DNA of 64,000 nucleotides from an uncultured Methanosarcinales archaeon (GTDB lineage Archaea; Nanobdellota; Nanobdellia; Woesearchaeales; GW2011-AR15). Positions 1 to 64,000 of this stretch are shown here, piece after piece (positions within the stretch are counted from its first letter, which is position 1; each line of letters opens with the position of its first letter). The stretch lies in the NCBI GenBank assembly GCA_964512765.1, contig CAZEKF010000001.1:66366-130365 (forward strand), read 5' to 3'. The translations under genes and the position numbers were made by a program. The notes under the pieces were generated by a model. The model had not been told where the DNA came from, searched no databases, and was given only the letters and a program-made list of their open reading frames with translations.

Positions 1-1415
1 ATAACATTATACTGAACCTTCCAGAAGTCGGCTCTCCAAAACAAAAAAAGTTGCCGTTTAATGAAAGGTTAAAATGGACTTTGATAGTTCTTGTTTTATT
101 TTTCGTGCTAGGAATGATACCGTTATGGCCACTTGGCCAGAACACATTAGCACAGTTTGAATATTTATCAATTATTTTAGGCGCGGAGTTTGGCTCACTA
201 TTATCTTTAGGTATTGGACCTATTGTTACAGGGTCTATTATTTTACAGTTGCTTAACGGAGCAGGAATATTAAAGTTTGACTTAACATCTCATGAAGGCA
301 AACAAAGATACCAAGGAATACAAAAACTAGTATCCTTATTTTTCATTATATTCGAAGCTATTATTTACGTTTTCATGGGCGGGATTTCAGTGCCGGCAGG
401 AATAGCGTCTATGTTTCAGATGCAGTTATTACTTGTTTTCCAGTTATTTTTGGGTGGTTTAATTGTATTGTTCATGGACGAGATTGTAAGCAAATGGGGG
501 TTTGGCTCAGGAATTAGTTTGTTCATAGCAGCAGGCATTAGTAAACAAATTTTCATTAGACTGTTTTCATTTACAGATACAGTAGGTAACATGTTTTGGG
601 AAACATCATTCCAAGGACCTGTGGTAGGTCAATTATGGGGCACGATTGGTTCTTTGACAACAGGAGATGGTCAAGGTGCGTTAATAGGTATTGTTACAAT
701 TGCTGCGACATTCATCGTATTTGCAATTGCTGTTTATTCGCAGGCAATGAAGATTGAAATTCCATTGTCTTTTGGTAGAGTTAGAGGGCATGGTATTAGA
801 TGGCCTTTGCAGTTTATTTATACAAGTAACATGCCAGTTATCTTAGTTGCGTCATTGTTTGCAACATTACAGTTATGGGTTAGATTGTTGCAGAACTGGA
901 CAGGGGGTAATCCTTTACCTATATTGGGCGGGTTTGCACAAGGTAATGTTCCAGTAGGTTTAATGGCGGTTTTACAAGGACCAAACTTAGTACAAGCCAT
1001 GATCCAAAGCGGCGGCCAATGGTCAATCATTGCACCAGTGTTGTTTAACTCACTTATTTACATTATATTAATGATCGGCGGCGCGGTTTTATTTTCAATA
1101 TTCTGGGTGCAAACTTCGGGTCAAGATTCTAAAAGTTTAGCAGAACAAATAATGTCGTCAGGACTGCAAATACCTGGGTTTAGAAAAGATAAACGTATCC
1201 TACAACGGATCCTGGACAGGTACATCATGCCGCTTACTGTAATGGGTGGACTAGTGGTTGGATTTTTAGCAGCAACCGCAGATTTAATGGGTGCACTGTC
1301 TCGAGGAACAGGAATTTTACTTACTGTCATGATTGTGTATAAACTGTACGAAGACATTGCACGTGAGCACATGTACGATATGAACCCAATGGTTAGAAAA
1401 TTCATGGGGAAATAG
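1..1415 (+). CDS. secY: Preprotein translocase subunit SecY (5'-partial; the reading frame is open back to window position 3)
   Basis: 10-TM profile. In-frame upstream translation NIILNLPEVGSPKQKKLPFNERLKW gives the conserved SecY N-terminus (LPEV). The TTG start at 51 in the ORF track is an artefact of the window edge. Confidence 0.85.
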   Translation, partial: NIILNLPEVGSPKQKKLPFNERLKWTLIVLVLFFVLGMIPLWPLGQNTLAQFEYLSIILGAEFGSLLSLGIGPIVTGSIILQLLNGAGILKFDLTSHEGKQRYQGIQKLVSLFFIIFEAIIYVFMGGISVPAGIASMFQMQLLLVFQLFLGGLIVLFMDEIVSKWGFGSGISLFIAAGISKQIFIRLFSFTDTVGNMFWETSFQGPVVGQLWGTIGSLTTGDGQGALIGIVTIAATFIVFAIAVYSQAMKIEIPLSFGRVRGHGIRWPLQFIYTSNMPVILVASLFATLQLWVRLLQNWTGGNPLPILGGFAQGNVPVGLMAVLQGPNLVQAMIQSGGQWSIIAPVLFNSLIYIILMIGGAVLFSIFWVQTSGQDSKSLAEQIMSSGLQIPGFRKDKRILQRILDRYIMPLTVMGGLVVGFLAATADLMGALSRGTGILLTVMIVYKLYEDIAREHMYDMNPMVRKFMGK

Positions 1416-1471
1416 TCATATTTAAATAACACCTTTCGTTCTTTTTAGACAATAAACGGGGGTAATTAACA

Positions 1472-4330
1472 TTGGTTAAAGAAAAAACAGATGATGACAT
1501 TACACTTGACTTTTCATGGTTAAAAAATATACTTCCAAAAAAAACAGATACACAAGAAAGTACTGATGAAGATGTTACACTTGATTTGAGTAAAACATCA
1601 GGTTTTCTAAAAAAATATGCTGTGTTTTTCTTATTATTAATACCTATTATTTTATCGATTCATATTAGAACATTGCCAGCAAATTTGCCAATGGCAGATG
1701 ACTGGGCAAGACAAGGCATTTATACTAATATAAGAAACAATGTCGCTGCTCAGGTTAACCAGCAATACCCTCATTTACCGGACCAGACTAAACAAAGTAT
1801 GATTGATGAACAATTTGCGTTAGCGGTTTCTCAACAACAGGTACAAATTGAACAAGCAGTTGTTACGCAAGCAGAAGGGTTAAAGCAAAGGTTCAGAGAC
1901 GAATCTGGTGAGACTTATTTGGGAGATATAGACTCGTACTTTTGGACAAGGTATGCTAATAATTTAGTTGAAAAAGGAATATACGCAGACGAGTTTCGAG
2001 ATGGAGAACCGTATGATAACCATATGTCTGCCCCTAATGGTCTTAAAGTTGAACCCAACCTGTACCCCTATTTAGAGGCATATTTATATAAATTTTTAAG
2101 ATTGTTTAATCCAAAGGTAAGTATACTTAAAGCATCTTTTTTAACACCGTTATTTTTATCATTTTTTGCAATAATAGCTGCATTTTTCATCGGTAAAAAA
2201 CTATCAGGAGATTTAGCTGGATTCATCGCATCAATACTTATTGCAGTTAACCCGACAGTCTTAAGTAGGTCATTAGGATCTGATAATGACGTTGTAAACG
2301 CAGTGTTTCCTTTGTTAATAATGTTATTTACCATATACGCGTTTGACTCTAAAAATACTAACAAGACAATTATTTACGCAGCAATAACAGGACTGTTAAC
2401 CGGACTGTACAGTTTTGCATGGTCAGGATGGTGGTTCATGTTCTTGTTCATTATTGGTGCAGGAGTTATTTACATGGGCTATATAGGTGTTTATGAAACT
2501 ATTAGCAAAGGTAAAACAATTGACAATCTCTTGAGTAATAAAAAACTTAAATTGATTGTTGTGTTACTTAGTATATTTTTAGCATCGACTTTTATTTCAT
2601 TAACCATTTTTGGAAATAGTGGTTTGTTTTTAAGAGCATTGTACAGAAACCCTGTTAAGATTGTTACAATACAACAAGCAGCTCGAGGGATAAGTATATG
2701 GCCGAACGTTTACACTACAGTTGCTGAACTAAATGCAGCAAACTTCCCAACTATTGCCAGTAGTTTAGGTGGTAAAACATTTTTATGGTTAGCTTTAATA
2801 GGTACGATCCTTGCATTGGTTAATTTTGGTAGTGAAAGTAAAAAAACTTCAAGAATAAGTATGATCTTTTTGGCTGCTTCGGTACTGTATTATTTGATTT
2901 TTATTGAAATGTCATTAACAAACAATTTTAACATTATTGTTCAGATGGCATTATTATCGATACCTTTATTCGTTGGTTTGTTATTGTCTGCAATGTATAG
3001 TTACAAACTTGAACCAATACATTCAATTTTAATGGTTATCTGGTTCATGGCTACAATATACGCAGCTACAAAAGGTATTAGGTTTATTTTGTTGATCATC
3101 CCTGCGTTTGTTATTTCGTTTTCCACTTTAATTAATTCGTTAGTTGACTGGACAGCAAAGCTAACAAGTAAGTCTTTAGACCTGAACATATCCATACCAA
3201 AAGTAATTTTTACAGTAATTGCATTACTTTTACTTGTTCAACCAATCAGAGTAGGTAGAGCAACTGCTTATAGTTATGTGCCAAGTGTTAACGATGCCTG
3301 GGTTGAAACATTAACAAAAATAAAAACAGAGTCTGCACCAGATGCAATTGTTAATTCATGGTGGGACTTTGGTCATTGGTTCAAATATTGGGCAGATAGG
3401 CAAGTAACGTTTGACGGTGCTTCTCAGAATAGTCAACAAGCGCACTGGATTGGTAAAGTGTTACTTACTGATGATGAGGACCAAGCAGTTGCAATATTAA
3501 GAATGTTGGATTGTGGGGGCATAAAGGCTGAACAAAAATTAACTAAACTGACAGAAGACACATACGAAACAGTACAATTATTGTATAGTTTTTTTGAAAT
3601 GACTGAGTCAGAGGTTAAGACAGAACTATTAAAATTAACAGATCAAACAAAAGCAGACGAAATTGTTTCTTACATGTTTTGTGAACCTCCTGAAAATTAT
3701 TTTATAACTTCTGGTGACATGGTAGGTAAATCTGGTGTCTGGGCACATTTTGGAAGCTGGAACTTCCAGAGGGCAAAAATATACAGTTATTTTAAATCAA
3801 TGACCTTGACAGAGTTTTCACAAACTTTAACAACAGAATTTGGATATACTGAACAAGATGCGCAAAGAATTTTTTACGAACTAACATCACTAATAACAGA
3901 TAGGGAAATTAACAACTGGATAGCACCGTGGCCAAGCTACGGCGGAGTTATATCTTGTTCAAGAGATAATAGGACTCTGACGTGTAATGTTCCAGCAAAC
4001 AACCAGAATGTTCCAATGCAAATTAATCTTGATACAAAAGAAGCGTCTGTTGAATCTAATAATGACCAAACCTTCCATCCTTACAAGTTCGCATACCTCG
4101 ATGATAACAATGAACTGATAACTAAAACATATAATGAAAACCATCTAGGATACGGACTTGTGTTGTTAGGAGAGTCAAGTGTTTTGTTCATGGCGCCAGA
4201 GTTGACAGGTAGCATGTTTACAAGGATGTTTTACTTAGATGGCCGTGGTTTAAATTATTTTAATAAGTTTCACGATACAAGAGATATAGCAGGCAGCAGG
4301 ATAATTACTTGGAAACTTGACTGGCAGTAA
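1472..4330 (+). CDS. aglB: Archaeal oligosaccharyltransferase AglB (STT3 homolog)
   Basis: 952 aa. N-terminal polytopic domain plus a large C-terminal domain. WWDFGHW (WWDYG) catalytic motif. A TTG start is preceded by a GGGGGT Shine-Dalgarno-like site. Confidence 0.85.
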   Translation: MVKEKTDDDITLDFSWLKNILPKKTDTQESTDEDVTLDLSKTSGFLKKYAVFFLLLIPIILSIHIRTLPANLPMADDWARQGIYTNIRNNVAAQVNQQYPHLPDQTKQSMIDEQFALAVSQQQVQIEQAVVTQAEGLKQRFRDESGETYLGDIDSYFWTRYANNLVEKGIYADEFRDGEPYDNHMSAPNGLKVEPNLYPYLEAYLYKFLRLFNPKVSILKASFLTPLFLSFFAIIAAFFIGKKLSGDLAGFIASILIAVNPTVLSRSLGSDNDVVNAVFPLLIMLFTIYAFDSKNTNKTIIYAAITGLLTGLYSFAWSGWWFMFLFIIGAGVIYMGYIGVYETISKGKTIDNLLSNKKLKLIVVLLSIFLASTFISLTIFGNSGLFLRALYRNPVKIVTIQQAARGISIWPNVYTTVAELNAANFPTIASSLGGKTFLWLALIGTILALVNFGSESKKTSRISMIFLAASVLYYLIFIEMSLTNNFNIIVQMALLSIPLFVGLLLSAMYSYKLEPIHSILMVIWFMATIYAATKGIRFILLIIPAFVISFSTLINSLVDWTAKLTSKSLDLNISIPKVIFTVIALLLLVQPIRVGRATAYSYVPSVNDAWVETLTKIKTESAPDAIVNSWWDFGHWFKYWADRQVTFDGASQNSQQAHWIGKVLLTDDEDQAVAILRMLDCGGIKAEQKLTKLTEDTYETVQLLYSFFEMTESEVKTELLKLTDQTKADEIVSYMFCEPPENYFITSGDMVGKSGVWAHFGSWNFQRAKIYSYFKSMTLTEFSQTLTTEFGYTEQDAQRIFYELTSLITDREINNWIAPWPSYGGVISCSRDNRTLTCNVPANNQNVPMQINLDTKEASVESNNDQTFHPYKFAYLDDNNELITKTYNENHLGYGLVLLGESSVLFMAPELTGSMFTRMFYLDGRGLNYFNKFHDTRDIAGSRIITWKLDWQ

Positions 4331-4332
4331 AA

Positions 4333-4686
4333 ATGAACAGATCAAAAGGCATTATTTTAATGTTTATTTGTACTATTTTTACAGCCATTGGTCAAATATT
4401 ATTGAAAAAAGGCACCGACATACTTGTTTTTGACATTATTTCAATAATTACAAATTTTCCTTTAATACTTGGTGTGTTCTTTTATGCTCTTGGAGCGTTA
4501 CTATTAATTTATGCGTTAAAACATGGTGAATTAAATGTTTTGTATCCTATTGTTTCACTTACTTTTGTCTGGGTAATTATGTTGTCTTATGTTTTTTTGA
4601 ATGAAACAGTATCATTTTCTAAAATAACAGGGACCAGCACAATACTACTTGGCGTGCTTTTAATAACAAAAGGTGGTAAGAAATGA
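4333..4686 (+). CDS. Small 4-TM membrane protein, SMR/EamA-like (ArnE/ArnF-type flippase subunit candidate)
   Basis: 117 aa with 4 predicted TM helices. It is paired with a paralog through an ATGA overlap, as in heterodimeric small-multidrug-resistance-family lipid-sugar flippases. It sits in a glycosylation locus. Confidence 0.4.
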   Translation: MNRSKGIILMFICTIFTAIGQILLKKGTDILVFDIISIITNFPLILGVFFYALGALLLIYALKHGELNVLYPIVSLTFVWVIMLSYVFLNETVSFSKITGTSTILLGVLLITKGGKK

Positions 4687-5024
4687 TAGATCCAATGGTT
4701 TTTGCTTTTATTATTCCAGCAATATTTTTCGGAGGTTATGCGTCTTTATTTCTTAAAAAAGGTGCAGAAAAATTCACATTGAACCCAAAATATATTATGA
4801 AAAACATTACAATTTTCATTGGCATATTTTTTTACGGTTGTTCAATGATTTTGTACATTTTTGCATTGAAATACGGAGAACTCTCAGTTGTATATCCTTT
4901 AACATCATTTTCATACATACTTGTTGCTATTCTTTCTGTTAAAAAACTCAAAGAAAAAATGAACAAGTTTAAGTGGTTAGGGATAATCTTTATAATATTA
5001 GGCTCGTTCTTAGTGGTTAGTTAA
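4683..5024 (+). CDS. Small 4-TM membrane protein, SMR/EamA-like (second subunit)
   Basis: 113 aa. Same architecture as the upstream gene (LKYGELSVVYP vs LKHGELNVLYP). Confidence 0.4.
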   Translation: MIDPMVFAFIIPAIFFGGYASLFLKKGAEKFTLNPKYIMKNITIFIGIFFYGCSMILYIFALKYGELSVVYPLTSFSYILVAILSVKKLKEKMNKFKWLGIIFIILGSFLVVS

Positions 5025-5026
5025 AA

Positions 5027-5974
5027 ATGGAAACAATTATGGTTACAGGGGGTGCAGGATTTGTAGGTAGTCATGTTTGTGATGCCTTACTCAAAAATGG
5101 AAAAAAAGTTGTATGCGTGGATAATTTTAATGATTATTATTCACCAGATATCAAAAAGAGAAACATTAAACATAATCTGGACAATGGAAAATTTGTCTTA
5201 GAAAAAGTTGACATTACAGATTTTGAGAGGTTAAAGCAAGTTTTTGAAAAACATAACATAACAAAAACAATACATTTAGCAGCAAGAGCAGGCGTCAGAC
5301 CGTCACTAAGTAATCCTAGACTTTATTTTAAAGTTAATGTTGAAGGTACATTAAATTTGTTAGAACTTTCTAAAGAATTTAACATTAAGACGTTTATTTT
5401 TGGTTCTTCGTCTTCAGTTTATGGGAATAATGAAAAAACTCCATTCTCAGAAAAAGATGTGACAGAAAACCAGATAAGTCCGTACGCAAGCTCTAAAAAA
5501 GCAGGAGAATTATTGTGTAAAACATATTCACATTTACACAATTTGAATATAACGTGTTTAAGATTTTTCACTGTTTATGGTCCTAGAGGGAGACCAGATA
5601 TGGCACCATATAAATTTACAGATTTAATTTCAAATGGAGAACAGATTGAAATGTACGGAGACGGAACTTCAAAAAGAGATTATACTTATGTGGAAGAGAT
5701 TGTTCAAGGCATTTTAAGTGCATTAGAAAAAAGTTTCAAGTTTGAAGTCATTAATCTCGGTAATTCAAACCCAACCGAGTTAAAAAGATTTATTGAAATT
5801 ATTGAAGAAGCTTTGAATAAAAAAGCTCATATTATTGAGAAACCTATGCCAAAAGGAGACGTTAACATTACTTATGCAGACATTTCAAAAGCCAAGAATT
5901 TGCTTAACTACGATCCTAAAACAAACATTGAACAAGGAATGAAAAAGTTTGTTGAATGGTATCTTTCTCAATAA
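5027..5974 (+). CDS. NAD-dependent nucleotide-sugar epimerase/dehydratase (extended SDR)
   Basis: GGAGFVGSH Rossmann motif, catalytic YASSK (YxxxK), 315 aa. Confidence 0.8.
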   Translation: METIMVTGGAGFVGSHVCDALLKNGKKVVCVDNFNDYYSPDIKKRNIKHNLDNGKFVLEKVDITDFERLKQVFEKHNITKTIHLAARAGVRPSLSNPRLYFKVNVEGTLNLLELSKEFNIKTFIFGSSSSVYGNNEKTPFSEKDVTENQISPYASSKKAGELLCKTYSHLHNLNITCLRFFTVYGPRGRPDMAPYKFTDLISNGEQIEMYGDGTSKRDYTYVEEIVQGILSALEKSFKFEVINLGNSNPTELKRFIEIIEEALNKKAHIIEKPMPKGDVNITYADISKAKNLLNYDPKTNIEQGMKKFVEWYLSQ

Positions 5975-5982
5975 TTCGAAAA

Positions 5983-7230
5983 ATGACAGATGTTTTTATG
6001 ACATTTAGTGCTATTGTACTGTTTATTCTTTTCATGTTTCTTTTTTTTCAGTTTGTTATCATCATAATTTCCTTTTTTAGAAAAAAGGTTAAGATTAACT
6101 ACGAACCAAAAATTAGTGTTGTTATTCCATGTTACAATGAAGAAAGAAACATTATGAAGTGTTTAAATTCTGTGTTCGCCTCAAATTATGATAAAAAAAA
6201 AATTGAAGTTATTGTTGTAGATGATGGAAGCACAGATAATACAGTAACTCTGCTGAAAAAACATAGTAAGAAAATTAGAATAATTGCAGGAAAACACCAA
6301 GGAAAATCAGTAAGCTTGAATCTTGGATGTAAAAAAGCAAAACACGATTATATTTTAACAATCGATGCTGACGTTATCCTTGATAAAAACGCCATTAGAA
6401 GGATAGTAAGACCATTCAAAGATAAAAACGTTGGTGCAGTGAACGGATCATCACTAATAAGGAACTCAAACACAGTGCTAACGTGGTTCCAGAAGTTGGA
6501 ATATTTGCTTAACAACCATATTAGAAAAAGTTTCTCAGATGTTTTTAACAATAGTGTATGGTTTTTTGGTGCATTTGCATGTTACAGAAAATCACTTTTA
6601 CAGAAAATCAAGTATTTTAAACAGGACACTTTGACTGAAGACATGGAAATTTCGTTAGGTATTTACTACCAAAGTTATAAAATTAAACATGTTTATGATG
6701 CAATAGGTTACACATTAGCACCTAACACAATTAAAGAGATAATTAAACAAAGAACTAGGTGGTGGTTAGGTGGGTTACAGGCACTTAATAAACATCGGAA
6801 ATTATTTTCAAGAAAATCGAATTTTTCAATACTTTTTTTGTTCATTAACCAGTATTGGTGGACAATCTACGCTTTTCTGGCCATACCAATTATAGTATAC
6901 CAATACAATTTTTGGTTAAGTACAAACCTAGGTTCCTTTTCTCAACTGTTTTGGTACACATTTAGATGGTTTAGCCTGTTTGGTCCTGTGCATGTTTTAT
7001 ACATGATTCCGAAATGGGGCATATCCTTTATCAGTATTTTCGGTGTTTTGTCAGGAATAATAACTTCAATTAACTTATTAATTTCAATAAAATTATTCAA
7101 GGAAAAACAAAATCTAAGTAATTTAGTTGCTCTTTTGTTCTATTTTCCATATACAATTTTGCTTAACTTTATAATCGTGTTAAGTGTCTTTCGAGCACTT
7201 TTTTCTAAAAACAATTATTTTGTTAACTAA
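5983..7230 (+). CDS. Membrane-bound processive family-2 glycosyltransferase (QxxRW type)
   Basis: VVIPCYNEE, DDGSTDNT, DAD, and QRTRWWLGG (QxxRW) motifs, then C-terminal TM helices. Start moved from 5956 to the in-frame ATG at 5983 to remove overlap with the epimerase. Confidence 0.7.
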   Translation: MTDVFMTFSAIVLFILFMFLFFQFVIIIISFFRKKVKINYEPKISVVIPCYNEERNIMKCLNSVFASNYDKKKIEVIVVDDGSTDNTVTLLKKHSKKIRIIAGKHQGKSVSLNLGCKKAKHDYILTIDADVILDKNAIRRIVRPFKDKNVGAVNGSSLIRNSNTVLTWFQKLEYLLNNHIRKSFSDVFNNSVWFFGAFACYRKSLLQKIKYFKQDTLTEDMEISLGIYYQSYKIKHVYDAIGYTLAPNTIKEIIKQRTRWWLGGLQALNKHRKLFSRKSNFSILFLFINQYWWTIYAFLAIPIIVYQYNFWLSTNLGSFSQLFWYTFRWFSLFGPVHVLYMIPKWGISFISIFGVLSGIITSINLLISIKLFKEKQNLSNLVALLFYFPYTILLNFIIVLSVFRALFSKNNYFVN

Positions 7231-7317
7231 CCGTGGTGAAAAACGACCCAAAAATAGTAAAACTTTTATAAAGTTCCTGTCTTCTATGATAGAAGTATAG
7301 ACAATTACAGATGAACA

Positions 7318-8661
7318 ATGGAAAACATAATAATAAGTATTGTTAGTTTTTACCTTAATATAGGCCAAGCAGTGTTTAATTTCTATGTTACTTATTCCAG
7401 ATTAATCTTGGATTATATGCATTTTATTTTTAATTCTGCGTTTTATGTTGTGTTATCAGTCACAGTGATCTTAACTTTTATGTATCTTTTAATGGGCATT
7501 GTTTTGATGTTTAGAAAAACAAAACAAAGAGAAAAACCAGCACCAAAATCAAAATTGCCGTTTGTAACAATTCAAATTCCGACATTTAACGAATTAGCTG
7601 CGCTTAATTGTGCAAAAAAATGTTTGAACTTAGATTATCCGAAAAATAAGTTTGAAATATTAATAGGAGACGATAGCTCAGACAAATTAGTTTCAAAAGA
7701 AATTAACACATTTGCAAAGAAACATGTAAGAGTTAAAGTAACAAGAAGAGGATCGAATATAGGATTTAAACCAGGTAATTTGAACCACATGTTAAAATTT
7801 ACAAAAGGACAGTATATAGTTATTTTTGATTCAGACTTTTTACCTGAAAAAGATTTCTTGAAAAGGATCATCGCACCATTTGTACACGACGAATCTGTTT
7901 CAACTGTGCAAGCTAGGTGGATCACAAAAAATTTCTCTCAAAACCTTGTATCCATAATAGGGGGGACAATCCCTTTACTGACTCATTATTTGGGCATGCC
8001 TTTCCTTAACTTAATAAAAGGTAACACCTTCATAGCAGGATCAGCAGAAGCAATTAAGAAATCAGATTTAATTGAACAAGGCGGATGGACATCGGGATCA
8101 TTAACAGAAGACATTGAATATTCATTAAGATTAACAAAAGCAGGTAAAAAAATGATTTATCTGGAAAATTTACATTGCGAATGTGAAGCACCTTTTACTA
8201 TTAAAGACCTTGGAAAACAACAAAAAAGATGGGCGTATGGCGTTGTTTCTGCAATAAAAAAACATTTTTTTAATATAATCAAGAACAATAGAATATCTTT
8301 TAACAACAAATTTAACATGTTTTTGTTATTATCTGGGTATGTTGTTACATTCTTGTTCTTTTTACTTGGTGTTTTAGGAATGTTGTCAATTATAACTCAC
8401 CGGCCAGAAGCAATTAACTGGACAAAACTTGTTTCAGAGACAACCCTTAACATACTGTTGACATCAGGATTTTTAGCAACAATGTTGATTGTGCTTATGT
8501 TGGGTAATAAAGCAAAAGAAAGTTTTAAATTAATACTTGCTTCATTTACAGTTGGCATGTTTGTTATATTCCTTGTTACAGAAGGTATTTTCAAAGCAAT
8601 TCTTGATAGACCAATGCATTGGTTCATGTTAACAAAAAAAGGGAACGAGTTTAGTATTTAG
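7318..8661 (+). CDS. Membrane-bound processive family-2 glycosyltransferase (QxxRW type), second copy
   Basis: IQIPTFNE, DDSSDK, DSDF, QQKRWAYG (QxxRW), and C-terminal TM bundle. The true start is probably an internal Met. Confidence 0.7.
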   Translation: MENIIISIVSFYLNIGQAVFNFYVTYSRLILDYMHFIFNSAFYVVLSVTVILTFMYLLMGIVLMFRKTKQREKPAPKSKLPFVTIQIPTFNELAALNCAKKCLNLDYPKNKFEILIGDDSSDKLVSKEINTFAKKHVRVKVTRRGSNIGFKPGNLNHMLKFTKGQYIVIFDSDFLPEKDFLKRIIAPFVHDESVSTVQARWITKNFSQNLVSIIGGTIPLLTHYLGMPFLNLIKGNTFIAGSAEAIKKSDLIEQGGWTSGSLTEDIEYSLRLTKAGKKMIYLENLHCECEAPFTIKDLGKQQKRWAYGVVSAIKKHFFNIIKNNRISFNNKFNMFLLLSGYVVTFLFFLLGVLGMLSIITHRPEAINWTKLVSETTLNILLTSGFLATMLIVLMLGNKAKESFKLILASFTVGMFVIFLVTEGIFKAILDRPMHWFMLTKKGNEFSI

Positions 8662-8664
8662 AGA

Positions 8665-8928
8665 ATGTCAAAGAAAAAAGATTTTTTCTATGCAAAAACA
8701 GCGTTTTATTTAAGTTTAGGCTTCTGGATACCTTTATTTAATGTTGCGATGTCAATTTTATCAATTTACTTTGCATTTAAGGCCTTGAAATTGATTGATA
8801 AACACCCTGAAAAATACAGTGGCAGAAAATATACAATAATCGCGCTAGTTTTAAGTTTGTCTTCTTTATTATTAATGATTGTGGGCGGAGTAGGATATTT
8901 AGTTTTAAGAAGAGGTTTATTAACCTAA
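8665..8928 (+). CDS. Small 2-TM membrane protein, function unknown
   Basis: 87 aa, two hydrophobic helices, tightly spaced after the GT2 gene. Confidence 0.3.
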   Translation: MSKKKDFFYAKTAFYLSLGFWIPLFNVAMSILSIYFAFKALKLIDKHPEKYSGRKYTIIALVLSLSSLLLMIVGGVGYLVLRRGLLT

Positions 8929-10296
8929 ATACTCCCAAATTTCAACTTTGCCAGAATCGTATATTTTATTGAAATGTTTGCTATTGTCTAATATTAAAAG
9001 GATGCCCTCGTCTTCTTTTTCCCATACTTGTCCCTGTTTCATTTTATCATTAATCCAGACATAACGTAACTGATTTTTGTTAAAAAAAGAAGTTATTTTG
9101 TTTAAGTCTCGAGATGAAAAAACGCCTGTTGTTTTGTTAATTCGTGTTTTGTCCCTTGAATACAAATAATACGTTTTGTCAGTGTATGTTCCAAATCCAG
9201 AAACAGCAGTTATCATGAAACCATAATTGTGATGAGATAACACTTTTTCTTTTTCCTGATTTTTTTTGAGCCATTCTAAACTTGTTATTTCACTTTGACT
9301 AGGTCCGAATTCAGAAAATCTTTTGATGTATGATCCAGATGAAAATATTAAACCGCAAAAGAGTAAAATCACAACATAACTTTTCAGAGTTTGAGATATC
9401 CATTTCCTTTTTATAAGGGTTTTCAAAGCTAACCCACCATAATATGCTAGGTAAACATCAACAAAAAGTAGAATGTTTTTATTGAACATAGAAGATACGA
9501 TCAAAGCTAATAAACTAGCATAGAATATTGTTTGTTCATTTTTATTTTTCCATGAAACAATTAAACCTATGCTTGCAATAAGTAGCCCGAACACGCCGAA
9601 ACCGGTTTTTGCACCAAAATCAGAAATAAATTCTGTTAACAAACTATAAATAGAGTAACTATGCGGGACATAATTGTTTACAGTTATGAAAATATATGTT
9701 GTTAATAATATTCCTGCAATGGGTAGTATGGGTTTTATGTTTCGATTTCTTTCATAAACAATGGTTAACATAATTAAAATCACGACAAACATGCTAGGAT
9801 TCACTGCGAATGAAATCAAGAGAGAACCAATACTTAACATATGTCTATTGTTAAGCACAAACAAAGTTCCAAACAGTAAAAACATGAATGATAAATAAAC
9901 TAAATTATGCGTAGTATGTACGTGAATAAATACAGGTGATAATACTATTAAAATAAGCGTAATAAACCGTTGTCTTTTATCTTTTTTAATTATTTTTTTA
10001 AATATTAAATACAACAAAATTATGTTTATTATGCTTGTTAGGAAGGGAATCAACCTGAGCAGGAAAACATAGTTTTCAAACAAAGAAAAAACATAATCTG
10101 TTGGATGATTAAAAATTGGATTTTTTATTCCATTGTTTTTTATTAAGCTTATTGCAGAAATATGAGAATACTGATCATAATCAGGTAATACTTGTGTATT
10201 ATACAATCGCAGAGAATGTAACAAAACAAATAAAGAAGTGGAAAAAATTAACAATAATAGCAAATGCTTTATTTCTATTTCTTTCATTATTGACAC
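8920..10296 (-). CDS. Polytopic membrane protein, GT-C-like glycosyltransferase candidate (PMT/ArnT-like fold)
   Basis: About 10 TM helices followed by an approximately 130-aa soluble C-terminal domain. Cluster context with a Dol-P-sugar synthase. Confidence 0.4.
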   Translation of the reverse strand: MSIMKEIEIKHLLLLLIFSTSLFVLLHSLRLYNTQVLPDYDQYSHISAISLIKNNGIKNPIFNHPTDYVFSLFENYVFLLRLIPFLTSIINIILLYLIFKKIIKKDKRQRFITLILIVLSPVFIHVHTTHNLVYLSFMFLLFGTLFVLNNRHMLSIGSLLISFAVNPSMFVVILIMLTIVYERNRNIKPILPIAGILLTTYIFITVNNYVPHSYSIYSLLTEFISDFGAKTGFGVFGLLIASIGLIVSWKNKNEQTIFYASLLALIVSSMFNKNILLFVDVYLAYYGGLALKTLIKRKWISQTLKSYVVILLFCGLIFSSGSYIKRFSEFGPSQSEITSLEWLKKNQEKEKVLSHHNYGFMITAVSGFGTYTDKTYYLYSRDKTRINKTTGVFSSRDLNKITSFFNKNQLRYVWINDKMKQGQVWEKEDEGILLILDNSKHFNKIYDSGKVEIWEYLG

Positions 10297-11777
10297 TCTT
10301 TTTTATTCAATTGATATATTCTTATTTCATTGTCGAACAGTAAATCAAAGCAAGGATCATTAATAAAAAATAAATTTGAATTATATGAAACAATGAAATA
10401 GTCTGCGTGATACTTGTCTAATATTTTCAAAGCATGGGTTTTAAATCTTGTGTTATAAAATGTAGTTACATCATTAAACCTTTTGTCTGCATCTTCAATC
10501 AACAAATAATTCGAGTCTAATATGTTTTTTCTTTTGCCAAAATAAGTTATAAGATGTCCTTGTTCTGCAGATCCTAAAATAATACTTGAATTAGGCGTGT
10601 TCGCATTGAACCATTCGAAACTAGAAACATATTCCTCGTCAAAAGTTGGTGAATTAAACATTGCAATAAACCCAGGTAGGATTTGTGTTAAAACAATAAC
10701 TGTGACAATTAATATAAAAATTTGATTAGATTTACTGGCAATTTTTGATTTATTAAGTCTAATAAAAACATCTTTTAAGAACTGACCAAATAAGATAACA
10801 AGAGAAGATCCTAAAAACATTAAACCAAGTTCTAAAGAAACCAAACGTAACCATAATAAGATAAATGCAGAAAGAAATATGCTTATGAAAAGAAAAATGC
10901 TTTTGTTTTTTTTAAAGAAATAAACGTAAGCACTGTAAACTCCAAAAATCAGAGGTAAAAACCCAATGTTTGCTAACAACGTCAGGATGTCCAAGTTAAC
11001 AAAATGGTTTTTTATAACTTCTTGTGGCGCGTTCTGGTATATTATTGAGAAACCATGAGCTTGGAACGCGGTCTTGTATATTATAAAACTTGCCCATAAA
11101 AAGAACAATAAAAAAAATGCAGTGAATTCAAGTTCAATTTTTGGTAAGACTCTATTTTCAACCTGGCTTAACAAAATAAACAATAAAATCCCAAGTATTA
11201 ACAAAAAAGATGAAGAAGAGGTTAGGATGAGTACGAGAATTAACGGTATCAAGTAATTAATTTTTGACACGTCATTTTCTAGATTAAGAAAAAAATACAA
11301 AAAGAAAAAACTTCCTGGGAAAAGTATTGAATATGAGCTTATATTATTCAACGTTGCGTTTATATATATGGGTAGAGTAGCAGCAATTACAGAACACAAT
11401 ATTGAGATTCGGCGGTTTTTCAGTATTTTTGAACAAACCATGTAAACGCCAAGGATTAAAGTGGATGCTAACAAATTATTTATAACTTTTATAATAATAA
11501 TTTTTGGAAAAAACAGAGTGAAAAAAGCTAGAAGATAATAATAAAACGGCATTAAAACAAAAGTTCTACCACCGTAACTAAGATCATCATGTATGATAGG
11601 TTTTCCAGTTTCCCAAATATGATCAATTTGTCTTAAAGCAAAATACGACTCATCGTTGCCAAACTGTTCAGTTCCGAGAGAAAAATACAGTCTTATTGAG
11701 AAGTATAATATGAATAAAACAGCAAGGATTATGTGTCTTGACTTAATTGAATCTTTTATTTCTTTAACTGAAACCAT
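10287..11777 (-). CDS. Polytopic membrane protein, GT-C-like glycosyltransferase candidate
   Basis: 496 aa with the same architecture: a TM bundle plus a C-terminal globular domain. Confidence 0.4.
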   Translation of the reverse strand: MVSVKEIKDSIKSRHIILAVLFILYFSIRLYFSLGTEQFGNDESYFALRQIDHIWETGKPIIHDDLSYGGRTFVLMPFYYYLLAFFTLFFPKIIIIKVINNLLASTLILGVYMVCSKILKNRRISILCSVIAATLPIYINATLNNISSYSILFPGSFFFLYFFLNLENDVSKINYLIPLILVLILTSSSSFLLILGILLFILLSQVENRVLPKIELEFTAFFLLFFLWASFIIYKTAFQAHGFSIIYQNAPQEVIKNHFVNLDILTLLANIGFLPLIFGVYSAYVYFFKKNKSIFLFISIFLSAFILLWLRLVSLELGLMFLGSSLVILFGQFLKDVFIRLNKSKIASKSNQIFILIVTVIVLTQILPGFIAMFNSPTFDEEYVSSFEWFNANTPNSSIILGSAEQGHLITYFGKRKNILDSNYLLIEDADKRFNDVTTFYNTRFKTHALKILDKYHADYFIVSYNSNLFFINDPCFDLLFDNEIRIYQLNKKECQ

Positions 11778-12076
11778 GAAACTCCGCCAATTATTATTGT
11801 TGTTAAAACAAAAACAAATTTATTTAATGGAACATGTAAAAACACATCTAATATCACGTAAACAAAACCATAACTTAGCCCGATTAAATTTGTCAATAAA
11901 AATTTCTCAAGAAACCCAGTTTTAATTTTGATTACTAACGGTAAAAAAGGCATGTAAAAAAAGAATAAATAACTGAACATGAGCAAGAAACTTTCCCAAA
12001 GATTTTTCAAAGGAAGAGTAATAACAAAAGTAGTTATTGCTCCAACCAACATTAATTTGTTTAACTCAGTTTTCAT
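11756..12076 (-). CDS. Small membrane protein, function unknown
   Basis: 106 aa, 3 TM helices. Sits between GT-C-like genes with overlaps that suggest co-transcription. Confidence 0.25.
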   Translation of the reverse strand: MKTELNKLMLVGAITTFVITLPLKNLWESFLLMFSYLFFFYMPFLPLVIKIKTGFLEKFLLTNLIGLSYGFVYVILDVFLHVPLNKFVFVLTTIIIGGVSWFQLKK

Positions 12077-13712
12077 TTTTTATAATAATATAACCTTCTT
12101 TATCATAGACTAATTTGAAATTGTAATTTGTAATATAGCTGTTAGCGAACAAATAATTTACTTGAGTAATTTCCTGAGCGATGTTTTGGAACATAATGTA
12201 ATCAAAATCTAATATACTAAGTTCATTATCTGGTTCGCCATATTCTTTATAGTTCCACCATGATTTTTCATACCTTCTAGTTGCTCTTAATGTGTTGCCT
12301 GCCCAGTCACCGTTAAATTCTAACGGAGTTTGATTAGTCTGGATGTATTGATTGTACAATCTTTGCATTTCTTGCATTGTGATTATGGCAGTGATCCTTT
12401 TAGAGTACATGAACTCTGACTGAAACACACTACCGAAAAATAGCACTTTTTCTGATTTATCAGCGTTATCGTGTATCCAGTTATAAGCTATCCATTCTTG
12501 ATTGGATATATGTTCACCCTGCATTTGTTTGGTTAGAGAAATATGCTGTGGAAGAGCAATTAAAATAACTGCAAGGAACAAGATTAATGTTGGGACAAGA
12601 TTATTTTTTAGTTTTCTTAAAATAAAATAATAAACAGCGTATGCTATAGTTGGATAGAGAATAAAAGGAGTTAATGCCCTGACTCTACTAAAATAATGCG
12701 GTTCCTGAACAATTATTTGTAACAAATATGTTACCAAGAAAAAATATATTGTAGTTATTATCCAAATTCTATATTTTTTATTGTTAATTATTAATTGAAC
12801 AAGCCCAATTACGAAGATTACAAGGAGAATCATAGGAATAAAGAACAAATCTGGAAATACGATCCCACCCATATATTCTCTGGTGAACCATAGATTTCTT
12901 AAACCAAAAAAACCAAAACTATATTGAGAACCGCCTTGAGCTCCCCATAAGAATAAAAATCTTGGTAGTAATGTTATAATTCCTAGTAACGGTATTAGAC
13001 CAATCATTAAAGATTCTTTAATTAATTTTTTTATGTCTTTGAGGTTTTTTGTGATTATCTTGTAACCAACAATAACACAAGGTATGAATAATATTCCAAG
13101 ATCTTGTGGATGTAATAAAAGAATTGAGGACAAACACAAACTCATGAAAACCAAAGTCCAAGATTCTTGTTTTTTCATGTATTTAATAAAAAGCCAAAGG
13201 AAGGTTAATAAAAATAAGTAACCAGCAACCTGGATCCAGATTCCGATGTATAAAGTGTATAACCAGACATTGACAGGCATTGGCAAAATACTTAATGATC
13301 CGGCTAGAATAGCAATTTTTTCATTTTCAAATACTTCTTTTGTGATTAAATATACAAGAATCACGAAAAATGCTTGTGATATGCAAATCAGGAAATAAAA
13401 CGTTGCCCAGGCAGGCACTCCTGAAAATAAAGTTAAAATTGCACTGTTTATGTAATATAATGGTGGTTGAGAATTGAGAGCTTTTTCCTGGCCCATTGAT
13501 ATGTAAGAATCAAAATAATTCCAGTGTTCAGTGTCAACAATACCTTCAACCATTAAAGCATGGTAAAACGCGTCCGCTGCCTTTAAATTACCAGGATGTG
13601 TTAATGGAAGTTTATCAATGTTCAAATAAAAAACCATGGCTAAAGCAAAGAACATTAAAACAATATATTCTAATTTGAATTTTTTACTTAACATCACTTG
13701 AAATAAAACCAA
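12066..13712 (-). CDS. Polytopic membrane protein, GT-C-like glycosyltransferase candidate
   Basis: 548 aa: a TM bundle plus a C-terminal soluble domain. Third paralogous architecture in a row. Confidence 0.4.
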   Translation of the reverse strand: MVLFQVMLSKKFKLEYIVLMFFALAMVFYLNIDKLPLTHPGNLKAADAFYHALMVEGIVDTEHWNYFDSYISMGQEKALNSQPPLYYINSAILTLFSGVPAWATFYFLICISQAFFVILVYLITKEVFENEKIAILAGSLSILPMPVNVWLYTLYIGIWIQVAGYLFLLTFLWLFIKYMKKQESWTLVFMSLCLSSILLLHPQDLGILFIPCVIVGYKIITKNLKDIKKLIKESLMIGLIPLLGIITLLPRFLFLWGAQGGSQYSFGFFGLRNLWFTREYMGGIVFPDLFFIPMILLVIFVIGLVQLIINNKKYRIWIITTIYFFLVTYLLQIIVQEPHYFSRVRALTPFILYPTIAYAVYYFILRKLKNNLVPTLILFLAVILIALPQHISLTKQMQGEHISNQEWIAYNWIHDNADKSEKVLFFGSVFQSEFMYSKRITAIITMQEMQRLYNQYIQTNQTPLEFNGDWAGNTLRATRRYEKSWWNYKEYGEPDNELSILDFDYIMFQNIAQEITQVNYLFANSYITNYNFKLVYDKEGYIIIKNEN

Positions 13713-13730
13713 TTACTATTATAAATCTTC

Positions 13731-14429
13731 TTAATATTTCCTCGTTAAATCATTTGCTTTTATCTTTAGAATGTCTAAAAACATTTTTATTGAATGTTTG
13801 ATTAAATGAACTTTACTTTCAGGATCATTATACCAATAAACACCAAGTTCTTTGATTTTCAAGTTATATTTTTTAGCTAAGTATAATAACTCAACATCAA
13901 AAATAAACCCTTCTATTAACTGCTTTTTAAAAATTTTCATGCAAGTTTTTTTATTGAATAGTTTAAACCCACATTGCGTATCTTTAATTCCTGGAAGCAC
14001 AAGTAATCTTACTACCAAGGGAAGAACATTACCTGCTATCACTCTTAATGTTGTTTGTTGAAGTTCTAAATGTGAGTCGTCTGCTTTTCTAGAACCAAAA
14101 ATAATATCGTATTTTTTGATATGTTTCATAAAATTATCAAGTTCTTCAATGGGTGTGCTTAAATCTGCATCACTGAATAAAACATAATCGCCTTTACTAT
14201 GCATGAAACCGTTTTTAACAGAATAACCTTTCCCTTTGTTACCTGGGTTTTTTACAATTCTTACATTGTATTTTTTTACAACGTCAATAGTGCTATCTTT
14301 TGATCCATCATCTACAATGATTATTTCATGTTTGAATTTCTTTTTTTTCAAATATTTAATTATAGTTTTCAGGGTTTTTTCAATACGTTTTTCTTCATTA
14401 TAACACGGTATTACAATAGATAGTTTCAT
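13731..14429 (-). CDS. Dolichyl-phosphate sugar synthase (GT2, DPM1/AglK-like)
   Basis: MKLSIVIPCYNEE, DDGSKDST, and DAD motifs. 232 aa, soluble GT2 of the Dol-P-Man/Glc synthase type. Confidence 0.75.
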   Translation of the reverse strand: MKLSIVIPCYNEEKRIEKTLKTIIKYLKKKKFKHEIIIVDDGSKDSTIDVVKKYNVRIVKNPGNKGKGYSVKNGFMHSKGDYVLFSDADLSTPIEELDNFMKHIKKYDIIFGSRKADDSHLELQQTTLRVIAGNVLPLVVRLLVLPGIKDTQCGFKLFNKKTCMKIFKKQLIEGFIFDVELLYLAKKYNLKIKELGVYWYNDPESKVHLIKHSIKMFLDILKIKANDLTRKY

Positions 14430-15445
14430 AGTTCCAGAACCAGTTTTTTTTCGTTTTCTTTGATGTCTTTTACGATTTTATGATCCTTTAATTTGTCTTT
14501 AATTTCTTTCCAACTCATTTTTTCACGAGCTCTTTTTAGATCTTCTAAGAGTTTGTTAACTATAACATATTTTTCATAAATTAATTCAGCTTTTTTCTGG
14601 TTTTCAGTAATGGATATTTGTAATCCTTTAATCTTATTTTCTTGTTGTTTTATGATACTTTCCAATTGTTTTCTTTTTTTATCAAATTTAGATTCTTTTT
14701 CTTGTTTTATTTTGGTTTTTGATTTCTCTGTGTGATGTTCATCAAGTTCTTTGTTTAATGTTTTTTTAACTTTTTTTAGTTTTTCAGTAGCTTTGAATAA
14801 GTTAGTAATTTCTTTTTTGTCCAATGTTTTTTTATTCTTATCAATCTTTGCCACTTCGCACAATTCTTCAGCGTATTTCCCTCCCAAACCAAGCTCTGTT
14901 GCTAGTGTAATAACTATAGATGCTTTTTCAGATTTTTTAATTAATTCATTTAACTCTGTTTCTTTTAGTTTCAAAAAATTATAATTTCTTTTTGGATATT
15001 CGTAAACAGCACCAGGCCTAATCATTCTTGAACCAAAACCTTTGTATGTTGTAGCCATTATGATTTTGTTTTTGTCGTCTGTTAGAATGATGTTTCCTGG
15101 TTTGAAAAGTTCTATGTATAAATTCATTACACGCTCTTTATTTTCCAAGGTTAACTGGATTATTCTTTCAAACTCTCTTTGTTCAATTTTTCTAATTCTT
15201 GAGTTTCTTAAATGTTTCCTAATATTTAACCCGAACTTACCAGAATCTTCAAATGTTTCTTTATAATTACTAACGTAAATCAAAGAAGGTAAAATAATTC
15301 TAAGATATTTCTTGCCTTTGCTAGGAACGTGCAACTGGAAAACGTATGTGTTATCTTTTTGAAACACTTTGTCAATTTTTCCATTGACTAATTCAAACTC
15401 TTTCAGCAAATAGTACAAATCCAGACTTGACAGTTCCTGATTCAT
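14426..15445 (-). CDS. NFACT-N domain protein (Rqc2/FbpA-family N-terminal module) with a K/E-rich coiled-coil tail
   Basis: N-terminus MNQELSSLDLYYLLKEFELVNGKIDKVFQ matches the NFACT-N signature. Only 339 aa, where full NFACT proteins are about 650 aa. Confidence 0.5.
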   Translation of the reverse strand: MNQELSSLDLYYLLKEFELVNGKIDKVFQKDNTYVFQLHVPSKGKKYLRIILPSLIYVSNYKETFEDSGKFGLNIRKHLRNSRIRKIEQREFERIIQLTLENKERVMNLYIELFKPGNIILTDDKNKIIMATTYKGFGSRMIRPGAVYEYPKRNYNFLKLKETELNELIKKSEKASIVITLATELGLGGKYAEELCEVAKIDKNKKTLDKKEITNLFKATEKLKKVKKTLNKELDEHHTEKSKTKIKQEKESKFDKKRKQLESIIKQQENKIKGLQISITENQKKAELIYEKYVIVNKLLEDLKRAREKMSWKEIKDKLKDHKIVKDIKENEKKLVLEL

Positions 15446-15480
15446 ATAATTAAGAGAATATTTAGTATATTAATACTTAA

Positions 15481-15837
15481 CTAAATAATGCCTTTCTGAA
15501 ATAAGAAATAAACAATTAATCCTGCTAAAACAAGTACACCTATCGAACTTATAATTATTAATTTTAATTTTTGTTCTTTAGAGTCTAACTGAGACCAAGT
15601 TTTATGATTTTTTTTCCATTTATCTTTATTAACTAAGCCAATTGCCATGAACGCAAGGCCCATAATAAAGAACGCATAGTTTTTCGTTGCCATGCCTAGG
15701 GGAATCCAAGTGATGCCCATTATAAAAAAAGTGTAATAATCAGGTTCTCTTTTTTTACCTGTTTTAGCTGCGTAAACTGCAACAACAGCCAATATAATGA
15801 CCAAAACACCAACAGTAATCAAAATCCACGGTATCAT
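15481..15837 (-). CDS. Membrane protein, function unknown
   Basis: 118 aa, 3-4 TM helices. Confidence 0.3.
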   Translation of the reverse strand: MIPWILITVGVLVIILAVVAVYAAKTGKKREPDYYTFFIMGITWIPLGMATKNYAFFIMGLAFMAIGLVNKDKWKKNHKTWSQLDSKEQKLKLIIISSIGVLVLAGLIVYFLFQKGII

Positions 15838-15945
15838 ATTTTACAGTAAGTTTTTATCTACTATTTAAATTATCTGGTATAAAATAATAAAAATTAGTTT
15901 ATAGCTCGCGCTATATATTACCAAAAATAATTAAAAGAAATTACT

Positions 15946-16137
15946 TTACATTGGTTTTACGTTTTTTGCTTGCGGTCCTCTTTCCCCTTCTTCAGGGTCG
16001 AATGTAACTTTTTGGCCTTCATCAAGAGAATCTACTCCGTCTAATGCTGTGCTATGGACAAAATAATCTTTTCCGTCCTCGCCTTCAACAAAGCCATATC
16101 CTTTCATTCGGTTGAACCACTTAACTGTTCCTTCCAT
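15946..16137 (-). CDS. csp: Cold-shock protein, CspA family (S1-like OB fold)
   Basis: [32 protein letters not shown] carries the RNP1 motif KGYGFV and the RNP2 motif VHST. 63 aa. Confidence 0.85.
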
Positions 16138-16228
16138 TTAAATATACCTCAAGCTTTCGGATAAATTCTGTGTTTATAAAGCTATGTTTTAGAAAGATAT
16201 ATAATCTTGCTGTTCTCCTAATATTTAC

Positions 16229-16423
16229 ATGGGACAACAAGAAGTGTATGATTTTCTTAAAAAAAACAAAAATAAATGGTGGACATCTAAGCAGATTTCT
16301 GAGAAAATTGACGCTTCAATAGGTTCTGTCACGACTACATTGACTAAGTTAAGGAAAAGAAAAGATGTTAACTATAAAATGTCCAAGGAAAAAACTAACA
16401 TGTACTTATACCAGTTTAAATGA
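16229..16423 (+). CDS. Small winged-helix-like DNA-binding protein (putative)
   Basis: 64 aa, basic, with an HTH-like KQISEKIDASIGSVTTTLTKL segment. Divergent from csp. Confidence 0.3.
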   Translation: MGQQEVYDFLKKNKNKWWTSKQISEKIDASIGSVTTTLTKLRKRKDVNYKMSKEKTNMYLYQFK

Positions 16424-16434
16424 GGTGATTTACC

Positions 16435-16632
16435 TTGTGTTTTAAAAACATGAAGAAAAAAATTAAGAAATTAACTTGGTGCGATATTAAATTAATTAAA
16501 TTAAGCACAGCAGCTTTTGTTTTGATGGTAGCTAAACTATGGCCGCCTTTACTATCTTTAGATTGGTATTGGTATCTGGCAATTGCTTTACTGGCTATGA
16601 TAAAACCTTTAATGGTTGTGTGTAAGAAATAA
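16435..16632 (+). CDS. Small hypothetical membrane protein
   Basis: 65 aa, two hydrophobic segments. Weak call. Confidence 0.2.
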   Translation: MCFKNMKKKIKKLTWCDIKLIKLSTAAFVLMVAKLWPPLLSLDWYWYLAIALLAMIKPLMVVCKK

Positions 16633-16635
16633 ATT

Positions 16636-16980
16636 TTATTTACAACTGTAAGAAGTAGTTTTTTCTTTTACTATTTTTAATAATTTTACTATGTTTTTTT
16701 CATCAATCTCTTCTAATGATTTAAATTTTAAATGTCGCATATATTTTCCTTTGCCTTTTAACTGATCAGCGTATTGTTTTTCCAGTCCTTGAACAGAGAA
16801 TCCTAGATTAACACTATCTTTTAACCCTACAAGATAAAACTTGCCATCATACCAAGGAACTCCCATTTTCATTTCTTCTTTTATTTCAGGAAAAGTTTTT
16901 AGAATGATTTTTCTTAGCTTATTACAAAGTTGTTTTTGTAAGGGTTTTTGTTTTTCAATATAATTGTCTACATCAGTCAT
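16636..16980 (-). CDS. DUF1801 (YdhG/YdeI-like) domain protein
   Basis: 114 aa. Pattern VPWYDGKFYLVGLKDSVNLGF is typical of DUF1801. Confidence 0.4.
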   Translation of the reverse strand: MTDVDNYIEKQKPLQKQLCNKLRKIILKTFPEIKEEMKMGVPWYDGKFYLVGLKDSVNLGFSVQGLEKQYADQLKGKGKYMRHLKFKSLEEIDEKNIVKLLKIVKEKTTSYSCK

Positions 16981-17477
16981 TCTTTTTCAATCTCGTTAGC
17001 TATGTCTCTGAACGTGTCTGCAATATTTTTCTTAATATTTTTTGATTTTCTATGTTTTCTTTTTTTCTTTTTACCTAGTTTGCAGAATATTGAGATGTAA
17101 CCTCCTATGAATACAGCAACGAATACAATTGGATAAACAATAATAGATAATGGCCATAATAAACTGAATAACCGAGTCATTAACATTAAATCTATTACAC
17201 TGAAAATTCTAAATATGAATGTTACAAGTAGCATTGAAGCAGTTGAACTGAATATTGGTGCTCCAAGATTCAATGGAAATATTAATTCAAAAAATATTTC
17301 TGCAATCATGAATATTAAAGACATTATGATTAGTAACACAGCATTATCATTAAGAAAACTTACCCAGATTGAATAAACACGTAGGTTAACATGAACCAAA
17401 TTTAATACTCCAAGTATAATCAGAAAAATCATCAACCCAATGATTCTTGACAATAAGATTTTAGGTATTTTTTTCAT
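16977..17477 (-). CDS. Membrane protein with a basic C-terminal tail, function unknown
   Basis: 166 aa, 4 TM helices, followed by KKKKRKHRKSKNIKK. Confidence 0.3.
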   Translation of the reverse strand: MKKIPKILLSRIIGLMIFLIILGVLNLVHVNLRVYSIWVSFLNDNAVLLIIMSLIFMIAEIFFELIFPLNLGAPIFSSTASMLLVTFIFRIFSVIDLMLMTRLFSLLWPLSIIVYPIVFVAVFIGGYISIFCKLGKKKKRKHRKSKNIKKNIADTFRDIANEIEKE

Positions 17478-17516
17478 TTGATTTTATAATATAATTACTT
17501 ATGTTTTAATACTTTA

Positions 17517-18212
17517 TCATAACTTACCAGCATGAGCAAGCATAGTTTTTATTTCCTCTTTGAGATATTTGACTTCGTGTATATCATAATTTTCTGCTTT
17601 AAGATGCACAAGCATCATGCCTGCCACGTCCCAGCCATAAAACTTTTCAAGTATGTATCTGTATAAGCTTAATTGGAGCGTGTATTTAGAGAACTTACAA
17701 TCTTGTAATAACTCAAGAGGTGGTGGACAAGTTCTATTATTGTAACCATATTTTTCTATTCTTTTGTTTGTTTTCCAGTCTATAAGAAAAATACCCTCAT
17801 CTGTTCTAGACAACCCATCTATCATTCCTGCAATACCGATTGTTGAAGACCCTATTATTTTTTCAGCATCAAAGAATTCATGATTTTCATTTTCCATGAA
17901 TTTATCTATTGCTTTAAAATATGTTTTATGGTTTTTTGTTACTGGTTCAGGCGTCTTTGTTTTTTTAATAAGAGCTTCAGCGTAATTATGCACGTAATGC
18001 CCAAATTTACAAGAAGCATCAGCTTTATTTTTCCATAGTTCTAAAACTTCTTCAACTGTTAACCCGTCACGTTTTGCAACATGTTTACTCCATTTCTCTT
18101 TGTCAAACTTTTCAAAGAATTGAGATATGAATTCTGTTGCAGATTCTAGTTCACGACCTTCATGGATGTATTTATGACCTTTTTCAATGAATGTTATTAT
18201 TGGTTCTTGCAT
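17517..18212 (-). CDS. PD-(D/E)xK nuclease, RecB/YqaJ-like superfamily
   Basis: Motifs GHKYIH, GMIDGL (D), LIDWKTNK (ExK) and QLSLYRYIL (QxxxY). No Cys cluster, so it is not Cas4. Confidence 0.4.
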   Translation of the reverse strand: MQEPIITFIEKGHKYIHEGRELESATEFISQFFEKFDKEKWSKHVAKRDGLTVEEVLELWKNKADASCKFGHYVHNYAEALIKKTKTPEPVTKNHKTYFKAIDKFMENENHEFFDAEKIIGSSTIGIAGMIDGLSRTDEGIFLIDWKTNKRIEKYGYNNRTCPPPLELLQDCKFSKYTLQLSLYRYILEKFYGWDVAGMMLVHLKAENYDIHEVKYLKEEIKTMLAHAGKL

Positions 18213-18315
18213 ACTTTTTTGAAAAGAAGATTATTTTTAAGGATTGTGGAATGTCATTCTTTTTTGTACTGTTGATTCAAAACCCTTAAATACTTGTTTT
18301 TATCTGATTAACATT

Positions 18316-18465
18316 ATGGCACTCTGTCCGCACTGTAAAAAAGAATTAAAATTAAATACATTAGACAAAGAAACATTAGGTGTTGGTTTTTTTAAACAAG
18401 AGATAATGTATTCATGTCCTGTGTGCAAGAAAGTATTGGGATTCAGCAGAGGAAAGTATGGATAA
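18316..18465 (+). CDS. Small zinc-ribbon protein
   Basis: CPHCKK...CPVCKK forms a two-CxxC pair. Start placed at the internal ATG at 18316. Confidence 0.4.
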   Translation: MALCPHCKKELKLNTLDKETLGVGFFKQEIMYSCPVCKKVLGFSRGKYG

Positions 18466-19129
18466 AAAACTAATAATGCTCCAACCATTAAAACTTGTGA
18501 TATTCTTATTAATGTTATTCTGGGGAGCAGGCACATGGAATTATTGGCAAGGCTGGGTATTTTTTGGATATATGATTGTTATGATGATAGTTGTTTTGTT
18601 TTTGTTCAGAGATAAAATGGATCTTGCTAGGGAAAGATTGCATCCTGGTAAAGGCATGAAATCATGGGACAAAGTAATAGCAGTTGTTGGAATAATATTG
18701 TTTTCAGCTGTGTTTATTATTTCAATACTTGATTCTGGCAGATATCATTGGACAAAACCATTATCAGCTTATTTTTATGCAATAACTTACATAGTTTTCA
18801 CAATAGGCAATATACTCATTTTGTGGGCAATGTATACTTGTAAATGGTTTTCAAGCGTTGTAAGAATACAAAAAGACAGAAAACAAAAAGTTTGCAAGCA
18901 AGGACCGTATAAGATAGTAAGACACCCTGGATACTCTGGCAGTTTTTTCATGTTTCTCACATTGCCTTTAGTGTTTGGGTCGTTGTATGCTTTGATACCT
19001 GCAGTGTTTGTTGTTCCAGTTTTAATAATAAGAACATATCTTGAAGATAAATCATTGCAAAAAGAACTAAAAGGTTACAAACAATACACTAAAGAAACCA
19101 AATATAGATTATTTCCAGGTGTTTGGTAA
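18458..19129 (+). CDS. Isoprenylcysteine carboxyl / phospholipid methyltransferase family membrane protein
   Basis: QGPYKIVRHPGYSGSFF is the ICMT/PEMT signature. 5-6 TM helices. Confidence 0.7.
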   Translation: MDKKLIMLQPLKLVIFLLMLFWGAGTWNYWQGWVFFGYMIVMMIVVLFLFRDKMDLARERLHPGKGMKSWDKVIAVVGIILFSAVFIISILDSGRYHWTKPLSAYFYAITYIVFTIGNILILWAMYTCKWFSSVVRIQKDRKQKVCKQGPYKIVRHPGYSGSFFMFLTLPLVFGSLYALIPAVFVVPVLIIRTYLEDKSLQKELKGYKQYTKETKYRLFPGVW

Positions 19130-19132
19130 TTT

Positions 19133-20461
19133 TTAACAATTAAGACTCTGTTCTTTACATGCATTAATAACTTTTGGAACTTTGTTTATTTGATTGATTT
19201 GACTATTGTATTTTCTTTTTAGTTTTGAAATTTGTTCTTTTGCTAATCCTGCTTTTGGATTAAAGATTATTTTCTCCCCAAGCAAAGTTCGTTTTTCTTT
19301 TGATATGTTTTTAATTCCAAACTTATCACGATGTTCATATGCTCTACTACCTTTTTGCAACCCAAACACAGTTGGTGAAATTAAGTCAATTTGATCTTTA
19401 CTTTCTTCTAAAAAGGTGATAGTTTCCATGAATTCAGGTTCAGTTTCTGTTGGAAACCCGAACATGGTGTAAACAATATTCTTTATACCTAATTTGCTAG
19501 ATTCTTTCAACACTATTGAATTTTGTTTAGCATTTGTTCCTTTATTCATAAAATCTAAGATTCTTTGTGAACCTGATTCAATGCCCCATGCTGCGCTTCT
19601 TAACCCTGCTTTGTATAATCTAGGCAGGAGATCTATGATCCATTTTTCAGGCCTTAGCTGCATCCAGAAGTCAATGTCATAATTATTCATAAGATCAATT
19701 ATTTCTATAAGTCTCTTTTTGGAAAAACCATCGTCAATAAAAAACACTTTCTTCATATTATTTTTTTCAATTGAGTCTTTGATAAAATCCAAACGAATAG
19801 TTTCATATTTCTTGTTACCGTGATGAGTACAAAACGCACAGAGTTTGTACGGACAGGAATGTGTTGTTCTTATTGGATATACTGTTTCTTTTGAAAAATA
19901 TTTACTTTTATCATATTTTGAAAAATCAAGAAAGGATTTTTCCATGTTTTTCTTTTCTTTAGCACCTAATTTAATCAGGTGTTTAATTAATTGATCATAA
20001 TTATCTAGATATAATGCTTTATCTTTGATTTTTGTACAGTCTGCTGGACCGCCAATAATAACCTTTATTCCTTTTTTGTTTAATTCATCTATGATTCCAT
20101 TTGTAAGAAATACTTGGCTATTATATGTTAAGCTTAATGCCACAACATCAGGTTTTTTAGATAAAATTTGTTTAATCAAGAAATCAAAACCAAGTGGTTT
20201 TTTACCCGATACAGCATTTTTAGATATCTTTGGATAAACATGTCTAGTTTCATTTAAGAACTCTTCTAGTACTAAGAAATAATCTTCAGATTTAATTCTT
20301 TTATAGAAGCTATTAAACTGTTTATAATGATACTCACTGTTCAAATCAAGAACATCAATATCTTCATCAAGACAAGAACTTAACACAGAATGCATCATTG
20401 TTATTGAATATGGCATTACTGTAGGTATATGCACTGGAACATCAATAAGTAAGATTTTCAT
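19133..20461 (-). CDS. B12-binding-domain radical SAM protein
   Basis: N-terminal Rossmann-like B12-binding region. CPYKLCAFC is the Cx3Cx2C radical-SAM cluster motif. 442 aa. Confidence 0.75.
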   Translation of the reverse strand: MKILLIDVPVHIPTVMPYSITMMHSVLSSCLDEDIDVLDLNSEYHYKQFNSFYKRIKSEDYFLVLEEFLNETRHVYPKISKNAVSGKKPLGFDFLIKQILSKKPDVVALSLTYNSQVFLTNGIIDELNKKGIKVIIGGPADCTKIKDKALYLDNYDQLIKHLIKLGAKEKKNMEKSFLDFSKYDKSKYFSKETVYPIRTTHSCPYKLCAFCTHHGNKKYETIRLDFIKDSIEKNNMKKVFFIDDGFSKKRLIEIIDLMNNYDIDFWMQLRPEKWIIDLLPRLYKAGLRSAAWGIESGSQRILDFMNKGTNAKQNSIVLKESSKLGIKNIVYTMFGFPTETEPEFMETITFLEESKDQIDLISPTVFGLQKGSRAYEHRDKFGIKNISKEKRTLLGEKIIFNPKAGLAKEQISKLKRKYNSQINQINKVPKVINACKEQSLNC

Positions 20462-20527
20462 TATTTGTTTTAAAAATAAGAAGTTTTTAATTTTAACTGA
20501 TTGGCAATTGAATAAAAAAACCTTGAT

Positions 20528-21247
20528 TTACTTTTCTAGTTCTTCGGGTACATTTGGTCCATCTCCAAAATCATGTCCTAAACCATATAGATCATCAGGA
20601 TTAAAATCTACTATCATTTCCAAGACAAGCGCGCTTCCCAAACATCGATATCTCCCTAATCCTTCAATATCAACATAGTCTAAAAGGCGAACCGTGCCAC
20701 CACTGTATTCACATGCTCTGGTGTCTGGAGTAGCAGTACTTAATCCCTCTGATGGAACATAGTCAGGATCTGCACCAAAAGAACCTGTTGTCCATCCACT
20801 TCCACTTGGACAAACCATATGAGTTAAAGTATACACAGGATCTAGTGATGGATATTCTTTGGAAGGACTACCTTGAGTGCAAACTTCTCCTTTAACTTCG
20901 GTTTTTTCTGCAATTCCTTCTTCCCTATCTGAAAAATTTCCTGTTCCTGGATGAAAGTAAGTTTCATCAGAATACAAATCACCCCAAAAAGTACCTGATT
21001 CTGGTTTAAAAGGAGGTGGAGTACTTGTCACAGTACCACCGCTTGTTTTACAAGCAAGAGCTAATGCTAAAATCAAAAAAGAATAAAGTAATACACCTTT
21101 TAATCCACCACTAAAATACATCCCATTATGCCCTAATTTGCTCCTAACTGCTCTTTGAGATTTAAAAATATGAAGTAATTCACCAGAATCAAAATTACCA
21201 AAAGGAGACTGCACATCATTAACTACGTTTTCTAATGCTAATACCAT
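20528..21247 (-). CDS. Hypothetical single-TM protein with a G/S/T/P- and Cys-rich ectodomain
   Basis: 239 aa. Cytoplasmic N-terminal region, then TM LLYSFLILALALAC, then an extracytoplasmic region with 6 Cys. Composition is atypical for this genome. Confidence 0.3.
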   Translation of the reverse strand: MVLALENVVNDVQSPFGNFDSGELLHIFKSQRAVRSKLGHNGMYFSGGLKGVLLYSFLILALALACKTSGGTVTSTPPPFKPESGTFWGDLYSDETYFHPGTGNFSDREEGIAEKTEVKGEVCTQGSPSKEYPSLDPVYTLTHMVCPSGSGWTTGSFGADPDYVPSEGLSTATPDTRACEYSGGTVRLLDYVDIEGLGRYRCLGSALVLEMIVDFNPDDLYGLGHDFGDGPNVPEELEK

Positions 21248-21368
21248 TTTTAACCAAATTTACGCTTTTTAAGTTAAAAAACCCTGTTCGCTTTATAAAT
21301 CTTTCGATTATTTAACTACTTTTAAGTAACAATATTGTGAAAATTGTTTTAACGAATATTATTGAGAA

Positions 21369-23081
21369 TTATTTAACTGTGACACTTTTAGCCAAATTTC
21401 TTGGTTTATCAATAGGCAAATCTCTTTTCAGAGCAATATAGTATGTCAACAACTGTCCAACTATTGTCGCTAAAATCCCAAACTTACCGTCGTTAGTTGT
21501 TTTTAATTTAACATCTCCGTCAAACTCGTTTGTTATTTTAATTACATTAGCGCCTCTTGCCTCAACTTCTTTTAAATTAGATAGCATGTCATAATCTTTG
21601 TTACTAATTAAACCAATAACAGGAGTACCTTTTTCTATTAAAGCAATCGTCCCATGTTTTAACTCACCGCCCATCATGCCTTCAGCGTGCATGTATGAAA
21701 TTTCTTTTATTTTTAGAGCCATTTCCCTTGCAACTGGATAGCTTAAACCTCTGCCCAGAACATAAATGTCTTTTTCTTCATAAACAAAATTTGCAATTTC
21801 CTTAATGTTATCTATTTGTTCAAAAACTTCACTTATCCTTTCTGGTAAATTATCGAGATTAATGTCAAAACCAAACTCTTTGGCAACTGCTAACATTAAC
21901 GTAACTTGATTAACAAAAGATTTTGTAGCAGCAACACAGATTTCTTGGCCAGCTAATATGTTTAATGATATTTCAGACATTCTTTGAACAGTTGAATGAG
22001 GAACATTAACAATAGAGGCAATCTTAGCTTTTCTTTTCTTAGCATATTTCAAAGCTTCAATAATATCCATAGTTTCCCCAGATTGAGATATAGGAATAAC
22101 TAAAGTATTTGAATCAACAGTAATGAAATGTTCAAATTCAGAAGCAATTATTGCTTGCGCATCTACACCGGCTTTATGTAAATAATATACGCCTAGAAGA
22201 GCAGCATGATATGAAGTACCACATGCAACAAACACTACTCGTTTACTATCTTTAATTAATTTAACAAACCTGTTAAACTTATCTTTTTGTTCTGTCTTTA
22301 ATGAAGATAGTAATCTCTTGACAACATAAGGCTCTTCCATGATTTCTTTTATCATATAATGTTTATAGTTATCTAGTGTAGATTCTTCCTGTTCCCATTC
22401 AACTTCCTGTATTTTTTTATTGACAGGATTGCCGTCTTTATCATAGAATTTGTAACTATCTGCTGAGACAATGGCAAATTCATCATTTTCAAAAAACACA
22501 GCCAGACTTGAGACATCAGAGAAAGCATAAATGTCAGAGGCAAGATAGTATTCATTTTCACCAATGCCTAGAACTAATGGACTGTCACGTTTTAATGCGT
22601 AGATATTGTCATCACCATCTATCATGACTAAGAGAGCGAACTCTCCTTTTATGTGTTTTACAAAATCAACACACACGTCTTTCATGGGTTTTGTCTTCAA
22701 TCTTTCTTCAAAATAGTGAGCTGCAACTTCACTGTCTGTCTCACTAATAAATCTATGACCTCTTTTAATCAATTCTTCTTTTATTGCTTCATAATTTTCA
22801 ATTATGCCATTGTGAACTATTGTTACTTTTCCTGATTTATGAGGATGCGCATTTGCATCTGTTACACCACCGTGTGTCGCCCATCGTGTGTGTGAAATAA
22901 TCTTTTTAGTTTTGTCTTCGCTATCTGGAACAGTAATATGGCCTGTTTTTTTGAACAATTTACTATCATAATAATAACCAAAAGAATCATAACCACGGTA
23001 GTCTAACTTTTTTAATCTTTTAACAGCATCCTTTACATAAAATTCATTTACTGAATTAATTCCAACAATACCGCACATCAA
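21369..23081 (-). CDS. glmS: Glutamine--fructose-6-phosphate aminotransferase
   Basis: MCGIVG N-terminal nucleophile. Glutaminase domain plus two SIS domains. 570 aa. Confidence 0.9.
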   Translation of the reverse strand: MMCGIVGINSVNEFYVKDAVKRLKKLDYRGYDSFGYYYDSKLFKKTGHITVPDSEDKTKKIISHTRWATHGGVTDANAHPHKSGKVTIVHNGIIENYEAIKEELIKRGHRFISETDSEVAAHYFEERLKTKPMKDVCVDFVKHIKGEFALLVMIDGDDNIYALKRDSPLVLGIGENEYYLASDIYAFSDVSSLAVFFENDEFAIVSADSYKFYDKDGNPVNKKIQEVEWEQEESTLDNYKHYMIKEIMEEPYVVKRLLSSLKTEQKDKFNRFVKLIKDSKRVVFVACGTSYHAALLGVYYLHKAGVDAQAIIASEFEHFITVDSNTLVIPISQSGETMDIIEALKYAKKRKAKIASIVNVPHSTVQRMSEISLNILAGQEICVAATKSFVNQVTLMLAVAKEFGFDINLDNLPERISEVFEQIDNIKEIANFVYEEKDIYVLGRGLSYPVAREMALKIKEISYMHAEGMMGGELKHGTIALIEKGTPVIGLISNKDYDMLSNLKEVEARGANVIKITNEFDGDVKLKTTNDGKFGILATIVGQLLTYYIALKRDLPIDKPRNLAKSVTVK

Positions 23082-23962
23082 TTTTCACCTTTTAGACTTT
23101 GATCAAATTTTTTAAAATTTAAATTTATGATTATAATTGATGACAAAATAAAAAATGCACCAATCAGTTCATAAAATGAAAACATTTCATTGTAAACAAC
23201 ATAACTAATGATTATTCCGAAAAATGCTTGGGAGACTCCAAGAATGCCTGCTATGTTAGCTAACACGTTTTTCAATCCAAGATTCATTAATGTATATCCG
23301 ATAATATTTAATATTGCCATTAATACAATATAGAACCCAGTCATGAAACTGAATGAAATATTAACCGGAGTTTCAAAGATAAGTACGAATGGGAGTAAAA
23401 AAAAACCAGCAAAAAAAGTTGTGTAAAACAATCTAGTTCTTATGTCAATGTTTCTCATACTTCTTATGATAACAATATAAGGTGCATAAATAACCGCAGA
23501 AATTAGTGCATAAACAATGCCTATGTCAAGATTTGAAAAATCTGGTCTGAATACAATTAAGATACCTATTACAGAGGTAATAATTGCAAGGATTGCACTT
23601 AATTTTATTTTTTCTTTTAATAGTTTCCAGCTTATCAATAACGTGAAAATCGGAGAGAGCTGTAAAAACGTGGACGCATTCCCATAATTTGTGTTTAAGA
23701 ACGCAAGAACAACAAATACCACCATTAACCCGTAACCGAAAAAACCTGCAACAAAAAGTTTAAATAGATTTTTTGAAGATACTTTTAAGAATTTTTTATC
23801 TTTAATTGAGAAAAATATAAGATAAAATAACGTCGCGATAATTAATCTATATGAAACTTGTGTTATGGGCATTAACTCTTTATTTAACTCTCGTGTAAAA
23901 ATTCCTAATGTTGAAAAAATCAAGTTTGCAAGTATTAAATAAAATTCTCCTTTAATATTCAT
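23078..23962 (-). CDS. EamA/DMT-superfamily transporter (10 TM)
   Basis: 294 aa. Two EamA-like 5-TM halves. Embedded in the glmS-glmU-glmM operon by 4-nt overlaps. Confidence 0.6.
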   Translation of the reverse strand: MNIKGEFYLILANLIFSTLGIFTRELNKELMPITQVSYRLIIATLFYLIFFSIKDKKFLKVSSKNLFKLFVAGFFGYGLMVVFVVLAFLNTNYGNASTFLQLSPIFTLLISWKLLKEKIKLSAILAIITSVIGILIVFRPDFSNLDIGIVYALISAVIYAPYIVIIRSMRNIDIRTRLFYTTFFAGFFLLPFVLIFETPVNISFSFMTGFYIVLMAILNIIGYTLMNLGLKNVLANIAGILGVSQAFFGIIISYVVYNEMFSFYELIGAFFILSSIIIINLNFKKFDQSLKGEN

Positions 23963-25134
23963 TTTATATCTTTCTTAACTATCTCACCTGGCAAAGTTGT
24001 TTTATTTGGCCAAATCTTTCTTCCTGGGTAAATACTTGTGTAAATACCTAATTTTACATTATCACCAATAATAGTGCCAAGCTTTCTTCTACCTGTGCAA
24101 ACTAAGTTATCTTTTACAGGTGTTTTAATATTTTCATTATCATGTCTTAGATTAGCTGTAATAACTCCTGCTGCAACATTAACGTTATCACCAATAACAG
24201 AATCTCCAACATAAGCTAAATGTGCAATACAAGTATTATCTCCAATTATTGAATTTTTAATATCAACTGCGTTTCCAACTTTAGAATTATTTCCAATAGC
24301 GGTTCCTGCTCTAATATAGCAATTGGGCCCAATCACACAGTTTTTTCCAATAACAACAGGGCCTTCAATATAAGATCCTGCTTTAACAATGGTTCCTTTT
24401 CCAATAACAACTTCTCCTTTAATTGTTGTGCCTTTTTCAACATCTCCTTTGATCTCTTTTTTAATCTTTTTTAAGAAAAATTCATTTATTTCCAATAAAT
24501 TCCAAGGGTATGATGTTGCTAACCAATAATCTTCAACAATTTCATTATGAACTTTTTTATTATCTTTAACAAGGTGTTTGATATAATCAACAATTTCATA
24601 TTCTCCTCTTTTTGATTTTTTAAGTTCATAATTGAAAATATCTGTTTTAAACACATACAATCCTGTGTTTGCTATTCCTTTGGTTTTGTCAGGCTTTTCT
24701 TTTATCTCTTTAACACAACCCTTCTCTAGGACAAGTTCACCGAATCTGTGTAAATCATTAACTTCTTTACCTAAAACACAATAATCATGCTTAACACATT
24801 TTTCAATATCTTTTCTTGAGAATAAATCATCACCGTTCATCACAATAAAATTATCTTTTAGCAAACTTTTTGCTTTGATAACTGCCATACCTGTGCCACT
24901 TGCATATTTTTGTTCAACGTACTTTAGTTTAATATTTTCATAACTATCACCAAAATATTCTTTGATCATGTTATTTCCAACAATAATAATAACTTCATCA
25001 ACTAATCCATGTAACTGATCAAGGTTATGTTCAATTATTGTTTTATTAGCTACTTTAAGAAGACCTTTAGGCTTTACTAAAGTTAAAGGATATGTTCTTG
25101 TGCCTTTTCCTGCACCTAAAATAACTGCTTGCAT
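23959..25134 (-). CDS. glmU: Bifunctional sugar-1-phosphate nucleotidyltransferase/acetyltransferase (archaeal GlmU-like)
   Basis: N-terminal AVILGAGKGTR nucleotidyltransferase motif. C-terminal left-handed beta-helix hexapeptide repeats (IGDNVNVAAGVI...). Confidence 0.8.
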   Translation of the reverse strand: MQAVILGAGKGTRTYPLTLVKPKGLLKVANKTIIEHNLDQLHGLVDEVIIIVGNNMIKEYFGDSYENIKLKYVEQKYASGTGMAVIKAKSLLKDNFIVMNGDDLFSRKDIEKCVKHDYCVLGKEVNDLHRFGELVLEKGCVKEIKEKPDKTKGIANTGLYVFKTDIFNYELKKSKRGEYEIVDYIKHLVKDNKKVHNEIVEDYWLATSYPWNLLEINEFFLKKIKKEIKGDVEKGTTIKGEVVIGKGTIVKAGSYIEGPVVIGKNCVIGPNCYIRAGTAIGNNSKVGNAVDIKNSIIGDNTCIAHLAYVGDSVIGDNVNVAAGVITANLRHDNENIKTPVKDNLVCTGRRKLGTIIGDNVKLGIYTSIYPGRKIWPNKTTLPGEIVKKDIK

Positions 25135-25137
25135 TTT

Positions 25138-26481
25138 CTAACCAACCTCATTTTTTATTTCATCAGCGATTTTGTTAGCTAATTTTGTTATAAAATCTTT
25201 ATCAGGCCCTTCAATCATAACTCTGGCTTTCATTTCTGTGCCTGAATACCTTACTAAGTGTCTTCCTTTATCTCCAAGAACAGTTTTAGCATTTTTAATT
25301 TCTTCTTGAACCTTTGTCATGTTTTCAATAGATTTTTTTTCTTTTACCTGAACATTTACTGTGACTTGAGGATATTTTTCAAGTACAGATGCTAACTCAG
25401 ACAATTTCTTTTTAGTTTGTTTCATTATTTTTAATATTTGTAAACCTGCAATCATACCGTCTCCTGTTGAATTATAATCTGAAAAAATAATGTGGCCAGA
25501 AAATTCACCGCCCAGATTAAAACCAGAGTTGTTCATTTCTTCAATAACATACCTGTCACCGTTTTGTACTCTTATAACTTTGCCGTTATGTTTTTTTATT
25601 ACTTCATCAAATGCAAGGTTAGTATAATGTGTCACAACGACAGTATCTTTGCTAAGTTTGTTCTTTTTCAACAAGTCAAGAGCAGCGATTGCTATAATAT
25701 GATCGCCATCAAGAACATTTCCATTATCATCTACCATAATAATTCTGTCAGCGTCACCATCTAATGTGATACCAACATCAGCTTTTTGTTTTAATACTAC
25801 TGCTTTTGTTATTTCAGGATGCAATGCACCGCTGTCTTTGTTAATGTTATTTCCATCTGGAGAATTATTAATTACCATAACTTCAGCACCTAATTCTTTA
25901 AGTATCAAAGGAGCAACTTTGTAAGCTGCACCGTTTGCGCAATCTAATACAATTTTTAGGTTGGTTAGTGGTAAATTGTTTATTGAATTCTTAACAAATT
26001 CGATATATCTTGCTTGCGCATCTTGGATCCTGTATGCTTTACCTATTTCTTTTGAAGTAATATGATCAGTTTTCATTTCTTTGTTCAAAACATGATCTTC
26101 TATTTGCTCTTCAATCTTATCAGGTAATTTATGACCTTTTGAATCAAAAAACTTAATGCCATTATCTGTTGCAGGGTTATGGCTTGCACTTATCATGATG
26201 CCAGCATCTGCAGCAAACGACCTAGTAAGATGTGCAACAGCAGGTGTTGGTACTGGGCCAACTAACAATACATCTGCACCCATTGAAGTTAAACCTGCAG
26301 TAAGAGCATTTTCTAGCATATATCCAGATAATCTAGTATCTTTTCCAATTAGAAAAACTGGTTTTTTCTTACCTTTTGTTAATACAAGAGCAGCAGCTTT
26401 ACCAAGTTTTAAAGCTATGTTTGCTGTTATTGGATATGTGTTTGCTTTTCCTCTTACACCGTCTGTACCGAATAATTTCAT
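25138..26481 (-). CDS. glmM: Phosphoglucosamine mutase / phosphohexomutase
   Basis: SASHNP phosphoserine motif, GDGDADR metal-binding loop, 447 aa. Confidence 0.85.
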   Translation of the reverse strand: MKLFGTDGVRGKANTYPITANIALKLGKAAALVLTKGKKKPVFLIGKDTRLSGYMLENALTAGLTSMGADVLLVGPVPTPAVAHLTRSFAADAGIMISASHNPATDNGIKFFDSKGHKLPDKIEEQIEDHVLNKEMKTDHITSKEIGKAYRIQDAQARYIEFVKNSINNLPLTNLKIVLDCANGAAYKVAPLILKELGAEVMVINNSPDGNNINKDSGALHPEITKAVVLKQKADVGITLDGDADRIIMVDDNGNVLDGDHIIAIAALDLLKKNKLSKDTVVVTHYTNLAFDEVIKKHNGKVIRVQNGDRYVIEEMNNSGFNLGGEFSGHIIFSDYNSTGDGMIAGLQILKIMKQTKKKLSELASVLEKYPQVTVNVQVKEKKSIENMTKVQEEIKNAKTVLGDKGRHLVRYSGTEMKARVMIEGPDKDFITKLANKIADEIKNEVG

Positions 26482-26649
26482 GTATTTGATGAATATAGCT
26501 TGGTTTATATACTTAATTCATAATTATTTTATAATAATCTTGCGGATTAATAGATGAAATAATTAAGTTGTCGTCTATAAATGTTATTTTTGATATTTTA
26601 ATTATATTATGGAAAATTATATAAATATTATAAAATTTCTTATAATAAA

Positions 26650-27381
26650 ATGCCAATAGTAAATGTAAATAAAGTTAGATTAAACTACAAAGTCTTGGGC
26701 AAAGGCCCAGAGCTTGTGTTCTTGCATGGTGGTTGTCTTGATACTAGAGCTTATTCAAAATTACTAAACATATTATCAAAATCATTCAAGGTTTATGGGG
26801 TTGATCTACCACATCATGGCAAATCAAGTAAATTGCAAAATTACTCTATTAAAGCAGTGGCTTCCTTAATCCAAGGTTTCACTAAAAAACTGAAAATAAA
26901 AAACCCTTATGTGTTTGGTCAGTCAGCTGGATCACTTATTGCAATTTATTATGCAGCGCATTCTAAAAACATAAAAAAACTAATTTTGAGTGCACCACCA
27001 GGATTAGAATATTACAAGAATCCAAATATTTTCATAGTAAAATTGTTTTTTGTTCATCCTTTTGTTAGTTTTATAGTTAATCCGATTATATCTTTATTAA
27101 TGGCCTATGTTGTGCTTACAAATATTCTAAGGAATTTATTCAACAAGAATTATTTTTCAGCTATAAAAAAGGAAGTGTCAAGAGAACACACAGCTCTGGA
27201 AAATATTAGAACAAAAACTTTAATACTATGGCCGAAACATGATATTTTTTTCCCTGTAAAGCTTTCAAAAAATTTTTCACAGAAAATTCCTAATTCAGAA
27301 TTAATTATAGTAAATGGAACTCATGAATGGCTTACATTAAGACCTAAAAAAATATTAAATTATATCGAGGATATAAAATGA
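26650..27381 (+). CDS. Alpha/beta-hydrolase fold protein
   Basis: HGG oxyanion motif. GQSAGS nucleophile elbow (GxSxG). 243 aa. Confidence 0.6.
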   Translation: MPIVNVNKVRLNYKVLGKGPELVFLHGGCLDTRAYSKLLNILSKSFKVYGVDLPHHGKSSKLQNYSIKAVASLIQGFTKKLKIKNPYVFGQSAGSLIAIYYAAHSKNIKKLILSAPPGLEYYKNPNIFIVKLFFVHPFVSFIVNPIISLLMAYVVLTNILRNLFNKNYFSAIKKEVSREHTALENIRTKTLILWPKHDIFFPVKLSKNFSQKIPNSELIIVNGTHEWLTLRPKKILNYIEDIK

Positions 27382-28304
27382 AATCATATATTGTAAAGGA
27401 AAAAGATAACAAATTACTGTATAGTGAAGCGTTTATTGTTGATAATCCAAGCGCATTGAAAATAATAGATCATCCAATTAGGCTCCAGATTCTAGAAGTA
27501 CTGGCAAAAACACCAATGTATCCAGCAGAGTTAGCTAAAGAGCTTAAAATGCATGAGCAAAAAGTTTACTATCATATTAAACAGATGACTAATTCAGGTA
27601 TTTTAGAAGTTGTTGAAAAACAAGAAATCCGTGGAACAATTGCCAAGAAATTATCACCAAAATTACTTAATTTTGCTTTTACTTTGTCAAAAGATTGGAA
27701 AAGCATTAGCAATTTGCTTAAGAAAAAAGATGAATCTGTTTCAAATTTTTTAAATCCATTAGTTAAAGAAAGCAAACTTAATTCAAGTATTATTGTTGGG
27801 AGTCCAGATCCACACGGACCACATAAAGCAAGAGCCAGAGATGGACATTATGCAATTGATTTAGCGCTATTTTTAGGCAATTTTTCTCAACTGGATAGAG
27901 AATTTTCAACAAAACTTGATGTCGATGTTAATCTTAAAGAAAGCAAGAACTTGATTTTAGTAGGTGGGCCAGTAACTAATTTGTTAGTTGCAAAAATAAA
28001 TGACTTCTTGCCTGTAAAATTTTCAGATGAAAAACCTTGGGGATTAATATCTAAAACAAAAACATATACAGAAGAAAGTGTTGGCATGGTTTGTAAAATA
28101 CCGAACCCGTATAGCCCAGAACACTTCATATTAGTGATTGCAGGCATAAGATTTATTGGTACTAAAGCAGCAGTATTAGCATTCACAAGACACACAAAAC
28201 AAGTTATTAACAGATACACTGGCCAAAAAGAGTTTTATTCAATTGTTCAAGGCTTTGATTTAAGTGGGGATGGGAAGATAGACAATATTGAAGTTTTAGA
28301 ATAA
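27378..28304 (+). CDS. ArsR-type winged-HTH transcription regulator with a C-terminal domain of unknown function
   Basis: HPIRLQILEVLAKTPMYPAELAKELKMHEQKVYYHIKQMTNSGIL is an ArsR/SmtB-type HTH. 308 aa. Confidence 0.45.
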   Translation: MKSYIVKEKDNKLLYSEAFIVDNPSALKIIDHPIRLQILEVLAKTPMYPAELAKELKMHEQKVYYHIKQMTNSGILEVVEKQEIRGTIAKKLSPKLLNFAFTLSKDWKSISNLLKKKDESVSNFLNPLVKESKLNSSIIVGSPDPHGPHKARARDGHYAIDLALFLGNFSQLDREFSTKLDVDVNLKESKNLILVGGPVTNLLVAKINDFLPVKFSDEKPWGLISKTKTYTEESVGMVCKIPNPYSPEHFILVIAGIRFIGTKAAVLAFTRHTKQVINRYTGQKEFYSIVQGFDLSGDGKIDNIEVLE

Positions 28305-28337
28305 TTTTTTTAAATCAATTATTTTTCTCAGAATAAA

Positions 28338-28559
28338 ATGCCAAAATACGTTTACAAATGCGAAAAATGTAAGAAAAATACTTGTATAATTTGTTCATAT
28401 TCTAACAAATCTAAACAAGAAATCTCGCTTAAATGTGAACATTGCGGCCATAATAAGTTATACCAATTGTTTGGTGCAAATTTTGTTTCTAAAGAATCTA
28501 ATAGTTCAGGTAATTCTTGCGGTAGTTGTTCAAGTACTTCATGTGGTACTTGTGGCTAA
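28338..28559 (+). CDS. FmdB-family zinc-ribbon protein with a Cys/Ser/Gly-rich tail
   Basis: MPKYVYKCEKCKK...CEHCGH matches the FmdB signature. Tail SGNSCGSCSSTSCGTCG. Confidence 0.55.
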   Translation: MPKYVYKCEKCKKNTCIICSYSNKSKQEISLKCEHCGHNKLYQLFGANFVSKESNSSGNSCGSCSSTSCGTCG

Positions 28560-28987
28560 TCAGTATTAATAACCTCAACATCATGTCTAGCTTCTAAAGC
28601 TTCGATTCTGCACGTGTCAAAGATCTCTGCATCTAAGTTTTCTCTTACTTTTTCTTTAGAATATCCTCGTTTTTCTAACCTTTTTTTTAATTCTTTTAAC
28701 TCGCATTTTGTGATGCAGCATTTATCAACATATTTTTTTGGCAAATAATGTGATAAATGAGAGTCAATAACTAAATTATCTTGTTTTTTTATTATACTTA
28801 TAAGAACTTTGTTTAGTTTTTCTACATCAATTAACTCTGTTTCCTTTTCTTTATCGTATCCTTCGGATAATTTATGCTCTTTTACCAACTGATTTACATC
28901 AACATATTTCAGTTTCTTTTCTTTAGCAAGTTTTTTAGCAAAAACAGTCTTACCTGTGGCTGGTGTTCCAGATACAATTACAATCAT
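28556..28987 (-). CDS. P-loop kinase, Fap7/AK6-type putative adenylate kinase
   Basis: MIVIVSGTPATGKT is the Walker A motif. The size and DSHLSH motif are consistent with archaeal AK6/Fap7. Confidence 0.55.
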   Translation of the reverse strand: MIVIVSGTPATGKTVFAKKLAKEKKLKYVDVNQLVKEHKLSEGYDKEKETELIDVEKLNKVLISIIKKQDNLVIDSHLSHYLPKKYVDKCCITKCELKELKKRLEKRGYSKEKVRENLDAEIFDTCRIEALEARHDVEVINTD

Positions 28988-29054
28988 TTTAATCTGAGAA
29001 ATATAAAAAACTATTTAAATGTGATAATAAATTAAATATATCATATTAGGAGGG

Positions 29055-29327
29055 ATGCTCATGTTAAAAATGAAAAGAATTTCAGAATGTTATGATATGA
29101 AAGTTTTCACAGATGAAGGAGATTATTTTGGTGATGTTGAAGAAATGATTGTTACAACTAATAAAATCTTTGGCTGGAGAGTAAAAGCCACAAGAAATTC
29201 TTTCTTAACAACAGTATTAGGAAGTGCAAAAGGCGTTGTTGTGCCTCATCCACTTGTGAAAAGTATAGGAGACATTATGATTATTAACAAGTCTGCTGTG
29301 CCAGCGTATAACCCTGAAGACGATTAG
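29055..29327 (+). CDS. PRC-barrel-like domain protein
   Basis: 90 aa. The pattern GDYFGDVEEMIV...KSIGDIMII resembles PRC-barrel proteins. Confidence 0.4.
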   Translation: MLMLKMKRISECYDMKVFTDEGDYFGDVEEMIVTTNKIFGWRVKATRNSFLTTVLGSAKGVVVPHPLVKSIGDIMIINKSAVPAYNPEDD

Positions 29328-29521
29328 AATTATTTTTTTTCTTAAATTAATGTAAGAACTTAGCTTTAGCCTTTCTTAGCTGAAGACTGAGGTAACAAAT
29401 ATTTGTTGGACACAGTCCTTTGGATATAAGTGAGCCCCTTTGTCTCCAGGTGCTAAAGGCCAAGCTTAGATGAAGCTAATTCTGTAAATTTATAAATCTT
29501 ATTGTTCTTCTATTCTGATAA

Positions 29522-30223
29522 ATGGTTAAAAAAAGCCCTCAGAAATTCAAGATTTATAAGAATGTATTTGACGAGTTTACTTTGAAAACCCTTTTTAAAC
29601 TAAGTTCACAAGGACATTTTGATGATCTACTTAGTCCTGTCATGATTGGCAAAGAATCTAATATATTTTTAGCAGATACAAAGGATAAAGAGTATGTTAT
29701 TGTTAAGATATACAGGTTACACTCATGTAACTTTAACAAGATGTATTCTTATATACAGTCAGACCCAAGATTTGTAAAACTAAGAAATCAAAGAAGATTG
29801 GTAATCTTTAATTGGGTGCAGCGTGAGTATAGAAACTTAATGATTGCTCGGGAAAAAATTCTTGTGCCAAAACCAATTGCTTTCCTAAAAAATGTGCTTG
29901 TCATGGAATTAATAGGAGGAGATAAACCTGCTCTACAATTAAAGGATAAGATTCCAAAGGATTTGAAAAGATTTGCTGATGATATCTTAACCTCTGTTAA
30001 GGATCTGTATGAATTAGGCATTGTTCACGCAGATTTATCAGAATTCAATATTCTTAATCATAATGACAAGCCTTACTTTATTGATTTTTCACAAGCAACA
30101 AGTGTTAAGGACCAGAATGCAAAGGAATATTTTGATAGAGATTTGAAAAACATTGTTAGGTTTTTTAAAAAACACGATCTTAAATTAGATTTTGATAAGA
30201 TAAAAAAAGAAATAATTAAATAA
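29522..30223 (+). CDS. rio: RIO-type serine/threonine protein kinase
   Basis: GKESNIF glycine loop region, VKIYR lysine, HADLSEFNIL catalytic loop, FIDFSQA metal-binding loop. Confidence 0.75.
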   Translation: MVKKSPQKFKIYKNVFDEFTLKTLFKLSSQGHFDDLLSPVMIGKESNIFLADTKDKEYVIVKIYRLHSCNFNKMYSYIQSDPRFVKLRNQRRLVIFNWVQREYRNLMIAREKILVPKPIAFLKNVLVMELIGGDKPALQLKDKIPKDLKRFADDILTSVKDLYELGIVHADLSEFNILNHNDKPYFIDFSQATSVKDQNAKEYFDRDLKNIVRFFKKHDLKLDFDKIKKEIIK

Positions 30224-30259
30224 AGAGAGGTTTTAATCCAAATATAAGGTGATTTAATC

Positions 30260-30499
30260 ATGGCTGAAGAAGATGTTTCAAAAGACGAACAAGTAGGTTT
30301 TCATAAAGGTGCATTATCAACATTAGCTAAGGAAAGACAAGAACTAATGAAATTAGTTGGTATTGTTGAACAATTAATGCAAATGCATGTCAAAGCTCTT
30401 AAAGAGTTAGGCGTTGATTTACAAGAAATGGCTGACAAAGCTGCAAAAGATCAAAAAAAACCAATCGAAGATTTAGTTGATAAAGAATCAAGAAAATAA
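30260..30499 (+). CDS. Small acidic coiled-coil protein, function unknown
   Basis: 79 aa, helical heptad character. Confidence 0.25.
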   Translation: MAEEDVSKDEQVGFHKGALSTLAKERQELMKLVGIVEQLMQMHVKALKELGVDLQEMADKAAKDQKKPIEDLVDKESRK

Positions 30500-30892
30500 A
30501 TGCAGTTTAATATTTCTGGACATGAAAATGTTTTAAGTACGCATAGGAATACAATTGAGTTTACTAAAGATACAGAGTTAAGCTTGAAAGGAGATTGTAT
30601 CCTTGGTGTTAATGCTGATTTTGATCATAATGAATTAATGGAATTGGTTAAGCAATGTTCTAAAATTAAAGTAATAATTACAGTTGATGATCTGAAAGAA
30701 GAAATAACAGCAGAAATTAACAAAGATTTTGATGATAAACGTGAAATTGTAATCAGGAAAACAGACTTTGTTTCAAAAAGAACATTGGGCATTAAAGCAG
30801 ATAAAGCAGCAATTGATGTGAATAGAGATTTGGTTGATAAGTTGAAAGATTCTAATGTAAGAGGAATAGTTGAAATAATTGGATTAAATTAG
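30500..30892 (+). CDS. DUF371-like archaeal protein
   Basis: ISGHENVLSTHRNTIEFTKD...GDCILGV pattern. 130 aa. Confidence 0.45.
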   Translation: MQFNISGHENVLSTHRNTIEFTKDTELSLKGDCILGVNADFDHNELMELVKQCSKIKVIITVDDLKEEITAEINKDFDDKREIVIRKTDFVSKRTLGIKADKAAIDVNRDLVDKLKDSNVRGIVEIIGLN

Positions 30893-30962
30893 ATAATTCA
30901 GTGTAGTCACAGGTCATTCTACACTAAAGTAAGGAGATGACCGACACTTACACAATTCAAAA

Positions 30963-31415
30963 ATGAAGAAAACTATGAAAAATAAGGAAGTTAAGGAGTT
31001 TATCAAGATAGTAAATGAACAATTTTCTTTAACATTGAACAAGAAAGATAGGTATGAGAAACAAAACAATTTGATTTTAGTCAATAATGAACCGTTGTTT
31101 TTTTACTTTGAGAATAGATTAGTACCAACATTGAAATTACTTTTTGAACAAGACGTTCTTAAGAAAATAACAGTTGACATGGGGGCTGTTAAATTTGTTG
31201 TGAAAGGCGCAGACGTGATGCGGCCGGGTATAACTAACATTGAAGAAAACATTGAGAAAAACGAGCTAATAGTTATTATTGACGAAACACATAGTAAGAA
31301 ATTGGCAGTTGGAATTGCTATATTTTCTACTGTTGAAATGACTTCATTAGATTCTGGGAAGGTTATTAAGAATCTACATTATGTTGGGGATGAGATTTGG
31401 AACAGTAATATTTAA
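30963..31415 (+). CDS. PUA-domain RNA-binding protein
   Basis: VVKGADVMRPGITNIEENIEKNELIVIIDE is PUA-like. 150 aa. Confidence 0.5.
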   Translation: MKKTMKNKEVKEFIKIVNEQFSLTLNKKDRYEKQNNLILVNNEPLFFYFENRLVPTLKLLFEQDVLKKITVDMGAVKFVVKGADVMRPGITNIEENIEKNELIVIIDETHSKKLAVGIAIFSTVEMTSLDSGKVIKNLHYVGDEIWNSNI

Positions 31416-31538
31416 ATATAACTAATTCTACCCTAAGTAAAAATGTTAGGAAGGAATATTATTAATACGTTGTATCTGCTAGTGTGCTAGATACATCAGT
31501 TTCTCTGCCTTCCATGAAAAAAATCTTGATTCAATATC

Positions 31539-33266
31539 TTGGTTGGAATGTTTGTGGAAGTCAGAGCCAAAAATATCAAAAAAATGTTACACTCAATTAA
31601 ATCAAGATTTGATCCCTCTTTATTACCTAGATATATTCCTATATACAGTAGAGAAGATCCTCTTTTTCAATTAATTGATGATTTACCTCATGCACTTGAT
31701 GAAATTCTTTCAAATGAGCAACAAGTAATTGAAAACATACTAGAACTACGTAAAATAGGAGAGGATGCGTCTGAACTTGAAACAGAGTTACGAAAAAGAG
31801 TTTTTGTGTCAGATGATACATCTGATCAGTATGTGTTGTGTAGGTTATTTGCAGATGCTTTTTTAAGGTACAGAAAAGATGGTAGGAATTTTTTTAGAGA
31901 TCTTGCAGAATCTAGTAAAGGTTTTTTCAGCTCAAAACGAGGTTTCTCAAAGGGACAGGTTGAAACTATAAGATATATTACAGTTTTAGGGATGTCAAAA
32001 GCAAACGGACATTTTGAAGAACAATCTCGATTGATGATACCTGTGGATAAGTTTGGTAATGTGCCTAAATTAAATATTTTACTTGAACAGAGGATACAAG
32101 AAACAGGGCGTGCAATTAATTATGCAGACTTAATTTATTCACACCATGATGAGACTTTTGATGATCAAGGATATTTATTAGGCCCTGATGGTAAACGACA
32201 AATTCTTTTGCAAGTTGGTGAGGCAGTTATGTTTACACCTAGGCTTACTGAATACAAAAAAGAAAAGATAATTAGGTCACTTGTAAAAAATTTAGCAAGA
32301 TCAACGGTATACAGTGGGAACAAAGGCACAATTTCAAATTCAAAAATAACTGCTTTATGTAGAGAACTTGAACAGATAATTAATATAGGTGAAGGAAGAA
32401 GTTATGACATATTATACGATGCGTTTTATGCTACTGTTGAGCGAACTTTGAATATTGGAGATTTAATTAGTCCAGAGAGAGTGGGATTTTTGAATGGAAA
32501 TTCTGTTTTTAAACCCTATTTATGCACACCAGGAAACTTTCCAAGTTTTATCAAAGAACTTGAAAGATTAGTTTCAGATTTCATATCTCTACCTATAGGA
32601 TATGGTGCTTGGGGTTGGAAAGGAGTATCTTTTGTTCCAAAGCTCTTGATTACCACATATTTTGATGAAATAGTTACACATGATGAAAAAGATCTTAGAG
32701 AATATTTAAGAGAAAGAGGTATTAAAGGAAAATCTGGTGAATATGAAAGAAGAGATTTAAGAGATCTGCGTCGTGCAACCTTTTTGACTTGGAGCGAACA
32801 CATAGGTCCAATTACAGATGATGATAATCTACCTGTAAGAGATAAGAAAGGCGAAGAGATTGCCTTAGCTTTGTTCGCTTATCACCATGGTTTGGATACA
32901 GGTGAATTAATTGAATTGATTCAAGGAAACCGTGAATTGGTAATACCAAGATCATCAGAGTTTGGACTAATATCTGACTGGACAAATAAGAAGAATTTTC
33001 AATATCGTATGGGTGATAGACGTAAACCAAATGGATATGGTGCCTTGAATACAACTGTATTGGGCTTACCTGGCTCTGCAGAAGTAGTTTACAAAACAAA
33101 TGTAGATGACGCAAGATCATTTTGTTTAGAAGAACAAACACACAGGAGCTATATCAGAGAGAGAGAAGCGATAAAAGACTTCTTACTTGAGGAAAGAAAA
33201 GTAATTACACCTCAAGAGTATTATGCATTACAAATGGTACTTTCTCCGAACCAAGTTGTACTTTAA
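31539..33266 (+). CDS. Large hypothetical cytoplasmic protein (575 aa)
   Basis: Long ORF with native codon usage. I do not recognise the domains. The true start is possibly an internal Met. Confidence 0.3.
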   Translation: MVGMFVEVRAKNIKKMLHSIKSRFDPSLLPRYIPIYSREDPLFQLIDDLPHALDEILSNEQQVIENILELRKIGEDASELETELRKRVFVSDDTSDQYVLCRLFADAFLRYRKDGRNFFRDLAESSKGFFSSKRGFSKGQVETIRYITVLGMSKANGHFEEQSRLMIPVDKFGNVPKLNILLEQRIQETGRAINYADLIYSHHDETFDDQGYLLGPDGKRQILLQVGEAVMFTPRLTEYKKEKIIRSLVKNLARSTVYSGNKGTISNSKITALCRELEQIINIGEGRSYDILYDAFYATVERTLNIGDLISPERVGFLNGNSVFKPYLCTPGNFPSFIKELERLVSDFISLPIGYGAWGWKGVSFVPKLLITTYFDEIVTHDEKDLREYLRERGIKGKSGEYERRDLRDLRRATFLTWSEHIGPITDDDNLPVRDKKGEEIALALFAYHHGLDTGELIELIQGNRELVIPRSSEFGLISDWTNKKNFQYRMGDRRKPNGYGALNTTVLGLPGSAEVVYKTNVDDARSFCLEEQTHRSYIREREAIKDFLLEERKVITPQEYYALQMVLSPNQVVL

Positions 33267-33719
33267 CTAATTGGAAGATCTCCTCTCCTTCTGTACATAA
33301 TTAAACAATTTTTTATTAGAAATCTTACCGCAACCAAGGTAATCTTCTTTGTTTTTGATTATAACGAACCCGTTTAAGTTAGATTTTACCTCGAAATCTT
33401 CACCACTCATCCATCTCTTAGTTTCTGTATACTTTAATTCAAGAACATTCTTTTTAGCAATCGGACCTATTATTTGTGAACCTTCAATACTCAACCTAAC
33501 TTCTTTTTTATCATATACAACACCAAAATAGAGTCCTAATGAATTAACTCTTAACTCATCCAGGTTAACTTTCGAAACGTCTTTATTTAGGATAAACAGT
33601 TTGTTTTTAGTGTTCATAAAAACTTCATAATTGAAACTAAAATCACAATTAAACTGTTCATTAATTAGTTTTTCAATTCTTTTTTTTTCTTTTGAATTTA
33701 ATATTTTAAGTTGTTGCAT
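33267..33719 (-). CDS. Small RNA-binding protein with a PUA-like C-terminus (Nip7-like candidate)
   Basis: 150 aa. C-terminal GFVIIKNKEDYLGCGKI resembles PUA. Confidence 0.35.
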   Translation of the reverse strand: MQQLKILNSKEKKRIEKLINEQFNCDFSFNYEVFMNTKNKLFILNKDVSKVNLDELRVNSLGLYFGVVYDKKEVRLSIEGSQIIGPIAKKNVLELKYTETKRWMSGEDFEVKSNLNGFVIIKNKEDYLGCGKISNKKLFNYVQKERRSSN

Positions 33720-33762
33720 TTTTTTGATTAAATTTAAAAACTTACAAAAGGTTATTTATATT

Positions 33763-34404
33763 ATGAAAAAGCTGCTGTTATTATTAATTTTGTTGTTCTC
33801 TCTTAATATAGTAATAGCAGAGTCTGTTCAGTATGGGAAAGTTAAGTTAACTGTTGTTAATCGAGCACCAAGAATTACTTCTTTGAACATATTGCCTGAA
33901 GAACCTTATTATGATTCTATGTTAGAGTGTAATGCGATTGTTGAGGACGAGTCTCCTGAGACAGTTACATTTGTGTATAAATGGTATAAAAATAATGTAT
34001 TATTAGAAGAAACAAGCAAATATCTTACTGATATAATAGATAATGATAACATTAGATGTTCAGTAACACCAACTGACAAATACGATGAAATAGGTAACAC
34101 AGAAACAGCTCAAACAACAATCTTAGAAAGTCCAGTAAGAGTCAAGGTCATTAAACCTGTTCTTAACATAGTAGGAATTCAAGTTAGTGCCAAAGATCTG
34201 AAACAAAGCACAAGTATGCAAGCAATAACAGGTATGGTGACAGGAACTAATAGTAGTTCTGATATCACTGTAGTGTTCTTATTAGGTATTTTTGTAATAA
34301 TTCTTGTAGGTTTAAATTTAACAGGTTTTGTAATACATCTTAGAAGAAAAAAATCTGTTAAATCCCCCAAACAGGGTTTTCTTTCCGCATCATACCAGCA
34401 ATAG
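33763..34404 (+). CDS. Secreted type-I membrane protein (signal peptide, ectodomain, C-terminal TM)
   Basis: MKKLLLLLILLFSLNIVIA signal peptide. C-terminal helix ITVVFLLGIFVIILVGL followed by HLRRKK. Start set at ATG 33763, in frame with track ORF 33631. Confidence 0.45.
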   Translation: MKKLLLLLILLFSLNIVIAESVQYGKVKLTVVNRAPRITSLNILPEEPYYDSMLECNAIVEDESPETVTFVYKWYKNNVLLEETSKYLTDIIDNDNIRCSVTPTDKYDEIGNTETAQTTILESPVRVKVIKPVLNIVGIQVSAKDLKQSTSMQAITGMVTGTNSSSDITVVFLLGIFVIILVGLNLTGFVIHLRRKKSVKSPKQGFLSASYQQ

Positions 34405-36109
34405 TTTTCAAAACTTCAATCTCACCTTTGCTTAAGAATTTCATTAATTTTTTCAGTTTTCTAAAATCATCTTCAGGAATATAACTATATAGAATATCTC
34501 GTTCTTTTATTTGTCTGCCTACAGTAACATCAGTGATAGAAATTGCTAACTGTTTACCTTTTGTTGCGGACTGAACATTTTCTTTTTCAAGTTGCATGCT
34601 TTTAACAGTACCCAATGCTTTGCCGTCTTTCATTACTCTCGTGCCTGTCTGAATCTTACCTTCTAGAATATCACAGCCAATTATGGCAGGGTTATTTTGC
34701 CTGAAAGTATGATTAAACATAAATTCAAACTTACACGGTCTTACTAATTCATCTAATGCTTTTGCTTCTAACAAAGCTTTTTGTTGCTCTTGCCATTGCT
34801 CTAATTCTTCAATTATTTTATAAATGATGTCTGAAGTAATTATTTTAACTTTCTCACTTCCAACTATGCCTTGTTCTCTCTCTACATTAAACCCTAATAT
34901 AACAGCTTGCAACGGATCCTTTTCAAAGTTAGACTCTGCGTCAACAATATCTTTTTTAGTAATAATGCCTATACTTGCTTTTCTGACAGGTATATTTTTT
35001 TCTTTTAATAAAAAAGTTAATGCTTCTAATGATCCAAGCGTATCTGCTTTTATTATTACTCCAGAACTTTCAGTTTCTATCATTACTTCTTGGACTTCTT
35101 TTTGAATTTCGTCGATAACTTTGTTTTTAATATCTTTTGTGTAACTTTGCAAAGGCATACCTGCAATAACTTCTTCAACATCTGGGGCGCTAATTTTTAC
35201 ACCTGTTGCAGCAACAACTTGTTTTTCTCTTTTAAACTTAGTTTTTTTGTCACGCATTTCTTTTAGTGGTAATGGACATAACAATGCCTTAACTCTTGTT
35301 TCAATAGGTTTTTCTAATCCTCCAATTATTAATTTATCATTTGTGTTCAGAATTCCATCGTAAATAATAACATCCAAAGTTTTTCCTAGCCCTGTGGATT
35401 CTTTAACTTCTAGAACAGTGCCTTTTGCGTTTCCTTTAACATGTAATTTTAAAGATTCTTCAAGATATTTTTGTGCTAATCCAATCAATACCATTAATAG
35501 TTCAGGAATGCCGTCTCCATTTATTGCTGAAGTAGGTATGATTGCAACTTGTTTAGTGTGATCTTCAATTCTGTCAAATCGTTCAGATTCAAAACCTAAT
35601 TCTGATAGTTTAGCTACAATCTCATACAGTTTAGTTTCGATATTTTCCTGGACAAAAGGATCTTGGTTGTTCAGATTTTTTATTAGAAATTTTTCAGTTT
35701 GCCTATATCCTGGTATAAGATCGATTTTGTTAGCTGCAATCACAAACGGTGTTTTGCTGTTTTTTAGGATTTCAATACTTTCAAATGTCTGTGGTTTTAG
35801 GCCTTCATTAATATCAATGACCAATATGGCAATATCTGCAATGTTACCACCACGTTTTCTTAATGTTGTAAAAGCTGCGTGACCTGGCGTGTCCAGAAGT
35901 AACAATCCAGGCACAGTAATTTTAATTTGCTTTAGCAATTGTCCACAAATATTTTTTATAGTTTCAATTGGAATAATTGAAGCACCTATTGCTTGGGTAA
36001 TGCCTCCAGATTCGCCTAATTGAACAGCACTCCCTCTAATCTTATCAAGTAACTTTGTTTTTCCATGATCCACATGACCAATTAATCCACAAATGACTTT
36101 TCTTAGCAT
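34358..36109 (-). CDS. infB: Translation initiation factor aIF5B (IF-2 homolog)
   Basis: GHVDHGKT G1 motif, DTPGH, NKID. Four-domain GTPase of 583 aa. Size argues against an intein. Confidence 0.9.
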   Translation of the reverse strand: MLRKVICGLIGHVDHGKTKLLDKIRGSAVQLGESGGITQAIGASIIPIETIKNICGQLLKQIKITVPGLLLLDTPGHAAFTTLRKRGGNIADIAILVIDINEGLKPQTFESIEILKNSKTPFVIAANKIDLIPGYRQTEKFLIKNLNNQDPFVQENIETKLYEIVAKLSELGFESERFDRIEDHTKQVAIIPTSAINGDGIPELLMVLIGLAQKYLEESLKLHVKGNAKGTVLEVKESTGLGKTLDVIIYDGILNTNDKLIIGGLEKPIETRVKALLCPLPLKEMRDKKTKFKREKQVVAATGVKISAPDVEEVIAGMPLQSYTKDIKNKVIDEIQKEVQEVMIETESSGVIIKADTLGSLEALTFLLKEKNIPVRKASIGIITKKDIVDAESNFEKDPLQAVILGFNVEREQGIVGSEKVKIITSDIIYKIIEELEQWQEQQKALLEAKALDELVRPCKFEFMFNHTFRQNNPAIIGCDILEGKIQTGTRVMKDGKALGTVKSMQLEKENVQSATKGKQLAISITDVTVGRQIKERDILYSYIPEDDFRKLKKLMKFLSKGEIEVLKTIAGMMRKENPVWGI

Positions 36110-36110
36110 C

Positions 36111-37271
36111 TTAAATTAATAATCTCTTATCTTTATTTGATAACCATTTATTAGTTTTTATTTTTAAATTACCTCTTTTATATCTAGGTATGAATTTATA
36201 AAAATTTATTAATATATCTTTTAATGATTGTTTTGAGAGTGCTCCTCTACACTTTAATAATAATTTAAGTTGGTTTTCATGTCTTTTTAATTCAAAACCA
36301 ATTTTCGAGTAGAATGTCATTAAGTCCTTAAGTCTAGTAATTAAGATAGTGTATGTAGCAGTTATTTTTCCAAGAGAACTAACATATACTTTTGAAAAAT
36401 AAGGTTGAACAATGATACCAAAACTTTTTAGTATTTGCACTTCGTTTTTAGTCAATTCAGGTACATTTGAATTAAGACTACTTAAGCAATGTTTATCTAA
36501 ATCCTGTTTATAATATACTTTTCTCATTTTCTTATGTTTAAGACCAATTTTGACTGAATTATTTCTATTCAATTGTATTCTAGGACTAAGATAATATTTG
36601 TTTTTAACTTTTGTGACAAAGGCATAAATTGATGCTTCTTCACTTATGTTTGCTTGCCACCATATCTTATGGAATTGTTTATTATTTAAAATGTAATTAG
36701 GAATCTTTAAATCTGCACTGTTTTTATTTCCATAAATCCTATTTTTTATAAAATGCTTTGCAAATATAAGTGGGAAATATAAACATCTTGTTTGGTCTCT
36801 CGTATCAATTCTTTCTTTTAGCGTAATATTTCCTATTAACTTTTTTGAATTTACTCTTATAATGTCCAATATTTCATGGTCTTTATTTGTATATTCAACA
36901 ATTCTATGTCTTATTCGTCCTTCGTTAATCATTCCAACAAATAATCTTACACCAGCATTACAATTAAAATTCAAAGGCAATTTTGGATCTTTGATTTCAT
37001 CAATAAATTTGATGCCTTTTGTTATTTTAGAAATTGAAAAATTACAGAAATTTCCAATTCTTTGAAATGTTAAAGACTTGATATATTTTTGATTGATAAA
37101 TTTTTTCCAGGTTCTTAACTCTATACCTATATTTTTCGAGATAGGAGTATTTAAACTTGATTTTGTTTTTACTTTTGCTATTTTGATTACATATTTGATA
37201 TAATTTTTCTTAGCAATAATCTTAGAAAACGGACTATCTGAGATATTTACAATATTTTTTCCATTATTCAT
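36111..37271 (-). CDS. Paralog of 40392..41405: degenerate LAGLIDADG-like homing-endonuclease-type protein
   Basis: Shares the N-terminal KSSLN and NxNAG blocks and a C-terminal basic helical tail with 40392..41405. Shares the upstream GTCCAGTG repeats. Possible degenerate motif RLFVGMINEG. Confidence 0.3.
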   Translation of the reverse strand: MNNGKNIVNISDSPFSKIIAKKNYIKYVIKIAKVKTKSSLNTPISKNIGIELRTWKKFINQKYIKSLTFQRIGNFCNFSISKITKGIKFIDEIKDPKLPLNFNCNAGVRLFVGMINEGRIRHRIVEYTNKDHEILDIIRVNSKKLIGNITLKERIDTRDQTRCLYFPLIFAKHFIKNRIYGNKNSADLKIPNYILNNKQFHKIWWQANISEEASIYAFVTKVKNKYYLSPRIQLNRNNSVKIGLKHKKMRKVYYKQDLDKHCLSSLNSNVPELTKNEVQILKSFGIIVQPYFSKVYVSSLGKITATYTILITRLKDLMTFYSKIGFELKRHENQLKLLLKCRGALSKQSLKDILINFYKFIPRYKRGNLKIKTNKWLSNKDKRLLI

Positions 37272-37340
37272 TTAAATCACGATTATTATGCTTATTTTGG
37301 ATTTGTAAATGAGTAATAAAGAAATAACCATTTAAATACC

Positions 37341-37423
37341 TCACACAAGAATGTCTAGTGTGTCCAGTGGATGTTTGATAGCAGCTAGCAGAGGACAAAT
37401 GTAACATTTGAAAGTGTCCAGTG
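37341..37423 (-). promoter_or_regulatory. Upstream repeat element (3x GTC[C/T]AGTG) with a TATA-like box, 5' of 36111..37271
   Basis: TCACACAAGAATGTCTAGTGTGTCCAGTGG plus a downstream GTGTCCAGTG. A near-identical 21-mer occurs at 41460. Confidence 0.4.
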
Positions 37424-37478
37424 ACAACCAAAATTCAATAACTTTAAATATAATTACTACTTTTGAATAGTTCATAAA

Positions 37479-37850
37479 TTGGAGGAGAGGTATATGAAGA
37501 AATTATTAACAACAATATCATTGTTTATCTTGGTTATTGCAAGTGTTTCAGCAGGATATGTTGGTCATATTTATCCAGATAGATTAGAGGCAAAGGAAGG
37601 CAACATTTTAGTAACTTTTTTTAACCATGGTAATTCAAAGGTTAAAGATCTTAAAGCAACAGCATACATACCAGATTTAGATGTTTATCATAAGTCAGGA
37701 GACTTTAATTTGAGGTCAAAAACATCTGGACGAGTATACATAATAGTTGAAATACCACACGACACTGAACCAGATTATTACCCAGTTATTGTTACTCTAC
37801 GAAACAATGATGTTAGAGAAAAAACACATACTTGGTTAGAAGTATATTAA
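37479..37850 (+). CDS. Small secreted protein
   Basis: MKKLLTTISLFILVIASVSAG signal peptide. GGAGG ribosome-binding site 7 nt upstream. Confidence 0.4.
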   Translation: MEERYMKKLLTTISLFILVIASVSAGYVGHIYPDRLEAKEGNILVTFFNHGNSKVKDLKATAYIPDLDVYHKSGDFNLRSKTSGRVYIIVEIPHDTEPDYYPVIVTLRNNDVREKTHTWLEVY

Positions 37851-37879
37851 TAAACTAAATCCTTTTTCTTTTTTTATAT

Positions 37880-38932
37880 ATGGTCGTTACTGAAGAATCT
37901 ATTAACTTAAACATTGTAAAAGAAAAAAAAATTTCTAAAAAACTCCCAGTATTTTACAATCCAATCATGAAACTTAACAGAGATATTTCTGTTTTGCTAC
38001 TTAATTCTATTCCAGACAAAAACATGCAAATAGCACTTCCATTAGCAGGGTCAGGTGTTCGTGGGATAAGGTTTCTTAAAGAACTTAGTAAAAATAAAAT
38101 TAAATCAATTGCATTTAATGATTATAAAACTTTATCAGACATTAAGAAAAACCTTAAATTAAATAATTTAGAAAAAGATAAAAGGATAAAGTTGTATAAC
38201 GCAGATGCTAACTTATTCTTGTTACAAAGTAAAGGTTTTGATTATATTGATATTGATCCTTTTGGTACTCCAAATCCTTTTTTAGAAAATTCTATTACGA
38301 GGTTGGCTAGAAAAGGGATTTTGGCAGTAACAGCCACAGACACAGCAGCGTTAGCAGGAAGTTCGGAAAAGGCATGCATAAGAAAATACTGGGCTAAACC
38401 TATGAGAAACGAGTTAATGCATGAAATTGGTATTAGAATATTGATCAGGAAAGTGCAGTTGATAGGTGCTCAGAATGATAAAGCACTAACACCAATATTT
38501 AGTTATTCAAAAGACCATTATTACAGGTTATTTTTCAGGTGCGAGAAAGGAAAACAAAAAGTTGATTCATTGTTAAAAAACCACAAATATTTGTTGTATA
38601 ATCCAAAAACAATGAAAAGAGAAGTTTCTGAGCATAACTATAAGAAAAATTATCAATACACAGGACCTTTGTGGGCAGAACAATTATGGGACAAGAAATT
38701 AGTTAGCAAAATGTATAAGAATTGTGATAAAAGTAATAAAAAACTGAGTGATTTGGTTTCAATTATTAAAGAAGAATGTAAAATTGGTACTGTTGGATTC
38801 TATGATTTACATAAAATAGCTAAATTAAAAGGTAAAGAAGTTCCAAAAATTGAAACCATATTGAATAAAAATACAACTAGAACACATTTCCTGGGCTGGG
38901 GGGTTAGGACCCAGCTTCAAAAATTGATTTAG
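37880..38932 (+). CDS. trm1: tRNA (guanine26-N2)-dimethyltransferase Trm1
   Basis: LPVFYNPIMKLNRDISV N-terminal Trm1 signature. SAM-MTase fold. 350 aa. Confidence 0.85.
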   Translation: MVVTEESINLNIVKEKKISKKLPVFYNPIMKLNRDISVLLLNSIPDKNMQIALPLAGSGVRGIRFLKELSKNKIKSIAFNDYKTLSDIKKNLKLNNLEKDKRIKLYNADANLFLLQSKGFDYIDIDPFGTPNPFLENSITRLARKGILAVTATDTAALAGSSEKACIRKYWAKPMRNELMHEIGIRILIRKVQLIGAQNDKALTPIFSYSKDHYYRLFFRCEKGKQKVDSLLKNHKYLLYNPKTMKREVSEHNYKKNYQYTGPLWAEQLWDKKLVSKMYKNCDKSNKKLSDLVSIIKEECKIGTVGFYDLHKIAKLKGKEVPKIETILNKNTTRTHFLGWGVRTQLQKLI

Positions 38933-39695
38933 TCCAACCACCAAAGAATTCTTGACCATTTAGTTTCCAGTTATTAACAGGAGAGTCAATGTGTAAATTT
39001 TCAGGAGGGCGTACATCTGTCCGTCCTTTATTTTTGTCTCTTATATATTCTTCCACAAGCCTGGTTGTATGATATTCAGGATGACCTAAATTGATTAAAA
39101 ATTTTTTATCACAACTTTCAAAAATATAATAGCCCGCATCCTGTGAATAAGCCAATAGGTTAATTATGCCTTTATTGCTTGTTTGTTCAAGAAGATTATC
39201 ATTTATTCCAGCATGTCTACTATGTGGACAATAAAATTCATCATCCAAATCTCTCATAATAATGTGTTTTGAATCAAGTTTGGTTGTTTTATAAATACCG
39301 AATAATTTTTTTTTAAACATAGTCTTTTTTATGTCAAGCAATTTTGCCAAAGCAAGGCCGCCCCAGCAAAGTCCTAAAGTTGAAGCATAATTTTTTCTTG
39401 CATAACCAAGTATTTTTTTTAGCTCTTCCCAATATGTGATTTTTTCAAACGGAATTTCTTCAACAGGAGCAGGTGAAAGTATGAGTCCTTGTAGTTTATC
39501 TTTAACATCTTCAAAATACTTGTAGCATTTTTTTAAATGCTCTTTATTACTGCTTGAATAACAATGATTCTTTAATCTGATAAATACAAGTGTAACTTTG
39601 AGTGAGGATTTGTTTAAAGGTACTAGTAAGTTATGTTCATATTCCTCAGCTTTCGGCATTAAATTAATTATGCCAATTTTTATTTCGTTAGTCAT
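38904..39695 (-). CDS. metA: Homoserine O-acyltransferase (MetA/HTS family)
   Basis: IINLMPK, GLILSPAPVE, CWGG, PHSRHAG and GHPEY blocks match MetA. Confidence 0.8.
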   Translation of the reverse strand: MTNEIKIGIINLMPKAEEYEHNLLVPLNKSSLKVTLVFIRLKNHCYSSSNKEHLKKCYKYFEDVKDKLQGLILSPAPVEEIPFEKITYWEELKKILGYARKNYASTLGLCWGGLALAKLLDIKKTMFKKKLFGIYKTTKLDSKHIIMRDLDDEFYCPHSRHAGINDNLLEQTSNKGIINLLAYSQDAGYYIFESCDKKFLINLGHPEYHTTRLVEEYIRDKNKGRTDVRPPENLHIDSPVNNWKLNGQEFFGGWTKSIFEAGS

Positions 39696-39900
39696 TGTGA
39701 TTTTTTTAATGCATGATTTATATCTTTAATAATGTCTTTTGAATGTTCAATCCCTATTGACAATCTAATTAATTCAGGTTTTATTCCACCAAATATCAAG
39801 TGTTCTTCAGTTAACTGACTGTGTGTTGTTGGATCTGGCCTTTGGCCAGCGTGTACAAATTTTGTTTGAATATCTAATTTTTTATTTTTTTAGTAGACAT
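39692..39900 (-). pseudogene. metY: Remnant of O-acetylhomoserine sulfhydrylase/cystathionine gamma-synthase (MetY/MetB family): frameshift plus large in-frame internal deletion
   Basis: Translation gives MSTKKIKN*, then (after a frameshift in an A-run) TKFVHAGQRPDPTTHSQLTEE (Cys/Met-metabolism PLP-enzyme N-terminus) fused directly to GGIKPELIRLSIGIEHSKDIIKDINHALKK (family C-terminus). Its TGA stop overlaps the metA ATG (ATGA). Confidence 0.5.
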
Positions 39901-40063
39901 ATTAATCACCTTTAATATTTTTTAAAGAAATTAAGAAAATCACTGAATGCTTCAACACATCATTAACATTTTAGAATTTATTAAACAGTAATTAAGCATT
40001 TTTACCTAGAAATCCCTTAATGATTTATAAAATATTTTGAAAAAATAATTCTAATAAGAATAA

Positions 40064-40342
40064 TTATCCAATAGCTCTTCTAACATCTGTTATTTCAACA
40101 GAATTAACTCCTTCAATACTATTAACGTCTTCTTCTAAAGGATCAGTTGCACCTTTAGCTTCATCCATAACAAACAATATTTTCACTGCTTTTAGACCAA
40201 AAGCAACAGGTTCTTGTTCAGTTTTATAATTGTCCATTTCTGTGAAAGACTTAATTTTGTCAAGAGCTTCTGATTCAACTTTTGCTAAGTCAATTTCAGG
40301 AGAATCAGGCATTATTTTCATAGTTACTACAACGTCTGCCAT
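40064..40342 (-). CDS. ef1b: Elongation factor 1-beta (aEF-1beta)
   Basis: MADVVVTMKIMPDSPEIDL...AFGLKAVKILFVMDE is a full-length match to the archaeal EF-1beta family. 92 aa. Confidence 0.85.
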   Translation of the reverse strand: MADVVVTMKIMPDSPEIDLAKVESEALDKIKSFTEMDNYKTEQEPVAFGLKAVKILFVMDEAKGATDPLEEDVNSIEGVNSVEITDVRRAIG

Positions 40343-40391
40343 TTTGTTAAAGGGATTAAATAGAGTTATTTAAATCTATCTTTTTAAAAAG

Positions 40392-41405
40392 TTATTGGTC
40401 TAAATATGATTCCAGTTTTTTTCTTTTGTAATCCATCAGTTTAATATGTTTATTAAATAATTTTAAGTTTGGTTTTGAAGTTATTCGGATAATATATTTA
40501 GAACATTTACCATATCTGTTCATATATGTGTTTGTTAAATAAGGACCTTGAACTTTAATACCCAACTTGTTTAGAAGTAGCTTGTCGATTTCCAGAATGC
40601 CTGAAGGAGCAGGAGTACCATTCTTTATTAAGGATGCTTGTTCTAATGTTATCTCCCTTTTTCCAACACATCCATCGTCATTGAAAGCTTTTGCAAGAAA
40701 CTCAGAAATTAATTCTTTGTCATCAATTTTTTCTAGGAAACTGAATGGTTGAAAATGGATTTTTATTTTGTATCCAGGAGTATAACCTATGGAGATCATT
40801 ATCTCACCTACTATGGTTGGCAAAGTTATGCGATAGATACCTTTTTTGTCTTTTTTAATTTCTCTTTTAAATTTCCCAAATAATATTTGAGAGTCACTAA
40901 GAAATTCCGAACATTCAGGTTTTGATTTATTTACATATCTAGGTTGTTTGTTGTCTTTTCCAATGCAACCGTCATGATAAAGATGACTTAAAAATCTCAT
41001 ACCTTCTTTTGTATTGAAACTTATGGGAAAAACAGGATAATATATTTTTTGTGAATGAGAACCACCACTTTTTATATAATATATGTTTTTTTCTAAATTC
41101 AATAATGTGAAAGTACCACATCCCGCATTTACCAAAAGATTCGATATCTTCTGAAGATTTGATAATGAAAAAGGGACTCTTGTGAATTGATCCCAAAGTT
41201 GAGTAAAACTAATATTAGAAATCCGAGACAAGTTTGTTATTGTCTCAAAGGTGTTAAGTGCACTTTTAAATATTATTTTTTTAAGTGGAGGTTTGAACTC
41301 AACATAAATGGATTCCGTATTGTTCAAATTTAAGGAGCTTTTCAAATCTCTTAAATGATATGTTCCCTTTTTTGTTGATCTTTTACTCTTTTTTCCAAAT
41401 TTCAT
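40392..41405 (-). mobile_element. Free-standing double-motif LAGLIDADG-type homing endonuclease gene (putative)
   Basis: Two LAGLIDADG-like motifs (LSHLYHDGCIGKD and LAKAFNDDGCVGKRE) about 100 aa apart. Basic C-terminal tail. Inserted between a Zn-ribbon gene and EF-1beta. Confidence 0.5.
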
Positions 41406-41458
41406 TTGAATCTTGATAAAACCCTATTCAATCTATGTAATTGTTTTTATTTATATAC

Positions 41459-41498
41459 TTCACACAAGAATGTCCAGTGGGTTTTTTGTCCAGTGGAG
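41459..41498 (-). promoter_or_regulatory. Upstream repeat element (2x GTCCAGTGG) with a TATA-like box, 5' of 40392..41405
   Basis: TTCACACAAGAATGTCCAGTGGGTTTTTTGTCCAGTGGAG. Shares a 21-mer with 37341..37361. TATATAAATAAAA lies between the repeats and the ATG. Confidence 0.4.
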
Positions 41499-41601
41499 TT
41501 ATAAAAACATAATTTGATAGTTGATTTCAACAAGAACAAAAATCAAATAAATTAGAGAAATAGAGTTATTATCAGACAAAAGTATGGGAATATGTTGTAG
41601 T

Positions 41602-41766
41602 TTAATTCGGGCCGTTAAAATTGCATGTAGGACAGGTATATTTTGCCACTGTTTTTCTACAGGTTAAACATCTAACTATTTGATATTTACCGCATTTCGG
41701 GCACATGAACTTAGCAGTGCCTTTCTGGTTAGTTATTTTTGTTTTACATGATATACATTCTTCCAT
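41602..41766 (-). CDS. Zn-ribbon RNA-binding protein (COG2888-like, translation-associated); not in the ORF track (54 aa)
   Basis: Manual translation MEECISCKTKITNQKGTAKFMCPKCGKYQIVRCLTCRKTVAKYTCPTCNFNGPN shows four CxxC pairs. This family is normally adjacent to EF-1beta. Confidence 0.65.
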   Translation of the reverse strand: MEECISCKTKITNQKGTAKFMCPKCGKYQIVRCLTCRKTVAKYTCPTCNFNGPN

Positions 41767-41816
41767 TGATCATCACTGAACTCAAGGATTAAATAAGAAT
41801 TTAAAAAACTTGTTAT

Positions 41817-42653
41817 TTATAGAGTGGTATAGTAATTTTGCATTAATAAAGCATCTTCTTCAATGTTCGGACTTTCTGCGATAACACAGCCTTTTATTTT
41901 GAATTCTTTCCAGATTTTTAACAAATCTTGGTAGTTCATGTCAGATTCTTCAAGTATTAAATGATTTCTTTCGCCTTTTTCACCATAATTAATACCCGAG
42001 AGGTGAATGTGCATGTTATCCAAACCATCTTTACCGAGGTATGATTCAATATCTAGTAATATTTGTCTGAATTCATCTTCAGTGTTGTATTTACTTGTTC
42101 TAGCATGTATGTGCGAGAAATCAAAGACAGGCATTACTTTTTCAAGTTCCTGGCTCATTTTTAATAGTTCAAGGTAACTACCGAACTGTGTTGCCTTACC
42201 TGTAGTTTCTGGCCGTATCCAGACATCAATCCCTTTGTTATCCAAATTTTCTTTAATTTTCTTAATCCCTTCTTTTATATTTTCATATACTTTACTTGGC
42301 TCTTGTTTTAAATAAAAACCTGGGTGAAAACATAATGACCAACCACCACACTCATGTAAGATTTCAGCAGATTTTTCAATCCTGTGCATGCTTGCATATT
42401 TTTTTGCAGGTTCAATTGCATTCAGGTTAATGTAATAAGGAGCATGGCAGGTTAAGAAAATGTTTTCTTTCTCTGCTCTTTTTTTAACTAAAGGTGCTTT
42501 TTCTTTACTTATGTTAACACTTCTTACAAACTCAAGTTCCATGCAATCCAGGCCAAGTTCTCTTACTCTTGAAATTCCGTTTGGAGTATTTGGAATTGTA
42601 GTGGATAAAGGAATGCCTGCAGTACCAAACAGTAACTTATCAGGAGATTTCAT
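41817..42653 (-). CDS. nfo: Endonuclease IV (AP endonuclease, xylose-isomerase-like TIM barrel)
   Basis: Conserved His/Glu metal ligands (HAPYYINL, HIHLSGINYGEKGERNHL). 278 aa. Confidence 0.75.
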   Translation of the reverse strand: MKSPDKLLFGTAGIPLSTTIPNTPNGISRVRELGLDCMELEFVRSVNISKEKAPLVKKRAEKENIFLTCHAPYYINLNAIEPAKKYASMHRIEKSAEILHECGGWSLCFHPGFYLKQEPSKVYENIKEGIKKIKENLDNKGIDVWIRPETTGKATQFGSYLELLKMSQELEKVMPVFDFSHIHARTSKYNTEDEFRQILLDIESYLGKDGLDNMHIHLSGINYGEKGERNHLILEESDMNYQDLLKIWKEFKIKGCVIAESPNIEEDALLMQNYYTTL

Positions 42654-42716
42654 CTAAATCAACGTAAAGAACCAATTGTTTTTATATGTTGTCTTAAATA
42701 AAAAAGAATAAAATAA

Positions 42717-44996
42717 TTAGCCGTAATAAACCGGCCTATTTTCTTTCATTTCTTTTCCGCGCGCAGCTTTAAATTGTTTAAGTAAGTCTTTATACGCTTC
42801 AGCAACGTCTTTTGTCACGCTCGGAGAAACTTTTTTCAAAGCATCTTCAAAATGTTTTTTATTGATCTTTTTAGCATCCATGTCTTTTCGTAATGCTAGC
42901 ATTGCAGATTCTCTGCATACTGCTTCAATGTCCGCGCCAACGTAACCATCTGTTTCTTTAGCAAGTTCTTTGATTTTCACATCTTTTGTTATTGGCATGC
43001 CTTTTATATGGATTTTAAAGATTTCTTCACGCGCTTTTTCAGTCGGTGCGGGAACTAAAACAATCCTGTCAAACCTACCAGGACGTAATAGTGCAGTGTC
43101 TACAATGTCTGGCCTGTTAGTTGCTGCTAATATCACAATATCGTCAAGTTCTATTAACCCGTCCATTTCTGTCAGTAGCTGGTTAACAACTCTTTCTGTC
43201 ACATGACTATCTGAACCAGCACCTCTTCTTGGAGCTAATGAATCAATTTCATCAAAGAAGATGATCGTTGGACTTGTTTGTCTAGCTTTCTCAAATATTT
43301 TTCTGACAGCTTTTTCAGATTCACCGACCCATTTACTTAACAGTTCAGGGCCTTTAACTAATATGAAATTAGATTTGCTTTCATTAGCAACAGCTTTCGC
43401 TAATAGTGTTTTACCAGAACCTGGAGGTCCGTATAACAAAATACCTTTTGGAGGTTTAATACCCATCCTTGTAAAGATTTGTGGATGTTTCAATGGCCAT
43501 TCAACAGCTTCTACTAATTCTTGCCTTACAGTATCAAGACCGCCAATATCGCCCCATTTTACATTAGGAACTTCAATCAAAACTTCTCGTAACGCACTCG
43601 GTCTCACGACTTTCAAAGCTTCAATAAAATCTTTTTTAGCTACGATTAATTTTTCAAGAACTTCCGTAGGAATAGGCTGGTCTTCTTCAAGTTTCATGTC
43701 AGGATATATACGTCTTAGTAATGTCATTGCAGCTTCTTTTGCTAATGCAGATAAGTCTGCACCAACAAAACCATGCGTTATCTCAGCAAATTGTTTTAAA
43801 CTAACACCTTTTGATAATGGCATGTTCCTTGTATGAATTTTTAAGATGTTCAATCTTCCTTCTACATCAGGAACGCCAATTTCAAGTTCTCGGTCAAATC
43901 TACCAGGCCGTCTTAACGCAGGGTCTAACTCATTTGGAATGTTTGTTGCACCAATCACAACAACTTTCCCTCTACTTTTCAGACCGTCCATTAAAGCAAG
44001 CATCTGTGCAACTACTCTTCTCTCAACTTCTCCTCTGCTTTCTTCTCTTTTTGAAGCAATTGCATCAATTTCATCAATAAAAATTATAGATGGCGCGTTT
44101 TTCTCAGCTTCTTCAAACTTTTTTCTTAGGTTTTCTTCACTTTGACCATAATATTTTGACATAATTTCTGGACCGTTTATTAAAATGAAATTAGCATGTG
44201 TTTCATTAGCAACAGCTTTTGCAAGTAAAGTTTTACCAGTACCTGGAGGACCGTGTAACAGAACACCTTTAGGTGGCTCTATACCAAGAGCTTCAAATAT
44301 CTCAGGATGTTTTAATGGTAATTCAACCATCTCTCTTATTTTGGTAATTTCTTCTTGTAATCCTCCAATATCTTCATACGTAACTTCCAGAACTTTTTCT
44401 TCGTCAACTTCAGTTGCTTCAGGGTTAAACTTAACTGCAGTTTGTTCAGTTATTAAAACAGCTTGTTTAGGGTCTGTACTAACAACAACAAATTTCAAAT
44501 CGCCTAATCCAAAACCCATTAAACTTTCGTCTAACATGTTAAAGAAATCATCACCAAATGTTGGGTTTGAAGACATTGCAGACCGTCTTCTTTTTGTGCC
44601 GCCTAATGATACAATATCACCTTTTGTTACAGCTCTTCCTAACAATCCTTGCTTGAAAATTACAGGATTTGCTCTAATAACAATACCTTTTCTTTGAGGT
44701 GCAATCATGACTTTCTTAGCTTCAATAACATTACCTTTTTTTATTGATACAATTTCGCCAATGCCTGCTTTTGCATTCCTTCTTATAAGACCGTCCATCC
44801 TAATAATGTTTAATCCAATATCACCAGGATATGCTCTGTCTGTGATTGCAACAGTTTTTCTTTCGCCCTTAATTTCAATTATATCGCCAGGCCTTATACC
44901 GAGCTCGTGCATAAAACTACTATCAATTCTTACAATACCTTTGTTAACATCATCCTGAATTGCTTCTGCAACTTTTAATTTTAATTCTTTGACCAT
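42717..44996 (-). CDS. cdc48: CDC48/VCP-like AAA+ ATPase (two AAA domains)
   Basis: N-terminal double-psi barrel. Two GPPGTGKT Walker A motifs, DEID Walker B motifs, second region of homology. 759 aa with no intein. Confidence 0.9.
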
Positions 44997-45091
44997 GATT
45001 AAATCACCTTTAACCTGAGATAAAACTTAAATGATAAATAAAGGTATCGGTGCATAAACTTAAATATAAAATGTTTTTTCCCTATTGAAGA

Positions 45092-46738
45092 ATGACGAAA
45101 AAGAAAAGATTAATGGATGATGCAGATCTTGATCAGTTTGTTAGAGACTGTATTCTTATATGGTATAATCGAACTGATGCACAGCCAATAACCGAAGAAC
45201 AGTCAAAAAAAATTTACAGAACAATTGGTGATATGGTTAACGCACACGAATTAGTCGCAGAGGTTTTTGAAGCTACGCAAGACATAATTCCTTTAATTGT
45301 TTATGATGAAGTACGCGTTTTAAGAAAAGAAATTGATCAGTATGATTCTCTTCTTTATGTTTTACATGGTAATTTTGATTATAGAGATGCACATCTAAGA
45401 CACGGAGATTCTTTGTTGGCTGTTTTAGCACAACACGTAGACTTGGCTACACCATACGAAACATGGAGACAACAACAAAACTTTTCTAAAGTTGATAATG
45501 TCACTGAACAACCTCAACAAGCACAAGCATTTGAAGTTGAACCAGGAGAAGAACATCACCACGTAGTACAACAATCTGTCCGAGATGAAATTCCGGTAAA
45601 TGCATCAGCAAGAGTTGAGGATATGCGTCTTGACGGTCATGCTTTACAAATACCAGGGACAGGAGTAACAGTTGCCACTCAGCTTGACCAACATCAAATT
45701 ATTGTTTCAGGAACAGCACCTAATAATTTTGTTATTCATCTACCAGGAGATCTTGGTGATAAATTACAAGACGGGTTACTTATAGTTGATACAATCGATA
45801 GGTTTTCACCTGAAATACGTCGTTTTGATTTTTTTTCAAGAGCTGAGCGAATTGCAGCTGGGCATGAAAAAGGGATAGCTACAAACTTATATCCGTCAGG
45901 ACAAGGAGCTAGTGCAACAATTACTTTTCAACAACCAGCAAACTATTTGTTAGTGCCTTTAGATGGAGATGGTGCATTAACTTGTGAACGAGGGAGATTC
46001 AAAGGATATATTGGGACATATAATTTGCGAAGATTTGAAAGAAATTTTAATATTTCTAATTTTCTTTTGGCAAACTTTAATTTTATTGTCAGTAAGTTAT
46101 CTGATCAGCCATTATTATTTGGACCTGTTCAAAAAGTGAATGTTAATGGTCAAGGATACGCAATAATTCAAGCATCTAAGGGAACTCAGACAGTTACCAT
46201 GCCTCCCCATGATGAACAAGATTTAGAATCGCCTGTTATTGCATACAAAAATGTTTTTTTCAAAGATAAAGGGTTGCCTTATAAAATTGGCATGGAAGTA
46301 ATTACTGCAGGAGGGTTAGCATCATTAGCTCTTATTTTTGGTGATAAAGCACCAGAAATAGGTAAAATGATTGGAGGATTTGCTGCAGGGTATTATGCTA
46401 CATCTGCAACGGTTGGCAAACGTACTTTTAAAAACACTTTAGTTAGTATTGTTACTGGTGTTGCTTGTGCAGCAACTACACAAATTAATTACGAACCAGT
46501 ACAAGAAGTTGTTCAAAATATTGTTGAACCTGTTTATGCGGGATTAGACGGATTATTTCTTGGGAGAATTCTATATGGAACAATATTTAATCCTATTAGG
46601 ATTAAAAACTGGGGAGAAAGAATATTTAGAATGTTATACTTGAGCAAAACCAATAATGCATTGACACAACCAGTAGCCTATACTAAAGAGAAAGTTGGTC
46701 ATGTTATAGAAGGAAGAATTGGTAGAGCTAGGGAATAA
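45092..46738 (+). CDS. Hypothetical protein with a C-terminal glycine-zipper membrane region (548 aa)
   Basis: About 400-aa soluble N-terminal region, then GxxxG-rich helices (VITAGGLASLALIFG, IGGFAAGYYATSA). Composition shift relative to the core genome. Confidence 0.3.
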   Translation: MTKKKRLMDDADLDQFVRDCILIWYNRTDAQPITEEQSKKIYRTIGDMVNAHELVAEVFEATQDIIPLIVYDEVRVLRKEIDQYDSLLYVLHGNFDYRDAHLRHGDSLLAVLAQHVDLATPYETWRQQQNFSKVDNVTEQPQQAQAFEVEPGEEHHHVVQQSVRDEIPVNASARVEDMRLDGHALQIPGTGVTVATQLDQHQIIVSGTAPNNFVIHLPGDLGDKLQDGLLIVDTIDRFSPEIRRFDFFSRAERIAAGHEKGIATNLYPSGQGASATITFQQPANYLLVPLDGDGALTCERGRFKGYIGTYNLRRFERNFNISNFLLANFNFIVSKLSDQPLLFGPVQKVNVNGQGYAIIQASKGTQTVTMPPHDEQDLESPVIAYKNVFFKDKGLPYKIGMEVITAGGLASLALIFGDKAPEIGKMIGGFAAGYYATSATVGKRTFKNTLVSIVTGVACAATTQINYEPVQEVVQNIVEPVYAGLDGLFLGRILYGTIFNPIRIKNWGERIFRMLYLSKTNNALTQPVAYTKEKVGHVIEGRIGRARE

Positions 46739-48110
46739 CCTCTTCGTAATAATCTGTTATTTTGAATGAATCAATAATTGTTGTGTTGTTTCCACTCACT
46801 TGATGAGCATTACCTATCAACGCGTTTTCATGCACGTCTATAGTTACAAAGTGATAAATACCGCATTTTGCATATTTTTGTAAAAAATTTATGCTTTGCT
46901 CATGATGACGTATTCCCCAACTACAGTCTTTTAATGGACCTCCTCCTCCGCCTGTTACAATAGTATGAATGAAGGTATTTGGAAAGATAAAAGTTTGTTC
47001 AGCACCGTTTTCGGGTTTAGTTTTATGCCCATCGTCAGGAACAGCATACCTTTCATATGAATGTAAATGACCTGAAAACACCATTGTTACATCATATTCT
47101 CTGAATAAATCTTCATAAAGATTACTTACTTTGGTAGTTTTACTCTCACCCATAGTAGCTGTATAAAACGGCATGTGCATGTATACAATAATGTTTTCTA
47201 TACCCTCCATTGATCGTGCTTGTTGAAGATGATTTTTTACCCAACCAACAGGTGTATTTCTCCAATATTCGTTTCCTTGTTCAAATGAAATAAAATATGT
47301 GTTTTTGTATCTAAAAGCATAGTTTGTTCCGTACTGAAGATCGCTTGGCGAACCAGATTCATGTGTGTTTGAAGGAGGGAACAACTTAAAATTATCTCCA
47401 AGTCCAGGGTTGCTTAGAAGAGAACTAAGAAATGACCTATATTGAAGAATTCCGTCTTGTGCTTGGTCATGGTTTCCGCTTGTTGGGAAGAAAGGTATAC
47501 CGTTTAGTTTATTTGTGAAACACTGGTTAAATCTACTGTAAGCACCGCCTGACCATCCCCAGTCCATTAAATCACCAGTATGAATTACTAAATTTGGGTT
47601 AGTCTGTGCTAACAAAGAGGGTAAACTTGATCTTTCAGCACCGCCGCATGAGTTTGTTGCATACTGTGTATCTCCAACAACGCCAAATCTAAACAAAAAT
47701 TCACCGTCTAATGATTCTGCGACTAATTTGTCCACAGGATTTCCTACCCACAACTCTAGTTTTTTTGAAGCTTCTGGTGTAGGTGTTGTCATTTGCGTAG
47801 ATGTCAATAAAATTTCTTGCGTTGGTGTCATAACATCTGTCGTTGGTGTATATACTTGAGTAGGATTTAATAGAACTTCTAAAGTAGGTGTTGTTGTAAT
47901 ATCAGATGAAACCACAGTGCCTAATGTGAAATCTGTTGAAAAAGCAATTGGGCTTGGAGTGACATAAACTTGTGCTTGGTTCTGTGATACAGATGTTGAA
48001 GAAGTTACTGTGCCATAGACCCAGCCAACAGTTACAGCACCGCCTAACAGTACAAGAGATCTTACTAAACCATTTTTCTTTTTCCTACGCCTACGTCTTC
48101 TTCTTGTCAT
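46728..48110 (-). CDS. Arg-tail signal-anchored surface protein with a calcineurin-like metallophosphatase domain; C-terminal ...EEVIP tag
   Basis: MTRRRRRRRKKK plus TM. T/P-rich stalk. Metallophosphatase motifs GDTQY, GDLMD, GNHD, MHMP, GHLHSYER. Ends DYYEEVIP. Confidence 0.7.
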   Translation of the reverse strand: MTRRRRRRRKKKNGLVRSLVLLGGAVTVGWVYGTVTSSTSVSQNQAQVYVTPSPIAFSTDFTLGTVVSSDITTTPTLEVLLNPTQVYTPTTDVMTPTQEILLTSTQMTTPTPEASKKLELWVGNPVDKLVAESLDGEFLFRFGVVGDTQYATNSCGGAERSSLPSLLAQTNPNLVIHTGDLMDWGWSGGAYSRFNQCFTNKLNGIPFFPTSGNHDQAQDGILQYRSFLSSLLSNPGLGDNFKLFPPSNTHESGSPSDLQYGTNYAFRYKNTYFISFEQGNEYWRNTPVGWVKNHLQQARSMEGIENIIVYMHMPFYTATMGESKTTKVSNLYEDLFREYDVTMVFSGHLHSYERYAVPDDGHKTKPENGAEQTFIFPNTFIHTIVTGGGGGPLKDCSWGIRHHEQSINFLQKYAKCGIYHFVTIDVHENALIGNAHQVSGNNTTIIDSFKITDYYEEVIP

Positions 48111-48116
48111 TTTTAT

Positions 48117-49469
48117 TTAAGGTATAGCTTCATCAGGATCATACTCTTCCACATTTGAAGCAACATGAACATCAGATTGTAACCTTGCAACCCAGATTTC
48201 GCTGTTTGATTTTTTCAAAGAATAACTGTGCTGCTGGTCTATCTTACCATATAGTAACCATAGTTCTTGGTTCATTCTATATATTTGATTTGCAGAATAA
48301 TGTTGGAAATTACCTTCTCCATTAAGAACCCACTTACCTGTTCTGTTCCAATTAATACCGTCACTGCTATACGTCCATTCTAAATGAACATTACCTTCAG
48401 CATGAACACGATCAACGCCTTCTCTAATGTTACGTAATTCTGGTTCATAAATCCAAAGAACACCTAAATATCCATTCTGAACTTGTGTAACTGCCATACC
48501 ATAGAAATGCGTGTCTTTTCCTTCTTTATCAATCTCACTTTGGTTTGGCACAAGCACTAGCTGTGGTTCAGACCAATTAATAAAATCATCAGATACAACT
48601 CTAGCAACAGTTCTTATTCTTACACCTTCAATATTTTCTTGTCTTTTAACATATCCAACATATTTATTTAACCTGAAATCATAGAAAAAGTTAGCAACAT
48701 CGCTCCAATTTGTATATGGGCCACCTATTTGATTAAAATCAATACCATTTGTAGATTCATATGCCATAAATCCGTTGTCTCGTTTATATACCATTAATTT
48801 CATGGTCTTTGTACCATCATAAACAACAGACGTCATGTTAGAATTTTCAAATAAAATCCGTTCGTTACTCCACTCATTACCATTACCACTTTCTACAACT
48901 CTAATGCTTGACCCAGAACCCGATGCTTTATCCCAATGAGTGAAATAAAGAAAATAGTTGTCACGATTTTCTCCTTTTGGTAAAATTCCACCATACACAT
49001 ACTCGATACCTTCAAACCTGTTTCCTTCTGTAAAAAGTATAGAATTATCTATAACTCTAACACTGTTAATCCAAGAAGCCAAATCAAACTCAAGATTACA
49101 TAAATATTCAGGAGGGCATAAAGATGCTTCTATTGTATTTTCAAGTGTAGGTGTTAAGGTTACAATTGGTGTTGAAGTTAACAACACTTTTGGTGAAGGA
49201 GTAAGTATAACCGGTTGAGTAGGATCAGACACAATAGTACCATCTGCAAAAGGTTCAGAAAAAGTAGGAATTGTCTGGTTGTTGTCAGAATGTTCTTTTG
49301 GATTATAAGGTAAGATAGCAGCTATTTGGTCAAATATTGGTTCGTTAAAATCAATCTGGCTTATTACATAACCTGTGTATAAAGAAGCTCCTCCTATTAA
49401 AGCAACTGTTCCAATAGTTTTAAGGAAATTTCCTTTTCTTTTCCTTCTTCTACGTCTTCGTCTTGCCAT
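48117..49469 (-). CDS. Arg-tail signal-anchored surface protein with a beta-propeller glycoside-hydrolase-like domain; C-terminal ...DEAIP tag
   Basis: MARRRRRRRKRK plus TM. T/P stalk. W/Y/G-rich repeated blocks typical of GH32/43/130-type propellers (the fold assignment is tentative). Ends EEYDPDEAIP. Confidence 0.4.
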   Translation of the reverse strand: MARRRRRRRKRKGNFLKTIGTVALIGGASLYTGYVISQIDFNEPIFDQIAAILPYNPKEHSDNNQTIPTFSEPFADGTIVSDPTQPVILTPSPKVLLTSTPIVTLTPTLENTIEASLCPPEYLCNLEFDLASWINSVRVIDNSILFTEGNRFEGIEYVYGGILPKGENRDNYFLYFTHWDKASGSGSSIRVVESGNGNEWSNERILFENSNMTSVVYDGTKTMKLMVYKRDNGFMAYESTNGIDFNQIGGPYTNWSDVANFFYDFRLNKYVGYVKRQENIEGVRIRTVARVVSDDFINWSEPQLVLVPNQSEIDKEGKDTHFYGMAVTQVQNGYLGVLWIYEPELRNIREGVDRVHAEGNVHLEWTYSSDGINWNRTGKWVLNGEGNFQHYSANQIYRMNQELWLLYGKIDQQHSYSLKKSNSEIWVARLQSDVHVASNVEEYDPDEAIP

Positions 49470-49475
49470 TTTTAT

Positions 49476-51134
49476 TTAAGGTATTATTTCTTCATAAAAT
49501 TCATTTCCTTCGAAAATTCTATCTCGAACAACATAATATGCTGCACTACACTCAACAGGTGAGTCTGTAATGCCTTCACCAACACAACCATATTCAGGTG
49601 TTTTAAATGGAGATTTTACAGCACCTGTTATAGAAGTAGAGAGCATAAAATCCTTAACAGCATTTGCAACAGCTTCATAACACCTAAAACTGTCAAAAGG
49701 GAACCCTTCCACAGCTTGGCAACTCATTAAATTGTTTGTTAACCAAGCAAGTTGGTCAAGACTTGTGTCATAATTAAGTGGTTCCTGAAAATTTAATACA
49801 TTTATCATATATCTAACATGCCACATATGACCTAACTCATGTGCAAAAACTTTTGTGAATATTTCTTGAGACACTGTATCTCTGTTTTTCATTATAATTT
49901 CATTATAGGAAACAACACCAGAGTCTGTTGTATTTTGAAAGCTTGTAACACCAGTGTCTGAACACGTCACAATTAACGGATCATTAAATAATACATAAGG
50001 TCCAACTCTTGTAACGAGTTCTTCTGCCCAAACAGGAATTTCTTGTCTACAGTTGTTAAAAGATACTAAACCAAATTCATATGTAGGGGCTTGTGCAACA
50101 ACTACAGTCGGAGTAGGTACAAGAGGTGTGTTAGTCAAAGTAGGGTTGAGAACACCAGTTGGCGTAGCTATCGCAACTTGACCACTACCTTGGTCAGGTT
50201 GAGAAATATCTACTTCAACAAACACACCTTTGTAATCAGGATATAAACTGCTAAGGTTTTCTAAACTAGTAGATTGTACACCACCTGCTGCAGTTGAATG
50301 AATAACAGTAACACCGTTATTAGTTGGGATCGCTATTCCAACATGCGAATATTCTCTTATGCCACCTTTATCATGGTTAAGTGTCCATAGATACATTTTA
50401 CCAATTTCCATATGATTACCAATATCATCCCATTTATCAGGGTCATAACCTTGGAACTCAGTAAATCCGTCTATTGGTTTAAATATCTGAGAATTTGGAT
50501 CAATAATGTATGCAATGTTAAGTGTCTGGTCCCAACCATATGCTTGCCTTAAAACTTCGTCATCTGCAGGTCGGTCTGTTCTTTGTTGAAATGCGTCGTC
50601 AAGTTTGATATTAACTCTACTAATTGCTCTGGCAGCTTGTAACTGATACCCTGCACAGTTGAATCCAATAACATTATCAATTGTTGGTGCACCACCTGTC
50701 CAATAAACAAACGAGCCATTATCATCAATAAAACCAAAGTTCTTGTAAGGCACGCCAATGTACTGACTTGCGTCATTTAAAGCCATTTGTGCAATTTCGT
50801 CAACACTTTTACTCGTCTGTGTAAAAAATAACGTTGGAGTTGGAGTTAACATTAAAGCATCAGGCGTAGGAGTTAATGCTACTGGTTGAGTAGGTCCAGG
50901 GATAAGTGTACCATTCATGAAACTTTCAGGAAAAATAGGAATTGCTTGATTATCATCAGATTGTTCTTTTGGGTTGTAAGGTAAGATAGCAGCTATTTGG
51001 TCGAATATTGGCTTGTCAAAATCTATCTGACTGATTAGATAACCACTGTATAAAGCTCCACCTATTAGAACCAAGTTTACACCAGTCCTAAGACAACCGC
51101 CTCCTCTCCTTCTTCTACGTCTTCGTCTTGCCAT
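49476..51134 (-). CDS. Arg-tail signal-anchored surface protein with NlpC/P60-like cysteine peptidase and HEXXH zinc-metallopeptidase domains; C-terminal ...EEIIP tag
   Basis: MARRRRRRRRGGG plus TM. NCAGY (Cys) and HVGIAIP...IHSTAAGG (His) of NlpC/P60. AHELGHMWH zincin motif. Ends NEFYEEIIP. Confidence 0.6.
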   Translation of the reverse strand: MARRRRRRRRGGGCLRTGVNLVLIGGALYSGYLISQIDFDKPIFDQIAAILPYNPKEQSDDNQAIPIFPESFMNGTLIPGPTQPVALTPTPDALMLTPTPTLFFTQTSKSVDEIAQMALNDASQYIGVPYKNFGFIDDNGSFVYWTGGAPTIDNVIGFNCAGYQLQAARAISRVNIKLDDAFQQRTDRPADDEVLRQAYGWDQTLNIAYIIDPNSQIFKPIDGFTEFQGYDPDKWDDIGNHMEIGKMYLWTLNHDKGGIREYSHVGIAIPTNNGVTVIHSTAAGGVQSTSLENLSSLYPDYKGVFVEVDISQPDQGSGQVAIATPTGVLNPTLTNTPLVPTPTVVVAQAPTYEFGLVSFNNCRQEIPVWAEELVTRVGPYVLFNDPLIVTCSDTGVTSFQNTTDSGVVSYNEIIMKNRDTVSQEIFTKVFAHELGHMWHVRYMINVLNFQEPLNYDTSLDQLAWLTNNLMSCQAVEGFPFDSFRCYEAVANAVKDFMLSTSITGAVKSPFKTPEYGCVGEGITDSPVECSAAYYVVRDRIFEGNEFYEEIIP

Positions 51135-51140
51135 TTTTAT

Positions 51141-52694
51141 TTAAGGTATTAATTCATCTGGTCCGTCATAATGAACTGTTGCAAAATTTACAACTGACCG
51201 ACCACTCCAAGTATATTCGTACAGCCTACCATTAAAATAAATCTGTTGCGATCCTCCAGCGTCCATGTTAATTGCAGAATGTGCACCAATGTTGTCCATT
51301 ATTTCTGCAGCATTGCACAAAGTCATTGGTTGAGTTATCATAACAAATAAGGTATTATCATTCACGCCAATCACTGTTCTTCCTCTTGAACCCCATTTAG
51401 GAGAATGACAATCTTGTTTAATGTCAGGATAAAAATCACCGCCGTAGTTGCTTCTATTAAACAAAGTATTGTTACCAGAAACAGCGTATAATATACCGTC
51501 GAAGTTACTGTTAATGTGCCTAATTGTTACTCTACCATTTTCATAAACTACTAATGAAGGCTCTCTAGGGTTTCCAGCATGGACATGATTACGATGTACA
51601 TACGGACCTTTAGGAACAGATGAACCAGAGTCCCATTGATCAGCATTAACAGTAAAAATTACATTATGGCTGTTAGCATATCCTTGCGCAGTATTTAACC
51701 CACCAGGTGCAGAAGATCCAACATTAATGTAAGGACTACACAAATCAAATTTAAACAAAGTATAATTGCCATTATTTTTAATTATTATAGGCTCATCCCT
51801 TGGTTTACAGTTATTTGGTCCTTGTGATTCTTCTGTTGGTCTAGGAGTATGTGTCAATGTAGGGACAGGAGTTGGTGTACTAATTAGATGTTTAATATCT
51901 ATATTACCTAAATCAGGTGAATAACTTTTAACTGCATCTTTTAGATGTTGGTAAGGATAACTGTTATTTGCAAAGCGCAACATTTCTTTTTCAGCTAGAT
52001 CGTAACTGTAGTTTTCGAACTCCACCCTATATATACCAACAATCATACCTGCTCTATGCGCACCATGCTGGCAATGAACATATACCGGTTGCATAGCAGG
52101 ATCTTTAATAATTGTCATAATCTCTAGAATATTTTTGTTAAAATCATGATGTGTAGGAGATTCTGCATTCATTGGATATTTATCAATGTAAATCATGCCT
52201 CTTTGTTCAACTAATGATCGTTCATTAGGCATTCCTTGAGACAAATCTATAACTGTTTTAAATCCTTGAGCTTGTAAATAATCAAAAGCAGCAGCAGAGT
52301 CTGGTTGAGCACCTGCAGCTAACACACCAGGATCAATCCATCTTAAATGAGTTACTGGTGAACCTTCAACTAAAGGAGGAATTTCTGCTTTAACAACAAT
52401 GTCAAGCGTAGTAGTTGGTTGAGGTGTAGGTGTATGGGTTGGCATCAATGTGGGCAGAGGAGTGTGAGTTAATGTTGCTAAAGTTTCTGGTGTTATGTAT
52501 GGGTCTGTTGGTGCGTACAGTACTGTTGCAGTAGTATCTAAGATTTGCTGAGCAGACATGTTATTAACATGAGCAGATGCATGGTCCCTTGTTTTAAAAT
52601 AAACAAATGACGCCGCTGTACCAAGAATAAATAATCCAAGAGGTATAACACAACTATTTCTACGATTCTTTCTTCTACGTCTCCTACGTGCCAT
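51141..52694 (-). CDS. Arg-tail signal-anchored surface protein with a CX5R (PTP/DSP-type) phosphatase domain and a phosphodiester-glycosidase (NAGPA-like) domain; C-terminal ...DELIP tag
   Basis: MARRRRRRKNRRN plus TM. VHCQHGAHRAG is an HCxxGxxR P-loop. C-terminal AINMDAGGSQQ resembles the NAGPA/DUF2233 motif. Ends YDGPDELIP. Confidence 0.6.
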   Translation of the reverse strand: MARRRRRRKNRRNSCVIPLGLFILGTAASFVYFKTRDHASAHVNNMSAQQILDTTATVLYAPTDPYITPETLATLTHTPLPTLMPTHTPTPQPTTTLDIVVKAEIPPLVEGSPVTHLRWIDPGVLAAGAQPDSAAAFDYLQAQGFKTVIDLSQGMPNERSLVEQRGMIYIDKYPMNAESPTHHDFNKNILEIMTIIKDPAMQPVYVHCQHGAHRAGMIVGIYRVEFENYSYDLAEKEMLRFANNSYPYQHLKDAVKSYSPDLGNIDIKHLISTPTPVPTLTHTPRPTEESQGPNNCKPRDEPIIIKNNGNYTLFKFDLCSPYINVGSSAPGGLNTAQGYANSHNVIFTVNADQWDSGSSVPKGPYVHRNHVHAGNPREPSLVVYENGRVTIRHINSNFDGILYAVSGNNTLFNRSNYGGDFYPDIKQDCHSPKWGSRGRTVIGVNDNTLFVMITQPMTLCNAAEIMDNIGAHSAINMDAGGSQQIYFNGRLYEYTWSGRSVVNFATVHYDGPDELIP

Positions 52695-52740
52695 GATGTT
52701 CTCATCGACCAGTAGTAAATAGTTATATTTAAAGATAGTG
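52650..52740 (-). repeat. Copy 1 of an approximately 90-bp duplicated segment covering the leaderless promoter (TATA-like TTTAAATATAACT) and the first approximately 14 codons of the Arg-tail gene
   Basis: A 45-mer CATGATGTTCTCATCGACCAGTAGTAAATAGTTATATTTAAAGAT at 52692..52736 is identical to 54313..54357. The flanks are near-identical. Confidence 0.7.
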
Positions 52741-52785
52741 GGTTTTCAATATGATTTTACTGTATAATTGAAGAAGAATTAGGTG

Positions 52786-54315
52786 CTATGGAATAGGTTC
52801 ATCATAATTATATTCATAAGCGGTTCTAAATGAGCTTGCAATATCTATACTGTTTCCAGAAATTAAAACTAATTTTCCACTATTTGACCCATTCATGGTT
52901 GGTATTGTTAAATTAACATTACCTTCTTCATTTGCTTGAATAACATCACCAGTAAAAACATTTGTTAATATTTCATAAGCTGGTAGTCCATTGAGCGTAT
53001 AATTTCTGGATTCTTGTGTTAAATTGACTAGGTAATACATTTGGGAGTCATTAGGCCCTTGCCTGACCATGTATGCAATACCATTTTGGTTTCCATATTC
53101 TGGATTTGATCCAGTTAACCAAGGCATTAACGCATGAAGTTCATGACCAATCTCACTAATAGTATTCCATAAAGATTCGTATAAACATGGTTTATTATAT
53201 TCACATTCTGGCCAATCCCATAAGGCAATACCATTAGCACCGCCAACAATTGCTTCGTCAATTCGTTGCCTAAGCATACCTCTTGATTGATTATAATTAA
53301 AATGTGCTGGTAAAACAACAAATGTAGAGTTTGAAATACCAGATTCTTTTTTACTTGATAACTGTCTTACTGAATTAAATGTTTTTCCAGTTCCTGAATA
53401 GTTATGATAAAAGTCAGCACCCCATATATCACCTAAGAGAGTATTAAATAATTGATCAGAAGAATAACCAAAATTAGGTTGATCCATTCTGTGATGTAAT
53501 ATTAATGTGTCGTGAACTGCATTGTTATGAATTTTTTTGTGGAGCCTTGTAACTTTTTCAGATATTAAGTTCCAATTTTTAATTAAATTAGGTTCATCTT
53601 TTCCATAGAACCATAACATTGAAGGATGATTATCTACAAAATTAATGAATTCAATTAGTTCTTCAGGTTTTTCGTCATATGTGTCAAATCGAGGAATCAT
53701 CATCATGCCAAATTCTCTGGCATGTTCAAAAATTTTGGGACCATATGGCTGCATAACAATTGTGTTAATACATGCATTAGACACTCTTTGCCACACATTC
53801 ATATTATGATTTATTTCAGCATCAGGCCCAAAGTCAGGATTATCAAATGCACCAGGAGGCCTAGGTAAATAATATATTCCAAATGGAAAAAAACCTGTTC
53901 CTTGTTGAGGGAGACCGTCACCAGTAATAATTATTGAACCTTGATTTTCATAATTTATTTGATTAGCACCATTTGCATACCAGGAAGGAACACATATAGT
54001 ATTATGTTGAACTAAATCTTGGAGATTTTGGACTTGAAGGGTGGGCGTTAGGGTAGGTAATGGTGTTGGTGTTGAAGTAGGTAATGGAGTATGAGTTAAA
54101 GTTGGTAATGTTTCAGAAGTCACAATTGTTTGAGTAGGTACAAAAAAAGCTTGTTGTGCAGGAGTCGCAACACTATTTTGTTGAACAGATGCTGCAATAT
54201 TTGGTATTACTTCTTCAAACATAAAATATGACACAGTAGTACCTAAAATAAATAATCCAAGAGGCACAACACAACTATTTCTACGTTTACTTCTTCTACG
54301 TCTCCTACGTGCCAT
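52786..54315 (-). CDS. Arg-tail signal-anchored surface protein with a TIM-barrel glycoside-hydrolase-like domain (tentative); C-terminal ...DEPIP tag
   Basis: MARRRRRRSKRRN plus TM. T/P stalk. WFYGKDEPN resembles the GH clan-A NEP acid/base strand. Ends YNYDEPIP. Confidence 0.35.
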   Translation of the reverse strand: MARRRRRRSKRRNSCVVPLGLFILGTTVSYFMFEEVIPNIAASVQQNSVATPAQQAFFVPTQTIVTSETLPTLTHTPLPTSTPTPLPTLTPTLQVQNLQDLVQHNTICVPSWYANGANQINYENQGSIIITGDGLPQQGTGFFPFGIYYLPRPPGAFDNPDFGPDAEINHNMNVWQRVSNACINTIVMQPYGPKIFEHAREFGMMMIPRFDTYDEKPEELIEFINFVDNHPSMLWFYGKDEPNLIKNWNLISEKVTRLHKKIHNNAVHDTLILHHRMDQPNFGYSSDQLFNTLLGDIWGADFYHNYSGTGKTFNSVRQLSSKKESGISNSTFVVLPAHFNYNQSRGMLRQRIDEAIVGGANGIALWDWPECEYNKPCLYESLWNTISEIGHELHALMPWLTGSNPEYGNQNGIAYMVRQGPNDSQMYYLVNLTQESRNYTLNGLPAYEILTNVFTGDVIQANEEGNVNLTIPTMNGSNSGKLVLISGNSIDIASSFRTAYEYNYDEPIP

Positions 54316-54362
54316 GATGTTCTCATCGACCAGTAGTAAATAGTTATATTTAAAGATGGTGT
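54272..54362 (-). repeat. Copy 2 of the approximately 90-bp duplicated promoter / 5'-CDS segment
   Basis: See copy 1. About 4 mismatches over about 90 bp. Confidence 0.7.
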
Positions 54363-54441
54363 TTTTTATGAAAATTAACTCTTAATTAGTATCAAATAAT
54401 TTTAAATATAACGTGTCATTACTTTTTAGTAAGAATTTATC

Positions 54442-55818
54442 ATGGTAAGATTGAACATTAAAAAAAAGACTAGAAAGCGCTCAAAAAAAAGAAGCTCAAG
54501 AAAGACTTTAAGAAGACGACCTAGTTCAGGTAATTCTCTTCAAAATAAATTGTTAAATTTTATACCTTCAGAGGCACCTGCTCAACGTCCAGGACTTGAA
54601 TTTAAAGATATTGTGGGAGATCTTTTTCGAAGGGGACCATGGTACTTATTTACACCATTTGCTTTGGAATCCGGAGATGCAACTGTTGATATTAATCCTT
54701 CTAGTCCAAGTCACGGGCAAATCATTGGTGATGTTAGTCTTAATCCAGTGAATGATTATGCAATAAATCATGTTACTTTTGAAATTGGGAAATCTATGTT
54801 AAGAGGCATTGCAGCTTCAAAAGAAAATTCAATAGTAGATACAATAATGCATGTAAGTGTTTTAGGATTATCCGGTTATCAATTTTATAATGGTTTTAGG
54901 AGATTAGGACATTTTCTATGGACAAATCCTATTACAGGTATACCCATTAGATCCTTAATAGGAAATTATGCACCAGATTTAGCAATGGCAATTGACATGG
55001 AATACTTGGACTTAAATTCACAACCAGAACAGTACACACCAATGGGTTCATTATTTGTAGGTATTAGCAACATCACTAGAGGATTTGAAGATGGAATTCA
55101 AGCACTGGGACAATTATATTTTGATGTTCTAAGAATGATGGGAAAGGTTGCGGAGTCAGAACCTAAAAGATCTCTTAAAGATATTCTAAAAGATTTAATT
55201 CCAAATATGCCTAGAGAAGCACCTGCTCAACGTCCAGGATTAGAATTTAAAGATATTTTTGCAGACTTATTCAGAAGAGGACCATGGTACTTACTTACAC
55301 CGTTTGCATTAGAGTCAGGAGATGCAACTGTTGATATTAACCCTTCCAGTCCAAGCCATGGACAAATCATTGGAGATTTAAGCCTTAATCCAATAAATGA
55401 TTATGCAGTTAGCCATGTCTCATTTGAAATTGGAAAATATGTATTAAGGGGCATTGCAGCAGCTGAGAAACGTCCTAAAGTAGATTTGTTAATGCACGGA
55501 CTTGTTGGTGCATTATCTGGTTGGCAAATTGCATATGGTTTAAAAAGATTTGGACATTTTCTATGGACAAACCCATTTACAGGCATACCTCTTAGATCTT
55601 TTATAGGTAGTAATGCACCAGATTTAGCGATGGCAATTGACATGGAATATTTAGATTTAAGTTTACAACCTGAACAGTATACGCCTATTAGTTCATATTT
55701 TGTAGGAATTAGTAATATCACCAGAGGAATTGAAGATGGAATTCAAGCAGTAGGGCAATTATATTATGATACTCTTAGAATAATGGGACGAGTTGCAGAA
55801 CCTGATGATATGTATTAA
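54442..55818 (+). CDS. Basic-tail protein made of two tandem approximately 200-aa repeats of an unknown domain
   Basis: N-terminus KKKTRKRSKKRSSRKTLRRRP with no TM. Residues 44-258 and 259-458 are about 75-80% identical (EAPAQRPGLEFKDI...GDATVDINPSSPSHGQIIGD...). Confidence 0.4.
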   Translation: MVRLNIKKKTRKRSKKRSSRKTLRRRPSSGNSLQNKLLNFIPSEAPAQRPGLEFKDIVGDLFRRGPWYLFTPFALESGDATVDINPSSPSHGQIIGDVSLNPVNDYAINHVTFEIGKSMLRGIAASKENSIVDTIMHVSVLGLSGYQFYNGFRRLGHFLWTNPITGIPIRSLIGNYAPDLAMAIDMEYLDLNSQPEQYTPMGSLFVGISNITRGFEDGIQALGQLYFDVLRMMGKVAESEPKRSLKDILKDLIPNMPREAPAQRPGLEFKDIFADLFRRGPWYLLTPFALESGDATVDINPSSPSHGQIIGDLSLNPINDYAVSHVSFEIGKYVLRGIAAAEKRPKVDLLMHGLVGALSGWQIAYGLKRFGHFLWTNPFTGIPLRSFIGSNAPDLAMAIDMEYLDLSLQPEQYTPISSYFVGISNITRGIEDGIQAVGQLYYDTLRIMGRVAEPDDMY

Positions 55819-55829
55819 TTTAAAGAATT

Positions 55830-57314
55830 TTATCCAGTAATTTGATTTTGTTTGTTATGAGTTTGATTATGATCATATAACTCTTTTGTACTTAGACTAG
55901 TTGTTGCTGCAACTTGTTTAATTTGCATATGGTCATTGTTTGCCCATGAAGAAATTCTATTTACAGCTGCATGTATCTTTTCCATATCTCCTTTTGCGTA
56001 CATTCTAACACAAGCCAAACGGTAGTTAGGGGGAAGTTTTCTTAATTTTTTTTTTTTAATTTGTTTTACAGGATCTCTAAACAAACCAGTTTTCGGCATC
56101 CAGTCACCGTAAGCATATTCAGGTATTACTTCAAATACCTCTTCAGGATCAAATTCATCAATTCCTTTGAACATTCTTTCAGTCCATGTTGCTTCATCAG
56201 GCGGCATCCATGGTGCTATGGAACAGTTTCGAAACCTAGCAATTGAGTTGGCTCTAGGCTGTGGAGTGTACGGATATCCATACAATGGATAGTAAATTTG
56301 TACTTCTAATTCAAGACCACCAGACTTTTCTTTTTCTATTTCACTAACGTACCCAACTACTAAGTCACCGTCTATTTCAACAGGATTTAACTGGGAAGAA
56401 ACACCAGGAATGGGATCCCATCTTGGGTTTAGAGCTCTTCCCAAGAATAAATGATCAGCATATCTATCTCTGTATCCTTCCATTTGTGAAAGATGTCTTG
56501 GTAAAGCAAAAAGACCACCTAGATCATAAACTCTTTTTGAAAATTCAACTTCTAATTCCATCTGCCCTGTATTTGTATCATGGTCAATATCAGCAAAAAC
56601 CAAAGTACCCAAACTTCTATCAAATATTTTAGGCAAAGCATTTAAAAATTGAACTCTAGCCATTTGTTCTGGATCAAGTTGTAATATTTTAATTGCATTC
56701 AAGATGTATTTAGTAACATAGGTCATGGGACCTTGCGAAAGAATGTTGACGTTTGATATGTATGGGCCGCTAGCAAGTGCATTAATAAGACGCTTACCAA
56801 AAGCATCTATAGTAATTTCAGTCTTTACATCTCGATCTTCCACAGGATATTGTCCAATTCTGTATCTGTTTTTTGATGCTTGAATTTCTTCGTAGGCAAA
56901 ATGATGTTTGAGATGGTGAACTGAAAAATCTGTAAACAGTGTTGCAAGCATATCTGGACTTCCTGCCATTTTAAAATCTAACTCTAACTTTGCATACGAT
57001 CTGTTTGGATAAAGTTCTAACCTTGTGTCACTACCTATGTATTCTTCTTGTTTAGGAACACGTTGAACTATACTTGCAAGCCCTTTTCTAATTTTCCTAT
57101 GTTTTGTTTTGTCTAAACTAAAAACTGGTTGCTCAGATTGCTGTGGCGGAGGAGTGTCCCATACCATGATTTGAGGTTCTGTTTGACCTAAATCTGTAGT
57201 TATTTCTCCTCCTTGGGTAGTTGTTATTCTAGAATCGTTGGATTTTGGACTAGTCATATCGCATGAGATTATTAAGTTAATATTTAAATATTTGCTTTTT
57301 CTAACTACTTTCAA
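55830..57314 (-). CDS. Hypothetical soluble protein (494 aa)
   Basis: Long ORF with no TM and no recognised motifs. Island-type composition. Confidence 0.3.
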   Translation of the reverse strand: MKVVRKSKYLNINLIISCDMTSPKSNDSRITTTQGGEITTDLGQTEPQIMVWDTPPPQQSEQPVFSLDKTKHRKIRKGLASIVQRVPKQEEYIGSDTRLELYPNRSYAKLELDFKMAGSPDMLATLFTDFSVHHLKHHFAYEEIQASKNRYRIGQYPVEDRDVKTEITIDAFGKRLINALASGPYISNVNILSQGPMTYVTKYILNAIKILQLDPEQMARVQFLNALPKIFDRSLGTLVFADIDHDTNTGQMELEVEFSKRVYDLGGLFALPRHLSQMEGYRDRYADHLFLGRALNPRWDPIPGVSSQLNPVEIDGDLVVGYVSEIEKEKSGGLELEVQIYYPLYGYPYTPQPRANSIARFRNCSIAPWMPPDEATWTERMFKGIDEFDPEEVFEVIPEYAYGDWMPKTGLFRDPVKQIKKKKLRKLPPNYRLACVRMYAKGDMEKIHAAVNRISSWANNDHMQIKQVAATTSLSTKELYDHNQTHNKQNQITG

Positions 57315-57369
57315 GTGATAAAATTAGTATTATTTATATATAACTTGTAATTACTCATCGATAATAAAA

Positions 57370-58398
57370 ATGCCTAGACGTAGAAGACGAAAGAAAGGAA
57401 TAGTGTCACCTCTGTTAATAGTTCCTGTTGTACTTTCTGCGACTAGTTGTTATTTAGTTTATTCAGTTCTTAAGTCTGATGATGGTGCTCTGGCACAAAA
57501 CAATGTTGTAATGATAACCACAACCTCAGAATACACTGCTACTCCTGCATACACATTAACTGCTGTTCCACCTGAATTAACACCAGAGGCAACAGTTGTT
57601 TTACAAGATTCTCATGGAGAAGGTTTCCCTGCAATACCTGCTGAGTTATTTAGTGGGATTCCTTCTAACCCAGGGGGAGGAGCTTTAGACGGTAGTTTGT
57701 TGCCAACATCTACACAAATGCCAAGAATGGGCTCTGAAGATCAACAGCCAAGAGAAGAACCGAATAATCCACAACCTGATCTTGGGAACTGTGCTATTAC
57801 TTACCCGTTTCAAGGAACACTAGGAGTTGATTTTTCAAGAACCTCGGGACCCCATACTTATGGAGCAGCAATAAATGGGGTTTCTCAGAATGCAGAAGAT
57901 TATGGAACTGCTGCAAATGTTGATCCAGTAATAGCTGTAATCTCAGGCAAAGTACTTTACTCATCACATGCACAATTATTGATTGATGGTCCTTGTTACT
58001 GGGCTTATTATTATCATGTTGACCAAGACCTGAGATACGGTCAACAAGTTGAAATTGGTCAAGCTATTGGTAGAGAAGCTTGTAATGTTGATAGTACTTC
58101 AGCAGGTTGTAGTGGTCCTCACGTTCACCTTAATATTTACGTTAAAGCTCAAGGACGAAGTGTGCCATTATCAGCTCTTAATGTCACATCTTGGCCAAAA
58201 GGTAATTCATATAATCCCTTCCAGGAGATTAGCGTAGCTTCTGCTATAGATTTTTTAGTTGCAAAAGAAACTTTGCAGGGCTATGAAGCAACACCACATG
58301 CTTTTGTATCTAAACAATTAGCAAGCGGTATTTATGTGCCTTCTTCAAAGAAAAAAAATGTTTTAGATGAAATAGTATGGGACCAGCCAATTTTGTAA
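57370..58398 (+). CDS. Arg-tail signal-anchored M23-family (LytM/lysostaphin-like) metallopeptidase
   Basis: MPRRRRRKKG plus TM. M23 motifs YYHVDQD (HxxxD) and GPHVHLNIY (HxH). Ends DQPIL. Confidence 0.65.
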   Translation: MPRRRRRKKGIVSPLLIVPVVLSATSCYLVYSVLKSDDGALAQNNVVMITTTSEYTATPAYTLTAVPPELTPEATVVLQDSHGEGFPAIPAELFSGIPSNPGGGALDGSLLPTSTQMPRMGSEDQQPREEPNNPQPDLGNCAITYPFQGTLGVDFSRTSGPHTYGAAINGVSQNAEDYGTAANVDPVIAVISGKVLYSSHAQLLIDGPCYWAYYYHVDQDLRYGQQVEIGQAIGREACNVDSTSAGCSGPHVHLNIYVKAQGRSVPLSALNVTSWPKGNSYNPFQEISVASAIDFLVAKETLQGYEATPHAFVSKQLASGIYVPSSKKKNVLDEIVWDQPIL

Positions 58399-60632
58399 AT
58401 GGAATAGCACTTGTAACAACAGCTGCTAGGTTGTTGGTACCTGCTGCAGGAGAAGTAATAGCATCTGATACTGTAGAAAGCCCGCAACAATCTGTTTCTA
58501 TTTGCCAGGCAATTAATGATCCAGGCAGTATTGGTGGTGATCTAGGCAATTTAGTTAATGCACTGGCATCTGCAGCTAGCCAAGCGCCAAGACATGGTAT
58601 TGGAATGAATGGTGGTGTGGAAAAAATAACAGCAGACGTGTTTGGCTGCGGTGAAATGGAGTTAACTGGCAAGTTTTTATCAACACTACCTGCGGCAGTT
58701 GCATTGTACTATGAACAATCTGACATTTCTTCAATGATTTCCAATGCAAGAAGTTACCCAGGTGGTGACCCTAGCAATGAAATAAGATCTGCTGTAGTTG
58801 TTGCGTTGTCAATGACTGAAAAAGGTAGAAAGATATTATCTGATCATGGAATTAATGGAAACATTAACGATGGAGCACAATTATTAATGGCAGTAAACAG
58901 GTTTGATGGTAAAGGACACGACATTATACCTTTACAAGACGCGTATTATTTAAGAACAGCTCTTCAAAATGGTAGAATTGTTGATGCTACTGCTTATAAC
59001 GAGAAAGCAATGTGGTATTATCAACAGGTAATGTCCAGTCCAATTTTAAGAGCTACCATGACAAGGATATCGATTAGAGAATGGACTCACAGACATGGAG
59101 CACAAAGTTACTGGGTGCAAATGGGTGGACGAATTAATTATTATCCAGACCATCCATCAAAAATATTTAACAGTGGAAAATGGTCAAGTTCTGCCTATGG
59201 AAAATACCAGTGGTTGACAAAGACATGGAATGATTTTTCTAAAAAGTTTCTTAATGCTCCAGGAATGGATCCTGTTTCACAAGAGTTAGGCGCTCCTGTT
59301 TTAATGAGAGAAAAAAGAAGTTGTTTTGATTTAGTTAGAGCAGGAGATAGAAATAGTCTAACAAGTGCTTTATCAGAATTAGGCTGTGAATGGGCAGGTG
59401 TACCGAATAGCTTAGCCAGAAGTGGGTGTATTTCTGGACAAAATCCAGCTGAGTCTGGTCAAGCATTTATAGACGCTGTATTTAGTACACATCTTCAAGA
59501 AGCAGAAAATATGCAAGACCAAGCATTTAAAACATTGTCAAGTGCAGGCCATCTTGGACCTTATTTGATAGTGCCTGCATTTAATTTTCCTGCTGGGTCA
59601 GTTGTTAAACTGCATACAAGTTCAGGTATAGTTGAAGTTCAAGGTCCAATTGCTATTCCAACATCTAATTTAGGCGACTGGGCGCAAAACAATAACTGGT
59701 CAGATACACGCGCGGGAGAATATACACCAGGTAATGGTTCTATTCCAATGAGTTATGTTAAGTGGATTAATGAACCAGACATGAGGCCAGTTGTTAATGT
59801 TCCTCAAGACATTGTTGCTGCACCAGAAGATTATGTGTTAAGTGGTGGTGCATCTTCTGCACCAGGCAGTGTTCCTGCAATGCAACTTGACGACACAGCT
59901 GAGACACTTGGTGTAATAGATCAAACTAGAGTGTCATCATATGGTAAGTTTGATGTGGAGTACGATGATCTTATGACTGCGTTTATAAAATCAGATACAG
60001 AAGTTACGCTTAACATTAGATCAATGAATATGGAAACAATAATTCACCAAGATAATATGTTTAAAATTGCACTAGGTAAAAACCTTGAAGTTGAAGGAGA
60101 CAGTTTGTCCTTAATAGGTTGGGGTAATCAGTTTAACCTTGAAGTTAATCAAAATTCTGCTGTTTTACAGTTACCTCAAAGTGAGGGTTATTTTGGTATA
60201 GGACTTATTTATGAAACAAATGGTATTTCTTATATCTTAAATACCAAAACAATTTTTGAAAGTCCTGCGTTAAGAGGAGAGTTTACATTTTTCGAATTAG
60301 ATTTACCTACAATAACTGATGATAACATGCAAAACCTTGACATTGCAGCTGTTGAACTTTCATGGAAAATGTATCAAGAAACTTTTGGTATTGTTTATAA
60401 TCCAGAAGAAATTGTAGAAAGAAAAGCTGAATGGGAAAGATATTCAAGAGATACTAATCATCCAGCTAATTTCTTTTATGTAGAAGCTGTTGGTATGCTT
60501 GCAAACACACCTATTTTTGGATATAATGATTCAGGTGAAATAATTGCTCTTGAACATGTTACACAGAACATGTTATTGCCTGTTCAAACATATGAATCTA
60601 ATATTGATTATTATCAAGAAGTTATACCTTGA
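58377..60632 (+). CDS. Large hypothetical secreted/surface protein (751 aa) with a C-terminal ...QEVIP tag
   Basis: Overlaps the M23 gene by 22 nt. No Arg tail. Ends DYYQEVIP like the minus-strand family. Domains not recognised; a muralytic partner role is speculative. Confidence 0.35.
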   Translation: MGPANFVNGIALVTTAARLLVPAAGEVIASDTVESPQQSVSICQAINDPGSIGGDLGNLVNALASAASQAPRHGIGMNGGVEKITADVFGCGEMELTGKFLSTLPAAVALYYEQSDISSMISNARSYPGGDPSNEIRSAVVVALSMTEKGRKILSDHGINGNINDGAQLLMAVNRFDGKGHDIIPLQDAYYLRTALQNGRIVDATAYNEKAMWYYQQVMSSPILRATMTRISIREWTHRHGAQSYWVQMGGRINYYPDHPSKIFNSGKWSSSAYGKYQWLTKTWNDFSKKFLNAPGMDPVSQELGAPVLMREKRSCFDLVRAGDRNSLTSALSELGCEWAGVPNSLARSGCISGQNPAESGQAFIDAVFSTHLQEAENMQDQAFKTLSSAGHLGPYLIVPAFNFPAGSVVKLHTSSGIVEVQGPIAIPTSNLGDWAQNNNWSDTRAGEYTPGNGSIPMSYVKWINEPDMRPVVNVPQDIVAAPEDYVLSGGASSAPGSVPAMQLDDTAETLGVIDQTRVSSYGKFDVEYDDLMTAFIKSDTEVTLNIRSMNMETIIHQDNMFKIALGKNLEVEGDSLSLIGWGNQFNLEVNQNSAVLQLPQSEGYFGIGLIYETNGISYILNTKTIFESPALRGEFTFFELDLPTITDDNMQNLDIAAVELSWKMYQETFGIVYNPEEIVERKAEWERYSRDTNHPANFFYVEAVGMLANTPIFGYNDSGEIIALEHVTQNMLLPVQTYESNIDYYQEVIP

Positions 60633-62620
60633 GCTAACACAGAAAGATTGTCATACATTCTCTCTTTTACTTTGTGTTCATTAACACCATACAGTTCACA
60701 AAGCGGTTTTATTTTACCATACGGAATAAGTTTAACTAATCCGCATAAATCACTTGGTTTAAAGTCTAAGAAAGGTGCTAATTTTTCCAGAGTAGTTTTT
60801 AATCCTGTTCTACGAATGAGTTTTTGGACAATTGGGTGGTCATGATGACCATTGCTCATTCCTCTCATTACATCATAGACTTCTTTTGTTCTCTCTGCCA
60901 AGGGATTTTCACTTGGACTATGTTCAGGAAGTTCAGCTGAAAATTCGTCAAGTGTTTTGTAAATAGTTAATCTAATATAGTTAGTCATTATTTTTTTTCT
61001 TGCTTTTTCAATATGTTCTTCATCTATATTTAACAGCACAGATTCTTGTTCTTCTTGTGATAATTCTGTTAATGTTTCACTTACTTCAAATTCTGCAGCA
61101 GCTTCTCTCACTAAACCAACAGGAACATTTTTTAACAAAGTATATATTACTTCAGGATTGCCTCTAAATTTCGAATATTTAATCATGTCTGATCCTGAAA
61201 ATTGATAAAGTGGTAAAGACGTGTGAGCTGCATGATATTCTTTATACATGTCATCTAAACCATTTGTTTGGAGAGGACCTATTAATTGTTCAGCTAGAGC
61301 TGATCTAATCTCTGGCGGAACTGCAGTGAACATAAGATCATATTTATCTGAGTTTGTATCTAATGTTGTTCCTACTCTTCCTAATATCTCACAAAATCTT
61401 GTTAGTTCATGTTGAAGTATTTTTTTAAACTCAATGTCTGGAGGCATTTCACCAATTTTGTTTAAACTAGCATCCAAATACCATTGCCTAGCAAGTTTTG
61501 TTAGTTCTTCATAACTTAACTCAGGCATTAGTTTTGCTATTCTGGAATGTGTTCTTGCATATGTACTCGCTGTTCCTTCACTTACCATGTTTGGATCTTG
61601 GTTGAATAATAACCATGAAAATTGTATTTTAGTATCAGCAAACGGACCTTTTCTCGGATGCCTGGCTTCTTCTAAAAACAAATCATCTATACATGACGGA
61701 GGAGTATTTACCCACATAGAACTTGAATACTCTTTACCAAGATATTCTTGTGCAATAGCGTCGAATAGTGCAAGCATTGGCAAATCTGCTTTTATTCTTT
61801 CTAAAGCAACTTCTCCTATGTAACCAGTTTCTTCAATTAAATCAGCGTGTCTGTTAATCATACTAAGTGATTTTGCATATTCAACCAATGCAGGTTTTAA
61901 ATGTTCAGCCTGACCTTTAATTGATGCAATATCAATATGTTCCCAGATAGGTTTGTCAGATGCACCTGTTTCAAGAGTGTAAGAATTAACGTATTGACAT
62001 ATAATATTTTCTGTTACATCCAAAAGTCCTGTTATAAAACTATACATAGGATTTGAAGTTAAATGAATTTTTCTTAGTCTTCTTAGTAACTGATCCATAT
62101 CATTAGCTTCGTCTATTATAAAATCCAGATGTCCGAAAAAGTTACTTGGTGTAAGATTGCTTAAATTATCTTTTATGGTTCTATCTAAATTATGAATATA
62201 CATTTCACTGTCCAAAACACCGTTAAAAGATAAATTACTAAGAATAAGTTGTTCATATGTTTCATAGTTCAATAATCCTAGTCTAATTGCAAGAGAAATA
62301 GCATTAAAATTTATAGGAAAAATAGTTTTTTTAGATACACTGGCTGTGGATATAGGATCTAGTTTGCTTAGTGGAAAATGTGCTCTTGGAATGGATATGG
62401 TTTTTTCCTCATATTTAGGTATTAATTCTTCTTCAGTTAGCAAACCGCGCCATATTGTGTCTACTAAAACTAAATCAGGTTCTGGAACAAAAGGTATTTC
62501 TTCTTGAGGTTCAGGAAATAATGGTTTATGTCCATTTACCTGTTCTTGAGGTTTATAATCTCGAATATGTCTTGTACGAACTTGTGTTATTTCACGTACT
62601 CTAGTAGGTTTTTTCCCCAT
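60614..62620 (-). CDS. Hypothetical soluble protein (668 aa)
   Basis: Long ORF with no TM. Contains internal EEIP/EELIP peptides near the N-terminus. Function unknown. Confidence 0.3.
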   Translation of the reverse strand: MGKKPTRVREITQVRTRHIRDYKPQEQVNGHKPLFPEPQEEIPFVPEPDLVLVDTIWRGLLTEEELIPKYEEKTISIPRAHFPLSKLDPISTASVSKKTIFPINFNAISLAIRLGLLNYETYEQLILSNLSFNGVLDSEMYIHNLDRTIKDNLSNLTPSNFFGHLDFIIDEANDMDQLLRRLRKIHLTSNPMYSFITGLLDVTENIICQYVNSYTLETGASDKPIWEHIDIASIKGQAEHLKPALVEYAKSLSMINRHADLIEETGYIGEVALERIKADLPMLALFDAIAQEYLGKEYSSSMWVNTPPSCIDDLFLEEARHPRKGPFADTKIQFSWLLFNQDPNMVSEGTASTYARTHSRIAKLMPELSYEELTKLARQWYLDASLNKIGEMPPDIEFKKILQHELTRFCEILGRVGTTLDTNSDKYDLMFTAVPPEIRSALAEQLIGPLQTNGLDDMYKEYHAAHTSLPLYQFSGSDMIKYSKFRGNPEVIYTLLKNVPVGLVREAAAEFEVSETLTELSQEEQESVLLNIDEEHIEKARKKIMTNYIRLTIYKTLDEFSAELPEHSPSENPLAERTKEVYDVMRGMSNGHHDHPIVQKLIRRTGLKTTLEKLAPFLDFKPSDLCGLVKLIPYGKIKPLCELYGVNEHKVKERMYDNLSVLAQGITS

Positions 62621-62729
62621 TTTGCTACTAAAAAGTAATAAATATTATATAAATCTTTCCTTTTTGTTATTATTTGATAGTGGTTAAAAAAGTTAAATTT
62701 AAATATAAATTTGTTTTACAGAGGGTAAA

Positions 62730-64000
62730 ATGGCTAGTAGAGCGAAGAGACGTAGAAAACTTGTTAAGTTTGCTTTTGGAGCTATGGTACCTCTTACTGC
62801 TTTGTCATTAGGTTTTCTAGGTTACACAGTTCTTAATCCAGAAGGTGCTAAAAAACTTATAGTAAATGCATTTGATGGACTTCCTGAAATATCAATTTCG
62901 GACTTATTAGGAGATATAGATGTGAATTTGCCTAGTCTTCAAGACTTAATTCTTGGAGAAAGAAATCCTGAGGAAGGAGTGTTTAATCTAACTCTTTTTG
63001 GAAATACAGATTACAGATACTCAATAAAAACTGATTTTTTAGCAGTGCTAAGTTCTGGTGATTTAGGTGTTTCAACAGGTAATTTAAATATTTCTAGCCA
63101 AACTATCTTACTTTTACCAGAAGCTATACTAAGAGCACAATATCCACTTGTTGGTCAAGGGCCTAAATTTAGCTTATACAATGATTTTGAACTGCTTCAC
63201 GATACTAATGTGTGCATGCCAAAAGAAGATAAATTTGATTGTGCAGTTTATCCTGCAGGTACAGTGTTCTCAGGAGAAGAACATTTAGGCCAGATTCCAT
63301 TGGTAGTTACACCAAGGAAAGTATTACAAGGTCCACAATTATTAGATGCAGACGGTAATCCAAAATTTGATAATCACGTGATTTTTTCTTTTATTGATTA
63401 TGCAGGAATGGTAACTAATTCAGGATCATTCCAACTGTATGCAACACCTGAAGAAGTTTATGAATTAATGCAAGGTACAGAATTAACACTTCAGCAAGCA
63501 GAACAACAAGTAATTGATCAAAAACAACAAGCATTAGATTCGCTTTTATTAGAATTTTTTGATGAGAATGGTGCTGTAAAACAAGATGCGTTTTATGAAG
63601 ATCCATTAACCCAAGAAAAATTCTATGGTCAACAAGGATTTTGGGAAGCTATAATGGATGCAAATTTAGCTCCAACTAAAGAATCTGTACAAAAACAGGT
63701 CACGCAAGGTTATGTTAGTACAACCATGGTTTGGGAGACAGCTCCTGGTTCAATATCAGTTCAGTTAATGGATCTTGAACATGGAAATGTTAAATTTAAA
63801 AACATAATAAGAGACTGGTTTGATACTATTACAACAGATCCTAATACAGGTCAATCTTTAGAGTTCGAAAACAAAGCAATAGCACTTGATAGAGTTAGTG
63901 ATATTCCTCATGGTTTTGTAGAATGGTTTAATCAATACGTAGGCGGTCCTTTATTATATGCTGGTCCAATCGAGGTTAATAATCTTCAACAACCTGCACG
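62730..64000 (+). CDS. Basic-tail (RAKRRRK) signal-anchored protein, 3'-partial (runs off the window)
   Basis: MASRAKRRRKLVKFAFGAMVPLTALSLGFLGYTVL gives a basic tail plus TM like the island family. Reading frame open to 64000. Not in the ORF track because no stop lies within the window. Confidence 0.45.
   Translation, partial: MASRAKRRRKLVKFAFGAMVPLTALSLGFLGYTVLNPEGAKKLIVNAFDGLPEISISDLLGDIDVNLPSLQDLILGERNPEEGVFNLTLFGNTDYRYSIKTDFLAVLSSGDLGVSTGNLNISSQTILLLPEAILRAQYPLVGQGPKFSLYNDFELLHDTNVCMPKEDKFDCAVYPAGTVFSGEEHLGQIPLVVTPRKVLQGPQLLDADGNPKFDNHVIFSFIDYAGMVTNSGSFQLYATPEEVYELMQGTELTLQQAEQQVIDQKQQALDSLLLEFFDENGAVKQDAFYEDPLTQEKFYGQQGFWEAIMDANLAPTKESVQKQVTQGYVSTTMVWETAPGSISVQLMDLEHGNVKFKNIIRDWFDTITTDPNTGQSLEFENKAIALDRVSDIPHGFVEWFNQYVGGPLLYAGPIEVNNLQQPA

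Follow-up and report, generated by a model that had tools for sequence, protein, structure and literature searches.

A shared C-terminal E-x-I-P peptide on modular hydrolases of a Woesearchaeota gene island as a possible docking or sorting motif

Why do proteins with unrelated catalytic cores end in the same few residues? The question is raised by a window of 64,000 nucleotides, the whole stretch of DNA analysed here, which comes from a Woesearchaeota (DPANN) archaeon. Seven proteins, designated A to E, F2, and G, carry an acidic-aromatic tail of 6-8 residues of the form [Y/F]...[D/E/Q]-E-x-I-P-COOH. On the minus strand, it reads DYYEEVIP and TAG in A (46728..46754, overlapping by 11 nt the 3' end of the convergent gene U548), YDPDEAIP and TAA in B (48117..48143; EEYDPDEAIP in a longer reading), EFYEEIIP and TAA in C (49476..49502; longer, NEFYEEIIP), DGPDELIP and TAA in D (51141..51167; longer, YDGPDELIP), and YNYDEPIP and TAG in E (52786..52812); on the plus strand, it reads DYYQEVIP and TGA in F2 (60606..60632, overlapping by 19 nt the 3' end of the convergent U668), and G ends in AYNFDEVIP beyond the window end. 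An earlier note on this DNA had read the six C-termini of A to E and F2 as ending in E-x-I-P, and all six read as claimed; the position that it gave for the sixth tail, 58377, is the start of the F2 gene, and its count is extended by G as a seventh carrier, which starts at 62730 on the plus strand. The consensus [DEY][YF]x[DEQ]E[VAILP]IP proposed there holds for P(-1), I(-2), and E(-4), invariant in 7/7 carriers, for D, E, or Q at position -5, and for the free position -3 (V, A, I, L, or P), but not for the placing of the aromatic residue, which lies at -6 to -9.

The sharing of this tail is not due to chance. The enrichment of IP-COOH ends anticipated in the earlier note is indeed found: of the 228 ORFs in the window that reach 30 aa, only A to E and F2 end in IP. 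The 1.3 Mb taken from 80 related genomes contains 1511 ORFs that reach 100 aa, of which two end this way, both probable antisense artefacts, and none has the E-x-I-P motif. A DNA pattern for the tail matches the window four times against 0.02 expected, and the binomial probability of 7 of the 13 island proteins ending in E-x-I-P is ~6e-23, a figure that assumes independence and is weakened by the shared ancestry of the gene ends. The tail is found in no other organism searched, leaving no second lineage with the tag; searches for orthologues of the carriers return none, with tag-less homologues only for A and, for F2, homologues that cover the lysozyme core only. Across samples, the island shows 100% DNA identity and the population is clonal, so a within-species selection signal is absent; in one sample's assembly, a nonsense change removes the tail of B.

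Every tail carrier sits within an inserted, lineage-specific island of ~20.6 kb and 13 genes (44997..64000 in the window, continuing to ~65,700), located between a 135-aa gene on its right (taken from L006; ~65709-66116 when numbered as in the window) and cdc48. In 23/80 related Woesearchaeota/Nanoarchaeota genomes, the 135-aa gene precedes cdc48 by 21-461 bp in the same orientation, and the island proteins have no tblastn match in the 1.3 Mb from those 80 genomes. The GC content is 0.36 in the island versus 0.31 elsewhere in the window, and GC3 is 0.20 versus 0.24. All of its transcription units have a TATA box of the TTTAAATATAA type, which makes co-expression of the island plausible. An integrated virus or plasmid was considered and rejected, given that integrase, capsid, packaging ATPase, and replication hallmarks are lacking and that the endolysin-like core of F2 is the sole PHROG match (E<=0.001); U458 and F2 have no relatives in IMG/VR, and no tRNA or flanking repeat is seen at the island.

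Alongside the hydrolases, the island encodes five untagged orphans of 340-668 aa (U548, U458, U475, U668, and U340), all without a Pfam, PHROG, or phage record and four without a PDB match; U548, U475, U668, and U458 also give no tblastn match in 50,697 phage records. U548 (45092..46738, plus strand) has a Gly-rich hydrophobic C-terminal region, one candidate transmembrane segment, and no Pfam, PHROG, PDB, or phage match. U458 (54442..55818, plus strand) joins a basic N-terminal arm to two tandem repeats of ~215 aa, visible in the DNA as an internal repeat (54561-54860 / 55206-55505, 79% nt identity), and shows no family, PDB, virus, or phage match and no signal sequence. U475 (55830..57257, minus strand) has no family, PDB, or phage match, and a pattern and tblastn search of 185,579 species genomes turns up no relative; U668 (60614..62620, minus strand) returns self-matches only among 5.8 billion protein clusters and no Pfam, PHROG, PDB, or phage match; these last two are known only from this island.

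The remaining eight genes, A to E, F1, F2, and G, are modular hydrolase genes. A (46728..48110, minus strand) consists of an Arg-rich anchor, a Thr/Pro linker, and a purple-acid-phosphatase-like metallophosphoesterase (Pfam Metallophos, E 3e-17) ahead of the tail; its AlphaFold model is confident for residues 131-452, and the top Foldseek matches are purple acid phosphatases. B (48117..49469, minus strand) has the same anchor and linker, and its core gives weak matches only, to GH130 mannobiose phosphorylase (E 8e-5, far under the family cut-off) and to a GH32 PDB chain (E 0.012), so that a beta-propeller of GH130/GH32 type, possibly a glycosidase-like core, is weakly supported. In C (49476..51134, minus strand), read from its sequence, anchor and linker precede two modules with a second Thr/Pro linker between them; a HELGH motif makes C a possible zincin, and its Pfam matches, to C92 amidase and M12 peptidase, are sub-threshold only. 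D (51141..52694, minus strand) carries, after anchor and linker, a DSP-type phosphatase, a further linker, and a NAGPA phosphodiester glycosidase (Pfam PTP-NADK, Y_phosphatase2, and NAGPA), and E (52786..54315, minus strand) has an anchor, a linker, and a core with no match in Pfam or PDB. In addition to its tail, E has the sequence FEEVIP right after its hydrophobic segment (residues 33-38). The untailed F1 (57370..58398, plus strand) combines an Arg-rich anchor and linker with an M23 peptidase (Pfam Peptidase_M23, E 1.6e-7; a weak NCBIfam Pgp3-like match) and is overlapped by 22 nt, in the -1 frame, by F2 (58377..60632, plus strand), whose lysozyme/endolysin-like core (~aa 215-390; phrog_90 endolysin, E 1e-10) lies between orphan regions and is the site of all homology found by exhaustive search (aa ~215-350). 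Lastly, G (62730..64000, plus strand, running off the window to ~64535) begins with MASRAKRRRKLVK and a hydrophobic segment; its 601 aa were completed from L006:8086-9891 (minus strand), and its start at 62730 is confirmed.

The catalytic cores of the carriers are unrelated to one another. In this respect the earlier note, which described the preceding domains as unrelated, was right; it missed the Arg-rich N-terminal anchor that A to E, F1, and G share. The carriers are one modular family with homologous N-terminal anchors. Except for F2, all eight hydrolases begin alike, with Met, 4-9 Arg, and a hydrophobic segment of 20-25 residues that contains Gly/Ser/Thr and has a Tyr near its end, followed in A to E and F1 by a Thr/Pro-rich linker. 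These heads are homologous, B and C being 60% identical over 102 aa of the head and D and E 47% identical over 79 aa. Their first 16 residues total 49 Arg versus 12 Lys in a proteome with an Arg/(Arg+Lys) ratio of 0.26, indicating that the heads select Arg specifically; the window's other putative secreted proteins are tail-less and have signal peptides of the ordinary Lys type. SecY is encoded in the window. Residues 1-130 of A are disordered in the AlphaFold model. From sequence, we infer that the N-terminal module is a signal anchor that keeps the N-terminus in the cell and leaves the C-terminus outside. Head and tail occur apart, in F1 (head only) and F2 (tail only).

The earlier note had also held the tail to be a transferable tag rather than part of a fold, and the case of A agrees. 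Among non-self proteins, the closest homologues of A share ~40% identity with it, and two of them are named, both with a Deltaproteobacteria annotation; these homologues stop at ...DSFT[IV]Q, exactly where DYYEEVIP starts in A. AlphaFold places the end of the last strand of A at residue 452 and models 453-460 as coil whose pLDDT falls to below 50 at the tip, so the tail is predicted to be a flexible appendix outside the catalytic fold. As in C-terminal short linear docking motifs, its key positions are kept on otherwise unrelated domains, and, in the model of A, it appears disordered, outside the fold, and at the extreme C-terminus. The homologues of A outside the lineage are clear, bacterial where named, and tail-less, and the carrier hydrolases are best read as largely bacteria-derived.

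Our favoured explanation, held tentatively and at somewhat less than an even chance, is that the E-x-I-P tail serves, in this lineage, as a specific C-terminal peptide for docking or sorting these membrane-anchored, largely bacteria-derived hydrolases. The N-terminal module would act as the signal anchor and the linker would hold the enzyme outside the cell, where the free C-terminal E-x-I-P would serve as a short linear motif for one common putative partner, recognized through the terminal Ile-Pro-carboxylate and the upstream acidic/aromatic residues. In this way, the enzyme set would be docked, retained, assembled, or handed over, and the most plausible partner would be one of the orphans encoded in the island or a component of the cell surface; among the island proteins, Pfam scans detect neither a TPR nor a PDZ domain, and likewise no OB-fold partner. 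Counting against this explanation, F2 bears its tail on a protein that lacks the Arg head, B loses its tail in one assembly, and the tag is confined to a single lineage.

Known C-terminal docking peptides include EEVD-COOH of Hsp70/Hsp90, which binds TPR domains, the ...DDDIPF-COOH end of bacterial SSB, PDZ ligands, and the Y-x-F-COOH beta-signal of OMPs. Like the tail, they are disordered stretches of a few acidic and/or aromatic residues that end the protein and are carried by otherwise different domains; they depend on the free carboxylate end, a feature that may, by analogy, extend to E-x-I-P, and the SSB tail likewise has an acidic run followed by I-P. In contrast, these peptides are cytoplasmic or periplasmic with known receptors, whereas the tail carriers are predicted to be extracellular, end in Pro, and belong to a single lineage. 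The dockerin-cohesin system of the cellulosome resembles the island in its various hydrolases with Thr/Pro-type linkers, one shared C-terminal element, and a possible common scaffold, but a dockerin is a duplicated calcium-binding domain of ~70 aa and the tail has 6-8 residues; dockerin/cohesin was rejected, as Pfam scans of the island proteins find no Dockerin_1 or Cohesin match. The two tandem repeats of U458 may be set beside the cohesin scaffold in this comparison. PGF-CTERM/archaeosortase, PEP-CTERM/exosortase, and LPXTG/sortase also place a C-terminal signature on many unrelated secreted proteins; however, theirs comprises a motif, a transmembrane helix, and a basic cluster, whereas the tail carriers stop right at the motif. 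The earlier exclusion of a PGF-CTERM/archaeosortase signal is therefore upheld: no hydrophobic segment lies near the C-terminus of the seven carriers, and sorting-domain models go unmatched in NCBIfam (E<=1) and Pfam (E<=0.01 for A to E and F2; E<=5 for B, C, E, F2, and G). No sortase-like domain is seen in the ~74 kb of genome read. A type IX secretion CTD, a beta-sandwich of 70-100 aa, was likewise rejected, since the last 70 residues of the carriers are unrelated save for the final ~8 and CTD models are unmatched.

The tail might instead be a passenger, inherited within a gene frame in which the 5' anchor and 3' tail of one template were kept and the middle was swapped for foreign domains; we rate this unlikely. 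Gene conversion at the junctions would keep the ends alike, and three junctions do share a 57-nt repeat (48078..48134, 49437..49493, and 51102..51158, all minus strand; 81-93% identity) that spans tail codons, TAA, ATAAAA, ATG, and Arg codons. The homologous heads, all seven with AGACGTAGR, the 193-nt repeat common to B and C, the 154-nt repeat, promoter included, common to D and E, and the confinement of the feature to one lineage fit the same account. Yet the tails of A, E, F2, and G fall outside the 57-nt repeat and persist where the flanking DNA is not conserved, and E, I, and P stay unchanged while position -3 and the upstream residues have diverged, the codons for E, I, and P vary synonymously (GAA/GAG; ATA/ATT; CCT/CCC/CCA), and three different stop codons are used, which argues for selection on the peptide and not just recent copying. 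The same synonymous differences, with the peptide kept, make it hardly credible that the 3' codons are a nucleotide-level element for translation re-initiation, termination, or recombination. The genes D>C>B>A are separated by TAA and 6 nt only, with junctions kept at the DNA level, as such an element would have it, but A, E, F2, and G bear their tails in different downstream contexts (convergent overlap, a 91-nt spacer, and other stops), and no Shine-Dalgarno-like sequence is seen by eye in the junctions.

A role in export or release, as a type 1-like C-terminal signal, a Tat-like checkpoint for folded export, or a means for F2 to hitch-hike with F1, is considered quite improbable. Acidic-hydrophobic signals at the extreme C-terminus are known for type 1 secretion substrates, F1 and F2 are overlapping neighbours with head and tail divided between them, and the strong selection of Arg over Lys recalls Tat signals: Arg pairs occur in every head, RRRKLVK of G resembles RRxFLK, and LVR, FLK, and CLR lie just past the basic run in A, B, and C (three residues past it in B). 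Against this, the Tat-signal models PF10518 and TIGR01409 are unmatched in Pfam and NCBIfam profile scans of the island proteins, no ABC transporter or other translocon domain is found in the island, and targeting is already explained by the N-terminal anchor. With neither an ABC nor an HlyD domain in the island and with the anchor present in 6/7 tail carriers, type 1 secretion was rejected. An element of stability or processing, whether protection from carboxypeptidases, a maturation site, or a degradation mark on non-exported copies, is distinctly improbable. A C-terminal proline makes a poor carboxypeptidase substrate, the tail of A is predicted to be flexible and exposed, and the island encodes the M23 peptidase F1 and the HELGH motif of C; protection, however, needs neither the invariant E(-4) and I(-2) nor an upstream aromatic residue, and the tail is not tied to any specific protease.

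To return to the docking or sorting peptide, the enzyme set that it would serve (M23 peptidase, lysozyme-like, NAGPA, and phosphoesterases) would fit an arsenal against bacterial cell envelopes. PMC12352652 describes an enrichment of peptidoglycan hydrolases in Nanoarchaeota and one such enzyme, from a halophilic archaeon, that was shown to kill bacteria, and PMC9723730 describes 'vampiristic' Woesearchaeota that carry murein-degrading genes and presumably attack bacteria. In these accounts, DPANN/Nanoarchaeota genomes encode horizontally acquired, bacteria-like enzymes of M23/muramidase type that require secretion, a picture into which F1 and F2 fit, and A has homologues of bacterial type; both papers treat Sec/Tat signal peptides, and the portions considered mention neither a common poly-Arg anchor, nor an E-x-I-P tail, nor an island with five orphan partner genes. 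A bolder reading, rather unlikely as it stands, is that the poly-Arg head and E-x-I-P-COOH tail mark the substrates of a new island-encoded display/effector-delivery system of DPANN archaea, with the five orphans as machinery or scaffold; if true, this system would arm the cell surface with bacteria-derived envelope-degrading enzymes against bacterial prey or hosts. Polymorphic toxin/effector loci, as far as the section of PMC3482391 used here describes them, share with the island tandem cassettes, conserved trafficking ends, swapped enzymatic modules, and recombination-prone junctions. In those loci, the N-terminus is kept, the C-terminal toxin varies, and small immunity genes adjoin, whereas in the island both ends are kept, the middle varies, and the interleaved genes are large orphans.

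Six proteins encoded in the window end in E-x-I-P directly before the stop codon, and the ORF listing and the translations agree on each of them: A (46728-48110, minus strand, ending DYYEEVIP), B (48117-49469, minus, EEYDPDEAIP), C (49476-51134, minus, NEFYEEIIP), D (51141-52694, minus, YDGPDELIP), E (52786-54315, minus, YNYDEPIP), and F2 (58377-60632, plus, DYYQEVIP). The earlier note had counted these six; its count stands for them but is incomplete, since a seventh carrier, G, starts at 62730 on the plus strand, is cut by the window end, and reads through the flanking DNA (L006) as a protein of 601 aa that ends in AYNFDEVIP. When the seven tails are aligned from the C-terminus, P at position -1, I at -2, and E at -4 are invariant (7/7), D, E, or Q occupies position -5, any of V, A, I, L, and P occurs at -3, and an aromatic residue is found at -6 to -9. 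The enrichment of IP termini that the earlier note presupposed is upheld: of the window's 228 ORFs with 30 aa or more, just these six end in IP, against 2 among 1511 ORFs with 100 aa or more in 1.3 Mb of DNA from 80 related genomes, both apparently antisense artefacts, and the E-x-I-P motif closes none of those 1511 ORFs. Moreover, a degenerate DNA pattern of the tail has 4 matches in the window against 0.02 expected. For 7 of the 13 proteins of the gene island that holds the carriers, the binomial probability of ending in E-x-I-P is about 6e-23 with island amino-acid frequencies, a figure to be read with the carriers not being independent, because the gene ends have common ancestry; what matters, then, is whether selection acts on the peptide. 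An internal enrichment of [DE]-x-I-P in the island proteins was also considered and discarded (about 5 observed against about 3 expected, not significant).

The claim that the tag sits on unrelated domains holds for the catalytic cores, which are mutually unrelated in an all-against-all BLASTP comparison, but not for the N-terminal heads, which are alike across A-E and G. Specifically, A is a metallophosphoesterase according to Pfam, and its AlphaFold model resembles purple acid phosphatases; B has weak matches only, to GH130 and GH32 propeller enzymes; C contains an HELGH motif and has only sub-threshold peptidase matches; D has both a dual-specificity phosphatase and an NAGPA phosphodiester glycosidase; the cores of E and G could be given no assignment; and the core of F2 is endolysin-like (phrog_90), with homologues found for the lysozyme core alone (residues ~215-350) in an exhaustive search of 1.84 billion representatives. 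PDB sequence searches with B, C, E, G, and the untagged island proteins U458, U475, U548, and U668 returned nothing usable. Self-matches aside, the closest homologues of A share about 40% identity with it, the two named ones being annotated as Deltaproteobacteria, and they stop at ...DSFT[IV]Q; the counterpart in A is ...DSFKIT, to which DYYEEVIP is appended. The model of A, built with a 52-sequence alignment, is confident at residues 131-452, the latter position being the end of its last strand; coil follows at 453-460, where pLDDT drops below 50, and residues 1-130, that is the head and the linker, are disordered. Homologue boundaries and model thus agree with the earlier proposal that the tag is not part of a fold, and the E-x-I-P peptide lies outside the fold and is predicted to be flexible.

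The heads of A-E, G, and F1 (an M23 peptidase at 57370-58398, plus strand, that bears the head without the tail) open with M-x-R(4-9)[K/R]. Next comes a hydrophobic stretch of 20-25 residues that includes Gly, Ser, and Thr, with a Tyr close to its end, and, in A-E and F1, a Thr/Pro-rich linker. Over its first ~100 residues, B matches C at 60% identity, and D matches E at 47% over ~79. The latter pair also shares a 154-nt repeat (87%; 52593-52746 and 54214-54367), in which 40 nt ahead of the ATG are identical. Counted over their first 16 residues, the seven heads together have 49 Arg and 12 Lys, despite a Lys-preferring genome: Arg/(Arg+Lys) is 0.26 in the rest of the window proteome, in which putative secreted proteins begin with ordinary MKK... 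signal peptides. Arg itself, not mere positive charge, seems to be required and specifically selected in the heads. The codon string AGA-CGT-AGR occurs within the first ~30 nt in 7/7 heads (starts at 48110, 49469, 51134, 52694, and 54315 on the minus strand and at 57370 and 62730 on the plus strand). Right after the hydrophobic anchor, E contains FEEVIP (residues 33-38; window 54205-54222), a near copy of the C-terminal tag, and B and C have DF[ND][EK]PIF in the same place.

Conversely, the lysozyme-like F2 has the tail without the Arg-rich head, and its gene, in the -1 frame, overlaps that of F1 by 22 nt. The head-only and tail-only composition of the two proteins, together with this overlap, suggests that F1 and F2 are the halves of an ancestral head-to-tail gene that has since split, or that they are a translationally coupled pair. 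A programmed -1 frameshift joining them was discarded, there being no canonical slippery site in the 27-nt window that would permit fusion. The island enzymes are shown to be a lineage-specific family of modular proteins in which both gene ends are kept and the middle is swapped; by their sequences, eight hydrolase genes of bacterial type, seven of them tagged, appear to be assembled in one island on a common export frame.

The conservation of the tail could follow from that of the frame, and the main rival to a selected peptide is that the tail is a mere passenger of the duplicated gene frame. This is favoured by a 57-nt repeat common to the three junctions D>C, C>B, and B>A (48078-48134, 49437-49493, and 51102-51158; 81-93% identical), which spans the tail codons, TAA, ATAAAA, the ATG, and the Arg codons of neighbouring genes that lie 6 nt apart, and which could drive gene conversion or cassette shuffling. 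Four tails, however, lie outside the 57-nt repeat, and the pattern of invariant and free tail positions also speaks against a passenger. The invariant residues are encoded by differing synonymous codons (GAA/GAG, ATA/ATT, CCT/CCC/CCA), the tail genes use all three stop codons, and the codon at -3 has completely diverged; these features point to selection on the peptide, and the E-x-I-P pattern is consistent with purifying selection. Three further explanations are possible at lower probability, namely that the tail is an export signal, that it is a stability or processing element, or that it is explained at the nucleotide level.

Docking peptides at the extreme C-terminus are known from EEVD, the SSB tail DDDIPF, PDZ ligands, and the OMP Y-x-F signal, and the E-x-I-P tail resembles them by analogy in position, size, charge, and disorder. 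In contrast, the defining features of PGF-CTERM, PEP-CTERM, and LPXTG signals are absent from the tail, in keeping with the earlier exclusion of a PGF-CTERM/archaeosortase signal, and those of type IX secretion C-terminal domains, dockerins, and type 1 secretion signals are absent from the carriers. All heads contain Arg pairs, as Tat signals do, but they matched no Tat-signal model. We infer an arrangement in which the Arg-rich head would act as a signal anchor, the Thr/Pro linker as a stalk, and the tail as a short linear motif for docking or sorting that a single partner would recognise in all carriers. The observation that opened this analysis is confirmed and extended, and the interpretation of the tail is partly supported.

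DPANN archaea are presumed to live on other cells, and to our knowledge little is known of how they sort and deploy surface enzymes, for which the island offers a compact, self-contained case. Should the tail serve for docking or sorting, it would provide a handle for a receptor search by peptide pull-down or co-folding, make further substrates recognisable by regular expression, and open a route to testing whether Woesearchaeota do attack bacterial cell walls. According to published work, Nanoarchaeota often have peptidoglycan hydrolases, with a halophilic archaeal example that kills bacteria (PMC12352652), and some Woesearchaeota apparently attack bacterial walls (PMC9723730); the enzyme types of the island agree with this evidence.

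Obvious candidate partners of the tail are the five untagged orphan proteins U548, U458, U475, U668, and U340, whose genes are interleaved with those of the carriers, co-location being the sole link. None of the five has a match in Pfam or PHROG, and U548, U458, U475, and U668 have none in the PDB or, by tblastn, in phage genomes. U668 finds only itself among 5.8 billion protein clusters, U475 has no relative in 185,579 species genomes, and neither U458 nor F2 has relatives in IMG/VR. U458 (54442-55818) is made up of an N-terminal arm rich in Lys and Arg and two tandem repeats of ~215 aa, the DNA of which is 79% identical between 54561-54860 and 55206-55505; its single-sequence AlphaFold model is unusable (mean pLDDT 34). 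The tail DNA of A overlaps the opposite-strand last codons of the convergent U548 gene by 11 nt (46728-46738), and that of F2 those of the convergent U668 gene by 19 nt (60614-60632).

Beyond the island, the tag is very narrowly distributed and belongs to one clonal lineage. Among 266 proteins from homology searches, neither the Arg head nor the tail occurs in any besides the island's own, Pfam and NCBIfam hold no model of the tag, and a literature search with the tail peptides gave no relevant match. In IMG/VR, YEE[VILMF]IP followed by TAA has 14 matches, all in short or out-of-frame ORFs except a 132-aa protein (L102) without an Arg-rich head. In the metagenome collection, [YF]YEE[VILMF]IP followed by TAA or TAG has 55, again short or out of frame except one 83-aa protein with an N-terminal membrane segment (L115:512-763, minus strand), which ends in SYYEEVIP on an unrelated 2.5-kb low-GC contig and may be a coincidence. 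The pattern scans account for just two of the seven tail variants, and the source contigs themselves were not recovered from the metagenome collection, so that the metagenome scan is a weak negative. The island DNA is 100% identical among several metagenome samples, and a strain variant (L159, ENA sample ERZ23498668) aligned to window 39380-53668 shows two differences in 14.3 kb, a single substitution and a 9-nt deletion. The former, TTA to TAA in B, removes the last 21 residues including the tag, and the latter removes three residues (QKY) from A.

All carriers lie between cdc48, which starts at 44996, and a gene of 135 aa just past the window end, in a block that runs from 44997 to 64000 and on to about 65,700 (L006:6913-10000). 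In 23 of 80 related Woesearchaeota genomes, the 135-aa gene precedes cdc48 on the same strand at a distance of 21-461 bp, which marks the ~20.6-kb block of 13 genes as a lineage-specific insertion; tblastn of the island proteins against the 80 related loci gave no match. A few other relatives hold one or two unrelated genes in this interval, which may thus be a variable site. The island contains no recognisable integrase, tRNA, border repeats, or viral hallmark genes, and no att-like repeats are seen at its borders. Its GC content is 0.36 against 0.31 in the rest of the window, an excess due to the amino acids encoded (fewer Lys and Ile residues; more Pro, Thr, and Arg) and not to foreign codon usage; since GC3 is low as in the host (0.20 against 0.24), the island is either old enough to have adapted or from an equally AT-rich donor. 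A TTTAAATATAA-like TATA box precedes the ATG of every island transcription unit by about 30-40 nt (upstream of 45092, 54442, 57257, 57370, 62620, and 62730), which makes joint regulation possible. Outside the island, the window carries archaeal genes, including SecY, AglB/STT3, Cdc48 (76% identical to versions from Nanoarchaeota/Woesearchaeota MAGs), aEF-1beta, and Trm1. At 114-14429, SecY and the AglB/STT3 oligosaccharyltransferase are accompanied by an epimerase, several GT2 glycosyltransferases, and large polytopic membrane proteins, an export and glycosylation neighbourhood that could also serve the enzymes with Thr/Pro linkers. Lastly, a free-standing ORF at 40392-41405 (minus strand), between the aEF-1beta and AP-endonuclease genes, has a faint LAGLIDADG homing-endonuclease signature.

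Follow-up and report, generated by a model that had tools for sequence, protein, structure and literature searches.

A 20.6-kb lineage-specific island between CDC48 and its usual neighbour probably encodes surface effectors in a low-GC Woesearchaeota-like archaeon

We found that the region following the CDC48 gene in the analyzed window (a stretch of 64,000 nucleotides) is a 20.6-kb accessory island, extending from 45,092 to ~65,660 and comprising 13 lineage-specific genes, in the genome of a low-GC Woesearchaeota-like DPANN archaeon. Taken as a whole, the data are in our judgement probably best explained by a long-resident accessory island of surface effectors that has expanded in place.

The first-pass annotation had delimited the island as 45,092–64,000. 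Its start right after CDC48 was confirmed, whereas its end has to be moved: extension of the window with the identical public contig L087, which matches it over a 13.4-kb overlap and is the source of all genes past 64,000, placed the right border at ~65,660, beyond the window end. The left flank is anchored by the gene for the CDC48/VCP AAA+ ATPase (42717..44996, minus strand; Pfam CDC48_N, CDC48_2 and two AAA domains), which lies outside the island, and a 95-bp AT-rich spacer (44997..45091) separates the start of this gene from that of the first island gene. On the right, the first gene past the border encodes a 135-aa protein. A DUF2683 gene and a 62-aa small-gene pair are also located directly beyond this border. 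The two junctions have no significant repeat in common (best match 11 nt, E 0.05), and the island contains no tRNA, integrase, flanking or direct repeats, or viral genes. A chimera of assembly or binning, in which two organisms were joined at CDC48, is hardly conceivable: only the GC step speaks for it, while the left junction was recovered in six independent contigs (100% identity there) and the right one in four, across JGI, ENA, and Logan assemblies at 99.9–100% identity and on contigs of up to 167–262 kb, and the synonymous usage of the island is native.

In order to place the island in its genomic context, we compared it with 160 Woesearchaeota/Nanoarchaeota loci (80 from GTDB, 80 from metagenomes), whose CDC48 orthologues are 65–78% identical. 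A homologue of the 135-aa protein was found at 54 of these loci (31 of 80 GTDB and 23 of 80 metagenome loci; 34–53% identity, E down to 1e-39). In ~42 of the 54 (~22 GTDB, ~20 metagenome) its gene precedes CDC48 by 14–311 bp, in the same orientation and with nothing in between; in 7 others of those with the pair, 1–3 unrelated genes intervene, so that adjacency is common, not universal. Here, the two genes are 20.7 kb apart. The block thus sits between two genes that are direct, co-oriented neighbours in most relatives, and it therefore represents a genuine insertion. A tblastn search with the island proteins yielded no homologue at any of the 160 loci, and even the nearest relatives (CDC48 identity only 76–78%) exhibit no further synteny. 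The proposal of an accessory island was thereby borne out. In line with the earlier statement that the last 19 kb lack housekeeping genes, Pfam, PHROG, and NCBIfam searches identified no housekeeping family in 45–64 kb; the core carries SecY, AglB, aIF5B, Trm1, MetA, GlmS, RIO kinase, and CDC48.

The island had been described as compositionally distinct, which holds for its amino acids and for the first two codon positions and not for its mutational signature. As noted before, from ~45.1 kb the encoded proteins become richer in P (1.85-fold relative to core), Q (1.71-fold), T (1.27-fold), G (1.22-fold), and, weakly, W (1.18-fold), and poorer in K (0.42-fold) and I (0.68-fold). All 13 island proteins, tagged and untagged alike, have FYMINK contents that are lower than the core mean by 1.3 SD or more. 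Pooled GC is 0.354 in the island vs 0.310 in the core, with GC1 at 0.484 vs 0.387 (Mann-Whitney p 9e-6) and GC2 at 0.393 vs 0.291 (p 2e-6). In contrast, GC3 drops from 0.239 in the core to 0.198 in the island, and GC at four-fold sites drops likewise (0.128 in the island vs 0.180). Synonymous sites of the island are thus as AT-rich as those of the host or more so, and its higher GC arises entirely from amino-acid usage (fewer K/I/L/F, more P/Q/A/R/T/G). Relative synonymous codon usage correlates with that of the core at r=0.98, and the synonymous preferences of the core are fitted better by island genes than by core genes themselves. The dinucleotide signature distance between island and core (57) lies within the range of equal-sized core chunks (21–68), island intergenic GC is 0.20, and the correlation of tetranucleotides is reduced just slightly (0.837 vs 0.849–0.917). 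A raw GC sliding window places the step at ~42 kb rather than 45 kb because CDC48 itself has a GC content of 0.366, although its amino-acid usage is core-like (K 9.5%); SecY and AglB at 1–4 kb are GC-rich to the same degree.

The proposed switch in gene content to arginine-rich, tagged hydrolases was corroborated, since a poly-Arg leader and a C-terminal x-I-P tail are restricted to the island. Seven island proteins start with a poly-Arg stretch followed by a transmembrane segment and a Pro/Thr stalk: +6 to +11 net basic residues precede an uncharged 19-mer with a Kyte-Doolittle value of 1.37–2.01, and the stalk consists of 40–57% P+T+S in six of them. The tail [YFW]..[DEQ][EQ]x-I-P terminates 8 of the 13 island proteins, whereas no instance was found among 41 core proteins or in 2.3 Mb of sequence from relatives (~2,800 ORFs).

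Five such genes form an array on the minus strand, whose members resemble each other in their leaders only. The first (46728..48110) encodes MTRRRRRRRKKK, a transmembrane segment, and a Pro/Thr stalk ahead of a calcineurin-like metallophosphoesterase head (Pfam Metallophos, E 3e-17), and ends in YYEEVIP; the other four carry the same order of poly-Arg, transmembrane segment, and stalk. The head of the second (48117..49469, ending in DPDEAIP) is possibly a five-bladed beta-propeller of glycosidase-like type, judging from weak matches to an NCBIfam beta-1,2-mannobiose phosphorylase (E 8e-5) and a PDB sucrose-6-phosphate hydrolase (E 0.012); its leader and the one encoded by the next gene share 60% identity. 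This third protein (49476..51134, ending in FYEEIIP) has a HELGH zincin motif in its translation and sub-threshold Pfam matches only (Peptidase_C92, E 0.029; Reprolysin_5, E 0.087), and a word-indexed search of 5.8e9 proteins returned itself and one paralogue. The fourth (51141..52694, ending in GPDELIP) has a head in which a dual-specificity phosphatase is fused to an NAGPA phosphodiester glycosidase (Pfam NAGPA, E 3e-14; PTP-NADK, Y_phosphatase2, and PTP-SAK, E 1e-10 to 1e-11). The leader nucleotides of the fifth (52786..54315, ending in NYDEPIP) are 87% identical to those of the fourth; it contains an extra FEEVIP straight after the transmembrane segment, and its head had no family or PDB match.

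The remaining tagged genes are located on the plus strand. An M23 metallopeptidase (57370..58398; Pfam Peptidase_M23 at 31.9 bits with a gathering score of 28.7; PHROG endolysin, E 6e-5; NCBIfam Pgp3, E 2e-4) has the poly-Arg leader, transmembrane segment, and stalk and a degenerate tail, WDQPIL. Its gene overlaps by 22 nt with that of a 751-aa lambda-lysozyme/GH104-type lytic transglycosylase (58377..60632; domain at residues ~234–345; PDB 1am7/3d3d lysozyme, E 2e-5; PHROG_90 endolysin, E 1e-10), which has a hydrophobic N-terminus without poly-Arg and ends in DYYQEVIP; tblastn matched it to phage lytic transglycosylase/GH104 genes at ~31% identity. No recognised peptidoglycan-binding domain was found in either protein. 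The last, a 601-aa protein of which the first 423 codons lie in the window (62730..64000, gene to ~64,535), starts with MASRAKRRRK and a transmembrane segment and, according to the full gene from L087, ends in NFDEVIP. Three of the eight tagged heads (49476, 52786, and 62730) are without significant annotation.

A repeat search identified a 57-nt junction unit that occurs three times with 81–93% identity (48078..48134, minus strand; 49437–49493; 51102–51158); each copy consists of tail codons, stop, 6 nt, ATG, and poly-Arg codons. The leader paralogues and an internal duplication have a dS of 0.61–0.77 and a dN/dS of 0.22–0.51, and the duplicated parts of the island are under purifying selection (dN/dS 0.2–0.5). 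The view that the island is rapidly evolving found no population-level support, given this selection and the near-identity of independent assemblies. We infer that the block has long been resident and has grown in place, presumably by duplication of a conserved cassette frame into which unrelated enzyme heads were placed. This frame would consist of a 5' part encoding the poly-Arg cluster, a Gly-rich transmembrane helix, and the Pro/Thr stalk, and a 3' part encoding the aromatic-acidic-x-I-P-COOH tail. The shared tail most likely marks these proteins for recognition during docking, retention, or processing.

Five island proteins are untagged, and the genes of three of them diverge from a tagged operon. 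The N-terminal part of ORFan1 (548 aa; 45092..46738, plus strand) is not hydrophobic, and its C-terminal region is Gly-rich and hydrophobic, reaching a maximum of 1.72 on the Kyte-Doolittle scale at residues 399–417. ORFan1 matched no family in Pfam, PHROG, NCBIfam, or PADLOC and had, among 1.84e9 representatives, a single distant homologue (P0004; 30% identity, E 7e-13), which keeps the C-terminal G/hydrophobic pattern. This pattern suggests that ORFan1 is probably membrane-associated. The three large ORFans, put forward earlier as candidate export or processing partners of the tagged proteins, had also been described as soluble, which fits ORFan1 poorly. ORFan3 (668 aa; 60614..62620, minus strand, divergent from the last operon) is predicted to be all-helical and lacks a hydrophobic segment. 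ORFan3 had no match in any family library, and the word-indexed search recovered self fragments only. ORFan2 (494 aa, or 475 aa from the JGI-called ATG; 55830..57314, minus strand) is divergent from the M23/GH104 pair, matched no family library searched, and is absent from IMG/VR. AlphaFold single-sequence models of ORFan2 and ORFan3 were unusable (pLDDT 33.9 and 35.9). The fourth, a 458-aa protein (54442..55818, plus strand) divergent from the five-gene array, is strongly basic at its N-terminus (16 K/R among 39 residues) and contains a tandem duplication of a 200-aa domain (79–80% nucleotide identity; dS 0.72, dN/dS 0.22) without family or PDB match. The fifth, a K-poor 340-aa protein (~64,638–65,660, from L087), is encoded by the last island gene.

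How the block came to its position can be read in several ways. One of them assumes no island at all: the cluster would be native and ancestral, its secreted proteins would owe their composition simply to extracellular location, and relatives would have lost it. A secreted-looking core protein (20528–21247) indeed matches the island composition (FYMINK 0.20, K 3.8%), and synonymous usage is native. However, the shift also occurs in untagged, non-hydrophobic, apparently cytoplasmic proteins, so that an extracellular protein composition does not explain it; moreover, the adjacent flanks in two independent collections and the lack of island homologues would call for many independent precise losses, far less parsimonious than one gain. 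We consider this reading unlikely. An integrated virus or integrative mobile element, with the M23 and lysozyme genes as lysis genes behind the hydrolase signal, is a slightly poorer candidate still. It would account for the PHROG endolysin matches, the phage-like GH104 domain, the many ORFans, and the DUF2683 and small-gene pair past the right border, but searches against Pfam, PHROGs, and NCBIfam gave no match to capsid, portal, terminase, integrase, or replication families, neither an att-like repeat nor a tRNA is present, the two island proteins searched were both absent from IMG/VR, and the lysin-like proteins share their cellular leader, stalk, and tail frame with the other hydrolases.

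Horizontal acquisition, as originally suggested, was not demonstrated. Classically, the GC step would be read as the mark of a recent transfer from a GC-richer donor of distinct composition, and such a transfer would fit the sharp gene-level borders in GC1, GC2, and amino-acid usage. It is contradicted by GC3, four-fold GC, codon usage, intergenic GC, dinucleotides (delta* within core variation), and island paralogues already diverged at dS 0.6–0.8. Recent transfer is thus not supported, and native synonymous sites, missing mobility genes, and paralogue divergence together exclude a compositionally different recent donor, which makes this the least credible of the histories considered for a genuine island. 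An old acquisition of the block or its founder genes from another organism, an unsampled mobile element, or a virus is a real, if tentative, possibility, in which the donor was similarly AT-rich or third positions have equilibrated while first and second positions lag (amelioration). In its favour are the insertion into a conserved gene order, the low-FYMINK, high-GARP composition of all 13 proteins including apparently cytoplasmic ones, which hints at a separate history, island GC1 and GC2 that are as high as in the core genes under the strongest constraint, although constraint on the island genes themselves is relaxed, and the typically bacterial or phage domains M23, GH104, and NAGPA. Against it, no donor or homologue was detected for the proteins searched, GC3 is below the host mean, codon choice and dinucleotides are native, and integrase, tRNA, and direct repeat are missing. 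This history overlaps with the long-resident island favoured here; the origin is the sole difference.

Regarding function, sequence features support the earlier designation as surface effectors, mostly membrane-anchored enzymes predicted to degrade cell walls. The basic cluster and hydrophobic helix would serve as a Sec-type signal anchor with the N-terminus inside and would set the stalked hydrolase heads outside the cell. These heads (M23 endopeptidase, GH104 lytic transglycosylase, metallophosphoesterase, phosphatase-NAGPA, propeller glycosidase-like, and others without assignment) might act there on the envelope of a partner or prey cell, by attack or by processing. The most plausible substrates are bacterial peptidoglycan and its phospho-linked glycopolymers, with peptidoglycan indicated by two proteins only (M23 and GH104). 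From DPANN, both genomic islands and surface proteins specific to single strains are already known (PMC10266531, PMC5498576), and in Nanoarchaeota peptidoglycan hydrolases figure prominently (PMC12352652). For Woesearchaeota, lytic transglycosylases have been interpreted as predatory (PMC9723730). Overall, the role proposed for the island agrees with the 'vampiristic' lifestyle previously suggested for some Woesearchaeota.

The region that adjoins CDC48 (42717..44996, minus strand) is a real insertion into a conserved gene pair. The first-pass annotation had let this island run from 45,092 to the end of the window. Its start holds, but the window end is not its limit, and the last ORF of the window reads past 64,000. 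Looking up ORFan3 (60614..62620, minus strand, 668 aa) led us to the locus L087, part of a 167-kb JGI contig, which is identical to the window across a 13.4-kb overlap. There, the open gene starting at 62730 is completed to a 601-aa protein with a basic cluster and a transmembrane N-terminus, which ends in ...NFDEVIP. Downstream of it lies the gene for a K-poor protein of 340 aa (GC1 0.54, GC2 0.40), past which core-like composition resumes, from a 135-aa protein (K 12.6%) on. Because composition is back to core values at this protein, the island extends from 45,092 to ~65,660, i.e. over ~20.6 kb and 13 genes. The right flank in L087 comprises the 135-aa protein gene (L087:6505-6912, plus strand in the locus, corresponding to 65,709-66,116 on the minus strand beyond the window end), a DUF2683 gene with a 62-aa small gene, and genes for a transaldolase, a protein kinase, Lon, ribosomal protein S2, and RadB. 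The 135-aa protein has no Pfam or PDB match. The small gene pair between it and the transaldolase gene (L087:5956-6379, just outside the right border), which encodes DUF2683 (77 aa) and a basic protein of 62 aa, has a toxin-antitoxin-like layout and is missing from the CDC48 neighbourhoods of relatives.

Synteny was assessed in 160 CDC48-anchored loci, 80 from GTDB and 80 from metagenomes as an independent set. No conserved neighbours of the window were found in these loci, core side included; the sole informative flank gene was the 135-aa gene from beyond the window end. Homologues of this gene occur in 31 of the 80 GTDB loci, in ~22 of them co-oriented with CDC48 and 14-311 bp upstream of it, and in 23 of the 80 metagenome loci, 20 of which have it adjacent to CDC48 at 34-240 bp. 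Altogether, the two genes are adjacent (14-311 bp) in ~42 of the 54 relatives carrying both. Here, they keep the same relative orientation and are 20.7 kb apart. One to three unrelated ordinary genes separate the pair in seven relatives, and the spacer therefore tolerates insertions. A tblastn search of the 160 related loci with the island proteins gave no match. The block is absent from the orthologous locus and sporadic in its distribution, in line with its initial designation as an accessory island, and a single gain in this lineage explains this far more parsimoniously than precise losses in dozens of cases. The conserved pairing also suggests that the 135-aa protein is a CDC48-associated factor or a co-transcribed partner.

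The source genome is of low GC content (31%). The top CDC48 matches among one-genome-per-species GTDB contigs and JGI metagenomes are Woesearchaeota and Nanoarchaeota MAGs with 76-78% identity, and neither collection holds a relative above 78%; the lineage is therefore without a close sequenced relative. An assembly chimera is ruled out, since the window DNA was recovered with 99.9-100% identity by numerous independent assemblies (JGI, ENA, and Logan), with contigs of up to 167-262 kb. The core (1-45 kb) encodes SecY, RIO kinase, aIF5B, Trm1, MetA, AP endonuclease, CDC48, and a free-standing LAGLIDADG-domain protein (337 aa; 40392-41405, minus strand) between EF-1beta and AP endonuclease. A large envelope-glycosylation neighbourhood occupies 1472-28000 and contains AglB/STT3 and a run of glycosyltransferases, several of them GT2, as well as EpsG-like and DUF6541 membrane proteins, an NAD-dependent sugar epimerase/dehydratase-family enzyme, EamA transporters, GlmS, a GlmU-like nucleotidyltransferase, and phosphoglucomutase. 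Next to the homoserine O-succinyltransferase gene, a PLP enzyme of Cys/Met metabolism is represented by a remnant of 35 codons (~39,692-39,799; JGI gene call), which suggests local gene decay.

The island had also been described as compositionally distinct, which applies to amino-acid usage, GC1, and GC2 but not to GC3, codon usage, and dinucleotide signature, all of which are host-like. The amino-acid shift itself was borne out: pooled over genes, the ratio of island to core was 1.85 for P, 1.71 for Q, 1.27 for T, 1.22 for G, and 1.18 for W, compared to 0.42 for K and 0.68 for I. All 13 island proteins lie 1.3-3.0 SD below the core mean in FYMINK and 1.0-3.2 SD above it in GARP. GC content is 0.354 in the island versus 0.310 in the core, with GC1 at 0.484 versus 0.387 and GC2 at 0.393 versus 0.291 (p ~1e-6 to 1e-5). 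In contrast, GC3 (0.198 versus 0.239) and four-fold-site GC (0.128 versus 0.180) are lower in the island than in the core. RSCU values of island and core correlate with r=0.98, and the intergenic DNA of the island has 20% GC. An amino-acid-independent likelihood score for core synonymous preferences gave +0.044 for island genes and -0.002 for core genes, i.e. the island genes fit these preferences more tightly than the core genes themselves. The dinucleotide distance (delta*) between island and core was 57, with equal-sized core chunks spanning 21-68, and the tetranucleotide correlation was marginally lower for the island (0.837 versus 0.849-0.917 within the core). Given that GC3, four-fold GC, RSCU, intergenic GC, and dinucleotides are native, what sets the island apart is its encoded content and not its mutational signature. 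For the island boundary, a plain GC plot misleads: it puts the step at 42 kb instead of 45 kb because CDC48 itself has 36.6% GC, and SecY/AglB (1-4 kb) are as GC-rich. This calls for caution on method, as a GC step in an AT-rich genome can come purely from amino-acid usage. Here, the step is uninformative on recent transfer, and the synteny of the flanking genes is the decisive evidence for insertion.

How the island was gained has to be judged against several possible origins. The horizontal acquisition initially proposed does not stand as far as a recent transfer from a GC-richer donor is concerned, which is excluded by GC3, codon choice, and the dS of duplicated island sequences. A transfer far back in time, or from a donor about as AT-rich as the host, is possible. 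It is hinted at by the untagged, non-hydrophobic island proteins, which have the same amino-acid shift that an extracellular location cannot explain in their case. However, a secreted-looking core protein of 239 aa (20528-21247, minus strand), with a hydrophobic segment followed by T/P/G-rich sequence and without a Pfam family, has the same composition, and protein class therefore contributes to the shift, too. This protein, probably another surface protein, is the most island-like in composition of the core (FYMINK 0.20, K 3.8%). Regarding mobile elements, ARAGORN found no tRNA or tmRNA gene in the 64-kb window, the gene adjoining the right border beyond 64 kb is protein-coding, and Rfam gave no match at gathering score. 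In the search for att-type direct repeats, the best word common to the 500-bp junction regions was 11 nt long and on the opposite strand (E 0.05). No family of an integrase, a transposase, or another mobility gene and no capsid, portal, or terminase was detected with Pfam, PHROGs, and NCBIfam, where the 51141 protein was covered by Pfam only and the 340-aa and 601-aa proteins by Pfam and PADLOC. Matches to PHROGs were limited to endolysin or tail-lysozyme families in two proteins, the two island proteins searched against IMG/VR had no match, and PADLOC detected no defence system or family. The island lacks most hallmarks of a classical integrative genomic island: its distribution is sporadic, and a deviating nucleotide signature, a tRNA, an integrase, and repeats are absent.

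The encoded content of the island is dominated by a common protein frame. Seven proteins start with M-x-R(5-8) or a comparable cluster (charge +6 to +11), followed by an uncharged hydrophobic segment of 19 residues (Kyte-Doolittle 1.37-2.01) and, in six of them, by a stalk of 40-57% Pro+Thr+Ser. A Tat signal was rejected, as 7-8 consecutive Arg do not fit S/T-R-R-x-F-L-K, and TatC was not seen within the window. Eight proteins are closed by the tail aromatic-x(0-3)-[DEQ]-[EQ]-x-I-P (one ends in -P-I-L), an ending that is found in none of the 41 core proteins and in none of ~2,800 ORFs across 2.3 Mb of relatives. Five of the tagged genes, starting at 46728, 48117, 49476, 51141, and 52786, form a head-to-tail array on the minus strand, with three of the four spacers being 6 nt and one 91 nt long and without small ORFs between the members. 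BLASTP likeness among the five products is limited to residues 1 to ~115 (up to 62% identity), and the heads are unrelated. At 48078-48134, 49437-49493, and 51102-51158, a 57-nt junction unit recurs with 81-93% identity; it consists of the last tail codons ...I-P, the stop codon, 6 nt (ATAAAA), ATG, and poly-Arg codons. This unit resembles a cassette joint, through which genes might recombine or be coupled in translation. For the duplicated leaders and for the tandem duplication inside the 54442 protein, dS values of 0.61-0.77 and dN/dS values of 0.22-0.51 were obtained, indicating that these in-place duplications are old and their products under purifying selection. The shared leader/tail frame encloses unrelated hydrolase heads. 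In the strain comparison for rapid evolution, all contigs were 99.9-100% identical. The sole population variant (L003, ENA ERZ23498668, equivalent to 46728-49469) carries a 9-nt in-frame deletion in the metallophosphoesterase gene and a point change that cuts the 48117 protein to 429 aa, whereby the C-terminal tail is lost.

Regarding the heads, the 46728 protein carries a metallophosphoesterase (E 3e-17), and the 51141 protein a dual-specificity phosphatase (E 1e-11) fused to an NAGPA phosphodiester glycosidase (E 3e-14). The 57370 protein is predicted to be an M23 metallopeptidase (Peptidase_M23 31.9 bits, Pfam gathering score 28.7) and the 58377 protein a lambda-lysozyme/GH104-type lytic transglycosylase (PDB 1am7, E 2e-5; PHROG_90 endolysin, E 1e-10; ~31% identity to phage enzymes), so that two putative domains of peptidoglycan-hydrolase type are present in the island. 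No match to the peptidoglycan-binding domains LysM, PG_binding, SH3, or SPOR was obtained even at E<=5. The 48117 protein, with weak matches only, is a possible propeller glycosidase. The heads of the 49476 protein, which has an HELGH motif, and of the 52786 and 62730 proteins are without family assignment. Annotation is absent for three of the eight tagged heads and for all five untagged proteins, and PDB sequence searches of the unassigned heads, the duplicated-domain protein, and the 135-aa protein yielded nothing significant. One head weakly matches the polymorphic-toxin phosphatase family Tc-R-P (E 6.5e-6, 27.1 bits, cutoff 27). The genes at 57370 (M23, with a leader and the degenerate tail ...WDQPIL) and 58377 (GH104-like, with a perfect tail but lacking the poly-Arg leader) share 22 nt that are read in different frames, and their ORFs joined would make one complete leader-to-tail protein. 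A frameshift joining them is unproven and was rejected. Due to a TGA at 58368-58370 in the downstream frame, it would have to fall within 58371-58398, where no canonical slippery site is present; an A8 run at 58351-58358 leads into the TGA.

Among the untagged proteins, ORFan1 (45092..46738, plus strand, 548 aa) has no family match. An exhaustive HMMER search of 1.84 billion representative proteins revealed one distant full-length homologue, P0004 (30% identity, E 7e-13), which is encoded on a contig of 3.1 kb; scanning metagenomes with the alignment of the two gave no confirmed locus. ORFan1 had been listed as soluble, a view against which its alignment with P0004 speaks: the Gly-rich hydrophobic C-terminal region is conserved, and the protein is therefore probably membrane-associated. 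ORFan2 (55830..57314, minus strand, 494 aa) and ORFan3 have no match in Pfam, PHROGs, NCBIfam, and PADLOC, and their AlphaFold single-sequence models reached a pLDDT of 34-36. Word-indexed searches with ORFan1, the 49476 protein, and ORFan3 returned self fragments or paralogues only. These negatives are weak evidence, since such a search ranks no more than 8,000 candidates and did not recover the entry of ORFan1 itself, the exact sequence of which is present in the collection. The 54442 protein (54442-55818, plus strand) consists of an extremely basic N-terminus (16 K/R in 39 residues) ahead of two tandem copies of a ~200-aa domain without Pfam or PDB match, the copies sharing 79-80% nucleotide identity (dS 0.72, dN/dS 0.22). 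The genes for the 54442 protein, ORFan2, and ORFan3 are each divergent from an operon of tagged proteins, a layout that would allow for a regulatory, chaperone, or partner role.

DPANN archaea rely on other cells, and the molecules at their cell-cell interface are largely unknown. The locus represents a compact, clearly delimited candidate toolkit of at least eight predicted surface-anchored enzymes on one leader/tail frame. According to the positive-inside rule, the basic cluster and the hydrophobic helix would act as a Sec-type signal anchor, SecY being encoded in the window. Such an anchor would put the stalked enzymes outside the cell, where their target would be the envelope of a partner or prey cell, and the C-terminal tail would probably serve as a common recognition tag. 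Two peptidoglycan hydrolases among the heads would point to a bacterial target and not to an archaeal one. This predicted surface-acting role would fit published DPANN proposals (PMC12352652, PMC9723730, PMC5498576, PMC10266531). More speculatively, and with the odds well against it, the poly-Arg anchor and the terminal [YFW]-x(0-3)-[DEQ]-[EQ]-x-I-P-COOH might constitute a previously undescribed display/sorting system, in which at least one orphan protein of the island recognises the tail and docks, processes, or hands over swappable wall-degrading enzymes at the contact site with the host or prey, while the junction repeats let new heads plug in. ORFan1, which is probably membrane-associated, as well as ORFan2, ORFan3, the duplicated-domain protein, and the 340-aa protein would be the candidates for recognising the tail in such a system. 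If the tail were indeed a sorting or docking tag, it would be a new kind of signal in archaeal protein trafficking. In addition, the hydrolase heads might be a source of lytic enzymes.

Genomic islands and strain-specific secreted surface proteins are known from DPANN genomes, e.g. from Ca. Mancarchaeum Mia14 and nanohaloarchaea (PMC5498576, PMC10266531). Similar to these islands, the block is lineage-specific, belongs to a small archaeal genome of symbiont type, and is absent from the same locus of relatives, and it encodes membrane-anchored or secreted proteins of the sort thought to mediate contact with another cell. However, atypical nucleotide composition was the basis for calling the published islands, which often have integration scars or homologues in other archaea, whereas the synonymous composition here is native, integration hallmarks are lacking, and homologues are essentially absent. 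Also, instead of PKD, LamG, or giant adhesins, the island encodes hydrolases in a common leader/tail frame.

Peptidoglycan hydrolases figure prominently in Nanoarchaeota and are able to kill bacteria (PMC12352652), and for some Woesearchaeota, a 'vampiristic' lifestyle that involves lytic transglycosylases has been proposed (PMC9723730). The island shares with these cases an M23 and a lytic-transglycosylase-type lysozyme domain, N-terminal export-type signals, and bacterial murein as the implied target. The published Woesearchaeota enzymes are GH23 lytic transglycosylases, while the one found here is lambda/GH104-like. The catalytic domain of the 'modular PGH' definition (PMC12352652) is present, but the wall-binding module (LysM, PG_binding, SH3) is absent, which places the island enzyme outside that definition. 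In contrast to the published hydrolases, the two enzymes belong to a larger family encoded at one place, which also has phosphoesterase and glycosidase heads.

The layout also resembles polymorphic toxin/effector cassette arrays (Zhang et al. 2012, PMC3482391), in that tandem genes combine a conserved N-terminal trafficking part with unrelated enzymatic domains and repeated junction DNA could mediate head swapping. Unlike in those arrays, there are no immunity genes between the members and no known secretion-system domain, the variable part is internal and followed by a conserved C-terminal tail, and the heads are envelope hydrolases instead of nucleases or deaminases.

Sortase-type signals (PGF-CTERM/archaeosortase, PEP-CTERM/exosortase, LPXTG) are tripartite and consist of a motif, a transmembrane helix, and a C-terminal basic cluster. 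The island tail is similar to them as a short C-terminal motif common to unrelated, predicted extracytoplasmic proteins of one genome. It differs in that the motif forms the last five residues, with the basic cluster and the transmembrane helix at the N-terminus. Pfam scans of the ORFs in 72.6 kb of the genome detected neither an archaeosortase nor an exosortase. As judged from its sequence, the putative tag is not of the sortase type: it is followed by neither a transmembrane helix nor a basic cluster, and the NCBIfam CTERM models gave no match. Overall, these comparisons place the locus among the DPANN accessory surface-protein loci, with its specific leader/tail system as a potentially new element.

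Follow-up and report, generated by a model that had tools for sequence, protein, structure and literature searches.

Two adjacent genes, g2 and g3, on a marine woesearchaeal (DPANN) chromosome begin with homologous, diverged leaders and continue into unrelated enzymes. It appears most probable, at roughly 60%, that the leader is a duplicate within a modular frame that runs through a whole inserted island, and that the frame carries a battery of surface hydrolases whose cargo has been swapped at the linkers and whose C-terminal tail serves as a tag. The analysis covers a stretch of 64,000 nucleotides (the window), and the features discussed are collected in Table 1.

The island is 20.7 kb long and is inserted between two conserved neighbours, orf135 and CDC48, whose synteny was found by tblastn in 31 of 80 related loci. 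Its GC content is 35.4% vs 30.8/31.1% in the flanks (+4.5%). An archaeal ribosomal operon, SecY, and AglB lie to its left, and CDC48 is 76% identical to proteins of Woesearchaeota/Nanoarchaeota MAGs. No close homologue of any island protein was found in the public data searched, and no family was found for five opposite-strand ORFans in Pfam, NCBIfam, PHROG, or PADLOC scans.

Table 1. Features of the island, in window positions.
Feature	Position	Strand	Content	Evidence
Island	44997..64000, on to about 65708 (window-equivalent)	.	lineage-specific, 13 genes, between CDC48 and orf135	tblastn synteny, GC
g1	46728..48110	-	460 aa: poly-Arg, helix, long T/P stalk, calcineurin-like metallophosphoesterase, tail EEVIP	Pfam PF00149, 64 bits
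g2	48117..49469	-	450 aa: leader, glycosidase-like domain (weak), tail DEAIP	weak GH32/GH130 matches
g3	49476..51134	-	552 aa: leader, Cys-His hydrolase, T/P linker, HELGH domain, tail EEIIP	homologues, AF2, Foldseek
g4	51141..52694	-	517 aa: leader, DSP-type phosphatase, T/P linker, NAGPA phosphodiester glycosidase, tail DELIP	Pfam, sequence
g5	52786..54315	-	509 aa: g4-subtype leader, YGKDEPN-motif domain, tail DEPIP	sequence, alignments
g2 repeat copy	49166..49493	-	g3 end and spacer (junction), then first ~304 nt of g2	blastn, local alignment
g3 repeat copy	50834..51158	-	junction with g4, first ~301 nt of g3	family D2
g2 juxtamembrane block	49284..49367	-	aa 35-62, VISQIDFNEPIFDQIAAILPYNPKEHSD	dN/dS vs g3, indicating purifying selection
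g3 counterpart of block	50955..51038	-	aa 33-60, LISQIDFDKPIFDQIAAILPYNPKEQSD	dN/dS vs g2
Junction repeat copy 1	48078..48134	-	g2 tail, TAA, ATAAAA, g1 start and poly-Arg codons	family D4, 81%
Junction repeat copy 2	49437..49493	-	g3 tail / g2 start	45 consecutive nt identical to copy 3
Junction repeat copy 3	51102..51158	-	g4 tail / g3 start	family D4
g4 promoter/5′ repeat	52593..52746	-	promoter (TTTAAATA box), 5′ leader, first 102 nt of CDS; duplicated at g5	family D3, 87%
g5 copy of promoter/5′ repeat	54214..54367	-		family D3
g6	57370..58398	+	342 aa: MPRRRRRKKG, hydrophobic helix, T/P/S-enriched N-terminal region, Peptidase_M23	Pfam
p751	58377..60632	+	751 aa: putative phage-lambda-type lysozyme domain (aa 234-344), ~400 aa without assigned function, tail QEVIP	
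p601 (5′ part)	62625..64000	+	601 aa, extends beyond window end: MASRAKRRRK, helix, ends AYNFDEVIP	

The g2 and g3 copies of the repeat align by blastn at 76.5% identity over 332 nt (E 1.5e-62), which takes in 24 nt 5′ of each ATG and the first ~304/301 nt of the two genes, with an ungapped core of 193 nt at 78%. At the protein level, the leaders are 60% identical over 102 aa (BLASTP, E 9e-33), and 63% identical over g2 aa 1-114. The g2 copy encodes poly-Arg, a hydrophobic helix, a conserved block, and the start of the T/P linker. The shared module exists, far beyond chance. An earlier sequence-only reading had called this anchor-and-stalk module near-identical; the module is real, but the nucleotide identity given above does not bear out that description, and the ~80% amino-acid identity claimed comes to 70.5% (55/78) over g2 residues 24-100. 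The g3 copy, whose boundary had been placed at 50867, ends near 50834.

An artefact of low complexity or composition in T/P- and Arg-rich coding sequence is extremely unlikely to explain the similarity. Both leaders do contain poly-Arg and T/P-rich stretches, and the 114-aa leader used alone as a query returned no match, not even itself, probably owing to bias filtering. However, identity peaks in the non-repetitive block ISQIDF..PIFDQIAAILPYNPKE, reaching 23/26 (88%) in DQIAAILPYNPKE (g2 aa 34-59), and the T/P-rich part is the least similar; a similarity confined to T/P codons, which the sequence-only reading had named as the outcome that would refute it, is not what is seen. With poly-Arg left out, the local alignment still scores 300 vs 30 +/- 5.6 (max 52) in 1000 shuffles, some 48 sd above the shuffle mean. 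The artefact was rejected on the block identity and the shuffle test.

With regard to divergence, dS and dN over the whole g2/g3 leader are 0.63 and 0.26, respectively, and dS values of about 0.6-0.8 indicate an old duplication. In the juxtamembrane block, dN is 0.06 and dS 0.81, and the resulting dN/dS of about 0.08 points to purifying selection on ISQIDF..PIFDQIAAILPYNPKE; dN then climbs to 0.36 and 0.54 through the linker. Ongoing gene conversion among the array members (concerted evolution), instead of an old selected duplication, might also keep the leaders similar, and this account is less probable but deserves attention. At the junction, 45 nt, including the first 9 codons, are identical between the g2 and g3 copies, whereas elsewhere in the repeat identity drops to ~73%; assuming independent sites, such a run has a probability of about 0.73^45, roughly 7e-7. 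In addition, the repeated promoter and first 34 codons of g4/g5 show a dS of 0.17 vs ~1.1 further downstream. However, past the g2/g3 junction dS is high (0.5-0.87) and dN is low in the core block only, a pattern of purifying selection and not of recent conversion. The identical junction may equally stem from what stop-start reinitiation and the tail and poly-Arg codons demand; the near-identical 45-57-nt junction could reflect either gene conversion or a need for stop-start translational coupling. Each junction is composed of tail codons, a stop, ATAAAA, ATG, and poly-Arg codons.

The homology of g2 and g3 fades within the Thr/Pro linker, with no alignment past aa ~113. Such a break inside a linker is a signature of domain shuffling or cargo replacement, and the evidence on fold and family differs for the two proteins, in agreement with the earlier view that the C-terminal domains are unrelated. 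Domain shuffling behind a leader is likewise supported, since the homology breaks in the Thr/Pro linker before unrelated enzymes, but the leader is not constant: g1, g2/g3, and g4/g5 represent three subtypes in the array, and even g2 and g3 have diverged to a dS of ~0.6. The g4/g5 pair repeats the g2/g3 pattern, a homologous leader followed by unrelated domains.

The five-gene array, which together with the inserted island and the shared C-terminal tail goes beyond what had been noticed before, comprises an operon in the order g4-g3-g2-g1 with g4 first and 6-nt spacers (g1/g2, g2/g3, g3/g4), and g5, which has its own promoter and is separated from g4 by a 91-nt promoter region. Each of g1-g5 is complete and starts with ATG, poly-Arg, and a helix. 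Seven island genes open with a poly-Arg or otherwise basic stretch (7-10 R/K in the first 15 residues) and one hydrophobic helix, followed in five of the seven by a clear Thr/Pro stalk; p751 is an eighth, with an uncharged hydrophobic N-terminus only. These proteins have a single hydrophobic segment, which is N-terminal. The g1-g5 stalks, like the linkers between the domains of g3 and g4, are enriched in T/P/S (0.4-0.67).

In the proposed leader, a 7-10-residue Arg/Lys tag, expected to remain cytoplasmic, would precede a 17-19-residue hydrophobic helix, a 28-residue juxtamembrane block apparently held by purifying selection, and the start of the Thr/Pro-rich linker. Most likely the helix is a Sec signal-anchor that stays uncleaved, and less likely a signal peptide that is cut off; signal peptidase might recognise the L-[IL]-G-G-A motif conserved in g1-g3, which would take away the "anchor". 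No island protein matched TAT_signal or contains the S/T-R-R-x-F-L-K consensus of a Tat signal, and g2 alone shows a loose "..KGNFLK". By eye, a class III (type IV pilin-like) site, [KR]-[GA]-hydrophobic, fits g6 (KKG/IVSPLL) and fits g1-g5 poorly.

The enzymes behind these leaders differ from gene to gene. In g2, the cargo may be a five-bladed beta-propeller glycosidase-like domain, as suggested by weak similarity to GH32 (PDB 7vco, E 0.01) and a partial 22-bit match to NCBIfam GH130 (8e-5) far below the cut-off; sequence searches gave no other homologue, and the single-sequence AF2 model (pLDDT 35) was unusable. In g3, an NlpC/P60-fold Cys-His hydrolase (aa ~115-310) is followed by a HELGH metallopeptidase-like domain (aa ~345-500), whose HExxH motif is conserved in the homologue P0007. 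The AF2 model of the first domain (pLDDT 86) resembles NlpC/P60 cell-wall hydrolases, with 4h4j, MepS 8xup, 7v6t, P60 3i86, RipA 2xiv, and CwlO 8wt3 as top Foldseek matches (probability 0.95-1.0), and Cys160 and His264 are invariant across 27 sequences. The predicted papain-like fold with conserved Cys and His thus places this domain in the NlpC/P60 superfamily. The Pfam scan gave no PF00877 match and only Peptidase_C92 at 14.9 bits vs a cut-off of 27; no Pfam model exists for this domain, which forms a family of its own. Among its remote homologues there are fusions to SLT, M23, LysM, NlpC/P60, VanW, and polysaccharide deacetylase domains. The first domain of g4 (aa ~116-245) is predicted to be a Cys-based protein/dual-specificity phosphatase, with Pfam matches to PTP-NADK, Y_phosphatase2, and PTP-SAK (42-44 bits vs a cut-off of 27) and the active-site loop VHCQHGAHRAG, in which HCQHGAHR represents C-x5-R. 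The cargo of g5 is possibly a clan GH-A TIM barrel.

On the right-hand side of the island, the Peptidase_M23 domain of g6 scores 31.9 bits (Pfam, cut-off 28.7) and shows an HVH (H-x-H) motif. Its N-terminal T/P/S enrichment is moderate (0.3-0.33) and weaker than in the g1-g5 stalks, and the protein ends in DQPIL, without the tail. The first 22 nt of p751 lie within g6, in the -1 frame; the putative lysozyme domain of p751 matches phrog_90 endolysin (1e-10) and PDB 1am7/3d3d (E 2e-5, lambda residues 25-129), the latter alignment beginning after the catalytic Glu19.

Seven island proteins end in the tail [YF]-x-x-[DE]-E-x-I-P, which has not been described before. The E-x-I-P ending occurs in 6 of ~46 window ORFs and in p601, all within the island, and in none of 1116 ORFs of the 80 related loci. 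Tail and stop codons vary from gene to gene, which argues for selection on the protein rather than on the DNA. The tail most probably serves for docking or sorting, as a tag that some partner reads. A more far-reaching and rather tentative proposal is that the poly-Arg N-terminus and the tail form a new lineage-specific sorting or docking system that assembles or delivers unrelated hydrolases, with its reader among the five ORFans. Possible destinations would be a scaffold, the S-layer, or a prey/host cell. Candidate readers are a two-repeat protein at 54442..55818 and a 668-aa protein with two internal EE-x-IP copies. A sortase- or archaeosortase-type signal is not seen, as the proteins stop at E-x-I-P without a second hydrophobic segment, and the ~81 kb surveyed revealed no sortase-like gene. 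As a candidate archaeal protein-targeting signal of a new kind, the tail is short and easy to test.

Domain shuffling behind a constant anchor and stalk had led the sequence-only reading to compare the locus with polymorphic toxins or effectors, in which a constant trafficking N-terminus is recombined with toxin cassettes so that the weapon differs from strain to strain, as in the Rhs/CDI/MafB type. Unrelated enzymes do have common termini in a tandem array here, the near-identical junctions could act as recombination sites, and the g4 phosphatase matches Tc-R-P (PF22785) at 27.1 bits vs a gathering threshold of 27, although four other PTP families match more strongly. Tc-R-P is the "polymorphic toxin DSP-PTPase" family. 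The comparison is nevertheless very unlikely to hold. The array has 6-nt spacers and no immunity genes, its other ORFs being embedded antisense only; every gene has its own ATG and leader, no truncated cassettes were found, and no orphan cassettes, which had been suggested as a search target, occur elsewhere in the ~81 kb surveyed. The leaders are split into diverged subtypes, and whole multi-domain enzymes vary, not merely a C-terminal tip. Pfam, NCBIfam, and PADLOC scans found no Rhs/YD, LXG, PT-TG, DUF4157, or other trafficking domain; DUF4157 is a signature of archaeal polymorphic toxins (Makarova et al. 2019, PMC6393860). Nine contigs, taken from different samples but all of one population, are 99.2-100% identical without cassette differences and differ by point changes or small indels only (clustered substitutions and two 1-nt indels in L002; one nonsense mutation and one 9-nt deletion in L003). 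Of the features expected of a polymorphic-toxin system, immunity genes, orphan cassettes, a known trafficking domain, and, within the one population sampled, strain polymorphism were not found.

The insertion between conserved neighbours, the raised GC, the lambda-type lysozyme with its PHROG endolysin match, the M23 peptidase, and the many ORFans would suit the remnant of an integrated virus or mobile element, with the enzymes as its lysis or entry proteins. This origin is improbable: integrase, capsid, terminase, and other PHROG matches are absent for nine other island proteins, neither flanking direct repeats nor a tRNA were found, and IMG/VR yielded no relatives. Murein hydrolases would be useless to an archaeal virus against an archaeal host, and export leaders with stalks are typical of cellular ectoenzymes. 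The enzymes might also act on the envelope of the archaeon itself or of an archaeal host (glycan/phosphate trimming, attachment) instead of on bacteria. The DPANN partners known so far are archaea, the window carries genes for AglB, numerous glycosyltransferases, and the UDP-GlcNAc pathway, suggesting a heavily glycosylated own surface, and the cargo of g1, g2, g4, and g5 is not peptidoglycan-specific. Such a role seems unlikely, however, in view of the NlpC/P60, M23, and lambda-type lysozyme families, whose characterised members cut murein, and of the g3 domain-1 family, which is fused almost solely to murein-directed domains. Surveys also take such Nanoarchaeota/Woesearchaeota genes as antibacterial (PMC12352652, PMC9723730): peptidoglycan hydrolases figure prominently among the Nanoarchaeota (Strock et al. 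2025, PMC12352652), and Woesearchaeota with murein transglycosylases were proposed as predators (Vigneron et al. 2022, PMC9723730).

The preferred reading, a hydrolase battery built on a duplicated frame, may be outlined as follows. The building plan would start with a basic N-terminus and a helix, go on in most cases to a T/P stalk, and, past a variable enzyme, usually close with an acidic tail. The leader-and-tail frame may have been tandemly duplicated and its cargo exchanged through recombination within the repetitive T/P linkers; alternatively, the leader may have been copied onto incoming genes. The hydrolases would be displayed on or released from the archaeal surface and, judging from their domains, aimed at bacterial envelopes. 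Three proteins carry putative bacterial peptidoglycan-hydrolase domains (NlpC/P60 fold, M23, and lambda-type lysozyme), while the NAGPA and DSP phosphatase, metallophosphoesterase, and GH-like domains could target phosphodiester-linked wall polymers or glycans. Since the producer lacks murein, it would require no immunity genes. DPANN archaea, abundant and uncultured, are believed to depend on other cells for their living, and little is known of how they engage them; the island is a concrete, testable candidate toolkit for an archaeon attacking or scavenging bacteria, and may illustrate how such a toolkit diversifies by cargo swaps at Thr/Pro linkers behind a duplicated leader.

Several known systems share parts of this plan. 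In the cellulosome, many different hydrolases carry a dockerin tag (~70 residues, Ca-binding), and PT linkers join the modules. Unrelated hydrolases with one short C-terminal tag, Pro/Thr-rich linkers, and module swapping recall that system, but the island tag has only ~8-10 residues, its proteins have their own N-terminal membrane segment, and no cohesin-like scaffold was identified. Type II ectoenzymes, such as Golgi glycosyltransferases and influenza neuraminidase, have a basic cytoplasmic tail, a signal-anchor, a stalk, and a catalytic head. The basic tail, single helix, Pro/Thr/Ser stalk, and enzyme of the island proteins correspond by analogy, not homology, with 7-10 consecutive Arg/Lys instead of the usual two or three, and in an archaeal host. 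A short conserved C-terminal motif on otherwise unrelated exported proteins also resembles C-terminal sorting signals. In PGF-CTERM/archaeosortase and LPXTG/sortase signals, however, the motif is followed by a hydrophobic helix and basic residues, and the T9SS CTD is a domain of ~80 aa, whereas the island proteins simply stop at E-x-I-P. Polymorphic toxin systems of the Zhang/Aravind type likewise combine a shared N-terminal export part with diverse enzymes and possible recombination boundaries, but the island leaders fall into subtypes and the cargo consists of whole multi-domain enzymes with a shared C-terminal tail. A parallel in setting is found in archaeal peptidoglycan hydrolases, exported M23, NlpC/P60-, and lytic-transglycosylase-type enzymes of murein-free producers, for which domain shuffling was noted as a hallmark (PMC12352652, PMC9723730). 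Unlike those cases, the island enzymes lack the usual LysM and PG_binding_1 cell-wall-binding domains and include a putative lambda-type lysozyme where GH23 had been described; a single inserted island holds a cluster of up to eight exported enzymes, which share a basic N-terminus and helix and, in seven of the proteins, the E-x-I-P tail.

The genes g2 and g3 lie in a minus-strand array of five consecutive genes (g1-g5, of which g4-g3-g2-g1 form an operon) and begin with a common leader, comprising a poly-Arg stretch, a hydrophobic helix, a juxtamembrane block and the start of a Thr/Pro (T/P) linker. By blastn, 49166..49493 and 50834..51158 of the window are 76.5% identical over 332 nt (E 1.5e-62), with an ungapped core of 193 nt (78%), and the repeat runs from 24 nt 5′ of each ATG to about 304/301 nt inside the genes. 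At the protein level, the leaders share 60% identity over 102 aa by BLASTP (E 9e-33), while global alignment gives 63% for aa 1-114, 70.5% for g2 residues 24-100 and 88% for a 26-residue core. Once the poly-Arg run is removed, the local alignment scores 300, as against a mean of 30 (sd 5.6, maximum 52) in 1000 shuffles. Neither global alignment nor BLASTP aligns the two proteins past residue ~113. On these values, the shared leader proposed by the sequence-only reading is real and is not confined to low-complexity T/P codons; the terms "near-identical" and "about 80%" amino acid identity were overstatements, and the repeat boundary in g3 is moved from 50867 to ~50834.

Nei-Gojobori estimates from a codon alignment of the two leaders gave dN 0.26 and dS 0.63 overall. 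The first nine codons are nucleotide-identical; the helix region has dN 0.36 and dS 0.50, the block VISQIDFNEPIFDQIAAILPYNPKEHSD has dN 0.06 and dS 0.81, and dN is 0.36 and 0.54 in the first and second T/P-rich parts, respectively. By these estimates, the repeat is an old duplication, in which a single segment is kept by protein-level selection and homology fades within the T/P linker.

The architecture extends to the whole array and, in part, to three plus-strand genes of the same island, a 20.7-kb block between CDC48 and a 135-aa gene (orf135). All five array genes start with M-[AT]-R7-8, followed by a single hydrophobic segment and a stretch with 40-67% Thr/Pro/Ser, and end in [DE]-E-x-I-P followed by a stop codon. 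The positions of these genes and of their C-terminal tails are listed below.

Members of the array and further island genes, with the position of the C-terminal tail (window coordinates unless stated otherwise)
Gene	Position	Strand	Length	Tail	Features
g1	46728..48110	-		46731-46745	
g2	48117..49469	-	450 aa	48120-48134	
g3	49476..51134	-	552 aa	49479-49493	
g4	51141..52694	-		51144-51158	
g5	52786..54315	-		52789-52803	
g6	57370..58398	+		none	MPRRRRRKKG, helix, M23 peptidase domain
p751	58377..60632	+		60615-60629	ends YYQEVIP; N-terminus hydrophobic, uncharged
p601	from ~62625, past window end	+		8089-8103 (metagenome contig L087)	MASRAKRRRK and helix; ends AYNFDEVIP; no T/P-rich stalk

A second repeat, common to g4 and g5 (154 nt, 87%), contains a TATA box of archaeal type (TTTAAATA) together with the 5′ leader and codons 1-34 (dS 0.17), and the stalks of both proteins carry a similar motif, ETL.TLTHTPLPT. 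An inverted repeat (ATATAACTATTT ... AAATAGTTGTGTT) surrounds the start codon of each (minus strand, 52640-52760 and 54260-54380); its predicted fold of -21 kcal/mol is no better than that of shuffles, and an RNA element is unlikely, since part of the repeat lies inside the TATA box. With g2 and g3, g1 has only the junction and an L-[IL]-G-G-A helix motif in common. In g6, the Thr/Pro/Ser content of the N-terminal part is only 0.3-0.33. The last 22 nt of this gene are also the start of p751, in the -1 frame (58377-58398), and the two would give the full family architecture if they made one protein, g6 supplying a leader without tail and p751 a tail without basic N-terminus. A programmed -1 frameshift fusing them was rejected: an in-frame TGA occurs two codons before the p751 ATG and there is no canonical slippery heptamer, so they are treated as two overlapping genes. 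Divergent from g5 is an ORFan (an ORF of no detectable family; 54442..55818, plus strand) with a very basic N-terminus. It consists of two tandem repeats of ~215 aa (54561-55154 and 55206-55799, 80% nucleotide identity), about as old as the g2/g3 pair of copies.

Genes g1 to g4 are joined by near-identical junctions. The sequence ATACCTTAAATAAAAATG occurs in exactly three copies, at g1/g2, g2/g3 and g3/g4 (0.09 matches expected by chance), the spacer is fixed at 6 nt, and 45 consecutive nucleotides are identical between the g2/g3 and g3/g4 junctions (family D4). This identity points to gene conversion or to a nucleotide-level constraint, such as stop-start reinitiation across the 6-nt spacer. 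No significant RNA structure was found at the junctions (z-scores -1.05 to +1.3). In metagenome/viral contigs, the degenerate pattern "E-x-I-P, stop, 6 nt, M-x-R5" gave three matches, all on contigs of 63-65% GC and away from genuine gene junctions.

The motif [DEQ]-E-x-I-P, with an aromatic residue before it, forms the C-terminus of seven island proteins that are otherwise unrelated. The pentapeptide occurs nine times in 5749 island residues and not once in 12679 residues outside the island. No remaining ORF of the window has a C-terminal [ILVM]-P, and C-terminal IP was found in 0 of 1116 ORFs of at least 150 aa across 80 related genomes. The Pro, Ile and Glu codons of the tails vary and all three stop codons are in use, which argues for conservation at the protein level. 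Internal copies are present near the N-terminus of a 668-aa ORFan (60614-62620, minus strand; QEEIP at aa 39 and EELIP at aa 64) and directly past the helix of g5 (EEVIP at aa 34). The tail probably serves as a docking or sorting tag; sortase and archaeosortase signals need a hydrophobic helix, which the island tail lacks.

The enzymatic cargo differs from gene to gene. In g1, Pfam detects a calcineurin-like metallophosphoesterase (64 bits), and g4 combines a Cys-based dual-specificity phosphatase (42-44 bits, HCQHGAHR loop) with a NAGPA phosphodiester glycosidase (54 bits) past a second T/P linker. Peptidase_M23 in g6 scores above the gathering score. Residues 234-344 of p751 match phage lambda lysozyme (1am7/3d3d, E 2e-5), and p751 also matches a PHROG endolysin family at 1e-10, lysozyme being the sole PHROGs match among ten island proteins. 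No Pfam model covers the first domain of g3. Among 1.84 billion representatives, a full HMMER search recovered ~50 remote homologues, many fused to SLT, M23, LysM, NlpC/P60, VanW or polysaccharide deacetylase domains, and an alignment of 27 sequences contains an invariant Cys and His. Its AlphaFold model (pLDDT 86) matches NlpC/P60 cell-wall hydrolases with a probability of 0.95-1.0, including MurNAc-L-Ala amidase, MepS, P60, RipA and CwlO. Four candidate homologues (P0003, P0018, P0020 and P0035) were discarded as false positives, being translated tandem repeats. The second domain contains HELGH and shares 36% identity with P0007, a 308-aa protein of another marine metagenome (L090, 648-1574). 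P0007 is the one homologue to combine the HExxH domain with a T/P stalk and a TM segment, and its 1.8-kb contig offers no useful context. It ends in ...GKEFPQIPSE, loosely resembling the g3 tail, and is the only hint of the architecture outside the island. The "dual-peptidase" label of g3 is thus well supported by its NlpC/P60-type and HELGH domains, and "GH-like" for g2 holds only weakly, on hints of a beta-propeller glycosidase (a GH32 match at E 0.01 and a partial one to GH130). Single-sequence AF2 modelling of g2 gave an unusable result (pLDDT 35), and PDB sequence searches with g5 and the g2 domain returned nothing convincing. The cargo of g5 and p601 is unassigned.

With regard to the setting, at least 23 metagenome contigs from marine samples encode g3 without a change, the longest of 167-262 kb. 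CDC48 (42717..44996) reaches 76% identity with Woesearchaeota/Nanoarchaeota MAGs, SecY, AglB and an archaeal ribosomal-protein operon lie left of the window, and housekeeping and glycosylation genes make up its remainder. A large surface-glycosylation set (1472-14429 and 21369-26481) includes AglB/STT3, several GT2 glycosyltransferases, an epimerase, EamA transporters and GlmS-, GlmU- and GlmM-like genes, and would fit surface proteins that are heavily glycosylated. A free-standing LAGLIDADG-like ORF of 337 aa (40392-41405, minus strand) sits between AP-endonuclease-family and EF-1-beta genes. The gene that flanks the right edge of the island, orf135, is directly upstream of CDC48 in 31 out of 80 loci of related Woesearchaeota, and none of the 13 island proteins had a tblastn match in the 80 loci; the block from 44997 to ~65708 (window-equivalent numbering, the part past the window end being L087 6913-8620) is therefore an insertion between two conserved genes. 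Its GC content is 35.4%, as against 30.8/31.1% in the flanks. Direct repeats of at least 9 nt are missing from its flanks, there is no tRNA or Rfam match, and no integrase or other mobility gene was found in the island. The five opposite-strand ORFans of the island (45092..46738, 54442..55818, 55830..57314, 60614..62620 and a 340-aa ORF) had no detectable family in Pfam, PHROGs, NCBIfam and PADLOC scans; PADLOC found no credible defence family, its sole match being SIR2 to orf548 (E 0.0043, 14.2 bits).

The g2/g3 leader is absent elsewhere in the protein collections searched. In the full HMMER search with g3, it was confined to g2 and g3 variants, and full-length g2 and p751 returned self-matches only. 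The 114-aa leader alone matched none of 5.8 billion proteins, itself included, probably owing to bias filters. No g3 relative was found among GTDB representative genomes, and no relative of p751 or the 668-aa ORFan in IMG/VR. The exact poly-Arg start pattern occurs four times in the window and not at all in the metagenome/viral contigs, a collection that evidently lacks the source population. Contigs of different samples match the window at 99.2-100% identity. In one strain contig (L003), a nonsense mutation at 48181 costs g2 its last 21 residues including the tail, and 9 nt are deleted in g1 (46872-46880). With such small changes only, there is no sign of cassette polymorphism.

Taken together, these comparisons show a diverged leader duplicate ahead of unrelated enzymes, with g4/g5 as a second such pair, in an inserted island with near-identical junctions, a tail common to seven proteins and murein-hydrolase-type domains. 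The N-terminus would act as a Sec signal-anchor that leaves the poly-Arg segment on the cytoplasmic side, its hydrophobic stretches (17-25 residues) being longer than typical signal-peptide cores. Cleavage after L-I-G-G-A is a possible alternative. The T/P segments would form extended stalks and linkers and also be sites of cargo exchange, and the array may have grown through tandem duplication and later replacement of the cargo. The gene products could form a surface battery directed at bacterial envelopes, which would require no immunity because the producer has no murein; this agrees with published surveys (PMC12352652, PMC9723730).

A polymorphic toxin array, of which the sequence-only reading was reminded, and a cellulosome enzyme set work somewhat similarly. 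However, the island lacks the immunity genes, orphan cassettes, trafficking domains and strain variation of the former and the dockerin and cohesin of the latter, and belongs to neither. It is filed under an already known kind, the modular exported hydrolases of DPANN archaea, from which the common tail and the extreme poly-Arg N-terminus set it apart.
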